From positions 61,711,318 to 61,775,317 of the forward strand of contig NC_057718.1 of assembly GCF_004010195.1 (NCBI RefSeq): a stretch of 64,000 bases of DNA, in the 5' to 3' direction. Position 1 is the stretch's first letter. Each line of letters starts with the position of its first letter. The stretch is from Chiloscyllium plagiosum (taxonomy: Eukaryota). This document shows, one piece after another, positions 1-64,000 of the stretch. The notes below the pieces were generated by a model. It worked only from the letters and a program-made list of their open reading frames with translations. It searched no databases and was not told the origin of the DNA. The translations under genes and the position numbers were made by a program.

Positions 1-224
1 CCCTCCAACCATAAGGGATGAACTCGGATTTCACCAGTTTCCTCATTTCCCCTCCCCCCACCTTGTCTCAGTCGCCTGCTGGACAAACTTTCCTCATTCC
101 TGAAGAAAGGCTTATGCCCGAAACGTCGATTCTCCTGTTCCCTGGATGCTGCCTGACCTGCTGCGCTTTTCCAGCAACACATTTTCAGCTCTGATCTCCA
201 GCATCTGCAGACCTCACTTTCTCC
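1..224 (+). mobile_element. Penelope-like element 3' end and pseudo-LTR
   Basis: 1-70 reads LQP*GMNSDFTSFLISPPPT, matching the end of the GIY-YIG ORF at 35120-35188 (LQPQGINVDFNSFLISPSPT). It is followed by the gatgctgcctgacctgctg...ccagcatctgcag terminal sequence shared with 23114, 55412, 56021 and 63843. Confidence 0.85.
98..130 (+). ncRNA. Minimal hammerhead ribozyme motif (stem II basal pair mismatched)
   Basis: CTGAAGA-A-AGGC-TTAT-GCCC-GAAA-CGTC-GA. Core boxes CUGANGA and GAAA and a GUC site are present. Confidence 0.65.
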
Positions 225-322
225 TATCCTGACCATTATGCTCGGTATTTCAGTATTTGTGTTGAAGTTTTTGTGTTACGTTTAAAATGCATATTATCAC
301 AGCACTAAAGAAAATAGGTTAC

Positions 323-792
323 TTGGAGAATAGCTTTGTAAATTCCATACCACACAAGCTTGTATGTTGTGTGGAACACTTTGATGCCATTCGAAGAGAT
401 TCTCTACATGCTTTATTGTTTGTATATTGAGAAGCCTTTACTTTCACTTGTAAAAAGTATGATTGAGTAGTTCCATTGGACTGGGAATATTGAACAAAGT
501 AGCTGATATATCTGGAAAATCTCACTCCAAACAGATCTGTAGGCTTTTCGATAGAACATAAATCTAAATTATTCCAATTTTCTCCAAACTCTCATGGATA
601 TGCTTTCTGGTGGTTCACCCATTCTCACATCCAGTAGGTGCTGATTTTAGATTATTCGTGGTGAGCCACAACAGTTGAATTCCACCATTGTCTAAGTGAT
701 AGCTTCACTTTTCAATTTTTCCACTGAAGACCAACGATGAATATGAGGGTGCTGGATTCTTTAACTCCCTTGTTCAAGGTCACTAAGGTCCA
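323..792 (-). pseudogene. Candidate decayed exon of unknown gene
   Basis: Minus strand: gatcattacag| acceptor at 793 and CCAA|gtaacc donor at 322. Protein-like frames are interrupted by stops; no repeat recognised. Confidence 0.3.
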
Positions 793-867
793 CTGTAATG
801 ATCCAATAAATCTTGGTTAACTTGGCATAAACCAGGGAATGAATCTGAAGTTTCAATGTCGAGGGGT

Positions 868-1262
868 AGCACTGTCACCTCAGGATCACACATTCAAGCA
901 TCTAGTAGTGATTTGAGCACTCGATCTAGTAATTACGGAGGAGGCCCTGAATTTTCCTAGCTGCAGTTGTTCAGAATGAGATGCTAAACCAAATGTCCCT
1001 GTCTTTTCTTCTTAGTGGGTATTAATATCTCAAAATGCCAAAAAAAAGGTTTCTAGCCACAAGTGGTCTTTCAGCCAATATCACTAAAGGAGGTTACCTG
1101 GTTACTTATTGCAATTTTATGATGTGGACTTTCATTGTGTGCATACGGCTCTGTTCCACTATACTATAACAGTGACTCCACTTTAAAAGTAATTGATCGA
1201 CTGAGAATTGTACTGGGATGGTTTGAGGTCCCGAAAGCCCCATCACAAACTCTATGCTTTCA
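868..1262 (+). mobile_element. Old Deu-domain SINE (SacSINE1/AmnSINE1-like)
   Basis: Decayed Deu-domain-like core (gagatgctaaacc...cagccaatatcactaaa...acagtgactccactttaaaagta), homologous to the reverse complements of 39355 and 61132. Confidence 0.6.
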
Positions 1263-1514
1263 CCTTTGATGGCTTCCTTCTCCTTAGCCGATACCTCACC
1301 TGTCAAAAGCCAAATCCTTGACTCAGAATTAATTGCTCTTAACTGAAAAAGTTTCCGACATTTAAGTAACTTTATAAATGCAAGCACGATCATTTGTGGA
1401 GATGGTTTGACTCTGAGGGCCCTATTTCAGTAAATGGCCATTTTACTTTCAAGAACTAGAGTGAATTGCAGGCCTTGCCTATGGCTCCACAATGAAATAT
1501 ATGATGTTGTATCT

Positions 1515-1815
1515 TCCCACCTTTCAAACCTACAACCATTACCATCTACTCAGCAAGTAGATAAGAACAGCACCACTTATAAGTTCTCCTCCAAGCCACA
1601 CACCATCCTGACTTGGAAGTGGATGACTATTCCTTCATTGTTATTGGGCAAAAATCCTGGAATTCCCTCCCTAGGGCATTGTGGGTCTATCTAAGGACAT
1701 GAAAGCAGTGGATCAAGAAGGCAATTCACCACTACCTTCTCAACAGCAACTAGAGATGGGCAATAAATGCTGGCCCAGCCAGCGATGCCCACATCCATAA
1801 ATGTACAAAACAAAA
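1515..1815 (+). mobile_element. 3' end of older CR1/L2-type LINE family
   Basis: Tail gcaactagagatgggcaataaatgctggcc shared with 27636, 43080 and 60400. Body shared with 42900-43100 and 58700-58840. Confidence 0.8.
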
Positions 1816-2034
1816 CCTCAAGGCACCAGGAGTAATCTAAGGAGGTGAATTTCACAAGTGCCTGAGGGAGGCAGCAATTTCCACACTCTCCTCTGGAGAC
1901 ACATGCTGTCACTTTGTAGTTGCTGAGATAAGATCAGTAGTTTCCCCATTATTAGCCTGAACAAACATTACCAAAAGGACAGATATTGTGACACGTTCCT
2001 TTGGCATGTTTTTCTGTTAGTCCAGTACTAGGGA

Positions 2035-2245
2035 GGGGTTGGTTACCTCAGTTGACTGGACAGCTTGCTTACAATGCAGACTGATGCCAACTGTGTGGGT
2101 TCCATTCCTGCACCTGTTGTGGTTACCAAGAAGGATTCTTTCTCAATCTCTCCCCTTGTTCAAGGTGTGGTGACCCTCAGTTTAAATCACCACCAGTTGT
2201 CTTTCTCTAATGAGACAGCAGGAATATGGCAACATTACCTTTTTA
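2035..2245 (+). mobile_element. tRNA-headed SINE (degenerate)
   Basis: A-box-like tacctcagttg and B-box-like ggttccattcc. Its 3' half matches the reverse complement of 22250-22348. Confidence 0.6.
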
Positions 2246-2351
2246 CTATATTAAATCAGTTTAACTTCACAACATGTACAAATCAAATACAGGAATGAAA
2301 ACTCACCACTGCCTACCAAGGCTAGAATTTGAAACTATTCTCCAGTAGAAT

Positions 2352-3124
2352 GACAGAGGGTGGTGATGGAGGGTTGTTTTTCAGACTGGAAGCTTGTGAC
2401 CAGTGGAGTGCCACAAGGATTGGTGCTGGATCCTCTACTTTTTGTCATTTACATAGATGGTTTGGATGCAAGCATAAGAGGTACAGTTAGTAAGTTTGCA
2501 GATGACACCAAAATTGGAGGTGTAGTGGACAGCGAAGAGGGTTACCTCAGATTACAACAGGATCTNNNNNNNNNNNNNNNNNNNNNNNNNNNNNNNNNNN
2601 NNNNNNNNNNNNNNNNNNNNNNNNNNNNNNNNNNNNNNNNNNNNNNNNNNNNNNNNNNNNNNNNNNNNNNNNNNGATTTACAAGGATGTTGCCAGGGTTG
2701 GAGGATTTGAGCTATAGGGAGAGGTTGAAAAGGCTGGGACTGTTTTCTCTGAAGCATCGGAGGCTAAGGGGTGACCTTATTGTGGTTTATAAAATCATGA
2801 GGGGCATGGATAGGATAAATAAACAAGGACTAGAGGGCATAGGTTTAGGGTGAGAGGGCAAAGATATAAAAGAGACCTAAGGGGCAACTTTTTCATGCAG
2901 AGGGTGGTGCATGTATGGAATGACCTGCCAGAGGAAGTGGTGGAGGCTGGTACAATTGCAACATTTAAGAGGCATTTGGATGTGTATATGAATAGGAAGG
3001 GTTTGGAGGGATTTGGGCCGGATGCTGACAGGTGGGACTAGATTGGGTTGGGATATCTGGTCGGCATGGACGAGTTGGACCGAAGGGTCTGTTTCCATGC
3101 TGTACATCTCTATGACTCTATGAC
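2352..3124 (+). mobile_element. 5'-truncated young CR1 LINE (RT C-terminus and 3' UTR)
   Basis: VTSGVPQGLVL...KFADDTK RT motifs, RGNFF..RVV..WN.LP C-terminus and ctatgact repeat tail. Confidence 0.95.
2566..2674. other. Assembly gap (109 N)
   Basis: Run of N. Confidence 1.
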
Positions 3125-5812
3125 ACACTAAATGGCCAGATTATCCTGGGACAGAGTCTGAAATATCAAAGACAGTCAGGTTGTTATGTAATGTGCAATC
3201 TTATCAGTTACTTCCTCCCTTCAGCCGCTACACCATAACAACTTTCAAACAAACATCACTGCACACCTTAACTTTAATACAGCAAAGAAAAAACTTTATT
3301 GTAAGGAATACAAAATACATGTTTCTGAATCCATGGTGACTCGCTGAAACAGAATACATTTCATAGCAGCATATATACACTGTTAGTACAATGTCTAGGT
3401 ACAGCATTGTAAAAGGATGACAAGGTGCTCAGTATTTTCATGGCAAGCTTAATGATTGTTCAGAAAGATTAAAGTAGTATGAGTGAAAAAAACAATATGT
3501 CACTTCACAAGTTTATTTCTATGACTCTTTTAAGTGGAGAGCAATCTGCTTTCTTTTTACATTTGTGACATAAAACAAAGGGATTTCACCAGATTTTGGC
3601 TGTACTTTATAATCATAGCAAACACGCAGAACTACTAAGAACATGCTGTAAATTATGTCCTTTTGATTTTTGGAAACACTAGGGTTCATTCTGAGTTAAA
3701 TGAGCTGCCAATTATGATGTCACGTGCAAGAAACTAAAAATCTGTAAATAAAATAGAATCCATTCAAATGAAACCCCAAGAGCAGCATATTCCTGAAAGA
3801 TACCAATTGTTCCCATTTCCAAGTATTGATTCTTATAGTGTCAGTAATGGTGCAGTCAGACCTAGCAAGGTTCAGTTCAACTCTACTGTCCACTCTACTG
3901 CAGGATTCCACTTCATTTACGTTCTCTACAAAGAGAAGAACTGCATTTAAAAGAAACTTTCATTTTGCACCCAGGGTGGTGCATCATTGTCTAATAAATG
4001 GTAGGAATTGGGGTCATTCCCAGGAATCTTTACATAGCAAGTGGTAGACAGAGAACAGGAGGTAAGATAAATTCCCCACAAGCAGGAAATTAGATTAGCA
4101 TGGGAGACCCCTGAGTTTTTCCATCACACATGCAGATAGACCTCCTTGTTGGCCAGTTATAGAGTCAAATGGATGGATTCCTGATGGTTAGACCACTTGC
4201 TCGCTCACTCAGCCACAAAGCAATGCATAGTGTAAAGAAGAACCAAAAGATGGAAGACACTAATCAAAATAAACTTGGGTAACAAAAATATCCATGAATA
4301 TTCGCTCAGAATATTGGTGGGATTTAATCCCGTCCACAAATGAGATTTTACTGGCAAGACCACTTTTTTTATTTAACAAAATAAAGCAGTTAAAGTGATA
4401 AATTCTGACATTCTTTATTTCTACACCTTTTAAAAGGATTTTGCGTGCACAGTGCATATTGAGAATATCATCAGAGATACACCTCAGAGGAGATAATAAG
4501 CCCTCCAGTATGATGGAACTGAATGAATGCATAGACAGCTGAGGCCGTACACTCTGGGTTAATGATGGTATCAACTGATATTAATTGAGCTCCAGCACAC
4601 TGTCAGATTCAGTAAATACTCCAAGACATTGCTCTGGATTATGTCATCAGCACAAAACGCTTAAATAAATACAGTCAAATTTAAAAAAATAGAAATAGCT
4701 ACATAAAAGCAAGCGTTCAAGCAATCATTGGCCTATGTAATCATTTGATTTTTGAAAAATGTTCTTAATGGAGAAACTCGTTTATTGACAACTCTCAATG
4801 CATTCATTAGTATTGTGTTTTTTTAAAAAAAGAATAATCTGTCACATTATCACGAACACTGCAAAGCTTGTTTGTTGGCCAGCAGGAAGGGCAGTGTGAC
4901 CCAACTGCAATTCTAAAGGGGCCAATTAAGAAGAGTGGAAAATGAGTTGTCAAGAATTTCCAACTTGCAAGCCAAAAATCCCTGAAAGGTAAAAAAAAAA
5001 CAAAACAAAGTCTGCTTGGCAGTATTCAAAAAGTGGCAGGTGTGAATGCACAGCAATCATTTCAATAACAATTTAAAATCGTGAGGTCATCCTATAAAAA
5101 CTACACTGCTCTAAGCAGTTCCCACAAGTGCTTACCTTACCCCTCCCCCAGAAAATCAAGTATTCCTTTAGATTATGGGTAAGGGATGGTCTTTATTTCT
5201 TATAGGCATATATATTTGACACTAAATTTGTGATTTAGCTGTTAGCTTGTTTATGTGGAATGTCTTCATTTGCTTTCATTGATTGGATACTAGAGTTCAA
5301 TTAACCCACAAAATTGCTCTCAGACATTGAGTTCTCTTGCATATCCTGCCTTCATTTCCTTCCAGCCAGTACAGTGCAGCCCATTACTAAAATCTCCATA
5401 GAATTTGCAAATCTGACAGGGTCCTATTAAATCTCATAAGACAAAAAGAAGTTCTCTGAAATTCCTACAGGACCCTTTCAATTATTAAATAGCATATCCT
5501 TAAAGAATATTTTAGTGGGAATCTAACTACTGACAAGTGGAGATGTCTCACTGCATTGCACAGCTTCAAGTGTTACATATGAAAGTTTGATAGAAAAAAA
5601 CAGTGCATTCGCACAGAGAAATTCTACGGAAAATGTGCCTTACCAGAGAGCTTTTTTTATATCAAATATTTAAATGTTTTAAGTTATGAATCTCATCATT
5701 TTTCAAGCACTAACTTTAAAAAAAAATTACATTACATTGATTCCCTTCAGAAGGGAGAATGTCCACATAGCTTCAGTTGGTTGAAACTTCGTCGACGGTG
5801 CTCCAGTCTCAC

Positions 5813-5895
5813 CTTGCTGAGTGGGTGAGGCAACCTTGTCAGGTTTTACTCCAATGGCCCTGTCCATCTGTTTGTCCATCTGTGTATCACTGTGG
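5813..5895 (-). other. Candidate small exon (83 nt)
   Basis: ctcacttacag| acceptor and CAAG|gtgaga donor. One open frame: HSDTQMDKQMDRAIGVKPDKVASPTQQ. Confidence 0.3.
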
Positions 5896-7701
5896 CTGTA
5901 AGTGAGACAGATAATAGCCGTAATACCTCACCTACAAGGATAAGATTTGGCGAATTAATAGACAAATATAAACCAAAGCAAATGTTTGAATTCCAGAGAT
6001 CTTAGGAATTGTCTTTTTAAGAAAATAATCAACCTTCACAAATTGCAATCACCAGCCAATAGTCTATTCATTCATTATAGGTATAGCTAGGATTGTTAAT
6101 CCTCCAGGATTACCCTGGACTCTCCAGAAATTAAAGCTAATCGCAGGACACTACAGGCAGCTACCGAGGAGAATCACCACAGGGACTTTAAACATTGCAA
6201 TCATTAAAATTCTTTGAACATTTTCTGTTTGTATTTATAAATATGGCGATATGGGAAAACATTGTTCGACTAATGGTTAAGAACCATGCATTCTGGCATT
6301 GACCAATTGACCTCTTTCAGCACTGTGCTAACTCTACTCAATCGGGTAATGAAGAGATTGTTTTTCCATTTGGCATGAGAAAGCTCTGTACAGAGATCAG
6401 TGTTTTAGGCAAACAGTGGGAGGACTGTGAGATCAGGACAATTGAAGACAATTGGCCATGCAGTAACACAGCCAGGAAGATGACCAACCAGTGGGAGGTA
6501 ACACTGAGTATAGCAATAATCAGTTATGATTCCTTTAGCATAGCAACCAAAAGTCACTGTAACTCGTCTGGCACTATTACCGTATGCTATAAAAACTTCC
6601 ATCTTCCTTTCACCTTCTACCTCTCTCCAGTGCTCGGTTGTGACTGTCACAAGTGAGTCAGTTCCAGGTATCTACCAACCTCAAACCCAAGAACAGCATA
6701 GACGTGGTTGGTTTAATTCTAATTTTACATTACCGCTTTCACCCCAAGGTGCCACTGTGCTGATTGCACTCTCTACAGCAAAGCTTAATAGAATATAGAT
6801 ATGTGTCACACAAATCTAGCATCTCTCAACGTTCACATTTGAGGTCAGGGACTTTCAGTATTCTCAGGAGCTTAATCATTTATATGAGCTAATTTCTGAC
6901 CTACTTTGTTCAGTGTCTGATTTTAGTTACGTAAAATCAATTGTATTGAATGAAAACAGTCGCCATTTCAAACAAGGTATTTCATGGTTTATGTGGCATT
7001 GAATTCAACTCATTCTTCTTCAATCAGACACACAAGAGGGGTTAAATTAGATAACTCCCAAAAACATGCACAGTGATTACTATGCATGATTAAACCATGC
7101 CTGTTGAGCACAGAGTAGGCAGCACTCCAACTCTGTGCTGCTGACTCATTTCAATTATCTTTGTGTCCAGCCAGCGCTAACTGTGTTGTTCATTGACTGG
7201 ACACATCAGCAAGGGGCCAATATCATGAGTAGTTGGCACCAAATGAAAGCTGCCTGAAGCTTTTAAAGGAGAGATGCATTGTAGCCGGAGCAGGTGCGGG
7301 GAGTCACCGTTGAAGATAATCTGACCTGAGAAAGATTGACAAATGGCAATAATGGGTAGAAAGTGGACTCTGAGGTTTTCAGACATTGCACAGGCAGCGA
7401 AACAGAGCCTGTATCATCAGGAAACAGGCAGCAAAGAGATCTGGTGAGGTTAATGTCAGGAGTTAAGGCCCATCGATATGGACAAGGTATAGTAAGAAGT
7501 ACATACCAGTGCACGACTCAATGAATGCATGTTTAAATGAAATTTTCTAATGAACTGCAGCTGCACCTCAGCAGCTTTCCAGAGATAGTCACACCCCACC
7601 ACTGCTCACACTGACAATCAGGCAACAAATCAAAATTCCTGTACCTCATCTCACAATCGCACACTGACAAAAGCTACAGGCCGAATAACCAAATCTGACC
7701 A

Positions 7702-8805
7702 TCACACACTGAACACAGTTACAGACCTGTCTCCAACACCTCACCCTCACACACTGAACACAGTTACAGACCTGTCTCCCACACCTCACCCCTCACACAC
7801 TGAACACAGTTACAGACCTGTCTCCCACACCTCACTCCTCACACTCTGCACACAGTTACAGACCTGTCTCCCACACCTCACCCTCATACACTGAACACAG
7901 TTAGAGCTGTCTCCCACACCTCACCCCTCATACACTGCACACAGTTACAGACCTGTCTCCCACACCTCACCCTCACACAGTGCACACAGTTACAGGCCTG
8001 TCTCCCACACCTCACCCCTCACACACTGAACACAGTTACAGACCTGTCCCCCACACCTCACCCCTCACACACTACACACAGTTACAGACCTGTCTCCCAC
8101 ACCTCACTCCTCACACACTGACACAGTTACAGACCTGTCTCCCACACCTCACCCCTCACACACTACACACAGTTACAGACCTGTCTCCCACACCTCACTC
8201 CTCACACACTGCACAGTTACAGACCTGTCCCCCACACCTCACCCTCACACACTGCACACAGTTACAGACCTGTCTCCCACACCTCACTCCTCACACACTG
8301 ACACAGTTACAGACCTGTCTCCCACACCTCACCCTCACACACTGCACACAGTTACAGACCTGTTTCCCACACCTCACCCTCACACACTGACACAGTTACT
8401 GACCTGTTTCCCACACCTCACTCCTCACACACTGACACAGTTACTGACCTGTTTCCCACACCTCACCCTCACACACTGAACACAGTTACAGACCTGTCTC
8501 CCACACCTCACTCCTCACACACTGACACAGTTACAGACCTGTCCCCCACACCTCACCCTCACACACTGCACACAGTTACAGAGCTGTCTCCCACACCTCA
8601 CCCCTCACACACTGAACACAGTTACAGACCTGTCCCCCACACCTCACTCCTCACACACTGACACAGTTACAGACCTGTCTCCCACACCTCACCCTCACAC
8701 ACTGCACACAGTTACAGAGCTGTCTCCCACACCTACTCTCACGCATTGAACACATTTACAGACCTGTCTCCTACATCTCACCATCACACACTGAATACAG
8801 TTATA
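7702..8805 (+). repeat. Minisatellite, unit about 40-42 bp, roughly 26 copies
   Basis: Unit acagttacagacctgtctcccacacctcacc(c)tcacacactg(a/c)ac repeated with small indels and degenerate edges. Confidence 0.98.
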
Positions 8806-8984
8806 GACATGGTATTCATGTTTGGAACATGCGGTTCCACTAAAGGTGTTACATAAATTTAAATACTTGCAGTCATAGTTTTTGGTGTTGTCTAGGATGC
8901 ACATGAAGAATCATGAATTAGGCAAAATATTGGTGAGCTGCCAGTTCTATTGCAGCAACAATTCGCAAGGTCAAAATTGACACT

Positions 8985-9700
8985 TGGATGAAGCAGATGT
9001 TGAGGTAAGTTACCTAAAGAAGAGGTGAGTGAGCAAGTACAAGCATAAGTTCAGAGAGTGAGCAGACAGGAAGGGTGATGCAGGGGTTTAGGGACAGGGA
9101 TCTCATATACATTGAAATCTGTTGCTAGAAAAGTAGAGGGCATACACTTGCATATAGGACTATAGTTAGAGGTAACTATGTTTGACTGATAGTAAATGAG
9201 GAGTGGCTCTTGAATCTAATAAGGGATTCTGGATAGAAAATGAAGTGATAGTGTGGGATTAGATAAGGTGCCAGGGTTTTGAATGGATTGTATTTCTGTA
9301 GGAGGTTGAGAAGTCATCAGAGTACTGAACAAGTCAAGCTTGGAGGGGATGAAAGGTGAATGGGAGTATAGTGGCTGGAATGAAGTAAGAGCAGAGGTGG
9401 AATTGCATTTAAGCAATCCTGATGATCCTTTAGATAAAGTCTTAAAGTTCATCTCTGAGTCACACAGAAAAATAATTGTGCATACCATTTGGCTCACCTT
9501 CAGTCAAGGAGGAAAGAGACTAACGTGGGAACTAACCATATGGGGCCTTGCCAATGTTATACTGGAGGAAGTTAATGTCAAACAAGCAGAATGGAGCTGT
9601 GGTTGTAGCAAAGAGAACAGAGCTGGATGTCATCAGCAGAGCTATGAATGCTGAGATCAAGTATACTTAGGAAGCATAAAGGAAAGACAATAACTTAGGA
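8985..9700 (-). mobile_element. Old L2-like LINE remnant
   Basis: Purine-rich plus strand. The minus translation has L2-like pieces (TSFQPL..PSKLDL..SLHFLSRI). Confidence 0.45.
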
Positions 9701-9915
9701 AAATACTTTGTGAAATTCAAAATGTTTGAAAATCGAACTCAACACAATGAAAACAAATCAGGAAATGGAGGGATGGATAAATTATGTTTTTATCTCAAGT
9801 CTACATTCACACTGCATAATAATTGCCATGACTGTCATGATGATAGATCAGAATCCTAAAGTATTTCTGGACATGTTGAACTTTTAATTTGAACATTCCT
9901 TTATAAAGTAAGGAT

Positions 9916-10750
9916 TGCAACAGCCAGGTAACTGTCTGGCAGAGTCCGGTGTGAGCCCATGGAAGGTCACACCTATAGGTGCGTGAAGGAAACCTCAAAC
10001 AGAATTGAAGAGATAATAAGAAGTTGCTCAGCTTACCCCCCCCCAGAAGCCCTCTCCAGCAGATATGATTGTGTTTTGCCTTTACAGGGATAGTACAAAA
10101 AGAGGGTTAAACACCAAATACATCTGTTGGTATGTTGGTGGCTGATATACTCGAGAATAGGCTCGTGTGCTATGAAGGTCACAGATTGAGAAAAACAATT
10201 AAACACAAAAGACACACTCTCACCCTGCGTACAGCCAGCCAGCCACCCTCAAAAGGAATCAGAACAAAATCATTTTAGACAGCCTGCAAAAAAAACCAAG
10301 AATCTCGAAATTCACTGTACGACCACCATCCAAATTACCCATACCATCCTATGTAATGGCCACCACATTGTCCTATTTGTAATGGCCACCACATTGTCCT
10401 ATTCACTCTTCACAAACAACTCAGAGAAATATATAATGTTTTTTCTCATTTTTAAGTTACGTTGGACTCACTTCTTATTCCTAATCTATATTGCGTTATT
10501 ATTTCTTCTCACAATTAGTAATTAATAAACTCACTCCGTCGTTAACTCAAAAGAGCCTGGTTAAATTGATTCCTTTTAAAAGATAAAATTAATTTGTTCT
10601 GGAAGAAAGGTATCCCAAAAAGAAGGGCTCCTTTCTAAACTAACCTTGTTGAGAGCATGGAAGGAGACAGGTGAATGAAGAAGAACCAGTTCATCCATCC
10701 TCACCCAGAATCTTAGAGAATAGGGGAATCCTGTCTAGCATAGTAACACA
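9916..10750 (+). mobile_element. Possible solo LTR
   Basis: LTR-like composition with AATAAA near 10524 and an internal 26-bp tandem duplication. Termini and TSD were not established. Confidence 0.3.
10352..10403. repeat. Perfect 26-bp tandem duplication
   Basis: tgtaatggccaccacattgtcctatt occurs twice in tandem. Confidence 0.95.
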
Positions 10751-12678
10751 TTGGAGAACCTTACCCCAGATCTGTTTGTAATACTATTTTGCCTCAGTTG
10801 ATAGAATGCAACTCTTAGTTTCTATATCCTAGACAGGTGGGAAGAAGAGTCTAATCACTGGTTGAAGAGCTGGATGAAGGCATTAATAATGAGTGGTGGA
10901 GAGCAGTTCTTCCCACCTCATTTTTACATGCATCTTTAATGAAGTGCTGAACCTCCATGTCATTGCAAACTTTGTTGCTTTCGCAAGTTTTGCATAATAC
11001 TGAAGTTCCCCACGCTTTTCTTAATTGGTCTGAAGGCCAGAAGAGAATGCTGCCTTTTTATGATCTGGGGATGGAGTGGGAGGGAAGAGAGAAAATGGGA
11101 GGGTGAGAAAGGACTTGTTATGTAAAATTTAGTGATTCAGGAAAGGCCCCATATGTTGTCTGCATTTTGTTTTTGATTACCGTTTAATTAGTTTCTACAA
11201 TTGATGGCAGTGTTTCTCAAGGACATACATGTATGCGGTTGTACCATCTGCCTGCAACATAGTTCTCAAGAATTTCAATTAGCTGCTTTATTTCTTCCTA
11301 CAAGCAAGAAAGTAGAAACTGAGCCCCACCTTTCTGCTGACACTTTTATTGTTCTTCACTAAAATAAAAGTGGCAGGGTTTTGTAGGCTACAACTAATGG
11401 ACGATTCTGTGTTGTCGTGGTATTGTTTGCTGTGCCTCCTACAGTTCACTCAACAGAATGCTTTTTAACCTTCAAAGCTGGCTAATGTGAAAATGCTTTC
11501 AGAATGCTGCCTGTTTGCTTACGCCTGTCTCTCCAATAGGGCAGTGGGCCCAACATCCAGACTTTGACAGCTAACCCTAAATTCTAGCTGTTCCAACAAG
11601 TAATTTTTAAAAGGAGTTAAATGTCTGTGCTAACTTTATTCTGTTGCAAATTATGACTAAGGATGAACCGTTACTTTAAAAAAAAACTCTCTATATAAAA
11701 CAGGACAGTTTAGCTAAACACCTAAAATTGCTAACTTTTTGTGTTTTGTTTTTCTGTTCTGGTCCAGTTTAAATGAGACTGTCCCTCAGACAGTACGGAA
11801 TATCCTTTTGCTTATCTGTGCATTCATGCAGAATCTGCCTGCTGATTTAACTAATAAACAAGCAATTCTAATGAAAAACAAAGTGAGTTAAATATGAGGT
11901 TAAATGTGAGTAAAAAGTAATGGATATAAAACAGCTTCCTTGGTTTTGCTGTAGCATATTTTAAGCAATTTATTCTTTAGAATAATTTGCTTTTTAATAT
12001 GTAGATCCACAAAGAGAATTTACTTTATTTTTGCAGCATTTACTATCTTACCTTTCCTGTCCTATTTAAACTTATTAAAGCAGCTCATTATATTTGTTTT
12101 ACTAAATGGAAAAAGCTTGTCTGCTTTCTTTATGTTTTCTTCAATTTTTTGCCCTCCTCTCTTGGTGATGTTGGCTCCTTGTTATCACTGATACCTGTCG
12201 CTATTCTTCATGTGTGTCGAGGTAGTATCAACTGTTGCTTGAATATGAGGATCTGATCCCACACCAACCCAGCAATTTTCCACATGCCCTATCGAGTAAC
12301 TACTGCTGCATAGTAAGCAGAAGTGCAAAACCTCGTTGAGTTTGCCTCTGTGTCATAGAGGAACTGGTGCTATAAACACCCTCAGGCTGCCTCAGATAAG
12401 ATCAGTTGGCTCAGTATTGGCTGGAGTTCAAACAATAATTTTCTGAATTGGGATCTGGTTCTCCATTCCCTCCACCTATTGTCAGCTGTGAATTATGACA
12501 TAAGTGAATGTTTGATTCTTGTACAGTATCCTGGCCCCTGCAGACTCTGTAGGCCAATCTTCTTGGTGTGGTAAAGTCCCACATAAAGACAGTGTCCCTG
12601 TTATCAGGGTAGTATAATGGTATAGGTCTGACTGTGTGATATGCTAATGGAACACAACATGCATCATCACAGGAAGTT

Positions 12679-13014
12679 ACTTTAGATTAGATTAGATTAC
12701 TTACTTTAGATTAGATTACTTACAGTGTGGAAACAGGCCCTTCGGCCCAACAAGTCCACACCGACCTGCCGAAGCGCAACCCACCCATTCCCCTACATTT
12801 ACCCCTTTACCTAACACTACGGGCAATTTAGCATGGCCAATTCACCTAACCTGCACATCTTTGGACTGTGGGAGGAAACCGGAGCACCCGGAGGAAACCC
12901 ACGCAGACACAGGGAGAATGTGCAAACTCCACACAGACAGTCGCCTGAGTCGGGAATTGAACCCAGGTCTCTGGCGCTGTGAGGCAGCAGTGCTAACCAC
13001 TGTGCCACCGTGCC
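12679..13014 (-). mobile_element. HE1-like V-SINE, young and full length
   Basis: tRNA head ggcacggtggcacagtggttagc, V-domain gtgtggagtttgcacattctccc..gtgggtttcctccgggtgctccgg, CR1-type tail and (ttaga)n. Inserted in the Gypsy 5' LTR. Confidence 0.95.
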
Positions 13015-13047
13015 ACAGAAGTGATGCAAGTCACACAACTGTCTTAT

Positions 13048-14217
13048 GAGGTGAGGTTGAGTTGGTTGGGTTCATCCTCATCGAAGTTTAGTAGAATGAA
13101 AATGAATATTTTACAGAACTTGCCATGGTAAATATGGAAAGATTGTTTATCTCTTATCGTAGAGTCGAGGACCATAGGGCATAATCTCAGAATAAGGATT
13201 ATACATTTAAGACAGAGATGAGGAGGAATTTCTTCTTTCAGAGGGTGGTGAATCTGTGAATTTCTCTACTGCACAGGACTATGGAAGTTAGGTCATTTAA
13301 GTATGTTCAAACCTAATACAGACTGATTTTCAATCAGCAGGTGAATCAAGGATCATGGGAAAAAGGTAAGAAACTGGTGTAGCTACTAAAACATAGACAG
13401 ATTGCTAACTTGGCCAACAAGGAAGGGATATTGGTTACATTGGCCAAGTAAAACTCTGAAGGCATACAGCCCACATACCAGACACAGTGTAAACAACAAT
13501 TAAATTAGCATAATGTAAAAGGCAACAGTTATCCTGGACATAAATATCCCCAAAGATTTATCTACCAAACAAAGGAGGACCGAGGTAGAAAGACGTCGGG
13601 GTCCTGCTACACAAACAAACATAGCAAGCCATCCAAATGATTGACAATGTTTCGAACTATTAAGTGTGTTTCCCTGATTGGTCAGACCTATAGAAAGTTC
13701 CAGAAAAACAATCAAAAAGGTACAAAAGCAGGGTTCATCTGCAGACCAATTTCTTTTGGACCCTTTTGGACTTTCTGAGGAGACCAGCATGGCCAAAAAC
13801 AGTGACTAGCTGACTGACTGGAGAGAGACAGGAAGTGGGAAAGCAGCATCGCACTCCCACAGAGACAGAGGGAGAAAGAGTGACTCCCAGAGACTCAGGC
13901 AGTTCTGTAAGCTTAAGGGGCCAAATTGGATGAGTGATGGTAATGTTTAATATTAAAGGTTGTTGTAACTTGTTTTCTAATTAAGTTGATATTGGTACTG
14001 GCTTGTGTTCATAGTGATTGGACCATTTCAGCATTGTGTGGGTCACCTGGGCAAATTCATTCATAATATTTTGAGTGGAGTTGTCTAACTTGTTTTACAG
14101 AGGAACTGGACAACTCTGGAGTTGAGGATTATCAGATCAGCCATGTGCTCATTGAATGGTGGAGCAGATTTATTGGGCTGAATGGACTATTGCTGCTCCA
14201 GTGTTTTATGGTCTTAC
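13048..14217 (+). mobile_element. Older CR1 3' fragment, split by a solo LTR
   Basis: gagatgaggaggaatttcttc..gagggtggtgaatctgtg motif. The tail resumes at 14116 (ggagttgaggattatcagatcagccatg). Confidence 0.8.
13378..14115. mobile_element. Probable solo LTR (738 bp)
   Basis: Starts TGT, is flanked by 4-bp CTGG repeats (13374-13377, 14116-14119) and interrupts a CR1 tail. It ends in CT rather than CA. Confidence 0.5.
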
Positions 14218-14330
14218 ACAATCTTGCTTTCTTTTGCAGTCTCACTGGCAAGACAAAGTCACAGTAAAATGTTTCTTTCAGTAGACTCAGCTAATATTCT
14301 TTAAACGAACAACAGTACCAGAATATTATA

Positions 14331-14346
14331 TGGTGACATTGAGTGA
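14331..14346 (+). promoter_or_regulatory. Primer-binding site of Gypsy element
   Basis: TGGTGACATTGAGTG immediately follows the LTR end tattata. Confidence 0.7.
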
Positions 14347-14696
14347 AATAACTAAATGGGTAATTCTCTGCCATAACCACAGAGCTTCCTACAGATCACA
14401 GGGACCAATCAAGCAGAATCTTGGCCAGTTTGAGGCTAAAGTTTTACAATGCATTGCATTGCTTCCAAACTTGCTGAGTGGTGAGCAGGTCAGTACAGTG
14501 GTGTATACAATGGACAGCTATGGAAACAATATCCTAGTCAGATAAGAGACTGGCAAAGAAGAATCTATATATGAGAAAGTAAAGAAAGACTTGACACCTG
14601 CTTTAGTCAACAGAATCACCCATTGTTGAGCAAGCTAAATTAATAAGTACACTCGTGGTAAAACTAAAATATTGATGCTTCTTTCAATGATCTATA

Positions 14697-16316
14697 CAAT
14701 AGACAATAGACAATAGGTGCAGGAGTAGGCCATTCTGCCCTTCGAGCCTGCACCACCATTCAATATGATCATCCTTAATCAGTATCCTGTTCCTGCCTTA
14801 TCTCCATAACCCTTGATTCCACAATCCTTAAGAGCTCTATTCAACTCTTTCTTAAATGAATCCAGAGACTGGGCCTCCACTGCCCTCTGGGGCAGAGCAT
14901 TCCACACAGCCACCACTCTCTGGATGAAGAAGTTTCTCCTCATCTCTGTCCTAAATGGTCTACCCCATATTTTTAAGCTGTGTCCTCTGGTTCAGCACTC
15001 ACCCATCAGCGGAAACATGTTTCCTGCCTCCAGAGTGTCCAATCCTTTAATAATCTTATATGTCTCAATCAGATCCCCTCACAGTCTTCTAANNNNNNNN
15101 NNNNNNNNNNNNNNNNNNNNNNNNNNNNNNNNNNNNNNNNNNNNNNNNNNNNNNNNNNNNNNNNNNNNNNNNNNNNNNNNNNNNNNNNNNNNNNNNNNNN
15201 NNNNNNNNNNNNNNNNNNNNNNNNNNNNNNNNNNNNNNNNNNNNNNNNNNNNNNNNNNNNNNNNNNNNNNNNNNNNNNNNNNNNNNNNNNNNNNNNNNNN
15301 NNNNNNNNNNNNNNNNNNNNNNNNNNNNNNNNNNNNNNNNNNNNNNNNNNNNNNNNNNNNNNNNNNNNNNNNNNNNNNNNNNNNNNNNNNNNNNNNNNNN
15401 NNNNNNNNNNNNNNNNNNNNNNNNNNNNNNNNNNNNNNNNNNNNNNNNNNNNNNNNNNNNNNNNNNNNNNNNNNNNNNNNNNNNNNNNNNNNNNNNNNNN
15501 NNNNNNNNNNNNNNNNNNNNNNNNNNNNNNNNNNNNNNNNNNNNNNNNNNNNNNNNNNNNNNNNNNNNNNNNNNNNNNNNNNNNNNNNNNNNNNNNNNNN
15601 NNNNNNNNNNNNNNNNNNNNNNNNNNNNNNNNNNNNNNNNNNNNNNNNNATACCATGCACCCTAATTTTGCTCACTAACCTCCTATGTGGGACTTTATCA
15701 AAAGCTTTCTGAAAGTCCAGGTACACTACATCTATTGGATCTCCCTCGTCCATCTTCAGAGTTACATCCTCAAAAAATTCCAGAAGATTAGTCAAGCATG
15801 ATTTCCCCTTCATAAATCCATGCTGACTCTGACCTATCCTGTTACTACTTTCCACATGTGTCGTAATTTCATCCTTTACAATAGGCTCCAGCATCTTTCC
15901 CACCACTGAAGTCAGACTAACTGGTCTATAATTTTCTGCTTTCTCCCTCCCACCTTTCTTAAAAAGTGGTACAACATTAGCCACCCTCCAATCCGCAGGA
16001 ACTGATCCCGAATCTATCGAACTCTGGAAAATAGTCACCAACGCATCCACGATTTCTCGAGCCACCTCCTTCAGTACCCTGGGATGTAGACCATCAGGCC
16101 CCGGGGACTTATGAATCTTCAGACCTAACAGTTTCTCCAACACCAATTCCTGGCAAATATAAATTTCCTTAAGTTCAGGTCCTTCAGCCACTGTTACCTC
16201 AGGGCGATTGCTTGTGTCTTCCAATGTGAACACAGATCTGAAGTACCAATTCAATTCTTTTGCCATTTCCTTGTTCCCCGTAATATATTCCTCTGTTTCT
16301 GTCTTCAAGGGCCCAA
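14697..16316 (-). mobile_element. Young 5'-truncated CR1 LINE (second family)
   Basis: Uninterrupted RT frame KSPGPDGLHPRVLKE...NYRPVSLTS...QHGF..GKSCLTNL...YLDFQKAFDKVPH; (agacaat)n tail. Confidence 0.97.
15093..15649. other. Assembly gap (557 N)
   Basis: Run of N. Confidence 1.
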
Positions 16317-16907
16317 AACAGATTTGCAGAGAACTGTGTGTATGGCAGCTTAAAAGAATTAACCAAGTACAGAGTTATTTTCAGAGTTTTAAGATGAAGC
16401 ATTGTCTGACTACTTACAGTCAAGCAATGAATTAACATGGACAAGGCAATTCAACTGAGCAGACAAGCTGAGGCCAGGAGGTGAAATCAGTGATGGGGTG
16501 AAGGAAGAACCATATCCCAAAAGCAAGCAACTCAGGGCAATTGTTAACTTTAAAAGCAAAGTATGGTTAAACATAAACAGGGGAGACAGGGAGAGCATAC
16601 ATCAACTATCGCAGTGAGTTGTTTTTGGCGTAGCTAAAAAAAACACAAGCATGGAAACTATCCTGAAAAAAAGGCCAATTTTGCAAGGAGGAAGGTCACT
16701 TCTAAGCTGTGTTGTGGCAAAAAGCATGTACCAAAAAATCAAGAGAGAAGCCCTTAAAATTGGCCAGATTCATGAACTAGAAAATATCAATGCTATGGCA
16801 ATGCTTTTGCTTAGCAAGATCAAGAATACAGTAAGACCTGCTTTAAGTTAGACTCCGGTGCAGCAGTTTCAGTTGAACTATGGTTGATAAAAAGTTTTCT
16901 TCAGCAA

Positions 16908-17538
16908 TGATTTGAAGATGCCGGTGTTGGACTGGGGTGGACAAAGTTAAAAATCACACAATGCCAGGTTATAATCCAACAGGTTTATTTGGAAGTACTA
17001 GCTTTGGAAGCGCTGCTCCTTCATCAGGTGGTTGTGGAGTATGAGATCGTAGGACACAGAATTTATAGCAAATGTTTACAGTGTAATGTAACTGAAATGA
17101 TATATTGAAAAAGACCTGAATTGTTTGTTGAGCCCATGTATGAGTCTGTAAATCTTTTTTTAGAAATATAATCAGTCTGAACATTGGGACACAGACAGCC
17201 TCACACACGGCACCTCACATCTTCAATGCATTATCTGGGCCAGCATGACACCTATTGTTAAAGTTAACTTGAGAATGCATCTTTAAGAAAGTTCTGGAAT
17301 TTACATCTGAAAGAACTGAAACCAACATGCCCATTCTAAAAGATGAGAGACTTAACAAACAATTCAGGTCTTTTTCAAATATATAATTTTAGTTACATCA
17401 CACTATAAACTTTTGCTATAAATTCTGTGTCCTACATTCTTAAACTCTACAACCACCTGAAGGAGCAGCGCTCCGAAAGCTAGTGCTTCCAAATAAACCT
17501 GTTGGATTATAATCTGGTGTTGTGTGATTTTTAACTTC
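16908..17538. mobile_element. Penelope-derived inverted-repeat element (family B)
   Basis: Arms of about 190 bp (16947-17130 and 17350-17536) are reverse complements. Each carries a damaged hammerhead. Flanked by cttcagcaa direct repeats. Confidence 0.8.
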
Positions 17539-18015
17539 CTTCAGCAAATGTGCATAAAACTATATGAGGAATATAGAACTCAAGATCATGGATCAATTAA
17601 ATGCATGTGTTCAGTATATGAAGAGAAAACCACTGAAACCTTGTGTGTGATTCGAAACCAGAACTGCTCATTCTGAAGTGGGAGAGCCTGTAATGACATA
17701 ACACCTGATTTTTGGAAAAATAGCTGCTGGAACAGTAAGATGATCAACCTGAAAACTGAATTTCCAGAGCTGTTACAGGACTAGGAAAAGCTGAATAAAG
17801 CATACCACATCCTGAGACTAAGAGCTGAAATAAAGTTAGTGTGTCTGCTTACAACCAGAAAAGGACCTCATCCATTCTTCCAGAAGATTAAGAAGGAAAT
17901 TGACTCGATGTCAAAGACAAGGTTATTTCATGTGGAGAGAATAAACAAGCTGGAGGTTGGGGATGGTCCCGCAGCCAAAACCCACCAAATATGTTCAAAT
18001 CTGTGTCTATCCTAC

Positions 18016-21000
18016 ACAAAATCATGAGGGACATGGATAGGATAAATAGTCAAGGTCTCTTCCCTGGGGTTGGGGAGTCCAGAACTAGAGGGCATAGGTT
18101 TAGGGTGAGAGGGGAAAGATATAAAAGAGACCTAAGGGGAAACATTTTCACTCTGAGGGTGGTACATGTATGGAATGAGCTGCCAGAGGAAGTGGTGGAG
18201 GCTAGTACAATTCCACCATTTAAAAGGCATTTGGATGGGTACATGGGTAGAAGTGACCTGTACAAGAAGGACGGATTGCACCTAAATTGGAAGGGGACTA
18301 ATGTACTGGCAAGAAAATTTGCGAGAACTGCTCAGGAGGATTTAAACTAGTAAGGTGGGAGAGTGGGACCCAGGAAGATAGTGAGGAAAGAGATCGATCT
18401 GAGACAGGTACAGTTGAAAACAGAAGTGAGTTAAACAGTCAGGGCAGACAGGGACAAGCTAGGACTAATAAATTAAATTGCAGTTATTTCAATGCAAGGG
18501 GCCTAACAGGGAAGGCAGATGAACTCAGGACATGGTTAGGAACATGGGACTGGGATATCATAACAATTACAGAACATGGATCAGTGATGGGCAGGACTGG
18601 CAGCTTAATATTCAAGGATACAAATACTACAGAAAGGGAGGCAAGAGAGGAGGGGGAGTGGCATTTTTGATAAGGGATAGCATTACAGCTGTGCTGGGGG
18701 AGGATAGTCCCGGAAATACATCCAGGGAAGTTATTTGGGTGGAACTGAGATTATAGACCCCCCAATAGTCAGAGCGAAATTGAGAAACAAACTTGTAAGG
18801 AGATCTCAGCTATCTGTAAGAATAATAGGGTAGTTATGGTAGGGGATTTTAACTTTCTGAACATCCACTGGGACTGCCATAGTGTTAAAGGTTTAGATGG
18901 AGAGGAATTTGTTAAGTGTGTACAAGACAATTTTCTGATTCAGTATGTGGATGTTCCTCCTTGAGAAGGTGGAAAACGTGACCTACTCTTGCGAAATAAG
19001 GCAGGGCAGGTGACTGAGGTGTCAGTGGGGGAGCACTTTGGGGCCAGCGACCAGTGACCATAATTCTATTTGTTTTAAAATAGTGATGGAAAAGTTGAAG
19101 TTCTAAATTGGAAAAAGGCCAATTTTGATGGTATTAGGCAAGAAATTTTGAAAGCTGATTGGAGACAGATGTTCGCAGGTAAAGCGACGGCTGGAAAATG
19201 GGAAGCCTTCAGAAATGAGATAACAAGAATCCAGGGAAAGTATATTCCTGTCAGGGTGAAAGGAAAGGCTGGTAGGTACAGGGAATGCTGGATGACAAAA
19301 GAAATTGAGGGTTTGGTTAAGAAAAAGAAGGAAGCATATGTGAAGTATAGACAGGATAGATCAAGTGAATCCTTAGAAGAGTATAAAGGAAGTAGTATAC
19401 TTAAGAGGGAAATCAGGAGGGCGAAAAGGGGACATGAGATCGCTTTGGCAAATAGAATTAAGGTGTATTCAAAGGGTTTTTACAAATATATTAAGGACAA
19501 AAGGGTAACTAGGGAGAGAATAGGGTCCCTCAAAGATCAGTAAGGTGGCCTTTGTGTGGAGACACAGATAATGGGGGAGATACTAAATGAATATTTTGCA
19601 TCAGTATTTACTGTGGAAAAGGATATGAAAGATATAGACTGTAGGGAAATAGATGGTGACATCTTGCAAAATGTCCAGATTACAGAGGAAGAAGTGCTGG
19701 ATGTCTTGAAACGGGTAAAGGTGGATAAATGCCAGGACCTGATCAGGTGTACCCGAGAACTCTGTGGGAAGCCAGAGAAGTGATTGCTGGGCTCTTACTA
19801 AGTTATTTGCATCATCGATAGTCACAGGTGAGGTGCCAGAAGACCGATGAGCCTGACCTTGGTGGTGGGCAGGTTTTTGGAGGGAATACTGAGGGACAGG
19901 TTGTACATATATTTGGAAAGGCAAGGACTGGTTAGGGATAGTCAACATGGCTTTGTGCGTGGGAAATCATGTCTCACAAACTTGATTGAGTTTTTTGAAG
20001 AAGTAACAAAGTGGATTGATGAGGGCAGAGCAGTAGATGTGATCTATATGAACTTCAATAAGGCGTTCGACAAGGTTCCCCATAGGAGACTGGTGAGCAA
20101 GGTTAGATCTCATGGAACACAAGGAGAACTCGCCATTTGGATACAGAACTGGTTCAAAGGTAGAAGACAGAGGGTGGTGGTGGAGGGTTGTTTTTCAGAC
20201 TCAAGGTCTGTGACCAGTGGGGTGCCTCAAGGATTGGTGCTGGGTCCTCTACTTTTTGTCATTTACATAAATTATTTGGATGCGAGCATAAGAAGTACAG
20301 TTAGACAGTTTGCAGATGATGCCAAATTTGGAGGTGTAGTGGACAGCAAAGAGGGTTACCTCTGATTACAACAGGATCTGGACCAGATGGGCCAATGGGC
20401 TGAGAAGTGGCAGATGGAGTTCGATTCAGATAAATGCGAGGTGCTGCATTTTGGGAAAGCAAATCTGAGCAGGACTTATACACTTAATGGTAAGGTCCTA
20501 GGAAGTGTTGCTAAACAAAGAGACCTTAGAGTGCAGGTTCATAGCCCCTTGAAAGTGGAGCTGCAGGTAGATAGGATAGTGACAAAGGCGTTTGGTATGC
20601 TTTCCTTGATTGGTCAGAGTATTGAGTACAGGAGTTGGGAGGTCATGTTACAGCTGTATAGGACATTGGTTAGGCCACTGTTGGAATATTGTGTGCAATT
20701 CTGGTCTCCTTCCTATCAGAAAGATGTTGCGAAACTTGAAAGGGTTCAGAAAAGATTTACAAGGATGTTGCCAGGGTTGGAGGATCTGAGCTATAGGAAG
20801 AGGCTGAACAGCTGGTGCTGTTTTCCCTGTAGCGTGGGAGACTGAGGGGTGACCTTATAAAGGTTTACAAAATTATGAGGGGCATGGATAGGATAAATAG
20901 GCAAAGTCTTTTCCCTGGGGTCGGGGAGTCCAGAACTAGAGGGCATAGGTTTAGGGTGAAAGGGGAAAGATATAAAAGAGACCTAAGGGGCAACTTTTTC

Positions 21001-21199
21001 ACGCAGAAGGCAGTACGTGTATGAAATGAGCTGTCAGAGGAAGTGGTGGAAGCTGGTACAATTGCAACATTTGGATGTGTATATGAATAGGAAGGGTTTG
21101 GAGGGATATGGGCCGGGTGCGGGCAGGTGGGACTAGATTGAGTTGGGATATCTGGTCAGCTTGTTTCCGTGCTGTATATCTCTGTGACTCTATGACTCG
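18016..21199 (+). mobile_element. Near full-length CR1 (ORF1 esterase end plus ORF2 APE-RT) preceded by a CR1 3' fragment
   Basis: 18016-18245 is CR1 3' sequence. It is followed by ORF1 SGNH-like KDGLHLNWKGT, APE motifs (GGGVAF, GDFN, SDH), RT (GVPQG, FADD) and a ctatgact tail. Many frameshifts. Confidence 0.95.
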
Positions 21200-21461
21200 A
21201 TAACTGAACAAAGTGTTTGTAAGTGATATTTATTCTATGTCGTCTGTAGATGGAGGTGTAGAAAAATTGGGCCAGTCCAACCTTAACAAAGCTGAATGGA
21301 AATTGTGTTTTTCTAAGTTGCCAGCAATGTTTATTGTATTGTTTGGAGGAGTTTTTTTCAAATGTTTACTCTTTAGCATCACTTTAGCAGCAGAAATCTT
21401 CCTGAGGACAATGTCAAGCATCCTAGAAGGTTATACCCACATGGATAATGCCCAATGATAT

Positions 21462-21725
21462 CATGGTAGCTCAGTGATCAGCACTGGTGCCTCAAAGTGC
21501 CAGGGATCTGGGTTTGATTCCAACCTCAGGCAACTAGCTGAGTGGAGTTTGCACATTCTCCCCATGTCTGTGTAGATTTCGTCCAGGTGCTCTGGTTTCC
21601 TCTCCCACAGTCCAAAGATATGCACAGTAGGTGGATTGGCTATGCTAATATGTCTATAGAGACTAGCGCTTTGCAGGTTAGATGGTAAGTTCGGGGTTTG
21701 GGTGGTGAACTGGGTCTGAATGGGA
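21462..21725 (+). mobile_element. V-SINE (older)
   Basis: catggtagctcagtgatcagcact head and gtggagtttgcacattctcccc V-domain. Confidence 0.9.
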
Positions 21726-22249
21726 AGACACAAGCAATTAAGGAGTTTCCAGCTTCTCGGAATGACAAAGCTCCAGTGATTTTGTGGCAAACATGAATCT
21801 GAAAGATTCTACCCAACTTAGCTATCTTCAATGAGCCTCTATGCCAAATGATACAACAGAAAAATACTTTGCGCTGGGAGAGGCCTTTTGAGAAAATTAA
21901 AATTATTTTGATAATACTTGATATTTTAGCTCATTATGACCAGAACTACTGACAATCATTGCTGCAGATGTAAGATTTGAAGCTGTACAATGTCAAATAT
22001 TGATGGACAGAAAGTGTAGATGAATTTACTGTGCATCCCATTCACTGACAGAGACTGAACAGAGTTCTGTGGTGATACAGAAAGAATCATTTTCTGTACA
22101 TGGACTTGTGAATAGTTTGCAAATTATTGGTCCTGACTTCAAGATAGAGACAGACCATCAACACTTAGTCACACTCAAACTCTAAGCAGTTAGCAAAAAT
22201 GCTTCCACAAGCCTAACAATTCAGACTGACTGCATCAAAGGATTTAGTG

Positions 22250-22348
22250 AAAGTTGCATAGTTCCGGTGGGCCACAGACTTCTCCCTCTTCAGAGGCAGA
22301 CAACTGGAAATGAGTTTAAACTCAGGGTCATCTCACCTCAAGTAAGGG
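22250..22348 (-). mobile_element. SINE 3' fragment (same family as 2035)
   Basis: Reverse complement matches 2152-2240. Confidence 0.6.
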
Positions 22349-23113
22349 CCAATCATTCTAAGAGGTGATATCAAGCTATATTACTTGTGCTATTCATTGT
22401 TAGGAACAAGATGTCATCTTCCTTTCCATCAAGACATTGGGTGAGTCTTTGGATGGAGATCTTCGGACACAGAAGTCAAATATTCTTGATAGTAGTAATT
22501 ATTATTCCCGATGGATAAAATTCAAGCAACTGCAGGGTCGCACGTCTGAGGCAGTGATTACATTTTTGAAGGAGATCTTTCCAATAATTGGAGTCCCAAA
22601 TCTTGTAATCTCAGACAATGGACCACAGTTTGCTAATAATACTTTAACAAGTTAGTAGCATCATATTGATTTAACCATACTCCCAGCTTATCAGAGTACC
22701 CATCAGCCAGTGGTAAAGCTGAAAGAGCAGCGCTTTCAGTCAAAGTATAGCTTAGCTAGAAACAAAGATATTAAACTTTCATGTCTGAGCAAATCCACTT
22801 CAAAATGGTGTAGCTTCATATGAATTCTTCATGGGAAGGAGACTGAGAATTCAGCTCCCAACTCTCCCAAATAGGCCTCTACCCTGTGTCCAAGATGATG
22901 ATGTGAAAAACATGAGGGATAAAGACAAAGGTTACCTTTACAGTGAGATGTGGAACTATGACAAATGTCACAAGCCTGGAAACTACCAGACCTCCAACCA
23001 GAAGAGCCAGGTTGAATTTGAGACCAGGTTTGTTACAGACAGCACATTCACAATCATACCTCATTCAGACCAAAAGTGATATGGTGTGACAGAACAAATG
23101 TATTTTGTTTCTA

Positions 23114-23290
23114 GGAGACAATGAGCTCTGCAGATGCTGGAGATCAGAGTTGAGAGTGTGTTACTGGAAAAGCACAGCAGGTCAGGCAGCATCCTCACCT
23201 GATGAAAGGCTCCAGCCCAAAATGTGGATTTTCCTGCTCCTCGGATGCTGCCTGACCTGCTGTGCTTTTCCAGTAACACACACTCAACCT
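23114..23290. mobile_element. Penelope-derived palindromic mini-element (family A)
   Basis: Inverted arms around a decayed hammerhead (ctgatga at 23199). Approximate 15-bp TSD at 23099-23113 and 23291-23305. Confidence 0.85.
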
Positions 23291-23612
23291 CATATCTTGT
23301 TTCTACACAAGAAGCAACTTTCTACACAATTGAAGCAGTCATCAGTGCAGCAAACAGACCAGAGATGGTGTGTACATTGACAGAGCCAGATGACAGCCTG
23401 ATTGCTGACCCAGAGTTATCTGTCAATTATCCTTCCATCTAGCAAAGTCCAGGACACTGCATTCCCAAACTTCACCAAATGGAGCAAAGAACACATTCAA
23501 GTACATTAGTGAAACCACCACACCCAGTTATCATTGTAAAAAAGCAAATCAGAGACTTAGGAGAGATGTCATAATATGGGTAAAATAAGGGACTTAGGTT
23601 GGGATGGGTGGG

Positions 23613-23823
23613 TGTAGTATAACGGGTTGGGTCTGTCTGTGTAATATACTAATGAGACAGAATATACCAAAAATAATTGAAGAATTATTATATGATCAGG
23701 TCTCTTATGTAGTTTCATTGCAAAATGAAGCCACAGTAAAAGATTCTTCTTCAGTACATGTCTTCCGTACTTCAACAGACTCTAAGTATTCTTAAGCAGC
23801 ACAGCAAGGTCAAGAGTATTATA
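23613..23823 (+). repeat. Gypsy 3' LTR
   Basis: TGTAGTATAA...TATTATA after a G-rich tract. Aligns to 12608-12660 and 14231-14330. Confidence 0.85.
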
Positions 23824-24571
23824 ATCAGTATTTTACCTGGGCTGAACTACCAGAACGCATGGGAGTCTACACCATGTCTCATCCCCAGTATGTGTCCTCT
23901 GACTGCTACAAACTGGAAGAGTTTTAAGTCTAATATCTGGGGATAGGATTTCAGACCATTGCACTGGGAATGCTGTTTTTTCACAGAGGAAAACTTCCTA
24001 TCCATTGGCAATCATCAGTGGTATTCAATGTTGGCTTGTCATACAGAACCTGAATATTGCTGAAAAAAGAGACAGCATGTCAAAGAACTTCATCTTGCAC
24101 TCATCAGGATAGAATCAAATCTCAATGGAAATAACAATTTATACTGCATGAGCTGAGTGTACCAACTGGTTAGCAAGTAAATCCCATTGGTAGAGGCATT
24201 TCCATGAAGAGTACACCAAACTGCCAAGTTTTTGTGTAAATTCAAACCAGGCAAGTCAACTCTGATCAGTCAAGGAATTAGCACGGTGAAAGGGTGTCCC
24301 CCCACATTGTGTGGACATGTTCTTTCTGTTTGTAAAGGACAGGGCCCTGCACATGAAGCTAGTAGCTTCTAGTCATCTAACTGAGCCACACTCTGAGCCC
24401 AACTGATCATCTTAAATTCAACATATTAAATTCAAACAATCTATTAATCAAAATACTCCAAAGGATGTTTTATACTGAAATTATTGCAAAACAATATACC
24501 ATGCATTTTAAAAGTTTTCGGGGAATACAATACAGAAAAATGTAACTAACATTTACTCCCAACTATCATTT

Positions 24572-24767
24572 ATGATTTGGAGATGCCGGTGTTGGACTGG
24601 GGTGTACAAAGTTAAAAATCACACAACACTAGGTTATAGTCCAACAGGTGTAATTGGAAGCACTAGCTTTCAGAACGCTGCTCCTTCATCAGGCGATTGT
24701 GTCCTGATGAAGGAATGGCGCTGCAAAATAAACCTGTTGGACTATAACTTGGTGTTGCGTGATTTTT
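24572..24767. mobile_element. Penelope-derived palindromic mini-element (family B)
   Basis: Same arms as 16908. Perfect 11-bp TSD aactatcattt at 24561-24571 and 24768-24778. Confidence 0.85.
24661..24695 (-). ncRNA. Minimal hammerhead ribozyme motif, core intact
   Basis: CGC-CUGAUGA-A-GGAGC-AGC-GUUCU-GAAA-GCU-A-GUG. Stems I and II pair with G-U wobbles; AGCU palindromic stem III; CUA site. Confidence 0.7.
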
Positions 24768-25029
24768 AACTATCATTTGGTTGACTTATTTATTTAAGTA
24801 GAGCTGGTCCTGTGCAGGAAATACTATTTTCACTCTGCTCCTAAATACCATCCTCACACCAATCCTCAGCTCCACCCCTCACCCAACAGATGACATAAAA
24901 CCTTTATAACTGAATCCAATCAAAACAAATTCCACTGGTACTTTGGGCTACTGTCCAAGAAATATGTCCATTTTATGAGCTTATCTATGTTGCCTGAAGC
25001 CAGCAATGTGCCTGGACATGAATAGTTTG

Positions 25030-25110
25030 ATGCTGCCTGAATTGCTGTGCTCTTCCAGCACCACTGATCCAGAATCTGGTTTCCAGCATCTGCAGTCATT
25101 GTTTTTACCT
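25030..25110 (+). mobile_element. 81-bp Penelope terminal fragment
   Basis: Matches 35339-35418. Perfect 13-bp TSD catgaatagtttg. Confidence 0.9.
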
Positions 25111-25879
25111 CATGAATAGTTTGCTATTGTGTGCTGACTGACCAGAAAGTTCGAAACTCCAAATAAATCTTCTAACTCAATTGGCATTTCTTTATGTAAC
25201 CACCACTTTCACTGTATGCATCAACATTATTTGGATTTATCATTAATAATAATTCTGCACTCAAGGTTACATTGAAGCTGGTGTTTTTGACAGCTTCATT
25301 CAAAATTGATCAAAAAAGCATCTGCACTGTGTACACAAAAGGGGATACTGGTGAACAGTTCCAAGATACAGCGAGAAAAATGAAGATAAGAAGATATTGC
25401 GCCAAGATAAATGAAGGGCAAAGGGTACATAAAACCACAGCCGCTTGGCAGCAAAAAAAAGGAATCTTTAGATGCATTAGGAACATTAGCTCCCTCTTGC
25501 CCCGCAGTGTGCTAACCTCGACTACAGCTGTACCATCTTTCACTCCAATGGACTTGCCTTATAGACAAATTGATTTGCAAAGGTTCAAACTGGCAGCTCT
25601 GTCTGCTTTGCATACAGAATGCTCCTCTGTGTCACAATAAAAGTAGCCTGGCAGACAGTGGAACACAGCAGGAACTGGCCGGTTCAAAGTCCAAACGACA
25701 CCCTCCCCTCACCCCAGTCTGGTTTGAAAGGTCACCGCATGTCTGGGAAAAAAAAGTCTCAGGATCTCAGCCTTTATTCAAAGGTCAGTATTATTCAACA
25801 GCAGTTAACACACTGGTGCGCAAAAAGAGTGCATAGACACAAAAGACCCTGGGGCTGCTTAGTGGTTACAACTGGAAAG

Positions 25880-26480
25880 ACTGGGCATTTGTGAAGCAAC
25901 ACGCCCTGCGCCAGTGTGCACACACTCACAGTTACAATGGCAGGGATCAACTGAAGCTTGAAACGCCTTGGTGTAACGTCGTCACACCTTTGCAATGTCA
26001 CAGCAGTTCAAAACGATAAGCAGCGAACTCCAGTCACTCCGAGCTCCCTTACAGTCACTTCCTGCTGCCATTGATGCCCTCATTCTTGTTTGATCCTCAA
26101 ACGTTTTTCATCTGCCCTTTATTTCCATTCTGCTCTCACACCAGATTGACAAGTTATTCAAAACACTCCTGTTAATAGTCACCTCAAAAAAGTATTTGCC
26201 TATCTTTATTGTAAAAGGTACAGCTGGTTATTTTGAGAGCGGAGCTGCATGTGGTCAATATGAAACCTTGTTGTTACCCTTTGCTTTCAATCTTTTTTTT
26301 CGAGGGACACCGGCAGGGACAATGGCTGTCATTAAAGTTATAGCTGTAATAATAAAAGGAATCCTCGATATTGTGAAAAATAGGGCGTGCGGCTGTTCAG
26401 CGGCTTAAGGGATTGATGAGTCGCTGTGCTTTGCTGAATGTATTTGATGGCACATTTTAAAAGCTATATACTGAACAGCA
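25880..26480. promoter_or_regulatory. Candidate conserved non-coding element / enhancer
   Basis: Repeat-free, locally CpG-retaining, no convincing ORF. Clustered ctgtca, attaa, gattgatg and tttgat motifs. Confidence 0.4.
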
Positions 26481-27635
26481 GTAGCTGCTGGCAAAACCTT
26501 CAACAGTTGTGACTACGGTATATATAGTCATCATCCACTCAACGCACTGCCTCCATACCAAAGACCACAGAGTTGCACAGGACAGCATTGGCCATTATAG
26601 GGAGGCAAAGTATCCTTTTCCCCAGATCTGTTTAGGGAAAGAACATCTTTGAAGTGGCACTATATATAAATTAGGTAGACTAGTTTACAGACAAACTGAG
26701 ATGTTGTGCCTTTAGGAGATTGCTGGCTGCTGCAGCAGCTGCCTGATGAGACATACGACAAATTCACTTACTGAGTGACACTGGCTTTGTTGAAAAGCCA
26801 ATTCAATCAAACGCCGCAACCAGCAAAGTAACAGGCTGCATTCCCTGAATAAAGAACATGAAATCATGCCTACGTTTTCAAGTGCACTCAGACCTATCTG
26901 TCCTACTACATGAGGCTGAAAAGGATGAATGAATTAGATGCAGTAGATTGTAATTAATGGTAAGGCTGTCACTGCCCCTCTCCACTGAGTTCTGAGCATT
27001 AGCAGCCTCCCTGTATTTCACCCAGTCACAGGGCAGTGCAGTGGGCTTTGCCAACAAAAGCTCAGCTTCTGGTTCGAACAGTGGGCATGAATGAAAATAA
27101 GTTGAATTTGACACAAATCTGATCAGCCCAGCGGCAACCTGCTGTTTCAGTCAAAACAATTAAAATTATACTTACCAATTTTCTTTCAAATTTTTTCTCC
27201 TTCCTGATTCCTCCACTCCTGAAAGCAGTGACTCTCGCGGGCAGACAGATCCATAGACAGTCATCTGAATCCTTTTTTTGGGAGGGTGTTCTTCATGTGG
27301 GAATATGAACATTGTCTGTCAGCTTTCCTTGTAATCACTGGGAAAGGGGTTCTGCTGAAACTCAGCCTGATCTTGTCATCGCCTATGTTACACACAGGAG
27401 CTTGTTAAGTATCGGTGCAACGCCTGTACATCCAGTGGGCATTAGAACCCTGGGCATCATTGCCAAGGAGCAACCAAAGTTGTCATTTACCCTCCCCCAT
27501 TATTGGTGAACTCAGTATAAGGCACCACTTGTCAGATTTTGAGAACAAAGTCTTCATTTGATTTACGCAACATACTAAAACTATTTTAACATAAAAGACG
27601 CAAAGTGCTGTAACGAGACATAAATCAATACCACA

Positions 27636-27750
27636 GAGACTGCAGTGGTTCGAGAAGGTGCCTCACTGTCACTTTCTCAAGGCTAATTAGGGAAGGACAA
27701 CAAAAGCTGGCCTATCCAGCAATTCCCTCATTGGTGAAATAATCTTTTAA
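27636..27750 (+). mobile_element. Tail of older CR1/L2-type LINE
   Basis: gactgcagtggttcgagaaggtgcctcac...aattagggaaggacaacaaaagctggcc, matching 1700-1790. Confidence 0.7.
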
Positions 27751-28295
27751 AATACAAGGTAATTTGTAAGTTTGAGGTGGACTTAACTTCCGATCCATAT
27801 TTCTTATTCAAGAATCTTGGGATTTTTGATTATGTTATAGAAAAACTGTTGTTGGATTTAGAATTTAGGATCCGGTTTCCGACCAATTTATTCATAATAT
27901 GCCAGCTGTTTGATACACAATTAATAACACTATCATTTTGAAAAAAATATGCAGTTAAAACACTTCAAAACTGGAGTCCTTCACCATCTCGGTCCTGATC
28001 ATGCAACTTACTTACTTTAGATGTTTATTATTTGCCTAAGCAGGCTAACGGAATAAAGCCTTTAAATATAATGGCTGTCCCTTTTTGTCCACTCTCAACA
28101 TGCCTCCAGTTTTCATTACCTTTTGAAAATACAGAAATAACCTCACTCCCTGATAATGCTGCCAAGGCATATAATGCTCAACTGGAACTGTTCAAGAGAA
28201 CTCTAAATTAATGTTCATTTTTCCCAGAGCCTTCTCCCTCACACTACATACCCATCTCAGCTACACATGTACAGGCATAGCCAGTAAAGCAGTTA

Positions 28296-29450
28296 ATGAT
28301 GATGCCAATTTCGACCAGGGGGCATCTGAAATGTCCACCCTCTTTCTTAACCAAAGATTCCCCAGCACCGTGGTTGACAGGACCCTCAGCCAGATTGACC
28401 CATTTCCCGCAATTCAGCCCTCACCCCCTCCCTTCTCACCAAACAGTGATAGGGTCCCCCTTGTCCTCACCAACCATCCCACCAGCATTCACATCCAGAG
28501 GATGATTAGCAGCCATTTAGCCATCTCCAGCAAGACGCCATCACCAACCACATATTCCCTGCTCCCTCCCTTGTCAGCTTTCCACAGTGCCCTTTACCTC
28601 TGGAATACTCTGGTTCACTCAATCCTTCACTGCTAACACTCCCCACCCCACCCCCTTAGATCAAGGCATCTTTCCCCACAACCACCAACACCTGCTCATT
28701 TACATCCTCCCTCCTTAGTATTCAAAGGCCCAAACACACTTTTGAGGTGAAACAGCACCTTACCTGCACTTCCCACAATCTATTCGACTGTATTCGCTGC
28801 TCACAATGTGGTCTCCTCTACATTGAGGAAATGAAGACTGGGTGACTGCTTTGCAGAACACCTACGTTCTGCCCACAGAAAAGATCCTGAACTTCCAGTT
28901 GCCTGCCACATCAATGCACCACCCTGTTCCTTGGCCTACATCACTGTCTCAGGCTTGGTCTGGAGCTCCAGTAAAGTTCAGTGCAAGCTGGAAGAACAGC
29001 ACCTCATTTTCCACTTGGGAACTCCACAACCTTCTGGACTCAATATCAAGTTCAATAATTGTAGGACTTGAGGTACCTTCTCTAATGTCCTTGTCCCAAA
29101 CCCCACACACCAGACCTTGTTGTCACACACAACCAATTGTAGCCACTAATAGTCTCCATTAGTAGCTATTCATTCTCCTAGACTGACTGTTATCCACTCC
29201 ATTGTCTGTGCAACTGTTCTTCTCTCTCTTTGGGCTATATCGCCACCCTTCATTTACTCCTTACCCTTTCCATCCACCCTATCTTTGGCATAAAAAACAA
29301 CTTTTTCCTAGTCACCATCAGTTCCGGAAAATATTTAATGGACCAAAATGTCAACTCTGATTTCTCTCCACAGATGCTGCCAGACCTGCTGAGATTTTCC
29401 AGCATTTCTGTTTTTGTTTCTGATTTCCAGCATCTGCGCTTTTGTTCCTT
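28296..29450 (+). mobile_element. Older Penelope-like element (RT thumb, GIY-YIG, pLTR)
   Basis: EMSTLFLNQRFPSTVVD, DRVPLVLTNHP and CIRCSQCGLLYIEE are homologous to 34434-35188. Terminal cagatgctgccagacctgctg. Confidence 0.9.
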
Positions 29451-29559
29451 TTTAAAGCAGTTAATCAGTTTATGCAGATTCCAGTCTAATCCTAACAGCA
29501 AATTTCTCTTTCTTTAGCTGCTACCACCTAATGGCAAGTTCTCTGGTAATTTTCTGTGA

Positions 29560-30170
29560 AGAACCTTAAACTGGGGAGAAATAGATAAATATGGAGCCAA
29601 ACAGTTGAAGTGTGAGGAACATTTCTGAATTTAGCAATGATTAAAAAGTCTTCAGAAGTGTTTCCAAAACAAAAGGAGAGGCTAAACTATTTGCCATCGT
29701 GATGGAAAATTGGAAAAATATGGCTTCAGAGTAGATTGGTATCGGGGTGAATCCTGGAGACATTGTGGGAATGGGCGCAGTGAGTGAGTGAAGGATTTGA
29801 AAACAGGTAAGAATTTTAAAGGTTACATAATGAGGATGAGGAAATAGGAAGAATTGGTGGGAATAGGTTACCTTGAATTGTAGGATTGGAATTATGGATA
29901 ATATTGTGTGTAGAAAGAAGCTCTGAAAGCTGGAGAGGAAAACATTGAAAACTGGACTGAGGTTTTCAGCAAAAGTAAAAGTAAGTTATTCCGGAGGTGA
30001 ATGAATGCTCCAGAGGGGAATGTAAACAGTCTCGTTGATGAATCAGAAGTGAAGCTTGAAGCTCAGAGTCAAACAGCGCTGCTGCAAATCTTCAGGTTCT
30101 AACTGGGTGAAAGGTCTGGACAGAAGTGGAATTGGCACTTGAAATGCAAAGTTTCTGCTAATAGGCAAGC
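29560..30170 (-). mobile_element. Very old L2-like remnant
   Basis: Purine-rich plus strand resembling 8985-9700; no clean motif. Confidence 0.3.
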
Positions 30171-30454
30171 AGATCTGTAATGTAAACAACTAAAGTGCAA
30201 TACAATCCTATGAGGCCAGCTAGACAAACACAGACTTCACAAATTGAAGGCCAATAACAGCAACTCGGAGAAAGTAAAAGGCGGCAACAGTCTGATAGCT
30301 ACTGACTGCTCACGCTCATGTCAACACTCCAGGACCTAAACAGCTGCCATTTTGATGCACACAGTCTTTGATTTACTTCTGATTACCCTTTTTATTTGCA
30401 ACGTATCTTAAGATACAATACATAAATGGAGAGAAATAATAATATGAAAATGGC

Positions 30455-30725
30455 AGTTTAGAAGCAGAATGAGGCCACTCAGTCCCTTGAGACTGCTCCA
30501 CCATTCAGTAAGATCATGGCTGATTTCATCTTTCCTCATTCCTGCCCACAAGTAATAACCTCTTTGGTTAGAAAGAATCTGTACAAATTCATCTTAAAAT
30601 GAGGCAAAGACTCTGCTTCCACCATCTTTCGAGGAAGAGAGTTCCAAAATCTCATGACCCACAGGGAGAAATAAGTTTGTTTTATCTCTGCCTTGGAAGG
30701 GTGACATCTAGCTCTAGAATCTTCC
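30455..30725 (-). mobile_element. Old CR1 3' fragment
   Basis: YFSLWVMRFWNSLPRKMVEAESL..FK C-terminal motif. Confidence 0.85.
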
Positions 30726-31581
30726 ACTTTTTGTATGTAGCACTAGAGTTCTGCATTTCTGTCAGGTGATTCCTATCAGGGCGCCTTTTGAAATGTGGAG
30801 CCATACCTCCATCCTGTCAGGTCCAATGTGCTGCAGAACAGTCAGGGAAAAGAAAAGCCTGTTGCTCATTTCTCAGCAGTCTGTTACTGTGTTCTATAGG
30901 GGGTAGAGTGGCCGGACGTTGATTGGTGCCTGGCCACAAAGTGGCAAAGGGGCCAAGTGATGGACATATTTGGGGTTGGTTGGGGTGGGTGGAAGGTATT
31001 GGGTCTAGCAGTAGTCAGGGATTTGGTTTTGGCCACCCAGGAGATAGGTCTGGGGCCAGGGATAGTTCAGGTCCAGCAGAAGATGTAACAAGGTCAGATC
31101 TAGCAGAGGACCATGGAGATCACATTAAGCAGCAAGGAAGGGTTGGGGTGGTGTTGCATCAGGAACGGGGGTTGGATCCACCAGCAGGGCAAAATGGTGG
31201 GGGAGGGGTTCAGTCTCGGCAGAGGCGGGTGGGAGGTGTTGAGTCTGGCACAAAAGAAGGGCTCAGATCCAGTGACAGGACGTCTCAGATGCTGAGGGAA
31301 TTGTCGATGTCATCGGATCAGGGTCTGGGAGGGATGCTAGGGGTCTTGGGGGAGATATAGTTGAGTCTGAGTAAGGTAAGGTGGGAATCTATTTAATAGT
31401 TGCACAGGAGTTAGACTAGATATTTAATAGGCCAATGTTTTCTTAATAACTATTTACTTAACTGCAATGGTAGCCTCCAAATTCTACGATTTAGCTAGAT
31501 GTTTTCAGAGGGTTCCAGGTGTTGGGTAATTACCCAGTAGAGTCTTTAATTTCTGAGGCAATTACTTTTGATTCTGCTACA

Positions 31582-34131
31582 AGGGGAGGCAATGGTGTAG
31601 TGATATTATTGCTAAACTAAAAATTGCAGAAACACATCTAATATTCTGGGTACGAATCCTGCCATGGCAGATGGGGGAATTTGAATTCAATTTTTTTAAA
31701 AATCTGGAATCAAGAATCTATTGATGACCACAGAAAAAGCCCATCTGGTTCACAGATATCCATCAGGAAATTGCCGTCTTCACCTCCTCAGGCCTACATG
31801 TGACTCCAGACCTGTAGCAAAGTAGTTGCCCTTCAATTGCTCTCTGAAATGATCTGGCAAGCCATTCAGTTATATCAATCACTACAAAGTCTTAAAGAAA
31901 TGAAACCAGATAGCTACCCTGGCAGAAACAACCCTGTCGACCCTGAAAAGTCTTCCTTACTAACATTTTTGGCACAAGCCTCAAGTTGGGAGAGCTGTCC
32001 CACAGACTAGTCAAGCTACAGCGGCAAGACAGACCCAGCAGGGGTGGTACAGTGGTATAACGTTGGGTGGGAGTTGGCCTGGGAGTCCTCAACTTTGACT
32101 CCAGATCCCTAGGAGAATGGGCAAGGAAACCTCCTACTAATGATCATGTATCAACCTCCCTCAGCTATGAATTGGTGCTTCTCCATTTTGAGCAACACAT
32201 GGGAGGAAGCACTGAGGATAGTAAGGGGACAAAATCTACTCTGGTTGAGGGATTTTAATGTCCACCACCAAGAGTGGCTCAGCAGTAATACTACTGATCT
32301 AGCTCATCAGATCCTAAAGGATATAGCTGTGAAACTGGGTGAGCAACAAGTGGTGAGGAAACCAACAAGAAGGAAAAATATATTTGACTTCATCCTTATC
32401 AATCTGTCGGCTGCAGATGTATCTGTCCATGACAGTATTGGTAAGAGAGACCACCGCACAGTCCTTGTGGAGACGAAGTCTCACCTTCATCTTGAGAATA
32501 ACCTCCATTGTGTTGTGTAGCACCATCACCGTGCTAAACAGAGAGATCTAGCAACTCAGACTGGACATCTATGAGGTGCTTAGGCCATCAGCAGCAGCAG
32601 AATTGCACTCCAGCATAACATGCAATGTCATGGTCAAGTATATCCCCTACTTAACCATTACCATCAAGCCAGAGGATCAATCCTGGTTCAATAGTGAATG
32701 CAGGAGGGCATGCCAGGAGCAGCACCTGGCATACCTGAAGACGAGGTGTTAACCTAGTGAAGTCACCAAACAGGACTACTTGCATGCCAAACAACACAAG
32801 CAACAAGTGGTAGAGTTAAGTGAGCCCATAACCAGCAGATCAGATCTAAGCTCTGCAGTTCTGCCACATCTAGTTGCCAATAGTGGTGAACAAATAAACA
32901 ACTTACTGAAGGAGAAGACTGTACAAATAACCCCATCCTCAGTGATGGAAGAGCCCAACACATCAATACAAAAGATAAGTCTGAAGCTGTTGCAGCAATC
33001 ATCAGCCAGAAGTGCGATGTGGATGGCTATGGCTCCTGACAACATTCCAGCAATAGTACTGAAGACTTGTGCTCCAGAACTTACCATTCTCCTAAGCAAG
33101 CTTTTCTAGTACAGTTACAACATTGCTATCTATCCAACAATATGGAAAATTGCTCAAGTATGCTTTGGACATAAAAAGCAGGACAAATCCACCCTAGCCA
33201 ATTACTGCCCCATCAGTAAAGTAATGAGAGATGTCATCAACAGTGCTATCAAGCAACTCCTGCTTAGCAATAATCTGTTCAGTGGCGTTCAGTTTGAGTT
33301 CCACCGGGGCCACTCAGCCCCTGACCTCGTTACAGCCTTGGTTCAAACGTGGACAAAAGAGCTGAATTCCAAAGGTGAGCTGAGATTGACAGCCCTTGAC
33401 ATCAAGCTGCATTTGACCAAGTGTGGCATCAGAGAGCCCTAGCAAAACTAGTATCAGGGGCAAGCTCTTCACTAGTTGGAGCTATACCTTGCACACAGAG
33501 GGACAGTTATGGCTGTTGGAGGTCAGTCTTCTCAGTTCAAGGACATCTCTGCAGGAGTTCCTCAGGGTGGTGTCCTAGGTCTAACCATCTTCAGTTGCTT
33601 CATCAATGACCTTCCCTCCATCATAAGGTCAGAATTGGGCATGTTCACTGATGGTTACACAATATTCAGTACCAGTCATAGAGATGTACAGCACAGAAAC
33701 AGACCCTTCGGTCCAACTCATCCATGCTGACCAGATATCCTCAATTAATTTAGTCCCATTTGCCACCACATGGCCCATATCCATCTAAACCCTTCTTATT
33801 CATATACCCATCCAGATGCCTTCCATACACACATCAACCTCTGCATGAAAACGTTGCCCTTTAAGTTCTTTTTAAATCTTTCCCCTCTCACCCTAAACCT
33901 ATGCCCTCTAGTTCTGGATTCACACACCCTCCTCAGATACTGAAGCAGTCCATTTCAAATGCAACAACAGCTGGACAATTTCCAGGCTTGGGCTGACAAG
34001 TGGCAAGTAACATTTGTACTACACAAATGCCAGGCTATGACCATCATCAGCAAGAGATAGTCTAACCACCACCCCTTGATATTCAACGGTGTTACCATCT
34101 CCACTATCAACATCCTGGGGGTCATCATTGA
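31582..34131 (+). mobile_element. Older CR1/L2-type LINE with tRNA-like 5' end, APE and RT
   Basis: APE YQPP, DFNVHH, PTR and DH motifs; RT APDNIP, QFEF, GVPQGGVLG. 5' end tggtgtagtg...gggtacgaatcc. Confidence 0.88.
33677..33930 (-). mobile_element. Young CR1 3' end nested in the older LINE
   Basis: tcatagagatgtacagcacagaaacagaccc is the reverse complement of the 3060-3120 tail. Confidence 0.92.
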
Positions 34132-35418
34132 TTAGGTGCGGGATATGGACGAGATGCGTTGGAGGGCATCTTTAACCACGTGGGAAGGGATATTGCGGTC
34201 TCTAAAGAAGGAGGCCATCTGGTGTGTTCTATGGTGGAACCGCTCCTCCTGGGAGCAGATACGGCGGAGGCGGAGGAATTGGGAATACGGGATGGCATTT
34301 TTGCAAGGGATAGGGTGGGAAGAGATGTAATCCAGGTAGCTGTGGGCGTCAGTGAGTTTGTAGAAATTCCCAATTCCTCCACCTCCGCCGTATCTGCTCC
34401 CAGGAGGACCAGTTCCACCATAGAACACACCAGATGGCCTCCTTCTTTAGAGACCGCAATTTCCCTTCCCACGTGGTTAAAGATGCCCTCCAACGCATCT
34501 TGTCCACATCCCGCACCTCCGCCCTCAGACCCAACCCCTCCAACCGCAACAAGGACAGAACGTCCCTGGTGCTCACCTTCCACCCTACCAACCTTCGCAT
34601 AAACCAAATCATCCGCCGACATTTCCGCCACCTCCAAACAGACCCCACCACCAGGGATATATTTCCCTCCCCACCCCTTTCCGCCTTCCGCAAAGACCGT
34701 TCCCTCCGTGACTACCTGGTCAGGTCCACGCCCCCCTACAACCCACCCTCCCATCCTGGCACCTTCCCCTGCCACGGCAGGAACTGTAAAACCTGCGCCC
34801 ACACCTTCTCCCTCACCTCCATCCAAGGCCCTAAAGGAGCTTCCACAGTTTTACTTGCACATCCACTAATATCATTTATTGTATCCGTTGCTCCCGATGC
34901 GGTCTCCTCTACATCGGGGAGACTGGGCGCCTCCTAGCAGAGTGCTTTAGGGAACATCTCCGAGACACCCGCACCAATCAACCAAACCGCCCTGTGGCCC
35001 AACATTTCAACTCCCCCTCCCACTCTGCCGAGGATATGGAGGTGCTGGGCCTCCTCCACCGCCGCTCCCTCACCACCAGACGCATGGAAGAAGAACGCCT
35101 CATCTTCCGCCTCGGAACACTTCAACCCCAGGGCATCAATGTGGACTTCAACAGCTTCCTCATTTCCCCTTCCCCCACCTCATCCTAGTTTCTAACCTCC
35201 ATCTCAACACTGTCCCCTTGACCTGTCCGGACTTGTCCAACCTGCCCAGCTCATTTTCCACCTATCCACTCCACCCTCTCCTCCCTGACCTCCTGATGAA
35301 GGGCTTTTGCCCGAAACGTTGATTTTGCCTGTCCTCGGATGCTGCCTGAATTGCTGTGCTCTTCCAGCACCACTGATCCAGAATCTGGTTTCCAGCATCT
35401 GCAGTCATTGTTTTTACC
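34132..35418 (+). mobile_element. Young Penelope-like element with inverted 5' segment
   Basis: RT C-terminus (SYLDY.SSHP..CKNAIPYSQFLRLRRICS) lies on the minus strand at 34132-34364. The plus-strand part has CHGRNCKTC, GIY-YIG NIIYCIRCSRCGLLYIGET, VAQHFN, LQPQGIN and then the pLTR. Confidence 0.95.
35291..35322 (+). ncRNA. Minimal hammerhead ribozyme motif in Penelope pLTR
   Basis: CUGAUGA-A-GGGC-UUUU-GCCC-GAAA-CGU-U. Perfect stem II and ACGU palindrome; only 2-bp stem I. Confidence 0.7.
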
Positions 35419-36522
35419 CCTCAAAGAGCAGCAAGGCAGCCTATGTGTGGAAACGCAGGAGATGGGGGAAATAATAACCAAGTATTTTGCATTAGTGTTT
35501 ACTATGGAGATGGATGTAGAAGATATAGAATGTGGGGAAATAGATGGTGACCACTTGAAAAATGACCATATTACAGAGGAGGTGGTGCTGGATGTCTTAA
35601 ACTGCATAAATCCTTGGTGGATACATCCCCAAGACCTGGTTAGGTGCATCCGAGAACTCTGTGGGAAATTAGAAAGGTGATTGCTGGACCCCTTGCTGAA
35701 CTATTTGTATTATCGATAGACACAGGAGAGGTGACAGAAGACTGGAGGTTGGCTAATATGGTGCCACTATTTAAGGAAGGTGGTAAGGAAAAGCCTGGGA
35801 CTAAAGATCAATGAGCCTGATATCAGTAGTGGGCAAGTTTTAGGAAGGAATCCAGAGGGCAGGATTTACATGTATTTGGAAAGGCAAGAACTGATTAGAG
35901 ATAGTCAACATGACTTTGTGTGTGGAAAATCATGTCTCAGTAATTTGATTGAGTTTTTTGAAGAAGTAACGAAGAGGATCAATGACTTCAGTAAGGCGTT
36001 CAACAAGGTTCCACATGGTAGACTGGTTAGCATTGATCATATGGGCCAATGCACCGAGGAGTGACAGATGGCATTCAATTTAGATAAATATGAGGTGCTG
36101 CATTTCAGGAAAACAAATCAGGGCAGAACTTATACACTGAATGATAAGGCCCTGGAGAGTGTTGCTGAACAGAGACCTTGGAATGCAGGTTCATGGTTCC
36201 TTGACAGTGGAGTCACACACAGATAGGATAGTGAAGAAGGCATTTGGTATGCTTCCCTTTATTGGTCAGAGCATCGAATATTGGTGTTGGAAGGTCATAT
36301 TGTGGCTGTACAGGATATTGGTTAGGCCAGTTTTGGTATATTATGTGCAATTCTCATCTCCCTCCTATCGGAAGGATGTTGTGTAACTTGAAAGGATTCA
36401 GAAAAGATGTACGAGGATGTTGCCAGGTTGGAGAGTTTGAGCGAGAGAGGTTGAATAGACTAGGGCTGTTTTCCCTGGAATGTTGGAGGCTGAGGAATGA
36501 CCTTATGGAGGTTTATCAAATC
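35419..36522 (+). mobile_element. Internally deleted CR1 ORF2 fragment
   Basis: Colinear with 19527-20870 with deletions (SQHDF..GKSCLSNL, FSKAFNKVPH). Confidence 0.92.
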
Positions 36523-36526
36523 GAAT

Positions 36527-36680
36527 AGCTTCTAACATCTTTCCTCTAATAGATGTTAAGCTAACTGGCCTATAGTTTCCTGCTTTCTGTGTCCTTCGCT
36601 TTTTGAATAAAGGTGTTACATTCGTTATTTTCCTACCTAATAGAACTCGAGTCAAGGGAATTTTGGGCAATTAAAACCAA
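36527..36680 (-). mobile_element. Old CR1 RT fragment
   Basis: Reverse frame QKAGNYRPVSLTS. Confidence 0.8.
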
Positions 36681-37959
36681 AACCACTCACTACTTCTTTA
36701 AAAATCTATCAGCAGCCATACTTTAAATATATACAGACCTGGTGTCTGAGGTTATTCCATACAACAGTTGGAACTGTATGGATTGGAACAGGAACATTTT
36801 GTTTGTACATTCATCATACATTACAAAATACACTGTATTTTGGGCTTTTAGAAGTACAGGAACAATGTAAGAAGTAATGCAGTGGAATAAAATAATATAA
36901 ATAAACTAAACATGGGCATTAATGTGACATTGTTCAACAAATTTGATTTTTTTTAAAAATAGCTGCACAAAGAATTTTAGACTGCAATATTGCATCATGT
37001 CAGAATGCCTGCCTCAGATAGAATACTGCCAGAAAAACGGGAATTTATAAATTTAACAGAAGTGCCATAATTAATACTGTAAGGGTTAAAAGCATGCTTC
37101 AACTTGAGTTATTGCAAATTAAATTAAAGTCTTCTTTGATTGATGGCCTGTTCATGTTTACACTGTGAGGTCTGGAATTAAGTAACTACAAAGCACCTAC
37201 CTAAAATGGATGTTTCAGTTGTGTGTCCCCACTTAATGGTCATTATTATTGACAGAAAATCTGTATTTACAGATAGCCTAAGCAGACTAAAAATCATCTT
37301 TTTAAACATTCCTTTTGTAATAGAACATAATTTGGTCCCTCTTTACTGTGTGTCGCAGACATTTCTTGCTCCTCTGATCAGTTCACCTTGCCAAAGACTT
37401 TCAAATAACATTATTTGTCTTGGAACCTCTTCCCTGTAATATCTGTAGGTAAAAGTGCCCCACACAAATTCATGAGTCATGGAAAGGTAGCATTTAAAGG
37501 GACTAACTCCTTAACTGCATATTTGCACATAATCATCAACAATCTCCATATTTAACACAGGAAACTTTGACTATAAGAGAATAACATTTAGAATAATAAA
37601 ATAATTAAAGCAAGAAGTATTTTATGTAACAGCTGACATGACATCTACTGCATATTTGGTATACTCAGCAGACCCTGATAATAATCACAAAGATCGAGAT
37701 ACGGGATTTGCCACTGCATGTTACTTCCAATGCATTCCAACTTTACGCCACCTGATAATCTATAAAATTGCAGCACATGATAGAGGCAACTATGCTGTTG
37801 AATGACTGCATACCAGTGACCCAAAGTTGTGAGAAGTTCACACCTCTTAAAGCTAGCCTGTGCCTCTTAAAGGTGAGGTGCAGTGTGACTGGGGCAGGTA
37901 CTGAAAGCCACACTACAACTAATCCTGATGTGGGAAAGATACAAGAATGGCACAACATG

Positions 37960-38150
37960 GCAGAAAGCAGATGCTAAGATTTTTTAAATACTGCACTGGA
38001 GGCTTTGGTTGAAGAGGGGAGATGTGCTTTGTCCACGATAGTTGAAGAAGTGCTCTAAACAAACTCTCAGAAGGCAGTGGGAGCAGATCAAGCCATGAGG
38101 ACTTGGAGACCATGGGACAAGAAGGTCAATACATCTTCAAATGGTATACT
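37960..38150 (+). pseudogene. Harbinger Myb/SANT-like gene remnant
   Basis: MAES..RFLNTALEALVEE...LRRQWEQI...RTW...KKVN, the pattern of the PIF/Harbinger accessory DNA-binding protein. Confidence 0.6.
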
Positions 38151-38399
38151 CCACCAACACTGCTGCCATCCTCCCACACTGGTCAAAGCACAACACTCCC
38201 ATCACTCTAGTAATCCTGACTCAGGCCTCACATTCATAGTTTCACCTGGCCCTCACATAATTAACACTGCTGCAAGCCTTACACCCACATCTCACATGTA
38301 CTATCAGCTACAAATGTATAACAAATACATCACCCAAAGACATTGCACCACACTCACTGACACAGTGCAGGACAAGCTCAAACACAACTACAGGTAATA

Positions 38400-38617
38400 C
38401 AGGTGGGTTCTCCTATAGCATGTGTCTCTACAACACGAATTGGCTATAACACAAATGCCGAATTTAGACCTATACTTGTAGAACGCAAACTTTCCTTACC
38501 TGTATTGGCTATAACGATTCCCGCCCAATTAGTTTAAATGGTGCTGGTATTGCATGATTTTTCTGTAAAGCTAGATCGCAAGGGAACCGATCTGTGGCTT
38601 TATAAGAGAACTACTTG
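38400..38617. mobile_element. Tc1/mariner (Tigger-like) MITE
   Basis: TA flanks; imperfect TIRs caggtgggttctcctata / tataagagaactacttg. Confidence 0.8.
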
Positions 38618-38661
38618 TATGTCCTAACTGGTAGAGGACACAGCTGGTTGCATATCTTTAT

Positions 38662-38980
38662 GATTAGATTAGATTAGATTTCCTTCAGTGTGGAAACAGG
38701 CCCTTCGGCCCAACAAGTCCACACTAACCTTCCAAACTGCAACTCACCCAGACCCATCTCCCTCTGACTAACGCACCTAATACTATGGGACAATTTAGCA
38801 TGGCCAATGCACCTGACCTGCACATCTTTGGATTGTGGGAGGAAACTGGAGCATCCGGAGGAAACCCACGCAGACACTGGGAGAATGTGCAAACTCCACA
38901 GAGTCACCCGAGGCTGGAATCAGATCCAGGTACTTGGTGCTGAGGCTGTCGTGCTAACCACTGAGCCATCATGCTGCCCC
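38662..38980 (-). mobile_element. HE1-like V-SINE
   Basis: Same structure as 12679, with (ttaga)n tail. Confidence 0.93.
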
Positions 38981-39354
38981 TAATCTCCCTGGATTATCTC
39001 CCTGGATTAGACAGAGCTCACCATTACTGAAGTAGCCACTGACCAGTGGCATTGTCAAAATAATTTTTAAAAAATTGATCTCTTGCTTTGTAATCCTGTT
39101 TATCACATTGGACCCTCACTGCAGCATCCCAACTGACTTACAAACTGCAAAAGGTGACAGCATGCACTTATACTCCCAGCTACACCCCTCCAGCACAACT
39201 TCATTCTTGATCTGTTCTCCTTCTTCCAAGAACTGCTACTTGGCCAGGCATTGGTAGAAAAGTAACAGACAGAAGAGTAGGAAGGCAATGAAGAAGAAGC
39301 AATACCATCATTCACTCTCTCAGCCACAGACACTGCATAAAATCAGATAAAATA

Positions 39355-39700
39355 AGAAGTCTTGCATTTATACTGTATATTTCCTAACCAACCCAAAGCA
39401 TGTTACTGCCAATGAAGTACTTTTGAAGGGTACCCACTATTTAAAGGAGAGAAAACATGGCAATAAGCTTCCAGAAATTGCAACGTGCTCATGGCCAGAT
39501 AATCATTTGTGATGTTGATTGAGGAATAAATGTTGCCAGACCTTGTCTGATCATCTTCAAAATAGTGACATGGGATCTTTTACTTCCATCTGATAGGCAG
39601 ATTGCATTTTGATTTCATGATACATTAGAAAGATGGCAGCTCTAACAATGCAGCACTGCCATGGTACTGCATTTTTGCTTTCAAATCCAGCAACTTGAAC
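39355..39700 (-). mobile_element. Old Deu-domain SINE (SacSINE1-like)
   Basis: cttgcatttata..ccaatgaagtacttttgaag..aaatagtgacatgggatctttta. Confidence 0.75.
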
Positions 39701-40559
39701 ACATATCCCCTAAAGTGTATACACAATTACAATGCTTGGTGCTTTGGGAAGCCTAGCAGAAAACCTGTCAGGAATGTTAAGTGGAGGAATCCAATACCAA
39801 CTTTGCAAAGGACCTTGACAAAAGCAGCTTGGGACCCATCCTTCCCAGCATTTAAGTGGTGTCCAAATCCATTTGATCATTTTTGGTCCCAGCTATGCAT
39901 CTGATGGTTGGCATCTCAGCTTTCATTGCAACACAAGCAGAAGTCATCCAACATCCAAGCATTACAATGGAAGCTCAGACTTCTGTCATCATGGGCTATG
40001 CACATCAGAATTCAAAGGGGTTTGCAGAGAGTCAGTAGCCTGTCCTCCAACAGATTGCTAGGATTACTGCATTGTGGACCCAGGGGAGAAACTACAGATC
40101 CGTGGAGCATAAATCTGCCCTCGTCTCTCAGGATGATAGTATTCCTACTCCAATCACTGCCACTCCATCACAGTGCCTTTGCTGCTACCAATGAACAGTT
40201 CAAACTGCTGCTGCCCATGCCAGAATGACACAGTCAGAAGTTGGGCTGTTTAGATCCAGAGCTGTTCAAGGCATCCTGCAAGGCCATCTGCAATCTCCTC
40301 CAATTAAAGTCAGCAGCCGTTCCACCAACCAATGCTCCAGCCACTGGGATCGCAGTGTAGGGGCACTCAGACACCAATGCCAGACAAAACACAAGCACTA
40401 CGAGAATGGACAACGGCTTTGATTATCATTTGAATGCAGTATGGAAGAATTTTGATTTATTTTGTGTTATTGGCCTTTGTTTTTGTATCATAGTTATGTA
40501 GACACTAACCTCACAGTGAAAAGATAAATATGATGTGAGACCATTAGCAAATGGAGAAT

Positions 40560-41450
40560 CAGGGTTGCACTTACTGATAACTCAGTCAGGAGAGTTGTTC
40601 ATGAACAGGAAGTCTAAATTGCTATTGACGTTCCTCTTCCTGGGCTGCTGACTGCACAGCTGGTAGTAATGGTGGTACCCTGAGGATGGTGACATTGTGG
40701 AATATTCAACAACCTACCGTGAATCTTAGAACTTTATTTGCTGAGCACAGCTGGCTCTTTGAGAACTACCCATGCAGCAGGATCATTGTTTTAGGATATC
40801 AGTTGTGTGCATGATCATATTTTGTGTGACAGCAAGGCTTTCATTAAATTCATGTTGCCCTGATGTGCTTAGGTTCCCCAACAAAATTAACTACCATGTA
40901 GTTGGCAGACAGTCCTTGTCACCAAGTGGTTTGCTGTGGTGGCTCAAATGCACCTGGCACAGCAAACTGCTAAAGAATGATGGCATCATGCCTGCTGCCT
41001 GGAGACTGGGCACTGACCTGCATGAGACAAAGTCCATATATACCACAACACAATGTGCACACAGGCAATGTCACCTTGTACCATGAGAAAGCCTGCAATT
41101 CCTGAAAAACTGTTCACTATGCATGCTTCTCTCTGGCAAAACAGGTTGAAACGTAGCTGACCTTTAGTGATTAGAAAGCCTCAGCAACCTCTTTAAACAA
41201 CTGTGTATGTAAAACTACAAGTTGTTGCTGTATCTGCAGCTTGAATGGAAACTGCCATATCAAAGTTTATTGGTTGGTCACCTTCATAGCTAGTGACAAT
41301 GCTGACCAGCTTCATTGTGAGGCTGCACTCGTGCTGTGGTAGTTTGCAGATTTCGGTGAAGCACAGACTCTTCACATAACCAACCCTTGGGAAGAAAGGA
41401 TAAGAGAACTGCTCTTGAACATCTTGAGCATAGATGGCCTTCTGTTGAAT
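40560..41450 (-). pseudogene. Harbinger DDE transposase remnant (HARBI1-like family)
   Basis: EQFSY, LCFTEIC, ALSLAMKVT, IAGFLMVQGDIACVHI, AQSPGSRHDA, LGDKDC..TW motifs in order. Confidence 0.8.
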
Positions 41451-41719
41451 GTCCTTCTCTCCCTCCTTTTTCTAGCAATTCTCCCTGTTTTGGTTGCCCT
41501 TTTCTAATTCACTTATGTATGCAATATGCAAAAGAGAATGAATGTGCAATTAATGAAGACCTGAAGTCAGGACCAAGCTCTTCATTAAATGCAACTCTCT
41601 GTACAAATCATTTTGAAGATATCTTAAAAAGCACCACAGACATATACAATCAGAGCCAGTAGAAATAATTCAAATCAATAACTAATTTGATAATAGTTGA
41701 CTACATATCACATATTACA

Positions 41720-43145
41720 GCAAAGTGATGGAGGCATTGTGCTATCATTGTGACTCTAACCTGCTAACTGATGCTCAGTTTGAGTACTGTCAGGATTGCT
41801 CAACCCCTGACCTTATTACAGCCTCGGTCCCAACATGGACAAATGAAATGTACTCAGGCAGAAAGGTGAGGGTGAGTGCCCCTTACATCACAATGGTATT
41901 TCACTCAGTGGGGCATCACACAGACCCTGTAAAATTAGAGTCAATGAAAATGAAGGGGGATATCTTGCTGCTGTTTGAAGTCATACTACGCACAGAGGAA
42001 TATGGTTATGGTTGTTGGAAGTCAATTATCTTTGCAGGAGTTCCTCAGGAAAGGGTCCTAAGCTCAACCATCTTCATCCCCATCCAGTTTCGCTCCATCA
42101 GAAGATCAGGCTTGATAATGTTTGCTGATGATTGCTCAATGTTCATCACCATTTATGACTCTTCAGATATTGAAGCAGTCTGTGTCCAAATACAGACAGA
42201 CCTGACAACATTCAGACTTAGGCTGATAAGTGGCAAGTAACATTCACACCACAGATGTGCCAAACAATGACCACCTTCAATAAAAAGAATCTAACCATCA
42301 CCCATGACATTCAATGGCATTACTATCACTGAAACCCTATTATCGACATCCTGGAAGTTACAATTGATCAGAAACTGAACTAGATCAGCCATACAAATAC
42401 TGGAACAGGTCTGAAGCAAGGAAATCTGCAGCGTAACACCTCCAGATGTCCAAAATCTGCAGATTCAGTGAATTGGCCATAATAAATTGTCCATAGACTT
42501 CAGAGATATGCAGGCTAGGTGAATTAGCCATGGTATTTGCAGAGTTAAGGGTATAGGGTAGGAGGCTGTGTTGGGTGGGATACTCTTCAGATAATTGGTT
42601 CAGACTCAATGGGTCAAATGGCCTCTTTCTATGTAGTAGGGGTTCTATGATTCAGACTCCCCAAAGCCTGTCATCCATAATGTGCAATTCAGGAATTTGA
42701 CAGAATATTCCCCACTTGCCTGAATGAATGCAGCTCCAACAACACACAAGAAACTGGCTACCATCCAGAACAAAGCAGCTAATTGATAGGTACTCCATCC
42801 AACACTTTTCTTCTGCAGTGACTCATAATTTGAGTCTTCAAGATACACTGCAACAAATTACCAAGGTTCTTTCATCTGCCCCTTCACACAACTGTTACCA
42901 TCTAGAAGAACAAGGGCAGCAACCCACATACCATCCTGACTTGGAACTACATCACCATTCTTTCACTGCCACTGAATCAAAGCCCTAGAATTTCCTCTAT
43001 AATAGCATTGTGGGTGTACCTACAGCACATGAACTGCAATCATTCAAGAAGGCAGCTCACCACCACCTTCTCAAGAGTAATTAGAGATGGGCAATAAATG
43101 TTTTTTTATGCTGTGACATCCACATGCCATGAAGGAATTAATAAA
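41720..43145 (+). mobile_element. Older CR1/L2-type LINE 3' half
   Basis: DAQFEY, AGVPQE, MFADD and shared tail. Same family as 31582. Confidence 0.88.
42440..42652 (+). mobile_element. V-SINE 3' fragment(s) nested in LINE
   Basis: The tgcag..gtgaattggccat segment occurs twice, followed by a CR1-type tail ttctatgatt. Confidence 0.7.
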
Positions 43146-44889
43146 AGTTTTATTTAAATAAAGTTGATGGGTTGACAGGGGCTGTTCCTGCTGCTAAACA
43201 AGTGTTCAATGGATCGTGGTTAAAAGGTGGCTGGGGTGTTGAGCTCATAAAATGGTAGCACTGGCTTTGAATCAGTGCTAAAGATTCATTGATATCATTA
43301 TCTGGCTTCTGTATACTTCCATGGGCCCTGACTTTGCACGTCTTAATGTGTTTATCAACGTGGCAAATGGCGCAACTCACACCCGAGGTTCGTGCACATA
43401 CCACATTTCAGGCCACTCATAGCTCAAAAGGTCGAAATCTTTTTTTACCAGTCATTTCAACATTTGGAGAATTGAAAATGCAAAATATAAGTGCAGCATC
43501 AAATTACTGAGTTTCAAAGGAGCACATTGTGGTTCTGAATCTCTCGACAATATATTTACTTGATATGGTCAAATATATTTGCAATTTTCAACACCTTCAT
43601 TACATATTTTAAAAGTTGCACTTGGTCACAGGCTTTCTTCTCACATCAGAAAGCTGCATGTGATTGTGCACAGCCCTAGACACTTTACATACATTACATA
43701 AAGACTTCACAATTCAGACGTCAGGCTTCCAGACTACAAAATCCAGACAGCAATACTACACAGAAATGTTTGACAAAGGTGTCATGTGATGTTAAGCATG
43801 AAACCTAACACATGAACACTAACCTTTAACCCTCTTTCAGTATTTGAAATTTAGATTTGGTTTAGTTACAGAATCCCTTCTGCAGGACTGAACTGAAAAG
43901 CTATGCACTAATACTTGTGCTGACAGTACTGTAAAAGGTCCCCATCCAACACAAGAGATTTAGGCCACTAGACATAACACAGATTTGAATTTCTAAATGC
44001 CACCACAGGCGCTGGGCTCTGATGAATCACAAATGCCTGCAATCACTACACACCTAATCTGGTTGTTTTAACTGAAGCAAAAAACTCTTGAATCTAGCAA
44101 GCAGATTTGCCATACACATTATCTCATGAATATCAAAGTATTTCTGCAAGATTCAAGGCATAGCATTTAGTGTCACATTTGCTGCTGGCTTATATTTCTA
44201 TCCCTATTTTAACTAATTTCTCAGGTATTTAATCCAAACGTTAATCAAGTCATTGAATGCCCATGTAGCTGCTTGGCAATTTGAGGCTAGTTTTACTGCC
44301 ACAAATTGGAAACACCCCCATCTCGGATCAGCAAGACGGCACCATTATTCCAATCTAGAAAATAATAAAAACTGAACAGGTTTGGAAATCTGCTGTCCAT
44401 TTGGCATTTTAAAATTACAAGCTCAACTGCTTGTTAATTAGTAAAGATCTAATCTTCCAAAATTTCTTGTTACCTGCTACATTTTTAGGCATCAAATATG
44501 AAACTCTGTGGGAGTACTTTACAGCAGCTATGATGAAGTGGCAAGAGGTCAGAAGCAGGAGAGCATGCCACAAGAACCATGACTGAATGCAACAGTAGAC
44601 TCTGCTGTTGAAGATGGCATCATCTGTATTTCTTTAACTTTTATTTCAGGCTTCTTTGAGCCGGCAAAACGTAAAGACACATTATGAATTCAGAGAACAA
44701 GGGGCCTTTATATTTGTCGTCATGATCAATCCCTTGTTTGGAGCATCACCCCTTTACTGCATGAGGTCCTGGTCTAGACTCCTAACTGGACTCTAATTGA
44801 CTGCCTACATACAAGATGGCCACTAAATGGCCATCTAACATTTGGTTCAGTAGCTGAGATGGAGAGGCAAGAGCATGTGGGTCATTCAC

Positions 44890-45107
44890 CTTCTGTTTTG
44901 CCTCTCTCAACCTGTCTATGACAATCCAGTCAATGGTTTTATTGCTTGCTTAAGTAAGACAAACCTCGTCATCTTAACAGATGATATGCATAAATATCTC
45001 TTGTTCAAAAAGGAGTACCTAAAATTGGATATTGTGTGGACTTTGTTTTGTAACACTGAAAGAGCCTGATACGCATCTCTTAACTTCTGGAAGGGGTATT
45101 CCTTTGC
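44890..45107 (-). pseudogene. Candidate decayed exon
   Basis: Strong acceptor tttttttttttgtcattccatcag| and AAG|gtgaat donor. Frame AKEYPFQKLRDAYQALSVLQ with downstream stops. Confidence 0.35.
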
Positions 45108-46451
45108 CTGATGGAATGACAAAAAAAAAAGCACGACCTACACAAATTTCAATTAGCATCTTAGTTAGGACTGCTGTCACAGAACATAAGTTAGGGTATG
45201 CCCTGCTGCTCTCAGTCTCTGTCAAACGTCCTAGCTCTTGCTGAATAAACCTTAATGTGGTTAATGATGAAAATGATTCTTCAGTGTAATAAAAACAAGC
45301 AATATAGCAACAGACAAATTCCTATGAAAATTTCCTTCTCTGTCAGTACAGGAATCGAAAAGCAAGTCTGTCAATATTTAATAAAAAGGTGATTAAATTG
45401 GTTCGCTACTTGCAGAAGATAGACATTAGTTTTTGTACCTATGGCACAGATCGGCAGTACAGAACAGTTCAAGGTCTATTTACATGTCATTGGCATGCAG
45501 TTGGATGGCATTATGGGACCATGAGTTTTAGCTTAAACAAAATGTACCATGCGGCAAAAAGAGACGGCAAAAAGAAGGGGTTTTCCTTCACACCCCTTCA
45601 ATAAGGGAGATCAATTCAAGTGGGTAGGACAGGGTGATATGGAATGCACATTGACCAATAGAAATTAGAGTTTTTCTGCTCTCCAGTGGTTGGCAGTGAA
45701 CAATACTGAACATAGTCTACTTTGCAAGACTTTTAGTTGGGGAAATCATGTAAGACAGAGCTGGAGATGCAACAATGGAACCCAAATTACTAAACAACAG
45801 AGAAAATAACCTTATAACACAGTATAGCAATAAAAAATACATGAGTATTGCAACAAAAATTAAGGTGCAATTTGAGTACAATTGGAACTATGTCTGTGCG
45901 GGCACACAGGGAGACTGTGCTTGGCCAGGCTAATTTATCTCTCAAGTATGGTTTTTAAACATTTGATACTTCTGCATGCATGATATTCCCAATGTTATTG
46001 TAACCTTGTCAGAACATTCTGGTATTTTGTACAATCTACAAATCTCCTATGCACAGAAGTACACATTCATAACACTCTGCAGCACTCAAACCTAATTTTT
46101 ACAATAGTTTGGGCAGTGTTAATGTAATTATGTTCCTGTCACATATGTTATTTTGACTGTAAACAACTTTGTGCATGCTTTTGTGGATTGCTTTTCAGCA
46201 TTTGTTAACTAAAGTTTATTTGGTGTTCGATTAGACTTGATTCCCAAGGAGACTTAAAAACTTAATTGACCAACGTTAAATATTGTTCTCTTGGTAGCCC
46301 TTAAATGCATAACTAAACAATGTCTCTAATTCAATAATTTAAGCTTTGCCTACAGTCTGTAGAATTTAAACGAGCTATGTTCAGGCTTCCATGGTAAGAT
46401 AGTTTGCTGGTTCTCACTGTTTTAGCTTACAGGAAAATAATAGTTATTTGA

Positions 46452-46826
46452 CTAGAGGTGACCTTATTGAGGAGTTCAAATTTATGAACAATTTTTACAG
46501 GGTAAAGAGGATATTCTATTTCCACTAGTTGGAAAGTCAGTAACTAGGGATCACAATTTCAAGGCTGTTGGCAAGAGAGCTAGGAGTGAGATGAGGAGAA
46601 ACCTCTTCATTCAGAAAGTTGTTAGGATTTGGAATGCACCGTCTGGGAGACTTGTAGAGGCAGATTCCATTTGAAGTTTCAAAAGAGAGCTGGATATACA
46701 TTTGAAAGTGATAAATCTAAAGGGCGATGGAGATAGGGGAGAATGGGTAGCTCTATCAGGAATCGGTAAAGATATGATGGGTCGAATATTCTGTTTTTAT
46801 ATTGTAAATTCTATGATTCTATGATT
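46452..46826 (+). mobile_element. Old CR1 3' fragment
   Basis: RGDLIE.FK, RRNLFIQKVVRIWNA; ctatgatt tail. Confidence 0.88.
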
Positions 46827-49800
46827 GAGATCTTGGGGTAAGAGGAAGAATGGAGCTTGAGATAATATAGGTTTCTTGGCACCAATGATACTTTAATTCA
46901 GCCTGAAAGAACACCACTAGGACCGAAGAGTGAAAAAGAACAGAAACTTGGAAGAAAAGAAGTTGAGGTTGGTGTAGCATATGTTCTGAAGACATTTTAT
47001 TTTACTATTCCAATTAGGTAGCATATAGAGCCAGTTGAAAGTTCCTCCATTCAGAAAATAAATCTTTAAAATCCATGTAAGTTGATTTAAGGTTAATATC
47101 ACAAGTCGCAGCGCATGCTATAGCAATTTTTTATAATCGGGTTACACCTTATCAGCATGGCTAGGGTTAAGTCACATAACACGAAACTCACTCTAGTTTA
47201 CTTTGATTTCCTTGTACTGTCTGTGCCAGCTAACCTTCAGTCTGCAGTCCAGAAAAGTCAGATGAACTTCACCTTCTTTCCCTCCCCTTCTAAAATAAAA
47301 CTGACAAAACCAAAACACGCAATAAAATATTATGAGATAGACATAGTTCTTAGGAAAAGCAGTCTCCTAATCTTTAAATTATTTGCAAAGCCTTGAGGGC
47401 ACTTGACAACTGAATACTGTATTTATGAAGACCAGACTACAGACTACTTCCCCTCCCCATGAGTCCTTTTCAGACTAACAGTTGACCTTTCATCTTTTAA
47501 AATGGACAAAAAGCAGACAAAACACATCAGTGTTCAGGCACTTGTTTACCTCAGCTGTCCACACCTTGGATTCCAGGACTAGCTATCTATAGACTTTAAC
47601 CTTGTATGTTTTACAAACACTTGGGTCTTGCGCAATGGCACCAACATATAGTTTTATGTCATCCATATTTATGTGAAAATCTTGCTGAAAAGAAAGGGTG
47701 CCCAGTAACAGACAGTTCATTTAGACTTTACTTTGACCCTGAAATCCTGTGGCAAGAGCAGTTTTAGTTGCAAATGAGTTTTATGTTTCACTGAACTGAC
47801 ATCAAAGTGTGTGATAACATTAAAATGGACTTAAAATCTGGTCAAATAAGCACTACAAATGATCAATTGAAAATTAATTTCACTATAATAAACTTTATGT
47901 TATCTGTCATTCTAAACCAGAACTGTCTCGTAACCAGAATTTCTGCCAGTTCATTTTTCTTTAAAGCTGATCACTTCAGATAATGTTCAGAAAATGCATT
48001 TTTTCAAAAAAGTTAATAATAGTAGACTGGAAATCTGCAGATTGCAATCTGTTCTCAGCTGTATATTAAAATTATGAAAGTGTTATATCCGTTTAGTTAT
48101 TGCAGACATACTGATCAGAGAATATTACTAGTTAGGGTCTTTTTTTTCCTTTTGGGTGGCATATATTTAATCTGAAAATCAAGTCAATAATGTTAGCAAC
48201 AAATATGAAAACATTCTGAACATTTTCGATGTTTAATCTGTCTTTCTGTGAACAAAAAGTTGAATTCCAGCATTTTCCTCTAGCATTTTAGATGTCAGTT
48301 TACAAAATATTAAGTTCTTGAAGCAGACTTGAATGTGGGTCAGCTGGGAGGGTAAGAGTATTAGTGCATCATTATTGTTTTCTTGATTTTGAAAGAGAAA
48401 CTGGGAGCTTCATTTTTTTTTCAAAAGCCAGTCTGAAGGTCATGAAGTTAGTTCTGCTGTGAGTCTGTTCTTCAGTTGTGGGGATTTTACTTTGATGCTT
48501 TTTTTCTGTCAGGGCTCTTGACTCCCCAGCTGCTACCCCTCTCCTCTCAACCAGTCAGAGACAGCCCAGTCCCTTGTCTTGTGTCCAAGTCATGCAATCC
48601 CTATGACCAGAGTGTTTGATTAACCCATTCCCTAAGTAAATGGAAAAACAAAGATTTTACTGTATCTTAGAAGTTCATTGGGTTTAAAGACCCAAATTCT
48701 ATTTTTATTTTATTGGTTCTATGGTGATTACTGTAAATCTATAAAATCATAATGCTGTACTAATGTTCTTAACCCTTCTTTAGTATCCCACATTCAAGAT
48801 CCTGCTACTTCAAGATCCTCTCCTTCAATAGATATTTAAAATACTGGAGGAGATCTTTGGAAGTCATATTTCAACTCGATGAGATCATTGAAATTGTTCA
48901 AGATTATTTAATGTTTCTTCTTAAAATGATCAGAATCTGCATTTGTTTGAATGTAGGGCACCAGATAACACAAAAAAAACTGGCCCTAACTGGCATATTT
49001 TTTTTAATAATATCATCCCTTTAAGTAAATTGCATTCTTTCAAGTTAAATCATTTTCATAACTAATAACAAATCACAGCACAGCTTCCACTATCCATGTT
49101 TGTACTATTTCAGATACACCAATCTGTATTCCATATGTTGTGACTCACAGAAAAATAACAAGCCAAGCTTTGCTCCCATGGCAGGTAGCTGAAGTCAAAA
49201 ATAATTCCTGGTTCAGCCTCAGAATAGAGGTAAGCCCACTGCCACAGACACTGGACATTGGAGAAGGCTACAGATGCTGCCAAGTGTCAATACATGCTAT
49301 TTAAGACGGCTGGTATTGGTTCTCTGGGGCTTTGTCTCAGGTATATTTTTCAAATTAAGCCCTCTGCCCTTTCACCCTTGCATTCCCTCCATCCCTCCAA
49401 ATGCCTATCCATGCCAACCCATACTCCTTCATTCATCCTCATGTTGCTCCTGTCACAAATTTATGCCAACTCATGACACCCCTCTCATTCTCATTTTTCC
49501 TCATAGACCATATGCCAACTTGTCAACACATGCCAACTAATGACCCCACCCATCTCCATGGCCCCATATAGCCCCTTTACCAACTTAGTGCTAACATTTG
49601 CCAACCCATTCCCATGCATTACCATCTTTTGCTCTTACATCTTCCCTGTTAACTCAACCACTATCTACCATAGGTAGATATCTGATACACTCTGTGATGA
49701 AAGAAAATAAAACTTTAAATATCTGTTACAGAATTCAGTATATAAAAACAGTCCCTCTCATGACTTTGATCTTTCAAGTACTTAATCCCTTATATAAACA

Positions 49801-49861
49801 AATTGTTGAAAACATAATTCCACAAAGACAGGCAATTCTTTAATACTCATTATGAACTGTG

Positions 49862-50640
49862 ATATTGCATGAAGTGAATTGAATTGGTGGAAGACTGGCA
49901 TCAGTGATACTGGGAATGTCAGAAGGAGATTAAGATGGATCATTCATTTGGCACTTCTGGCTGAAGTTAATTACCTTGGTTTTTTGCACTGATATGATGA
50001 GCATCCCCATAATTGAGGATGGGGATATTTATGGAGTCCCTCTTTCTCCTGTTGGTTGTTTAAGCATACTGGTTATGACAGAACTGTGTTCAATATGGAA
50101 GTGATACCCCATTGTAGCTTCACCAGGTTGCCAATTCACTTAAAGTTAAAATAAAACAAAAGAACCAATCATTGGAGAGGAAAGGATTGGAAGGATATGG
50201 GCCAGGTGCAGGGAAATGGGATAAGCGTGTATGGACATTTTTACCAGTTTGGGCCAAAGGGCCTGTCTCCGTGCTATAGAACTCGATGGCTCTATGACTC
50301 TGACTGCGGATGCTGTAAATCAGAAATAAAAACAGAAATTGCTGGAAAAGCTCAGCAGGTCTGACGAAGGGTCACCAAACCTGAAACATTAATTGATTTC
50401 TCAGCAGATCTTGCAGCATCTGTGTAGAGAAATCAATTAACGTTTCGGGTCCAGTGATCCTTCCTCAGACCTGCTGAGCTTTTCCAGCAATTTCTGTTTT
50501 TGTCACTTATAGTTATGTCTGGTGCTGCTCCTGGCATGCCTTCCTGCAGTCCTCATTGAAGTAGGGCTAATTCTTGGATCAGCTATAATGCTAAAGTGAG
50601 GTATATGACAGTTTCTTGAGCGTATAATTTGTGATTGAAC
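49862..50640 (-). mobile_element. Older CR1/L2-type LINE fragment, interrupted
   Basis: ctggtgctgctcctggcatgcc is the reverse complement of 32705-32728; 49900-50060 matches 32880-33010. Confidence 0.75.
50149..50502. mobile_element. Penelope-derived palindrome (family C) with nested CR1 tail at 50167-50301
   Basis: Arms 50328-50400 and 50426-50501 are inverted; hammerhead boxes on both strands; flanks cacttaaagtta / cacttatagtta. Confidence 0.75.
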
Positions 50641-50890
50641 AAAATGTTGCTTTTGCTACTTACTGTACCTGCCACTTTCAGGCAAAAGTTGCTGAATATA
50701 ATTCAAGAGTAGGAACATTACTTTTTTGATTTACCTTTTTTTAGGCTAAAGGTATAATCCTGCTGCTTGTTGTATGAGGGTGTAAAGTTCTGAAAAGATT
50801 AATGCTGAGGAGTGCCTTGAGTACTGCCAATATGATGTCATTTGAACTTGGTGGGAGAACAGCTTAAGACTTCGAAGGAATATGACTTAC

Positions 50891-51269
50891 CATCTGAGTT
50901 TTCCTCAATCTCTGCTAAAATGTCCATCATAGTAATGGAATCTGTTCATAGCTGCTATCGTGCAATTAACTACATCTTTTTGAAAGCAAGAGCATCTTCT
51001 TATTAGATTACCAAAGGGTTTACCTTTATCACATCCAGACTAAGAAAACCTTATCTACTCTGAAAATGATGGTGACATACATCTATCTTATAGTGAGCAA
51101 TAATACTGAGAGCTCATACAATATGACAGCTGGTGGTACAAATTGTTCATGCAACTCTGCTGTGTAGACCTAGAATAGCTCAATCAGTAATGATAAAAAG
51201 TTCAAACTGAGATTTCTTGTTCTACATGTCACCATCTTGGTGCTCCATTAATTAACTGAATTGGAGAAA
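50891..51269 (-). pseudogene. Candidate decayed exon, KEN-domain-like by eye
   Basis: cttttctctgcag| acceptor and GATG|gtaagt donor. RW*HVEQEISV*TFYHY*LSYSRSTQQSCMNNLYHQL. Confidence 0.4.
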
Positions 51270-51727
51270 CTGCAGAGAAAAGTGTGGATTGGGTTCAGAT
51301 ACTTTTGGGTAATGCTGAAAATTGCAAATGACTACATGAGATATACCATGTATTCTCAGATCAGCTCTTAATGCAAACTAGAAGTTCAAAATCATTCCAG
51401 TATATGTTGTTCATGTGTATTAAATTACAGTGGTCAATTAGTATATCATATTGATTCTATGAAGTAACATATTACACTAAGACTGGTGAGTTTCATTCAT
51501 ACCTGGTTTACCCAGCAATGAACATGTACAATCGACCACTTTAACAGTGCATCATATTTGTGCATTATTCTCAATGTACGTACTGTATATCAATACTAGT
51601 CCATTTTTGCCACTGCAACTGAAGTGAAGACACTATCAAAATAAACTATAATGCTATGGTTCTAATGTGTGTTTGACCATTGTAAATGCCAGTCAGGAAG
51701 GTTCACAGACAGCTTATAAAATGTTAC

Positions 51728-52689
51728 CTTGATGTACAAGAACTTGAATTAAAAGGTATAAAGTAATCACAAATATTAATGCTGAAGTGGTAAGTATTAC
51801 ATATTTCAACACTTACAAAAATATTGTTGACTAAGTAAGTATCCCAATTCAAAATACTAGTACAAATATAAATACATATCAGAGGAGCAATCTTTCCAAC
51901 TGTCACAGAGAATAACAATAAATATAAAATATTGTAATAAATTGTAAATGTCTCCCTAAAATCTTCCTAGTTTCAGAATTATTCTGATCAACAATAACTG
52001 GATGACTGAATATGACTATGTTAGTTCTTTAATATATAATTTCTTAGTATGACTTAATTCAACAGCTTTACAAAGTCTTATGTTGGTTAGCAAGCTGTGA
52101 GAGGACCATGCATTGAAGGAATTCTCCATAACAAAATCAGGGACAACTTTAACCACAATGAAATTGGATGATGTTTCTAGAATCCCTACAGAATGCCTTT
52201 CATGGAACTTGAGAGCCCTGAATAGCAATATTGTAGAGGAATATGGAGGAGAATTGGTACTTTTGTGTGAATATGATAAGTATAAGCCTTTCAGTCAAAA
52301 TCTTTGCACAGCCTCATTGCAGACAATTAAGCAATAATGAGGAGGCATTTGGATTTTACCAAATACTCATTCGTATGGGCATCATTCTGAAATAGTAATG
52401 GTTGTTTTAAAGGACTGTGATCTATTTTGTGTGATTGCTGTGCCTCTGCTCTATTATTGCATTTACTTGTGCACTGAGCCCAGAAAAGGGCCTGCTGAGG
52501 AAATAGTTATGGCAAGAATGTTCTTGCATTTTTGGTTCATGGTCATATTTCTTTGGTTGCTCATGTTAATTTCCTTTTGTCTTAGATTCTGGCAATCCTT
52601 GTCTACTTTTGGTATACTCATTGGAAATGGATAAAGGCTCAGTAATAGACTTAAAGAAATCAGGTTGAAGAAAGCCCTTCTGCAAATAC
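51728..52689 (-). pseudogene. Decayed protein-kinase-like exon (RNase L/IRE1-type by eye)
   Basis: Ordered across frameshifts: ILAITISSAGPFLGSVHK; LLFQNDAHTNEYLVK; LSAMRLC; LFRALKFHERH..ETSSNFIV; LLTNIRLCK; GDIYNLLQYFIFIV. Confidence 0.45.
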
Positions 52690-53469
52690 CTAAAGTGTAT
52701 TACTGCTACTAACTTCAGACTAAATTTCAACTGAGATTTCAGGAAGGTTTTCATGAATATTACGAAGTCATAATATACACACAAAGCACCAAATTCAAAT
52801 TATTTAATCTTTATAAGTTCATATATTAACAGGCTGAGAGGACTAGACATTATGAAGAGTGATTTCAAAGTACTTGTACTTTAGAGGCAGATTGTTATTA
52901 AAGAGTATATTATATCATACTTACCAGACTATTTAGACTCTAAAGATGCACGTTATCTCTCATGAAGCAGATGATGACATTCAACGATCATAAACCAAGG
53001 TTCTTTTGTCTTGTTTTTGATAGTTCCTTTTAATATGGTATTCTATTTTCTTCTTTGCCATAATTTGGCAATCCTGTGAACCATGCAGTTTTTCACTGTT
53101 TTACTAATTTTATGAGAAATCATGGTCTATTTCTTTCTTTGACCTTCTGTGGTTGTTGATATTGATATGTTTCCAAAGAAAATACATTTGCTTTTTGGAA
53201 ATTGCATTATAAAACAAAACCATTAACCCCTGTACGAAGTGATACTTTTGCAATTCAGATTTTGTTTTCACCGTTTATTCAACTTTTATCATAATTTTGT
53301 TTTCTCAGTCCATTGTCCAATATTCATGGAATTGAAATTACTGTGGTCAAGTATCTTCAAATAAAATAATTGAGAAACTCACACAGCTAGACCTTCAGTT
53401 TGCCCAGCATGAAATGCACATGACTCCCCGAGGGACACATTCATAAAAACGTATCCCATTGACCTAAAT

Positions 53470-53690
53470 CCAATTGGTGGCTGAGCCTTCAGCATTCCAG
53501 GCACTAAATTCTGGAATTCCACCCTTCCAAACCTCTTCAAATCTCCACTTCTCTCTTCTGTTTTACTCTGAAAAACTACCTCTTTGACCAAGGATCCAAA
53601 GTTTGTTACATAATGCTTCTGTAAAGTATCTTGGGATGTTTTACCAAGCTAAAGGGCCAAGTAGGATGTTATATAAATTCATGTTGCTGC
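53470..53690 (+). mobile_element. L2-like 3' end
   Basis: ttggtggctgagccttcagc..ctggaattcc..aaaaactacctctttgaccaag..tatataaat. Confidence 0.6.
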
Positions 53691-53789
53691 TAACCTGTGT
53701 ATAACTTTACAACTATTATGGCTCAGAACCTCCTAAATATATGCAGGGATTTGCTGCTAGAGCTTCATCAGCAAGATGCACACTACCCA

Positions 53790-54579
53790 CAGAAGATAAA
53801 TGCGAGGTGCTGCATTTTGAAAAAGCAAATCAGAGCAGGACTTAGACACTTAATGGTAAGTTCCTGGGGAGTGTTGCTGAACAAAAAGACCTTGGAGTGC
53901 AGGTTCACAATTCCTTGAATGTAGAGTTGCAGGTAGATAGGATAATGAAGAAGGCGTTTGGTGTGGCTTCCTTTATTGGTCAGAGCATTCAGTATAGGAG
54001 ACGGGAGGTCATGTTGCGGCTGTACAAGACCTCCCATTGTTAGGCAATTTTTGGAATATTGCATGCATTTCTGGTCTCCTTCCTAGCGGAAGGATGTTGT
54101 GAAACTTGAAAGGGTACAGAAAAGATTTACAAGGATGTTGCCAGAGTTGGAGGATTTGAGCTATAGGGAGAGGCTGAACAGGCTGGGGCTGTTTTCCCTG
54201 GAGCATCAGAGGCTAAGGGGTGACCTTATTGTGGTTTATAAAATCATGAGGGTCATGGATAGGATAAATAAACAAGGACTTTTCCCTGGGGTCGTGAAGT
54301 CCAGAACTAGAAGGCATAGGTTTAGGGTGAGAGGGCAAAGATATAAAAGGGACCTAAGGGGCAACTTTTTCACAAAGAGGGCAGTACGTGTATGGAATGA
54401 GCTGCCAGAGGAAGTGGTGGAGGCTGGTATAATTACAGCATTTAAAAAGGCATCTGGATGGGTATATGCATAGGAAGTGTTGAGAGGGATATGGGCCAAG
54501 TACTGGCAAATGGGAGTAGATTAGGTTAGGATATCTGATGTGCATGGATGAGTTTCTGTGCTGTACATCTCTATGACTC
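53790..54579 (+). mobile_element. Young CR1 3' part
   Basis: KLERVQKRFTRMLP...RGDLI...RGNFF..WNELP; ctatgact tail. Confidence 0.95.
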
Positions 54580-55411
54580 AGTGACAGACTTGGCTGGAAC
54601 TGAATGGAAGGAGGCCAGGCCCTAGACTTGCCAATGTACAATTTTGGGTTCATATTAACTAGCAAAGAACTAGAGTAGTCCCATTGGAGCCTGAGGCTAC
54701 ATCTTGCTAAAAGAGAGCTGCCGAGGTGAAACGCCCCCCAACGTCCCAAGGAGGAAGCCTGAGGAGTTCTGGTTTTGATCCAAGAAATCTGTCTGCTTTG
54801 GTATTTCTGAGACTTTGTTTCAAATCTGGCCTCACAATTTCCTCTCTGTCTCAACAGCATACAACTCTTCTGATGGGGCCGTTAGGACTCTAGAGCTGCC
54901 AGCACAACCAGAGGGCACTGGCTGTATTTAATTAGTTAGTAAACTTGCAAATGGTCAAGTAAGCTTGCAAATGGCAAAGGTTATACCAGCCTCACTACTC
55001 TCCAGTGTGGGCTCAGGTATCCCATTTGACTCTGACAATAGCGTCCCAAAGCACATGAATATCTGTTCCTCTGAATCTTGGATGTCACCCCCATTAGCTT
55101 TCCACCCTCCCCTGTCCTTCTCTCCTGCCTCCCAACCTAAATGAAAATCCATGCAATCTTTATCCCCATAACTTGCCTTACACATCCTGATACAATGCAG
55201 GAGAACCAAGATTTGGGAACAACAAAATTGAGACTGAATTAAACTAAATGTAGTGAATTCTAGCAAAAAAAAAGAGTTAAGGAATATGGACTTATATTTT
55301 GATTTTATTGTACAACAAAACTAAAATTATTCTTTACTCAAATCAATATAGTCCCCACACAGGATGAAAACTGAGTGGCAAAGGAATTCTTTTGACTCAT
55401 GTGTCATAATA

Positions 55412-55578
55412 GCTGAAAATGTATTGCTGGAAAAGCATAGCAGGTCAGGCAGCATCCAAGGAGCAGGAGAATCGACGTTTCGGGCATGAGCCCTTCTTCA
55501 GGATGCTGCCTGACCTGCTGCGCTTTTCCAGCAACACATTTTCAGCTCTGATCTCCAGCATCTGCAGTCCTCACTTTT
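55412..55578. mobile_element. Penelope-derived palindromic mini-element (family A), young
   Basis: Inverted arms; perfect 15-bp TSD tcatgtgtcataata at 55397-55411 and 55579-55593. Confidence 0.92.
55471..55504 (-). ncRNA. Minimal hammerhead ribozyme motif, best-preserved copy
   Basis: AUC-CUGAAGA-A-GGGC-UCAU-GCCC-GAAA-CGU-C-GAU: 3-bp stem I, 4-bp stem II, ACGU palindrome, GUC site. Confidence 0.8.
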
Positions 55579-56020
55579 TCATGTGTCATAATAACCAATG
55601 TATCTTATTTAAAAGATCCAAATTGCTGTCAGTGGTGGCCTTCACCACAGACCACTTCAGAATAATCATTGCTTGTTGAATGTGTATTGAGAACAAATTT
55701 CATTAACTTTCTAAGCACAATGATCCAAGTTTACAACTGTACTTCAGAACACCCAGAGAAAATTCAAAATACAAAACCTCCCAATTTGTGATCTGCCAAA
55801 GTGCTGTCCTATACCATAAATTCAAGATCTTTGAGAATTACTAACCACCAGCTAAAGCCAGCAGGCCATTCCTAAACAAAGTAGGTCAGAGTTTAATTTA
55901 ATACATTGGAAAAATAGGATAGTTGAGAAAAATCACCACTAAAAAGGATCATTCTGCAAACCAGTCTTCTTCAGTTTGGGGGAAAAAACAACTAGTAAAC
56001 TGCCCCAACACTATCATCAG

Positions 56021-56246
56021 TTGAAAGTGTGGTGCTGGAAAAGCACAGCAGGTCACACAGCATCCGAGGAGCAGGTGAATCAATATTTCAGGCATAAGCC
56101 CTTCATCAGAAAGTCCTCATTCCTGATGAAGGGCTTATGCCTGAAATGGTGACTCTCCTACTTCTCAGATGCTGCCTGACCTGCTGTGCTTTTCCTGCAT
56201 CACACTTTTGTCTCTGATCCCCAGCATCTGCAGTCCTCATTTGTCC
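56021..56246. mobile_element. Penelope-derived palindromic mini-element (family A), two hammerhead relics
   Basis: Arms inverted about 56110-56121; ctgatga cores on both strands; decayed 13-bp flanking repeat. Confidence 0.85.
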
Positions 56247-56295
56247 ACATCACCATCAGCATCAGCATAGATTCCACCATTTCCCAATTGCCTTT

Positions 56296-56428
56296 AGTTC
56301 TGACCAAGAGTCACTGCACTTGAAACATTAATTCTGTTTTTTTCTCTCCCCAGATAGTGCCAGATCTGCTGAGTTACTCCAATACTTTCTGTTTCTGTTT
56401 TAGATCTCCGACATCCACCATTCTTCAT
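56296..56428 (+). mobile_element. Old Penelope pLTR (family C)
   Basis: ctgaccaagagtcactgcacttgaaacattaa decayed hammerhead, plus a terminal sequence like 29350-29440. Confidence 0.65.
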
Positions 56429-56514
56429 TTTATGGGGATAAAGGGGTTGACTTATCAGGAATGACTCAATAGGTTAGCTATTTATTCGTTAATAAAAAAG
56501 GGAGCTTGGCAGGT

Positions 56515-56808
56515 GTTAATAAGATGTTTCCACAAGTAGGGGAATCTCAAATAGGGGACACCATTTACAGAATAAAGGGAGACTCATTTAAACAGAGATG
56601 TCAAGAAATTTGTTCTTTGAGAGTAATGAATTTCTGAAATTCTCAACAGCAGAGAGTTTTGTTCTCCAGCACAGAGAGTTGTGGAGTCTAGATCACGGTA
56701 GGAGTTTAAAAAGATAACTCTGAAATTTCAAAAATCTAAGGGCTTGTAGCACAGCAGGACAGGGTTACAGGGTTGAATGGCCTGTTCCTGATACAATTTC
56801 ATATGTTT
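56515..56808 (+). mobile_element. Old CR1 3' fragment
   Basis: aggggacaccatttacagaataaaggga..tttaaacagagatg..ttgaatggcctgttcctg. Confidence 0.75.
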
Positions 56809-57023
56809 TTGTGCAGTTTTAACTACCGTACTGTATACTTTACAGAGTTTACTGGTGAAGTTGTGGGCTTATGCCCAGTCAAATTCTTATAATTAATCAC
56901 TGTAAATAAAAATCCACTCCTAGGGTTTTACAAATGTACAAACTAATGGTAAGGTTTAACTGGCTTGATTTTAACCACAGCCAGATTTCTTCAAGGACTG
57001 AGTTCTTTTCTTACTAGAAATCC

Positions 57024-57431
57024 CTGTTGCAATAGCTTTGGTAAGATGAGGAGGAAAATAACATTAAAAATTGCTTTATTTGAATAAATTATTCAGGTTT
57101 TGTATTTGAATATTTACAAAATAAAATTATAATTAACCTCTTACCATGACTGGTATTTGCTGAGAACAGCAGGTTAAAATCAAACACAGTGCACCTAAGC
57201 AGATAAATAGTCAGGACACTTTGCCAATTATCTGCCTGATTTTTGCTGAGTGGCTTCAGTTACCATTATCCAAAAAGAAAAATAATCCCATTCCTATTCC
57301 TTTTTTGGGGGGGCAAGTCCTAATTATAATTGTATTTTGTAAATATTCAAATACAAAACCTGAATAATTTATTTGAATAAAGCAATTTTTATGTTATTTT
57401 TCTTCTTGTCTTAGCAAAGCTATTGCAACAG
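57024..57431. repeat. Long inverted repeat (about 110-bp arms, 185-bp spacer)
   Basis: 57024-57135 is the near-perfect reverse complement of 57321-57431. Confidence 0.92.
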
Positions 57432-58189
57432 AAACAGGACATAAATCAATTTATAAGTTTTTAAACACATTGGGGGCCTACTTGTGTCAATTTCACCTGT
57501 AAATTGATCATAATGAATTGTAAAAAGGTTCAGGAATCTGTCCACTTAAATCTCTTTTCATTATCTGCGCTGCTAAAGTTTCCAATGTTGCTTGGAGCAT
57601 TGGATGTGGGAGTAGGGTGAAATGTCATTGAAAAAAGTAGAAAGACTCATATGATTATTTAAGTTGTGCATAGACAACATCACATTGCTTCCCATACTAT
57701 TATCTAACCTTTACACAGCAAGTGCCAGAAAACAATTGCAAGCACATAACAGGCAATATGTTGTACAACTCAAACGCGTCAGTATGAAGATCTATTCAAT
57801 AAACGCAAAGCCATTCTGTACCACTTTGCTCCATTCTCAAATTATTTTTGGCTCACAAAATTTTAGAATCTCTTGCAGCTTTCTTTTGCCTTTCAGCTTC
57901 TGTAATGGTCCCACATTCGGAATTCCCTCATATCATTTTTTTTTAAGAAAGAAGAAAACCAAACAGATGCCTTTGTAGTCACTTTTGTGCCAAGACACCA
58001 GTAGTCTCACATCTATATCTATTGGCAGAGGAGGATATACATTCCTTTGTACTCCATCCTAATTGCCAAGAGCAACCAAGAAAATAAGACACTGGTGCAA
58101 CTTGTGAATATCGGACTAATTGCAATTTTGGATTTTTTGAGAGCACCCTAATCACAGGATGTGTTCAGCATGAGCACAGTACATGTAAG

Positions 58190-58845
58190 ACTTGGACAAG
58201 CAACATTCCAGTTTAGCCTGATAAATGGCAAGTAACAAAGACACCACACAAATGCCGGATAATAATCACCTCTCACAAAAAAGAATCTACCCTTTCCCCT
58301 CGACATTCAATGACAATCACCATTTCTGTATTCCCCCATTATCAACATCCTGGGGGCTTACCATTGACTTGAAACCGAACTGGAGTAGACATATAAATAT
58401 TGTGGCAACAAGAGCGGAACAGAGCTTGGGATGTCAGCATCTCCTGACTCCCCAAATCCTTGCATCATCTGAAAAGCACGAATCAGGGAATACTCTCCAC
58501 TTGTCTGGATAAGTGCAGTTCATTCAAGCATGACACCATCCAGGACGAAGCAGCCTGCTTGACAGACATCCCAACCATTACCATAAACCATTCACTCCTT
58601 CCACCACTGAAGCACAGTGGCAACATTATACCATTCACAAAATACATTGCAGAAACACATCAAAACTGCCTTGACAGCACCTTCCAAACCCTGTGCTGCA
58701 AAGGCAAGGGCAGCAAATCCAGAGGAACAACACCACCTACAAGTTCCCCTCCAAGTCACACACTGTTGGAACTATATTGCTATTCCTTCACTGTTGCTGG
58801 GACAAAATCTTGGAGCTTTTTCCCTTACAGTACTGTAGGTGTAAA
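58190..58845 (+). mobile_element. Older CR1/L2-type LINE 3' part
   Basis: Colinear with 33970-34130 and 42200-43020. Confidence 0.82.
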
Positions 58846-59039
58846 TATAGTTCTTTTGGCTGTTCCTCAGAGCAAGGAGCATGCTTGAATCCTCGAATAA
58901 GAGAGGAAAAACAGGAAGAGAAAAAGAGGCTGTAAGAGACAGGAGTAGAACCAGTCAGAGATAAAGGAGGTAAGAATGGGAAATAAAAGTTTAAAAGAAA
59001 AACAGCATTTTAAAAAGTCCAAAATCCACAATCAGTATT

Positions 59040-59600
59040 AGCAGTCAGCCATCTGTGTGTGGATGACAACGGCTTGTTGTTGTCAAGTCTTTGGCCTGTT
59101 TAGTACTTCTTGTGCCCACCTTTGTGCAATGTACTCTCGTCCCAGCTGTTGAGATCAAGCCTAATCTTCTCCAAGTTAGCTTTCAGCATATCTTGAGAAT
59201 GGTTTTGCAGGTTACCCTGTGGTCTTTGATCAATCATGAGCTGGGAATAGATATTCCAGAAGACAAATCTTTGGCATTCTGAAACTTTAGCCTGTCCACT
59301 GTAGTTGTTACTCAAGAATGGTCAATTTATGCTCACGACATCTGCTTCTTTGAGGATGCTTGTGTTTGTGTGGCAATCAATCCAGGCAATGCATAGCATC
59401 TTCAACAGGTAACACAGAGGGTTTGTCTCAAACTTTCTCAGGCATTTGCAATGCATCCCTCAAATTGAGGAATGTCAGCAGGATATCTGGTTTGCAGACT
59501 GCTACCTTTCAGTTCATAGGTGATAGGTTAATGAAGGTTTGTCTGAACAGTTTCCCAAAAGAGAAACTTATGCACTGGATCCTTTGTAGAATTCCTAAGT
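59040..59600 (-). mobile_element. RTE-like LINE C-terminal remnant
   Basis: IYSQL..QRPQG...DMLKANLEK..LDLNSWD, the pattern of the RTE C-terminus. Confidence 0.6.
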
Positions 59601-59721
59601 CTATGGTCACTAACTAGGAACTGGACATGTGGTTGCCAAGACAACAGAAGTGATCAACTGGTTCCAGGGGCATGACCAACCACCATGATGCTAGGGGGAT
59701 TTGGTGCAATTTGGAATTGGA

Positions 59722-60335
59722 GGGTTATTGGTCAGAGCACTGAGTATAGGAGTTGGGAGGTCATGTTGCAGCTGAACAGGACATTGGTGAGGCCATTTCT
59801 GGAATATTGCATGCAATTCTTATCTCCTTCTTAGTGGAGGGATGTTGTGAAACTTGAAAGGGTTCAGAAAAGATTTACAAGGATGTTGCCAGGTTTGGAG
59901 GATTTGAGCTATAGGGAGAGGCTGAATAGGCTGGGGCTGCTTTCCCTGGAGCATCGAAGCTGATGGGTGATCTCAGAGAGGTTTATAAAATAGAGAGGGC
60001 AAATAGACAAAGTCTTTTCCCTGGGTTAGGCAAGTCCAGAACTAGAGGACATTGGTTTAGGGTGAGAGGGCAAGGATATAAAAGAGACCTAAGGGGCAAC
60101 TTTTTCACACAGAGGGTGGTACATGTATGGAATGAGCTACCAGAGGAAGTGGTGGAGGCTGGTACAATTGCAACATTTAAAAGGCATATTGATGGGTATT
60201 TGAATTGGAAGGGTTTAGAGGGATATGGGCCAAATGCTGGCAAATGGGACTAGATTAGATTGGGATATCTGCTCGGCATGGATGAGTTGGACCGAAGGGT
60301 CTGTTTCATGCTGTACATCTCTATGACTCTATGAC
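59722..60335 (+). mobile_element. Young CR1 3' part
   Basis: Near identical to 20606-21199; ctatgact tail. Confidence 0.95.
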
Positions 60336-60399
60336 TTCTGTCTCATCAACATTTACATCTAGCCCAGGGCTGAATGCATTTCTTCAAAGAAGTCAAGGG

Positions 60400-60528
60400 T
60401 ACCTACACTATATGGACTACAGCAGATTAGAGAGGCAGGCCCCCCTACCTGCCAATTATGGATTGGCAACAGATGGTGGCCTAGCCAGTGATGCCTACAA
60501 CCTGTGAAAAGAATAAAATAAAAAAAGC
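60400..60528 (+). mobile_element. Tail of older CR1/L2-type LINE
   Basis: ggcaacagatggtggcctagccagtgatgcc plus A-rich end. Confidence 0.6.
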
Positions 60529-60600
60529 ATGCCAAGGTAATCACAATTCAATATATCCTGATTGATCAGCAATCATGTATGCATGTATTGTCGTACTTAC

Positions 60601-61120
60601 CTGGTAATAATATTGGTAATTGACTGACTTGTCAAGGTCTGGTTTTCAGAGTTGTGCCATGTATTGTATGGATGCCTATATCAAACACATCAGATTGACA
60701 CAAACAGTGACAGTACCATTCAGCTCCAACATCATGCACTGACATGATATATTAATCACCTGCAGGTGAGATCATAGAGTGGTGAATAGGGACTACATTT
60801 CTTGCAATTACTTCCATTTAATAGCCACAGAAACACTGTCTGGGAGCTGAGCTATTCCATCACTGTGGACTAAATTTCCATTTCCTTCAATTTTGACAGT
60901 TATTTCTTCATCCCCTCTTCCTCTTGGGCTGGGAAAGGATTGGCAATTGATGCAGATGCTTTTTGAACATTGCCAAGGCTGCAAGAATTTCCATCTTCCT
61001 TTTCTGCTGTCACCATTCCTGTGCTTTCTGAATGCATCCAAATCTGAACATGTAGCTGTCAATAATTATTGCAAGCATTTCTCTCACAAAGAATTGGTTG
61101 CTATCACCACATTTCCATTC
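60601..61120 (-). pseudogene. Candidate decayed exon (5' boundary uncertain)
   Basis: Consensus donor CAG|gtaagt at 60600; protein-like frames with stops. Confidence 0.25.
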
Positions 61121-61131
61121 TGGTGAGATTT

Positions 61132-61566
61132 AAAAGACTTGCACTTATTTGGACTGCATCATTTAGACTCAGAATATTCCAAAGTGTTTTAATATCAACA
61201 AAGTACCTTGAAGTTTAATTATTGTTGTAATGGAGGAAACAAAACAGCTAGCTTGCACAATCAGTCCCTACAAGCAGCAAGTCACAATTATAGTGATCAC
61301 AATCTGTTGCTATTATGTTGACTAAAGGATAAAAAAGTCAGGATGTCATGGGCAACTCCTCCATCCTTTTTCAAAATAATATCTTTTGCACCCGGAGTGG
61401 ACAGTCAGGGCCTCAGTTTAATCTTGCAGTGACAAGACAGCATCAACAACAATGTAGCATCCTTTATTACTGCACTGGAGTCTCAGCACTTTTGTCCTCA
61501 ATCTGTGGACTAGAAGTTGAACCTAAAACCTTCTAACTGAGAGGCACGAATGCGACCATCTAAGAC
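61132..61566 (-). mobile_element. Old Deu-domain SINE (SacSINE1-like), near full length
   Basis: aaagacttgca tail, Deu core and tRNA-like head (ttgaacctaaaaccttctaactgagaggc). Confidence 0.75.
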
Positions 61567-63102
61567 TAATATTCACATATTAGTTTTTAAACAATTAGAA
61601 TTGACTTCCACTTGTACGTAAGAAACAGTTATCTTTTTCGTAAAATAATAACAATCGAAATAAACACTGGATGCATTCTGGATGTCTTGAACACGTCATT
61701 CATACTTCCAATGCAAGTAGCAGAATAGATTAATGCAAAATTGAATAAGTTGATGCATTGACAGAAATGGAGAGAGAGATTGTTTAAAAAGGTGCACAGG
61801 AAGAAAGAAAAAGACATGTCTGTAAATATATGCAGGGTAAAGGAGTTTCCTGCCCATGTCCATAGCAAAATGAGCAGTAGTAATAATTATTCACTACAAT
61901 TAAAATAATGTTGAAATTTTAAATATGGCAACTTTAAAGTTATTCTCTGAAATAATTGTGATGAACTGTTTCATTACATCTAAACTTGGGACAGGTCATT
62001 TGACATTCAACCAACCCTCATTTCAGCAAATTAAGCTCTGATGGGTAGGAGGATTGAAAGGATTAGATCCTAATTATCATGCTTCTAAAACTATACTGGT
62101 AGTAACGATGGAAGCAGTCCTAAAAAGTGTTACCCAGATTTTATGTTTGTGCTGGAAAATATAGATTTAATTTCAGACCAATGATGGTTGAGTATTGTTC
62201 AGCCACTGAATTAGTAGTGTAGATAGGAAAGCATTTTCCATCTTTTTTTCAGATGCAGAGTGATTAATATACACTTGCAAGGAAGGTTAATGTTCCTACA
62301 GTTCCTTTAACAAATATATGTGAAGGTAAGTCATAGATATATGGAATTTGAAATTCTGAAATAAGTGCAGCTGTTAGCCAAAAGAAACAGGGTGAAGTCA
62401 AAGATCACCTTCAGTTCTGAAATCCTTAAGGTTAAGACTTGATACTAAGTTACCTTGGGTCCAACAGAATGAAAGCAAGGCCAAACAACAAACTCCCAAA
62501 TGATGTACCCACATGATCTATTAATGACTCTTACAAATGTCCTGTTTGGAAAGTAAACACTTTCAATTAAGACAAACAGTCAAAGGTCACCCACAATCAG
62601 AGAAGGAAGGAAGGTATGGCACAGAATATGGCCAAACCAGAATATGATCCCCAGGGAGTTCATTGGCAATAATATACTTTTTAATGATTAATGAATCCAG
62701 TGAAAATTACAAATGCTTGGGACAGACCTTAAGATCATTACAGCCCCCGCAATGGAAACATACTTTCTAATAGGTTATTTATTTCACATGTTTGGCTGTA
62801 TATTTTTCATCAAATCCATTCTGAACAATAAGGGTTGAATTGGAACATCTCTAAAGAAAGAGAAACATGTCATTACATTTAAGCATAAACCAGCTGGACT
62901 TCATTCTGGCCTGATACTCAGATAATAAAGGGGCATATTAAAATCCTCACTATACAGAATCTCAATTGCTGATATCCCAGATAGAAAAAAACACTGGAAG
63001 CAGGAGTCAACAATTTAACAGGAGGAGTTTTCAAAATATCACACTGATATTGAAAATCGTCCAACTGAAAATGTCTAATGTTTATTCGAGTAGAAGACTT
63101 AC

Positions 63103-63420
63103 CCATCTTGTCCTTGATATTAATGCAAAGATCAATGGACTCTTCCTGTAAGTCACTTCTCAACCTTATTTTGTCAAAGTCTTCAGTTATCTCTGTACTG
63201 AGAAACCTGGAAACTTGATCAAGAAGTGGAAGATAAGAAGTAAACAATTTGATGACCTCTTCTTGATTGTACAGAGGCTTCATACGCTTATCACACAGTA
63301 AATTGATGATGTTTTCACATGAAAAATCTTCAGCATTCAGGGCAACCTCTTTACAAGTTGTATTCCTTTAACAAGTCAGTAAATTTTCAGCTGCTTCAGC
63401 AGGAAGCTATACATTTTGAC
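63103..63420 (-). pseudogene. Exon-like 318-nt phase 1-1 segment with two in-frame stops
   Basis: tatttcttacag| acceptor and ATGG|gtaagt donor; length divisible by 3. QNV*LPAEAAENLLTC*RNTTCKEVAL...SIDLCINIKDKM. Confidence 0.5.
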
Positions 63421-63842
63421 CTGTAAGAAATAGAACTCTGCAGCAAGTTGGAACCAGAATCTCAGTGATTGTACAATGACAAGGTCAAAAGTCTACTTGG
63501 ATGTTGGTCAACTGACTTGTTTTAACATACATTAATTTCTACTGACCTATGTATATTATGAAGACAAATTCATGAATTTTAGAATCATCTAAGATAAAAG
63601 AAGTTGCAAATGTCCATCCATCTTTAGGGTAGCAATTCACCTACTTATCCTGGTATTTTGCATATTAAATGCACAAAACTGTATCAAAATACATGAAGAA
63701 ATGTATGAATGAGCATAAAATGGTAAAATGTGCACACCAAATTAAAAATTGGAAATTAAATTTATAATTTTTTCTCTGACACTTGAAGTGTTGTGCTGCC
63801 AGCCCTTAAAAACATTTTACATAGCACAGTGTGTACAAAGTC

Positions 63843-64000
63843 AAGAGTGTGATGCTGGAAAAGCACAGCAGGTCAGGCAACATCCAAGGAGTAGGAGAAT
63901 CAACATTTCAGGCATAAGCCCTTCATCAGGAATCCTGATGCTGGGCTTATGCCCGAAACGTCAATTCATCTGCTCCTGGGATGCTGCCTGACCTGCAGTG
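63843..64000. mobile_element. Penelope-derived palindromic mini-element (family A), runs off the window
   Basis: Arms inverted about 63931-63933; hammerhead boxes on both strands. Confidence 0.85.

What the first reader, a model, noticed from the sequence alone, without database searches (positions are those of the whole stretch)
98..63970. Three or more unrelated Penelope families share one hammerhead architecture with covarying stems
Seen: family A uses stem II GGGC/GCCC and stem III ACGU (100, 23199, 35293, 55471, 56078, 56123, 63898, 63934). Family B uses GGAGC/GCUCC, AGCU, stem I CAC/GUG and a CUA site (16995, 17454, 24661). Family C uses GGGUC/GACCC-like stems and ACGU (50361, 50436, 56297). 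Flanks differ, but CUGANGA, the extra A, GAAA and the 4-nt palindrome persist. Inference: covariation across families indicates selection on ribozyme structure. More than a dozen relics in 64 kb would imply a very large genomic hammerhead load.
Basis: partly seen in the sequence, partly recalled or inferred. Interest (0 to 1): 0.75.

Follow-up and report, generated by a model that had tools for sequence, protein, structure and literature searches.

The report
Penelope retroelement ends carrying minimal hammerheads
These motifs are real, mostly decayed copies of a tiny hammerhead-type RNA motif already published for Penelope-like jumping genes, present over 110,000 times in this genome, and most copies begin just in front of the motif, likely because they were copied from the uncut, capped start of the element's RNA.

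Summary
All 14 motifs are present; they are 10 insertions. Four pass a strict hammerhead descriptor, six with one stem mismatch; shuffles give about 0.02 and 0.2. Genome-wide exact counts: A 93,870, B 18,482, C 374; reversed controls 0. A and B end Neptune-type Penelope-like elements (RT + GIY-YIG); C does so in one decayed relic. The families are not unrelated: A, C and a new family D share one tail, and the A and B proteins are 29% identical. Covariation holds: 67 of 72 stem cells pair across eight subfamilies, and one double change occurs 546 times against 20 expected. The architecture is published (Cervera 2014), with at most about 9,000 copies per genome in the text I read. Beyond that: 131 of 244 random copies start within -12..+7 of CUGA, an extra G is 4-fold enriched there (family A), B-D carry a TATA-like box about 30 nt upstream, and family B RNA reads are polyadenylated 27-30 nt past the predicted cut. 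A pile-up at the cut site was inconclusive; cleavage is untested. The scan noted these points before on other DNA of this and other genomes.

The parts
100..127 (+). Family A (A2) hammerhead motif; core intact, G10.1 changed; end of a PLE 3' UTR cut by the window start
16999..17027 (-). Family B motif, G12 lost; left arm of an inverted pair 16907-17537 with a 12-nt TSD
17457..17482 (+). Family B motif with 3-nt core deletion; right arm of the same insertion
23199..23226 (+). Family A motif, core broken; inverted unit 23112-23290 with 13-nt TSD
24664..24692 (-). Family B motif, complete core, two G-U wobbles; unit 24572-24771 with 12-nt TSD
24704..24730 (+).
25029..25109 (+). Family A1 tail without hammerhead, 15-nt TSD
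28301..29437 (+). Old PLE relic with a family C-type end: decayed RT thumb/linker/endonuclease, degenerate motif near 29324-29352, tail
   Evidence: tblastn (E 1e-14, 2e-9)
34134..35418 (+). 5'-truncated family A1 PLE: inverted 5' piece (34134-34365, minus), RT thumb, Cys linker, GIY-YIG (frameshifted near 34840), stop 35186-35188, 3' UTR, tail
   Evidence: (GIY-YIG E 0.0035, below Pfam's cut-off)
35293..35320 (+). Family A1 hammerhead motif, complete, about 105 nt after the endonuclease stop, sense strand
50361..50390 (+). Family C motif, decayed stems; arm of inverted unit 50304-50503
50439..50468 (-). Family C motif, complete core, one stem II mismatch
55474..55501 (-). Family A2 motif, complete; inverted unit 55411-55580 with 17-nt TSD
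56082..56109 (-). Family A motif passing the descriptor (stem III decayed to ATAT); left arm of 56019-56246
56123..56150 (+). Family A motif, U16.1 lost; right arm
56300..56330 (+). Family C-type motif, G8 lost
63902..63929 (-). Family A motif, core intact, stem III ATGT; left arm of 63836-64000
63935..63962 (+). Family A motif, A9 lost; right arm

Best explanation
The motifs are minimal type I hammerhead sequences at the ends of Penelope-like retrotransposons (likely Neptune clade), kept base-paired across subfamilies, and the scattered genomic copies are decaying stubs that were likely made by reverse transcription of uncut RNA running off its capped start just upstream of the motif. Shown: motif, counts, link to RT + GIY-YIG ORFs (A, B), covariation, pile-up of 5' ends at the motif, two 3' end classes about 30-40 nt apart, TSDs, inverted arms. 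Inferred: the pLTR promoter starts transcription at an Inr-like A 4 nt (A, C, D) or 8 nt (B) before CUGA; RT starts internally about 85-130 nt downstream, as shown in vitro for the Anolis element; it reads through the uncleaved site and either runs off the cap (extra G) or switches template there (inverted arm). Selection on the stems acted on active master elements. The ribozyme would cut slowly, as a dimer or with protein help, removing the capped first 32-37 nt. Confidence: identity about 0.95; cap run-off step about 0.55.
For: Counts 93,870 / 18,482 / 374 with reversed controls 0; 21 descriptor hits in 574,959 random bases, 20 in families A/B, against 0-2 in 10 shuffles. ORFs: A carries RVT_1 (E 6.6e-7) and a weak GIY-YIG hit, CX4CX2C linker and two Cys inside GIY-YIG; B has its own RT-EN ORF with the motif 316-780 nt after it in 12 of 25 loci. 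Covariation: 67 of 72 cells pair versus a permutation mean of 49.0 (0 of 100,000 reach it); 34 of 36 for four lineages versus 25.0; stem II pair 2 in A: 546 double changes against 20 expected from 1,535 and 1,235 single changes, forming a subfamily with its own UTR. 5' ends: 131 of 244 tail-anchored copies in 1.16 Mb start at -12..+7 (6.6 per nt) against 0.22 per nt at -99..-13; loose read ends at -4 in three public runs. G versus A before the boundary 2,734: 1,495, 4.0-fold over the dinucleotide background. TATAAA-like box at -38/-40 in 27 of 64 B copies, near -33 in C and -35 in D. Literature: PMC4209133 (same architecture), PMC11167929 (internal RT start, uncut template, protein-assisted cleavage), PMC3846280 (TATA and Inr-like motif in a pLTR).
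Against: No full-length element with a 5' pLTR was recovered: five candidates were assembly-gap artefacts and no tail continued into shared sequence, so the motif's place at the start of the mRNA is inferred. RNA reads showed no pile-up of molecule starts (library unsuited). 65 of the 131 boundary copies are inverted junctions, and starts spread into the core. Among 40 G-boundary loci, 22 were inverted; of 11 direct events with a readable TSD the G lay inside the duplicated target in 7 and was untemplated in only 4. Family A has no TATA box. Rfam finds no hammerhead family even at E 10. No cleavage assay.
Confidence: 0.8

Rival explanations
1. Same elements, but the 5' pile-up comes from RT stalling or template switching at the folded (or protein-bound) hammerhead inside a longer RNA, not from a transcription start.
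For: Half of boundary copies are inverted; starts spread from -12 to +7 and continue at 1.3 per nt inside the motif; microhomology to the target is common.
Against: Mode lies upstream of the core at an Inr-like A, at a family-specific distance about 30 nt after TATA-like boxes in B, C, D; 4-fold G excess where the element has C or T.
Confidence: 0.3
2. The hammerhead cuts monomers that are ligated into circles, and copies are made by copying round the circle (model of PMC4209133); an intact site in DNA would then be a religated junction.
For: Core and stems are kept in all eight subfamilies; 24 of 100 listed copies lacking GAAA begin at the predicted cut base (hand tally).
Against: The neighbouring position has 21 of 100, and many of the 24 are explained by microhomology or CpG decay, so there is no clean peak; 9 of 244 random copies start at +26..+30; a circle does not predict a stop just upstream of the motif.
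Confidence: 0.2
3. The short units are a separate non-autonomous element (retrozyme- or SINE-like) that copies itself from its own short RNA.
For: Most copies are 90-140 nt and several have TSDs; retrozymes derive from PLE pLTRs (bioRxiv 10.64898/2026.07.22.740005, abstract).
Against: Short copies carry the same subfamily sequences as ORF-linked copies, have variable 5' junctions and are not in tandem arrays.
Confidence: 0.1
4. The structure is conserved but no longer catalytic in vivo (a protein-binding or promoter-proximal hairpin).
For: Core mutants did not affect insertion in vitro, and no reads ended at the cut site in Anolis (PMC11167929); Naiads spread without canonical hammerheads (PMC8557442); polyadenylated reads span the uncut B motif.
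Against: CUGANGA, GAAA, U16.1 and a non-G at 17 persist in both deep lineages while stems change (the core itself was part of the search pattern, positions 16.1 and 17 were not).
Confidence: 0.15
5. One reading: unrelated families converged on, or separately acquired, one ribozyme architecture.
For: B's tail does not align with A, C or D at DNA level (z 3 or less).
Against: A, C, D tails are homologous (z 6-21) and A and B proteins are 29% identical over 358 aa, E 4e-46; the motif is near-universal in canonical PLEs (PMC4209133).
Confidence: 0.05

Closest known systems
[quoted passage not shown]
   Same: Type I, extra base between 9 and 10.1, G10.1-C11.1, palindromic 15.2-16.2, short stem I, several covarying consensus families per genome, mostly solo or opposite-strand pairs.
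   Different: Stem II is 4-5 bp (7-8 bp in Schistosoma); over 112,000 exact copies against about 4,000 (coelacanth) and 9,000 (Xenopus) in that text; no shark is named in the parts read.
Neptune-clade EN+ PLEs (definitions from PMC8557442, passages read)
   Same: RT then C-terminal GIY-YIG with CCHH, CX2-5CxxC linker, inverted 5'-truncated arm, 30-40 nt optional tail, hammerhead near the 3' end.
   Different: No tree against named references was built, so Neptune versus Nematis rests on the linker motif.
Poseidon element of Anolis carolinensis (PAc); PMC11167929 (parts 1-2 of 4 read)
   Same: Hammerhead upstream of two RT start sites that give the tail; uncut RNA is the template.
   Different: Other clade; ORF start inside the hammerhead there, not located here; the parts read do not describe a 5' pile-up or extra G.
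Non-LTR retrozymes; bioRxiv 10.64898/2026.07.22.740005 (part 1 of 5 and passages; includes one chondrichthyan genome; supplements closed)
   Same: Type I hammerheads related to PLE pLTRs in vertebrates.
   Different: Retrozymes are tandem repeats; these are dispersed solo or inverted stubs.

Membership tests
PLE min-HHR (type I minimal hammerhead) | CUGANGA and GAAA core, U16.1, H17 | tested here: met
   Majority states in 8 subfamilies; 6 of 14 window copies have lost a core base
PLE min-HHR (type I minimal hammerhead) | Extra base between 9 and 10.1; G10.1-C11.1; palindromic stem III | tested here: met
   II.1 G-C in 8 of 8; III.2 C-G in 6, G-C in 2; extra A in all 21 random-sample hits where it was optional
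PLE min-HHR (type I minimal hammerhead) | Compensatory changes between consensus families | tested here: met
   67 of 72 cells pair; 546 versus 20. Not phylogeny-corrected; R-scape not run
PLE min-HHR (type I minimal hammerhead) | Present in both flanking pLTRs of a full element | tested here: inconclusive
   3' copy shown; no full element with a 5' pLTR recovered
PLE min-HHR (type I minimal hammerhead) | Self-cleavage as dimer or with protein | not testable with these tools
   No assay; cut-site footprint inconclusive
Rfam hammerhead families | Score above a family's threshold | tested here: not met
   0 hits at gathering; no hammerhead family at E 10
EN+ Penelope-like element | RT followed by GIY-YIG endonuclease with CCHH | tested here: met
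   A; B: (motifs read from translations); C only through a decayed window relic; D not examined
EN+ Penelope-like element | 5' truncation, inverted arm, optional 30-40 nt tail, TSD | tested here: met
Neptune clade | CX2-5CxxC linker between RT and EN | tested here: met
   CX4CX2C in both A and B
Neptune clade | Placement in an RT phylogeny | not tested
   No named references fetched
Non-LTR retrozyme | Tandem units each bearing a hammerhead | tested here: not met
   No such array in the window; genome-wide not tested

The most novel reading that the evidence does not exclude
The PLE pseudo-LTR is built like a retroviral U3-R-U5: promoter, then a short repeated R region that is the hammerhead itself at the capped 5' end (in family B followed by a working poly(A) site and GU-rich run). 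The ribozyme would act as a slow decapping switch on the element's own mRNA, and the hundreds of thousands of stubs would be 'strong-stop-like' cDNAs that ran off the cap, giving a genome-scale record of how this class starts and ends reverse transcription.
Probability: 0.3. Interest if true: 0.7.

Novelty: new member of a known kind. Interest (0 to 1): 0.38.

Why it matters
The finding as written is a rediscovery of a published motif in a new host. It matters in two smaller ways. The load (over 112,000 exact, about 124,000 descriptor-complete, roughly 750,000 relic arms by extrapolation) is more than ten times the largest count in the text of the founding paper. And the copy ends give testable predictions on an open question, the role of the PLE hammerhead and how PLE cDNA ends are made: transcription start 4-8 nt before the core, uncut template, cap-derived G, and a poly(A) site just past the cut in family B.

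Tried and rejected
Rfam: no hammerhead hit at either threshold. PDB sequence search with the A protein: 0 hits at E 1. MAFFT misregisters family B by one base, so pair counts were made by core-anchored extraction instead; subfamily labels there use the left base of pair II.2 (A', B') and part of the 3' arm of stem I (C, D), so those cells are partly selected. Search for families with a pyrimidine-purine pair at stem II position 3 gave 43 scattered mutants, no family. First boundary run had false peaks (+39 in A, +52..62 in C) from chimeric references; hits to four references (L067, L186, L247, L225) were dropped, leaving 244 of 431 raw tail hits after edge, N and duplicate filters. Cut-site footprint: inconclusive (tallied by hand from the first 100 of 1,109). 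Long ORFs sought as full elements were N-gap artefacts. Sequencing-run search: no RNA holder listed; run X20 laid no reads on the A2 stretch. Monomer folding by MFE gives stem II but not the core and is uninformative. Lunse et al. on PLE hammerhead dimers was not held; I saw only its citation in PMC6765202. Literature searches for a shark PLE hammerhead count, a cap-derived G or a pLTR poly(A) signal returned nothing on point; subscription papers and supplements were not covered.
Full report
Observation. All 14 cited positions carry a CUGANGA...GAAA-type motif. A family-agnostic descriptor finds 4 perfect motifs in the window and 6 with one stem II mismatch; of 100 dinucleotide shuffles, 98 gave no perfect hit and 82 no one-mismatch hit. 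Six of the 14 have lost a core base and two more have a non-palindromic stem III. The 14 belong to 10 insertions, four of them head-to-head pairs; 12-17 nt target-site duplications were found for 5 of 9 units scanned. Rfam has no matching family.

Load. The genome (G000, 3.56 Gb) holds 93,870 exact family A patterns, 18,482 B and 374 C, with 0 for reversed controls. In 60 evenly spaced 10-kb stretches (574,959 bases) the descriptor found 21 hits, 20 in families A and B, against 0-2 in 10 shuffles, which extrapolates to about 124,000. Tail-anchored relic arms number 244 in 1,155,980 bases, about 750,000 genome-wide and 13.5 per 64 kb, so this window is ordinary for the genome. That the host is a shark is my recall of its repeats plus the wording of earlier scan notes; I did not test it.

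What carries them. At 34356-35418 the motif lies 105 nt after the stop of a frameshifted RT-thumb / Cys-linker / GIY-YIG frame. Longer copies give RVT_1 and weak GIY-YIG hits, a CX4CX2C linker and two cysteines inside GIY-YIG, the Neptune-type pattern in PMC8557442 (passages). Family B has its own RT-EN frame with the same motifs, and the hammerhead follows it by 316-780 nt in 12 of 25 loci. Family C is tied to an ORF only through the decayed relic at 28301-29437. A and B proteins are 29% identical over 358 aa; A, C and a further family D share a homologous tail (z 6-21) while B's tail does not align. So there are two deep lineages of one retroelement class, not three unrelated families.

Covariation. 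A search forcing both sides of stem II pair 2 away from G-C returned 2,106 hits against 22 in the control, mostly A-U versions in three lineages: A' (GAGC/GCUC), B' (GAAGC/GCUUC) and D (GAGUC/GACUC). For family A the four states count 93,870, 1,535, 1,235 and 546, where independence predicts 20 double changes; the doubles form a subfamily with its own UTR, so this is one ancestral event amplified. Majority states of eight subfamilies pair in 67 of 72 stem cells (permutation mean 49.0, 0 of 100,000 reach it) and 34 of 36 for four lineages (mean 25.0, 1 of 100,000); seven of nine pair positions show two or more standard pair types. The test ignores relatedness, subfamilies A', B' and D rest on 5-6 copies, and some cells were used to define labels. 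R-scape was not run. The selection concerns master elements; single changes at 1.3-1.6% per side show copies decaying.

Copy ends. Anchoring on the tail and aligning to natural long copies, 131 of 244 copies start at -12..+7 relative to CUGA (6.6 per nt), 19 at -99..-13 (0.22 per nt), 39 extend beyond -100, 24 start at +8..+25, 9 at +26..+30 and 22 later; 65 of the 131 are inverted junctions (hits to four chimeric references dropped). Public reads laid on an A2 copy show loose ends with mixed flanks at -4 in three runs; these are read-through of genomic stubs and confirm the boundary, not a transcription start. The boundary is an Inr-like A (pattern recalled); a TATAAA-like box lies about 30 nt before it in B, C and D but not A. 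Genome-wide, G precedes the A boundary 2,734 times and A 1,495 times, 4.0-fold over background. In 40 of those G loci, 22 were inverted and 18 direct; of 11 direct events with a readable TSD, the G was untemplated in 4 and inside the duplicated target in 7, mostly with further AT microhomology. A cDNA ending in an extra C would explain both, but target preference is not excluded. 3' ends fall mainly in two classes about 30-40 nt apart, as the two RT start sites of PMC11167929 predict. Starts at the predicted cut base were 24 of 100 listed, with 21 at the next base and 4 at the previous one, and many are explained by microhomology or CpG decay (hand tally): inconclusive.

Poly(A) site in family B. 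Raw RNA reads (run X19, a run with the same species label as the best DNA holders) laid on a B copy carry poly(A) at +55..+58 in about 1,400 reads, 27-30 nt past the predicted cut. A(A/T)TAAA lies at +38..+40 in 50 of 64 B copies and a GU-rich run follows the site. The reads could come from one host gene that ends in a B copy. They show uncut RNA exists; cut products would be too short to see.

Mechanism. Shown: a structurally conserved hammerhead-type motif ends several PLE subfamilies and most stubs begin at it. Inferred: transcription starts just before the motif, RT starts internally downstream, reads through the uncut site and runs off the cap or switches template; the ribozyme is slow and needs a dimer or protein (PMC4209133 parts 1-2; PMC11167929 parts 1-2), and cutting would decap the RNA. 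The 5' pLTR itself was not recovered: candidate full elements were assembly gaps. Rivals are RT stalling at structure, circle-based copying, a separate short element and a non-catalytic hairpin.

Comparison and novelty. The architecture and between-family covariation are the published min-HHR of metazoan PLEs (PMC4209133), which reports about 4,000 and 9,000 copies in coelacanth and Xenopus. A TATA and Inr-like motif in a pLTR is noted in PMC3846280 (passages) and an internal promoter with a 5' intron in PMC2377424 (passages). Searches found no paper giving a shark count, a cap-derived G or a pLTR poly(A) signal; supplements of PMC4209133 and of the 2026 preprint, which includes one chondrichthyan, were not seen and may bear on this. 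My cap reading was noted before I saw earlier scan notes, which report the same ideas on this and other genomes, including the family B poly(A) site; they are not independent support. Verdict: real, a new member of a known kind, interest 0.38.

Noticed in passing
window 7698-8808: 45-nt tandem array, 24.6 copies, 91% matches.
   Followed up: no
window 15652-16374 (-), 19527-21196 (+), 35418-36524, 53794-54590, 59725-60335: Fragments of an abundant LINE (RVT_1 hits); one abuts the A1 tail at 35418.
   Followed up: no
window 25029-25109 and 35338-35418: An 81-nt A1 tail is 100% identical between two sites 10 kb apart, one with its own 15-nt TSD; a very young insertion or local conversion.
   Followed up: partly
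L055:1556-1559 (family B; equivalent lies in window copies 16995 and 24661): Polyadenylated RNA reads end 27-30 nt past the predicted cut, behind a conserved A(A/T)TAAA; B copies may supply 3' ends to host transcripts.
   Followed up: partly
L193, L207, L212 (centre of each locus): Fourth family D: stem II GAGUC/GACUC, stem I AGCU/AGCU, CATAAA box upstream; ORF not examined.
   Followed up: partly
L257:1735-2220: Family B 3' UTR holds a long (CA)-rich low-complexity tract, often an assembly gap.
   Followed up: no
window 62918-63367 (-) and 25200-25640 (+): Open frames of about 150 aa without a significant Pfam hit; may include host exons.
   Followed up: no
L011, L003 (subfamily A3 tail, about +76): AATAAA occurs in 19 of 197 family A copies, at one position.
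   Followed up: no

Follow-up and report, generated by a model that had tools for sequence, protein, structure and literature searches.

Positions 55412-55578 of the analysed stretch of 64,000 nucleotides (hereafter the window) are occupied by a 167-bp insertion that lies between perfect 15-nt target site duplications (TSDs), the left copy TCATGTGTCATAATA at 55397-55411 and the right copy TCATGTGTCATAATA at 55579-55593, which are 100% identical to each other (repeat family D1). The insertion contains two inverted arms of 46 nt each (55412-55457 and 55502-55547) that differ at three positions, all of them transitions and all private to this copy. The length of the insertion, the perfect 15-bp duplication and the inverted arms, all pointed out in the first-pass annotation, are confirmed by direct reading of the window. 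The hammerhead-bearing arm (55412-55503, minus strand) originates in a Penelope-like element (PLE), namely in the terminal region denoted S, defined here as the sense sequence from the hammerhead through ...CACTTTCTCC; it begins 2 nt upstream of the hammerhead base C3 (at 55503) and runs to an end in ...CATTTTCAGC (at 55412), which we call the no-tail end. The same no-tail end recurs in the simple copies at loci L032 and L042 and in 54 of the 93 genomic copies of the junction that are described below. The second arm (55501-55547, plus strand) comprises S from GGATGCTGCC to ...CATTTTCAGC, forms the inverted repeat with 55412-55457 and continues into a tail of 31 nt, TCTGATCTCCAGCATCTGCAGTCCTCACTTTT (55548-55578, plus strand), that is found on this arm only, has no partner in the other arm and stops approximately 4 nt before the usual ...CTTTCTCC end. 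The arms meet at 55501-55503, where a 3-base GGA/TCC microhomology is common to both, and GGA occurs in the parent sequence S only once, at this junction. Read on the minus strand, the unit starts with the tail end and comprises the reverse complement of S as far as GGATGC; S itself then begins 2 nt upstream of C3 and continues up to the no-tail end. The 167-bp unit is thus made of two overlapping pieces of the PLE terminal region placed head to head, and it has the hallmarks of an EN+ PLE insertion, namely the 15-nt TSD, two truncated arms in inverted orientation and the 31-nt tail on one of them.

The minus strand at 55471-55503 carries a minimal hammerhead (min-hammerhead) motif, and the reading AUC CUGAAGA A GGGC UCAU GCCC GAAA CG U C GAU that had been given for it is reproduced letter for letter. 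In the hammerhead numbering, C3 is at 55501, A9 at 55495, the extra A at 55494, helix II (GGGC-UCAU-GCCC) at 55493-55482, G12-A14 at 55481-55479, A15.1-C15.2-G16.2-U16.1 at 55478-55475 and C17 at 55474; the predicted cut site lies between 55474 and 55473. The complete core is present, with C3 U4 G5 A6 N7 G8 A9, G12 A13 A14 and C17, a cleavage-site base other than G. Position N7, which is free in hammerheads, is A in this copy and U in older copies within the window. The unpaired A at 55494 is followed by the GGGC/GCCC pairing, and helix III is the loopless ACGU, palindromic at 15.2-16.2. As described in the accessible portion of PMC4209133, the min-hammerheads in the pseudo-LTRs of metazoan PLEs combine the core boxes with one unpaired base that separates position 9 from 10.1, a conserved pair of G10.1 with C11.1 and a palindromic 15.2-16.2 helix without a loop, such that a dimer is needed for activity; in vitro, they cleave at a low level, as dimers. 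To judge from its sequence, the motif of 55471-55503 is of this published kind, with every listed feature matched. The suggestion that the loopless palindromic helix III could form only in a dimer agrees with the sequence and with this published feature, and the extra A after A9, which had been singled out in the first-pass annotation, is not an anomaly but a conserved trait of PLE min-hammerheads (PMC4209133, accessible portion).

The likeness to the motifs described in the same portion of PMC4209133 extends to the short helix I and the location in a terminal repeat, and, for the family represented in the window, to the huge copy numbers and to the predominance of truncated copies that contain a single motif; motifs paired on opposite strands at distances of 100-700 bp are reported there as well. 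Two differences are apparent: helix II has 4 bp here versus 6-8 bp in the min-hammerheads drawn for Schistosoma and Drosophila, and the hosts named in that portion of the paper include no cartilaginous fish, unlike the source genome here. An Rfam scan of positions 55000-56000 at E values up to 10 matched no hammerhead family. Rfam hammerhead models contain helix III, which is absent from min-hammerheads, so that no such match is expected.

In the predicted RNA fold of the unit (-96 kcal/mol, z -11.2), a 48-bp stem is capped by an apical loop that contains the hammerhead region; C3, together with the three preceding bases of helix I, is engaged in pairing with the opposite arm (P 0.996). A secondary structure compatible with the hammerhead is approximately 5 kcal/mol costlier (-90.9 versus -96.0 kcal/mol), and the stem is therefore a handicap for hammerhead folding, not a bar to it. 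Furthermore, the unit contains a single motif, and helix III requires a partner. Such a stable hairpin could also be a host small-RNA gene, akin to a miRNA precursor, that happens to resemble the repeat, and Rfam miRNA models do align to the arms at 20-43 bits. All these scores are far below the respective gathering cut-offs (42.8 versus 103 bits for the best one), and the matches, which we dismiss as chance, are due only to the long perfect stem. Tens of thousands of relatives mark the sequence as a repeat, and it has a TSD of its own; we regard a miRNA-like gene as exceedingly improbable. The hammerhead at 55412-55578 is predicted to be a passenger that came along with the longer arm and has no role in the insertion. 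For the PLE of a lizard, hammerhead mutants had no effect on insertion in vitro (PMC11167929). Among the 93 junction copies, the core, helix II and GUC are intact in 49, and the decay of the remainder is what would be expected of neutral, CpG-rich copies. One junction copy (L047, G000:C1:86010519-86010945) contains in its forward arm two hammerhead motifs in direct orientation, approximately 40 nt apart, the result of a partial tandem duplication; they constitute a natural tandem pair of the type that a dimeric hammerhead would need.

The Penelope origin proposed for the unit is supported by the sequences found upstream of S. Simple copies of S are present in the window at 1-219 and 35291-35418, and the end of a GIY-YIG-type ORF (34835-35188) lies upstream of S on the same strand, a weak match with an E value of 0.0038, below the Pfam cut-off. 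At locus L039, a reverse transcriptase (RVT_1, E 5.8e-7) is encoded upstream of S, again on the same strand. The placement of S in the terminal repeat of an element with a reverse transcriptase and a GIY-YIG domain thus holds for the family but not for the copy at 55412-55578 itself; the ORF portions of the long copies L036, L037, L039, L040, L042 and L120 consist of runs of N. The region 34132-35418 of the window is a 5'-truncated long copy from a related PLE subfamily, in which the GIY-YIG-like ORF end is followed by an untranslated stretch of approximately 100 nt, then by the hammerhead and by a terminal region that has a different tail. Just upstream of this copy, at 32113-33730, there are fragments of another retroelement, which encodes an AP-type endonuclease (Exo_endo_phos_2, E 2.7e-6) together with a reverse transcriptase (RVT_1, E 6.2e-6).

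The parent sequence is extremely abundant. A CpG-intact 35-mer spanning the hammerhead has 43,252 exact matches in the 3.56-Gb genome, which is a lower bound on the number of copies, and for a 21-mer that includes the usual upstream sequence the count is 27,574. Two ends prevail on the downstream side of simple S copies: 6 of 12 end at ...CATTTTCAGC and the other 6 approximately 35 nt further, at ...CACTTTCTCC. On the upstream side, about 20 of 31 bystander copies start at most 5 nt upstream of C3. A stop only 1-2 nt before C3 is favoured, as seen in these bystander copies, in 4 of 10 sampled palindromes and in the blunt junction with 1,380 occurrences that is described below; to judge from the copy ends, this stop likely corresponds to the 5' end of the element RNA. 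Palindromic insertions are routine for the S-bearing PLE family, as 20 of the first 100 parent motifs form 10 close head-to-head pairs.

A genome search with the unit yielded 568 first-look candidates, and all 40 that were scored matched it over nearly the full length with 94-100% identity, so that the match between the unit and the genomic copies is not due to chance. At 29 other loci, the same arms meet at the same joining point and each insertion has its own TSD, with a single irregularity, a 7-nt duplication at the join in L024; TSD length varies from about 10 to 16 nt among the copies examined. The 27-mer spanning the junction occurs 93 times in the 3.56-Gb genome, its reversed control does not occur at all, and the junction copies amount to approximately 0.2% of the exact parent motifs (93 versus 43,252). 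The flanking sequences of two junction copies, L103 and L112, are common to both, which indicates a segmental duplication and not two insertions, and the total of 93 therefore includes at least one non-independent pair. We classified the ends of the 93 copies by motif, with L065 and L089 checked by eye; local alignment to a two-tailed reference was replaced by this procedure because it over-extended into the flanks and misassigned the ends. The tail/no-tail form, to which the unit at 55412-55578 belongs, accounts for 54 copies and its mirror image, no-tail/tail, for 24; in 10 copies a tail arm is combined with a forward arm shortened at varied points, 2 copies have two tails, none is without a tail, and 3 are odd.

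The insertion had also been called young, and of this description the perfect TSD stands. The copy itself differs from the column majority of the 54 copies of like form at 7 of 175 columns, close to the median of that set (8). Contigs from another sample of the same species label (X16, record 2) bridge the left border without a difference, and contigs from a different species label (X19, records 17 and 24) bridge both borders, with 5 of 171 and 8 of 196 letters differing. The insertion is present at the same site in the X19 contigs and hence predates the split of the two species labels; it is not very young. The contigs of a further run, X2, which is presumed to be RNA, extend over the repeat without its flanks and are uninformative on the locus.

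The first-pass annotation left two alternatives, a SINE-like or retrozyme-like non-autonomous element and a stereotyped truncation product, and suggested that they be told apart by asking whether palindromic copies have identical internal junctions. They do, in 93 copies, but an identical junction in many copies is by itself no proof of propagation where the parent sequence offers only one joining place, and the other properties of the copies speak against a single propagating family. The junction is carried by six parental haplotypes, defined by three linked variable sites (TTC 25, CCT 20, TCT 12, TTT 11, ATC 5 and CTT 3), all of which are present in both mirror forms. Among the first 100 of the 43,252 parent motifs, the counts are TTC 58, TTT 20, CCT 11, TCT 7 and CTT 1, the haplotype ATC being outside the reach of the search pattern used for the parent motifs. 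In a tree of 82 junction and 45 parent copies, the two types are interspersed, with 25 state changes of the junction trait; a constraint that unites all junction copies in a single clade lowers the log-likelihood by 55.4 units and is rejected by the AU test on 88 columns (p 0.021), with 11 junction copies that have no recognisable forward-arm end omitted from the tree. Two sets of identical sequences span junction and parent copies. The column majority of the hairpin arms is the same as that of the parent copies, and no private diagnostic substitution was seen in it. We also considered the differences between the two arms as a marker of a master copy and rejected them, because the three differences are private to the copy at 55412-55578 and the arms of the other copies are complementary, which makes a test for shared substitutions uninformative.

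These observations bear on the possibility that the hairpin unit itself represents a non-autonomous element, SINE-like or retrozyme-like, that is copied as a whole. Such a unit could in principle be mobilised, for a read-through transcript of either strand would hold an S-sense arm with the start site used by the PLE reverse transcriptase, and the complement of the start site at the far end would set the other boundary. A small propagating family would be expected to have one identical junction in many copies with TSDs of their own, as observed for the 93 copies, and the 10 copies with a shortened forward arm resemble 5'-truncated hairpin transcripts primed at the tail site. The haplotype CCT is over-represented among the junction copies compared to the parent sample (20 of 93 versus 11 of 100), as is TCT, and TTC is correspondingly less frequent (25 of 93 versus 58 of 100), which would fit a limited amplification of some lineages; the two sets were ascertained with different exact-match patterns. 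Moreover, the p value of 0.021 comes from 88 columns of neutrally decaying copies and is compatible with several independent hairpin masters. Elsewhere, a non-autonomous PLE derivative is known from another taxon (Chlamys MRC1; PMC8557442, in the portion accessible), and PLE-derived retrozymes have been described (bioRxiv 10.64898/2026.07.22.740005, likewise in its accessible portion). However, some dozen separate masters would have to be assumed to account for six haplotypes that all occur in both mirror forms, the single clade is rejected, identical sequences are shared by junction and parent copies, and the hairpin arms have no diagnostic substitution of their own. The RNA from which the lizard PLE is inserted extends past the start sites (PMC11167929), and the inserted copies are devoid of that part. 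The small fraction of parent motifs that the junction copies represent is another point against propagation. As for retrozymes, the accessible portion of the bioRxiv preprint 10.64898/2026.07.22.740005 describes the animal non-LTR retrozymes as short non-coding PLE-derived sequences with a type I hammerhead, in which they are like the unit, but they are tandem arrays with a hammerhead in each unit and give rise to circular RNAs, whereas the sequence at 55412-55578 is a solitary palindrome between TSDs, with one hammerhead and no tandem array, outside the definition of a retrozyme. A whole-unit mode of copying hence appears unlikely. Of the two alternatives, the truncation product is the better supported one: we consider the unit to be a dead-on-arrival PLE insertion, a stereotyped by-product that likely formed anew each time and not a member of a SINE-like or retrozyme-like family (with a probability of roughly two in three).

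How might such a by-product arise? In the model that we consider the most likely, two cDNAs would be made in one integration event, one primed on each nicked strand of the target, and subsequently joined. Synthesis of one cDNA would begin at the no-tail site and that of its partner at the tail site, and these ends would correspond to the pair of neighbouring internal sites at which reverse transcription starts in the lizard element PAc. One of the cDNAs would run to the favoured stop that lies 1-2 nt before the hammerhead. Its 3' end, ...CAGGA, could then pair with the single TCC of the other cDNA, and extension would give the observed join. Because S offers only one GGA site, the same junction would arise repeatedly. 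The nicking of both strands and the two start sites are known for the lizard PLE, the protein of which nicks and extends both DNA strands, with reverse transcription starting at two adjacent internal sites of the RNA such that the interval between them equals the genomic tail of 30-40 nt (PMC11167929). Our interpretation of the two ends as start sites is carried over from this Poseidon element by analogy.

A simpler variant would dispense with the second priming: a single cDNA could run to the 5' end of the RNA, snap back, its 3' GGA pairing with its own internal TCC, and copy itself. The unique GGA/TCC pair would be just as suitable in an intramolecular reaction, and the 24 copies of the no-tail/tail form can be interpreted as the result of synthesis from the tail site, followed by self-copying as far as the no-tail position. 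The tail/no-tail form, to which the copy in the window and the majority of the others (54 of 93) belong, cannot be produced in this way because synthesis from the no-tail site yields a cDNA that lacks the tail sequence, and hairpins with two tails, the predicted complete product of self-copying, are represented by only 2 of the 93 copies. Snap-back synthesis accordingly seems very unlikely, and we retain the joining of two cDNAs.

In the palindromes, the nature of one end predicts that of the other. Exactly one tail is present in 78 of the 80 two-ended junction copies and in 9 of 10 palindromes with other junctions, and the tenth of the latter combines a tail with an end that is 8 nt short. 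If the start sites were chosen independently, about half of the palindromes would be of the same-end type, so that independent choice leaves the nearly universal one-tail rule unexplained. As a hypothesis, the coupling of the ends could be explained if one RNA were copied from both start sites. Extending this idea, the mini-palindromes may, tentatively and with the odds somewhat against it, preserve, as genomic fossils, the traces of the second half of Penelope integration, which is still unsolved: one leader RNA would be copied twice, once per start site, with one cDNA per target strand, and the cDNAs would be joined by template switching at a short inverted microhomology, here the sole GGA. 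If this is the case, thousands of copies would provide an in vivo data set on the completion of PLE insertion, a process that has so far been studied in vitro, for one lizard element. In any event, the two fixed ends, the single tail per palindrome and the joins at inverted microhomologies put constraints on models of Penelope integration.

The layout of the unit is familiar from other retroelements. L1 twin priming yields an inverted 5' segment and a direct 3' segment with microhomology at the join and intact TSDs, in all of which it is like the unit; the second primer of L1 acts at variable internal sites, whereas the unit has two fixed sites and its segments overlap by 46 nt. Among PLE insertions themselves, inverted 5'-truncated copies with a tail often at one end only are typical (PMC8557442, accessible portion). 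In the accessible portions of PMC8557442 and PMC11167929, such insertions share with the unit the ends approximately 35 nt apart, the inverted truncated copy abutting a direct one, the single tail and the variable TSD length. Compared to them, the unit is an extreme miniature of 167 bp without an ORF, and neither the recurrent junction at a unique trinucleotide nor the near-absolute one-tail rule is stated in those portions of the two papers. A literature search returned nothing on shark PLE hammerheads or hairpin mini-insertions, and one on Penelope-like elements together with twin priming returned unrelated work only; in PMC6155905, "shark" denotes the shape of a motif and not a shark PLE hammerhead. 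The insertion at 55412-55578 is ordinary for its source genome, and as a single locus it carries little weight, because dead Penelope stubs number at least tens of thousands in this 3.56-Gb shark-type genome.

Other palindromes of the same family are joined differently, at junctions that are likewise stereotyped, which also speaks against a self-propagating lineage. One of them is a blunt head-to-head join of arms that end 1 and 2 nt upstream of C3, with 1,380 occurrences. The possibility that only the run-off cDNA end joins at the GGA site holds in part: a join of GCATCC to TGCTCCTTGG was found in 23 copies with a haplotype-restricted pattern, which implies that ends other than the run-off end are also joined at this site. 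The alternative join of GCATCC to TCATTCC is rare, with 2 copies. A further junction is common to L118 and L120, two of the 10 sampled palindromes, which are of opposite mirror forms.

The window itself contains several further hairpins. The palindromic insertion at 56019-56250 is older but belongs to the same type of element and has a hammerhead motif on each strand; its arms meet just upstream of the two motifs, and the left arm has the no-tail end and the right arm the tail. A further head-to-head pair of hammerhead-bearing arms, at 63839-64000, is interrupted by the end of the window. The hairpin at 23113-23307 is older, more diverged and in the opposite orientation, with the join 6-8 nt further upstream (GCATCC to TCACCTGATGA); its tail arm also ends at GCATCC, so that this donor point recurs in a different subfamily. 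Outside the window, locus L032 (G000:C1:166782-169802) contains, at about 1331-1598 and between TSDs, a short inverted tail piece (approximately 50 nt) that abuts a direct copy of 200 nt terminating at the no-tail end, that is, the same one-tail layout as at 55412-55578 with another junction. Finally, the window includes at 7657-8811 a tandem array with a period of approximately 45 nt and at least 14 units that are 60-100% identical.
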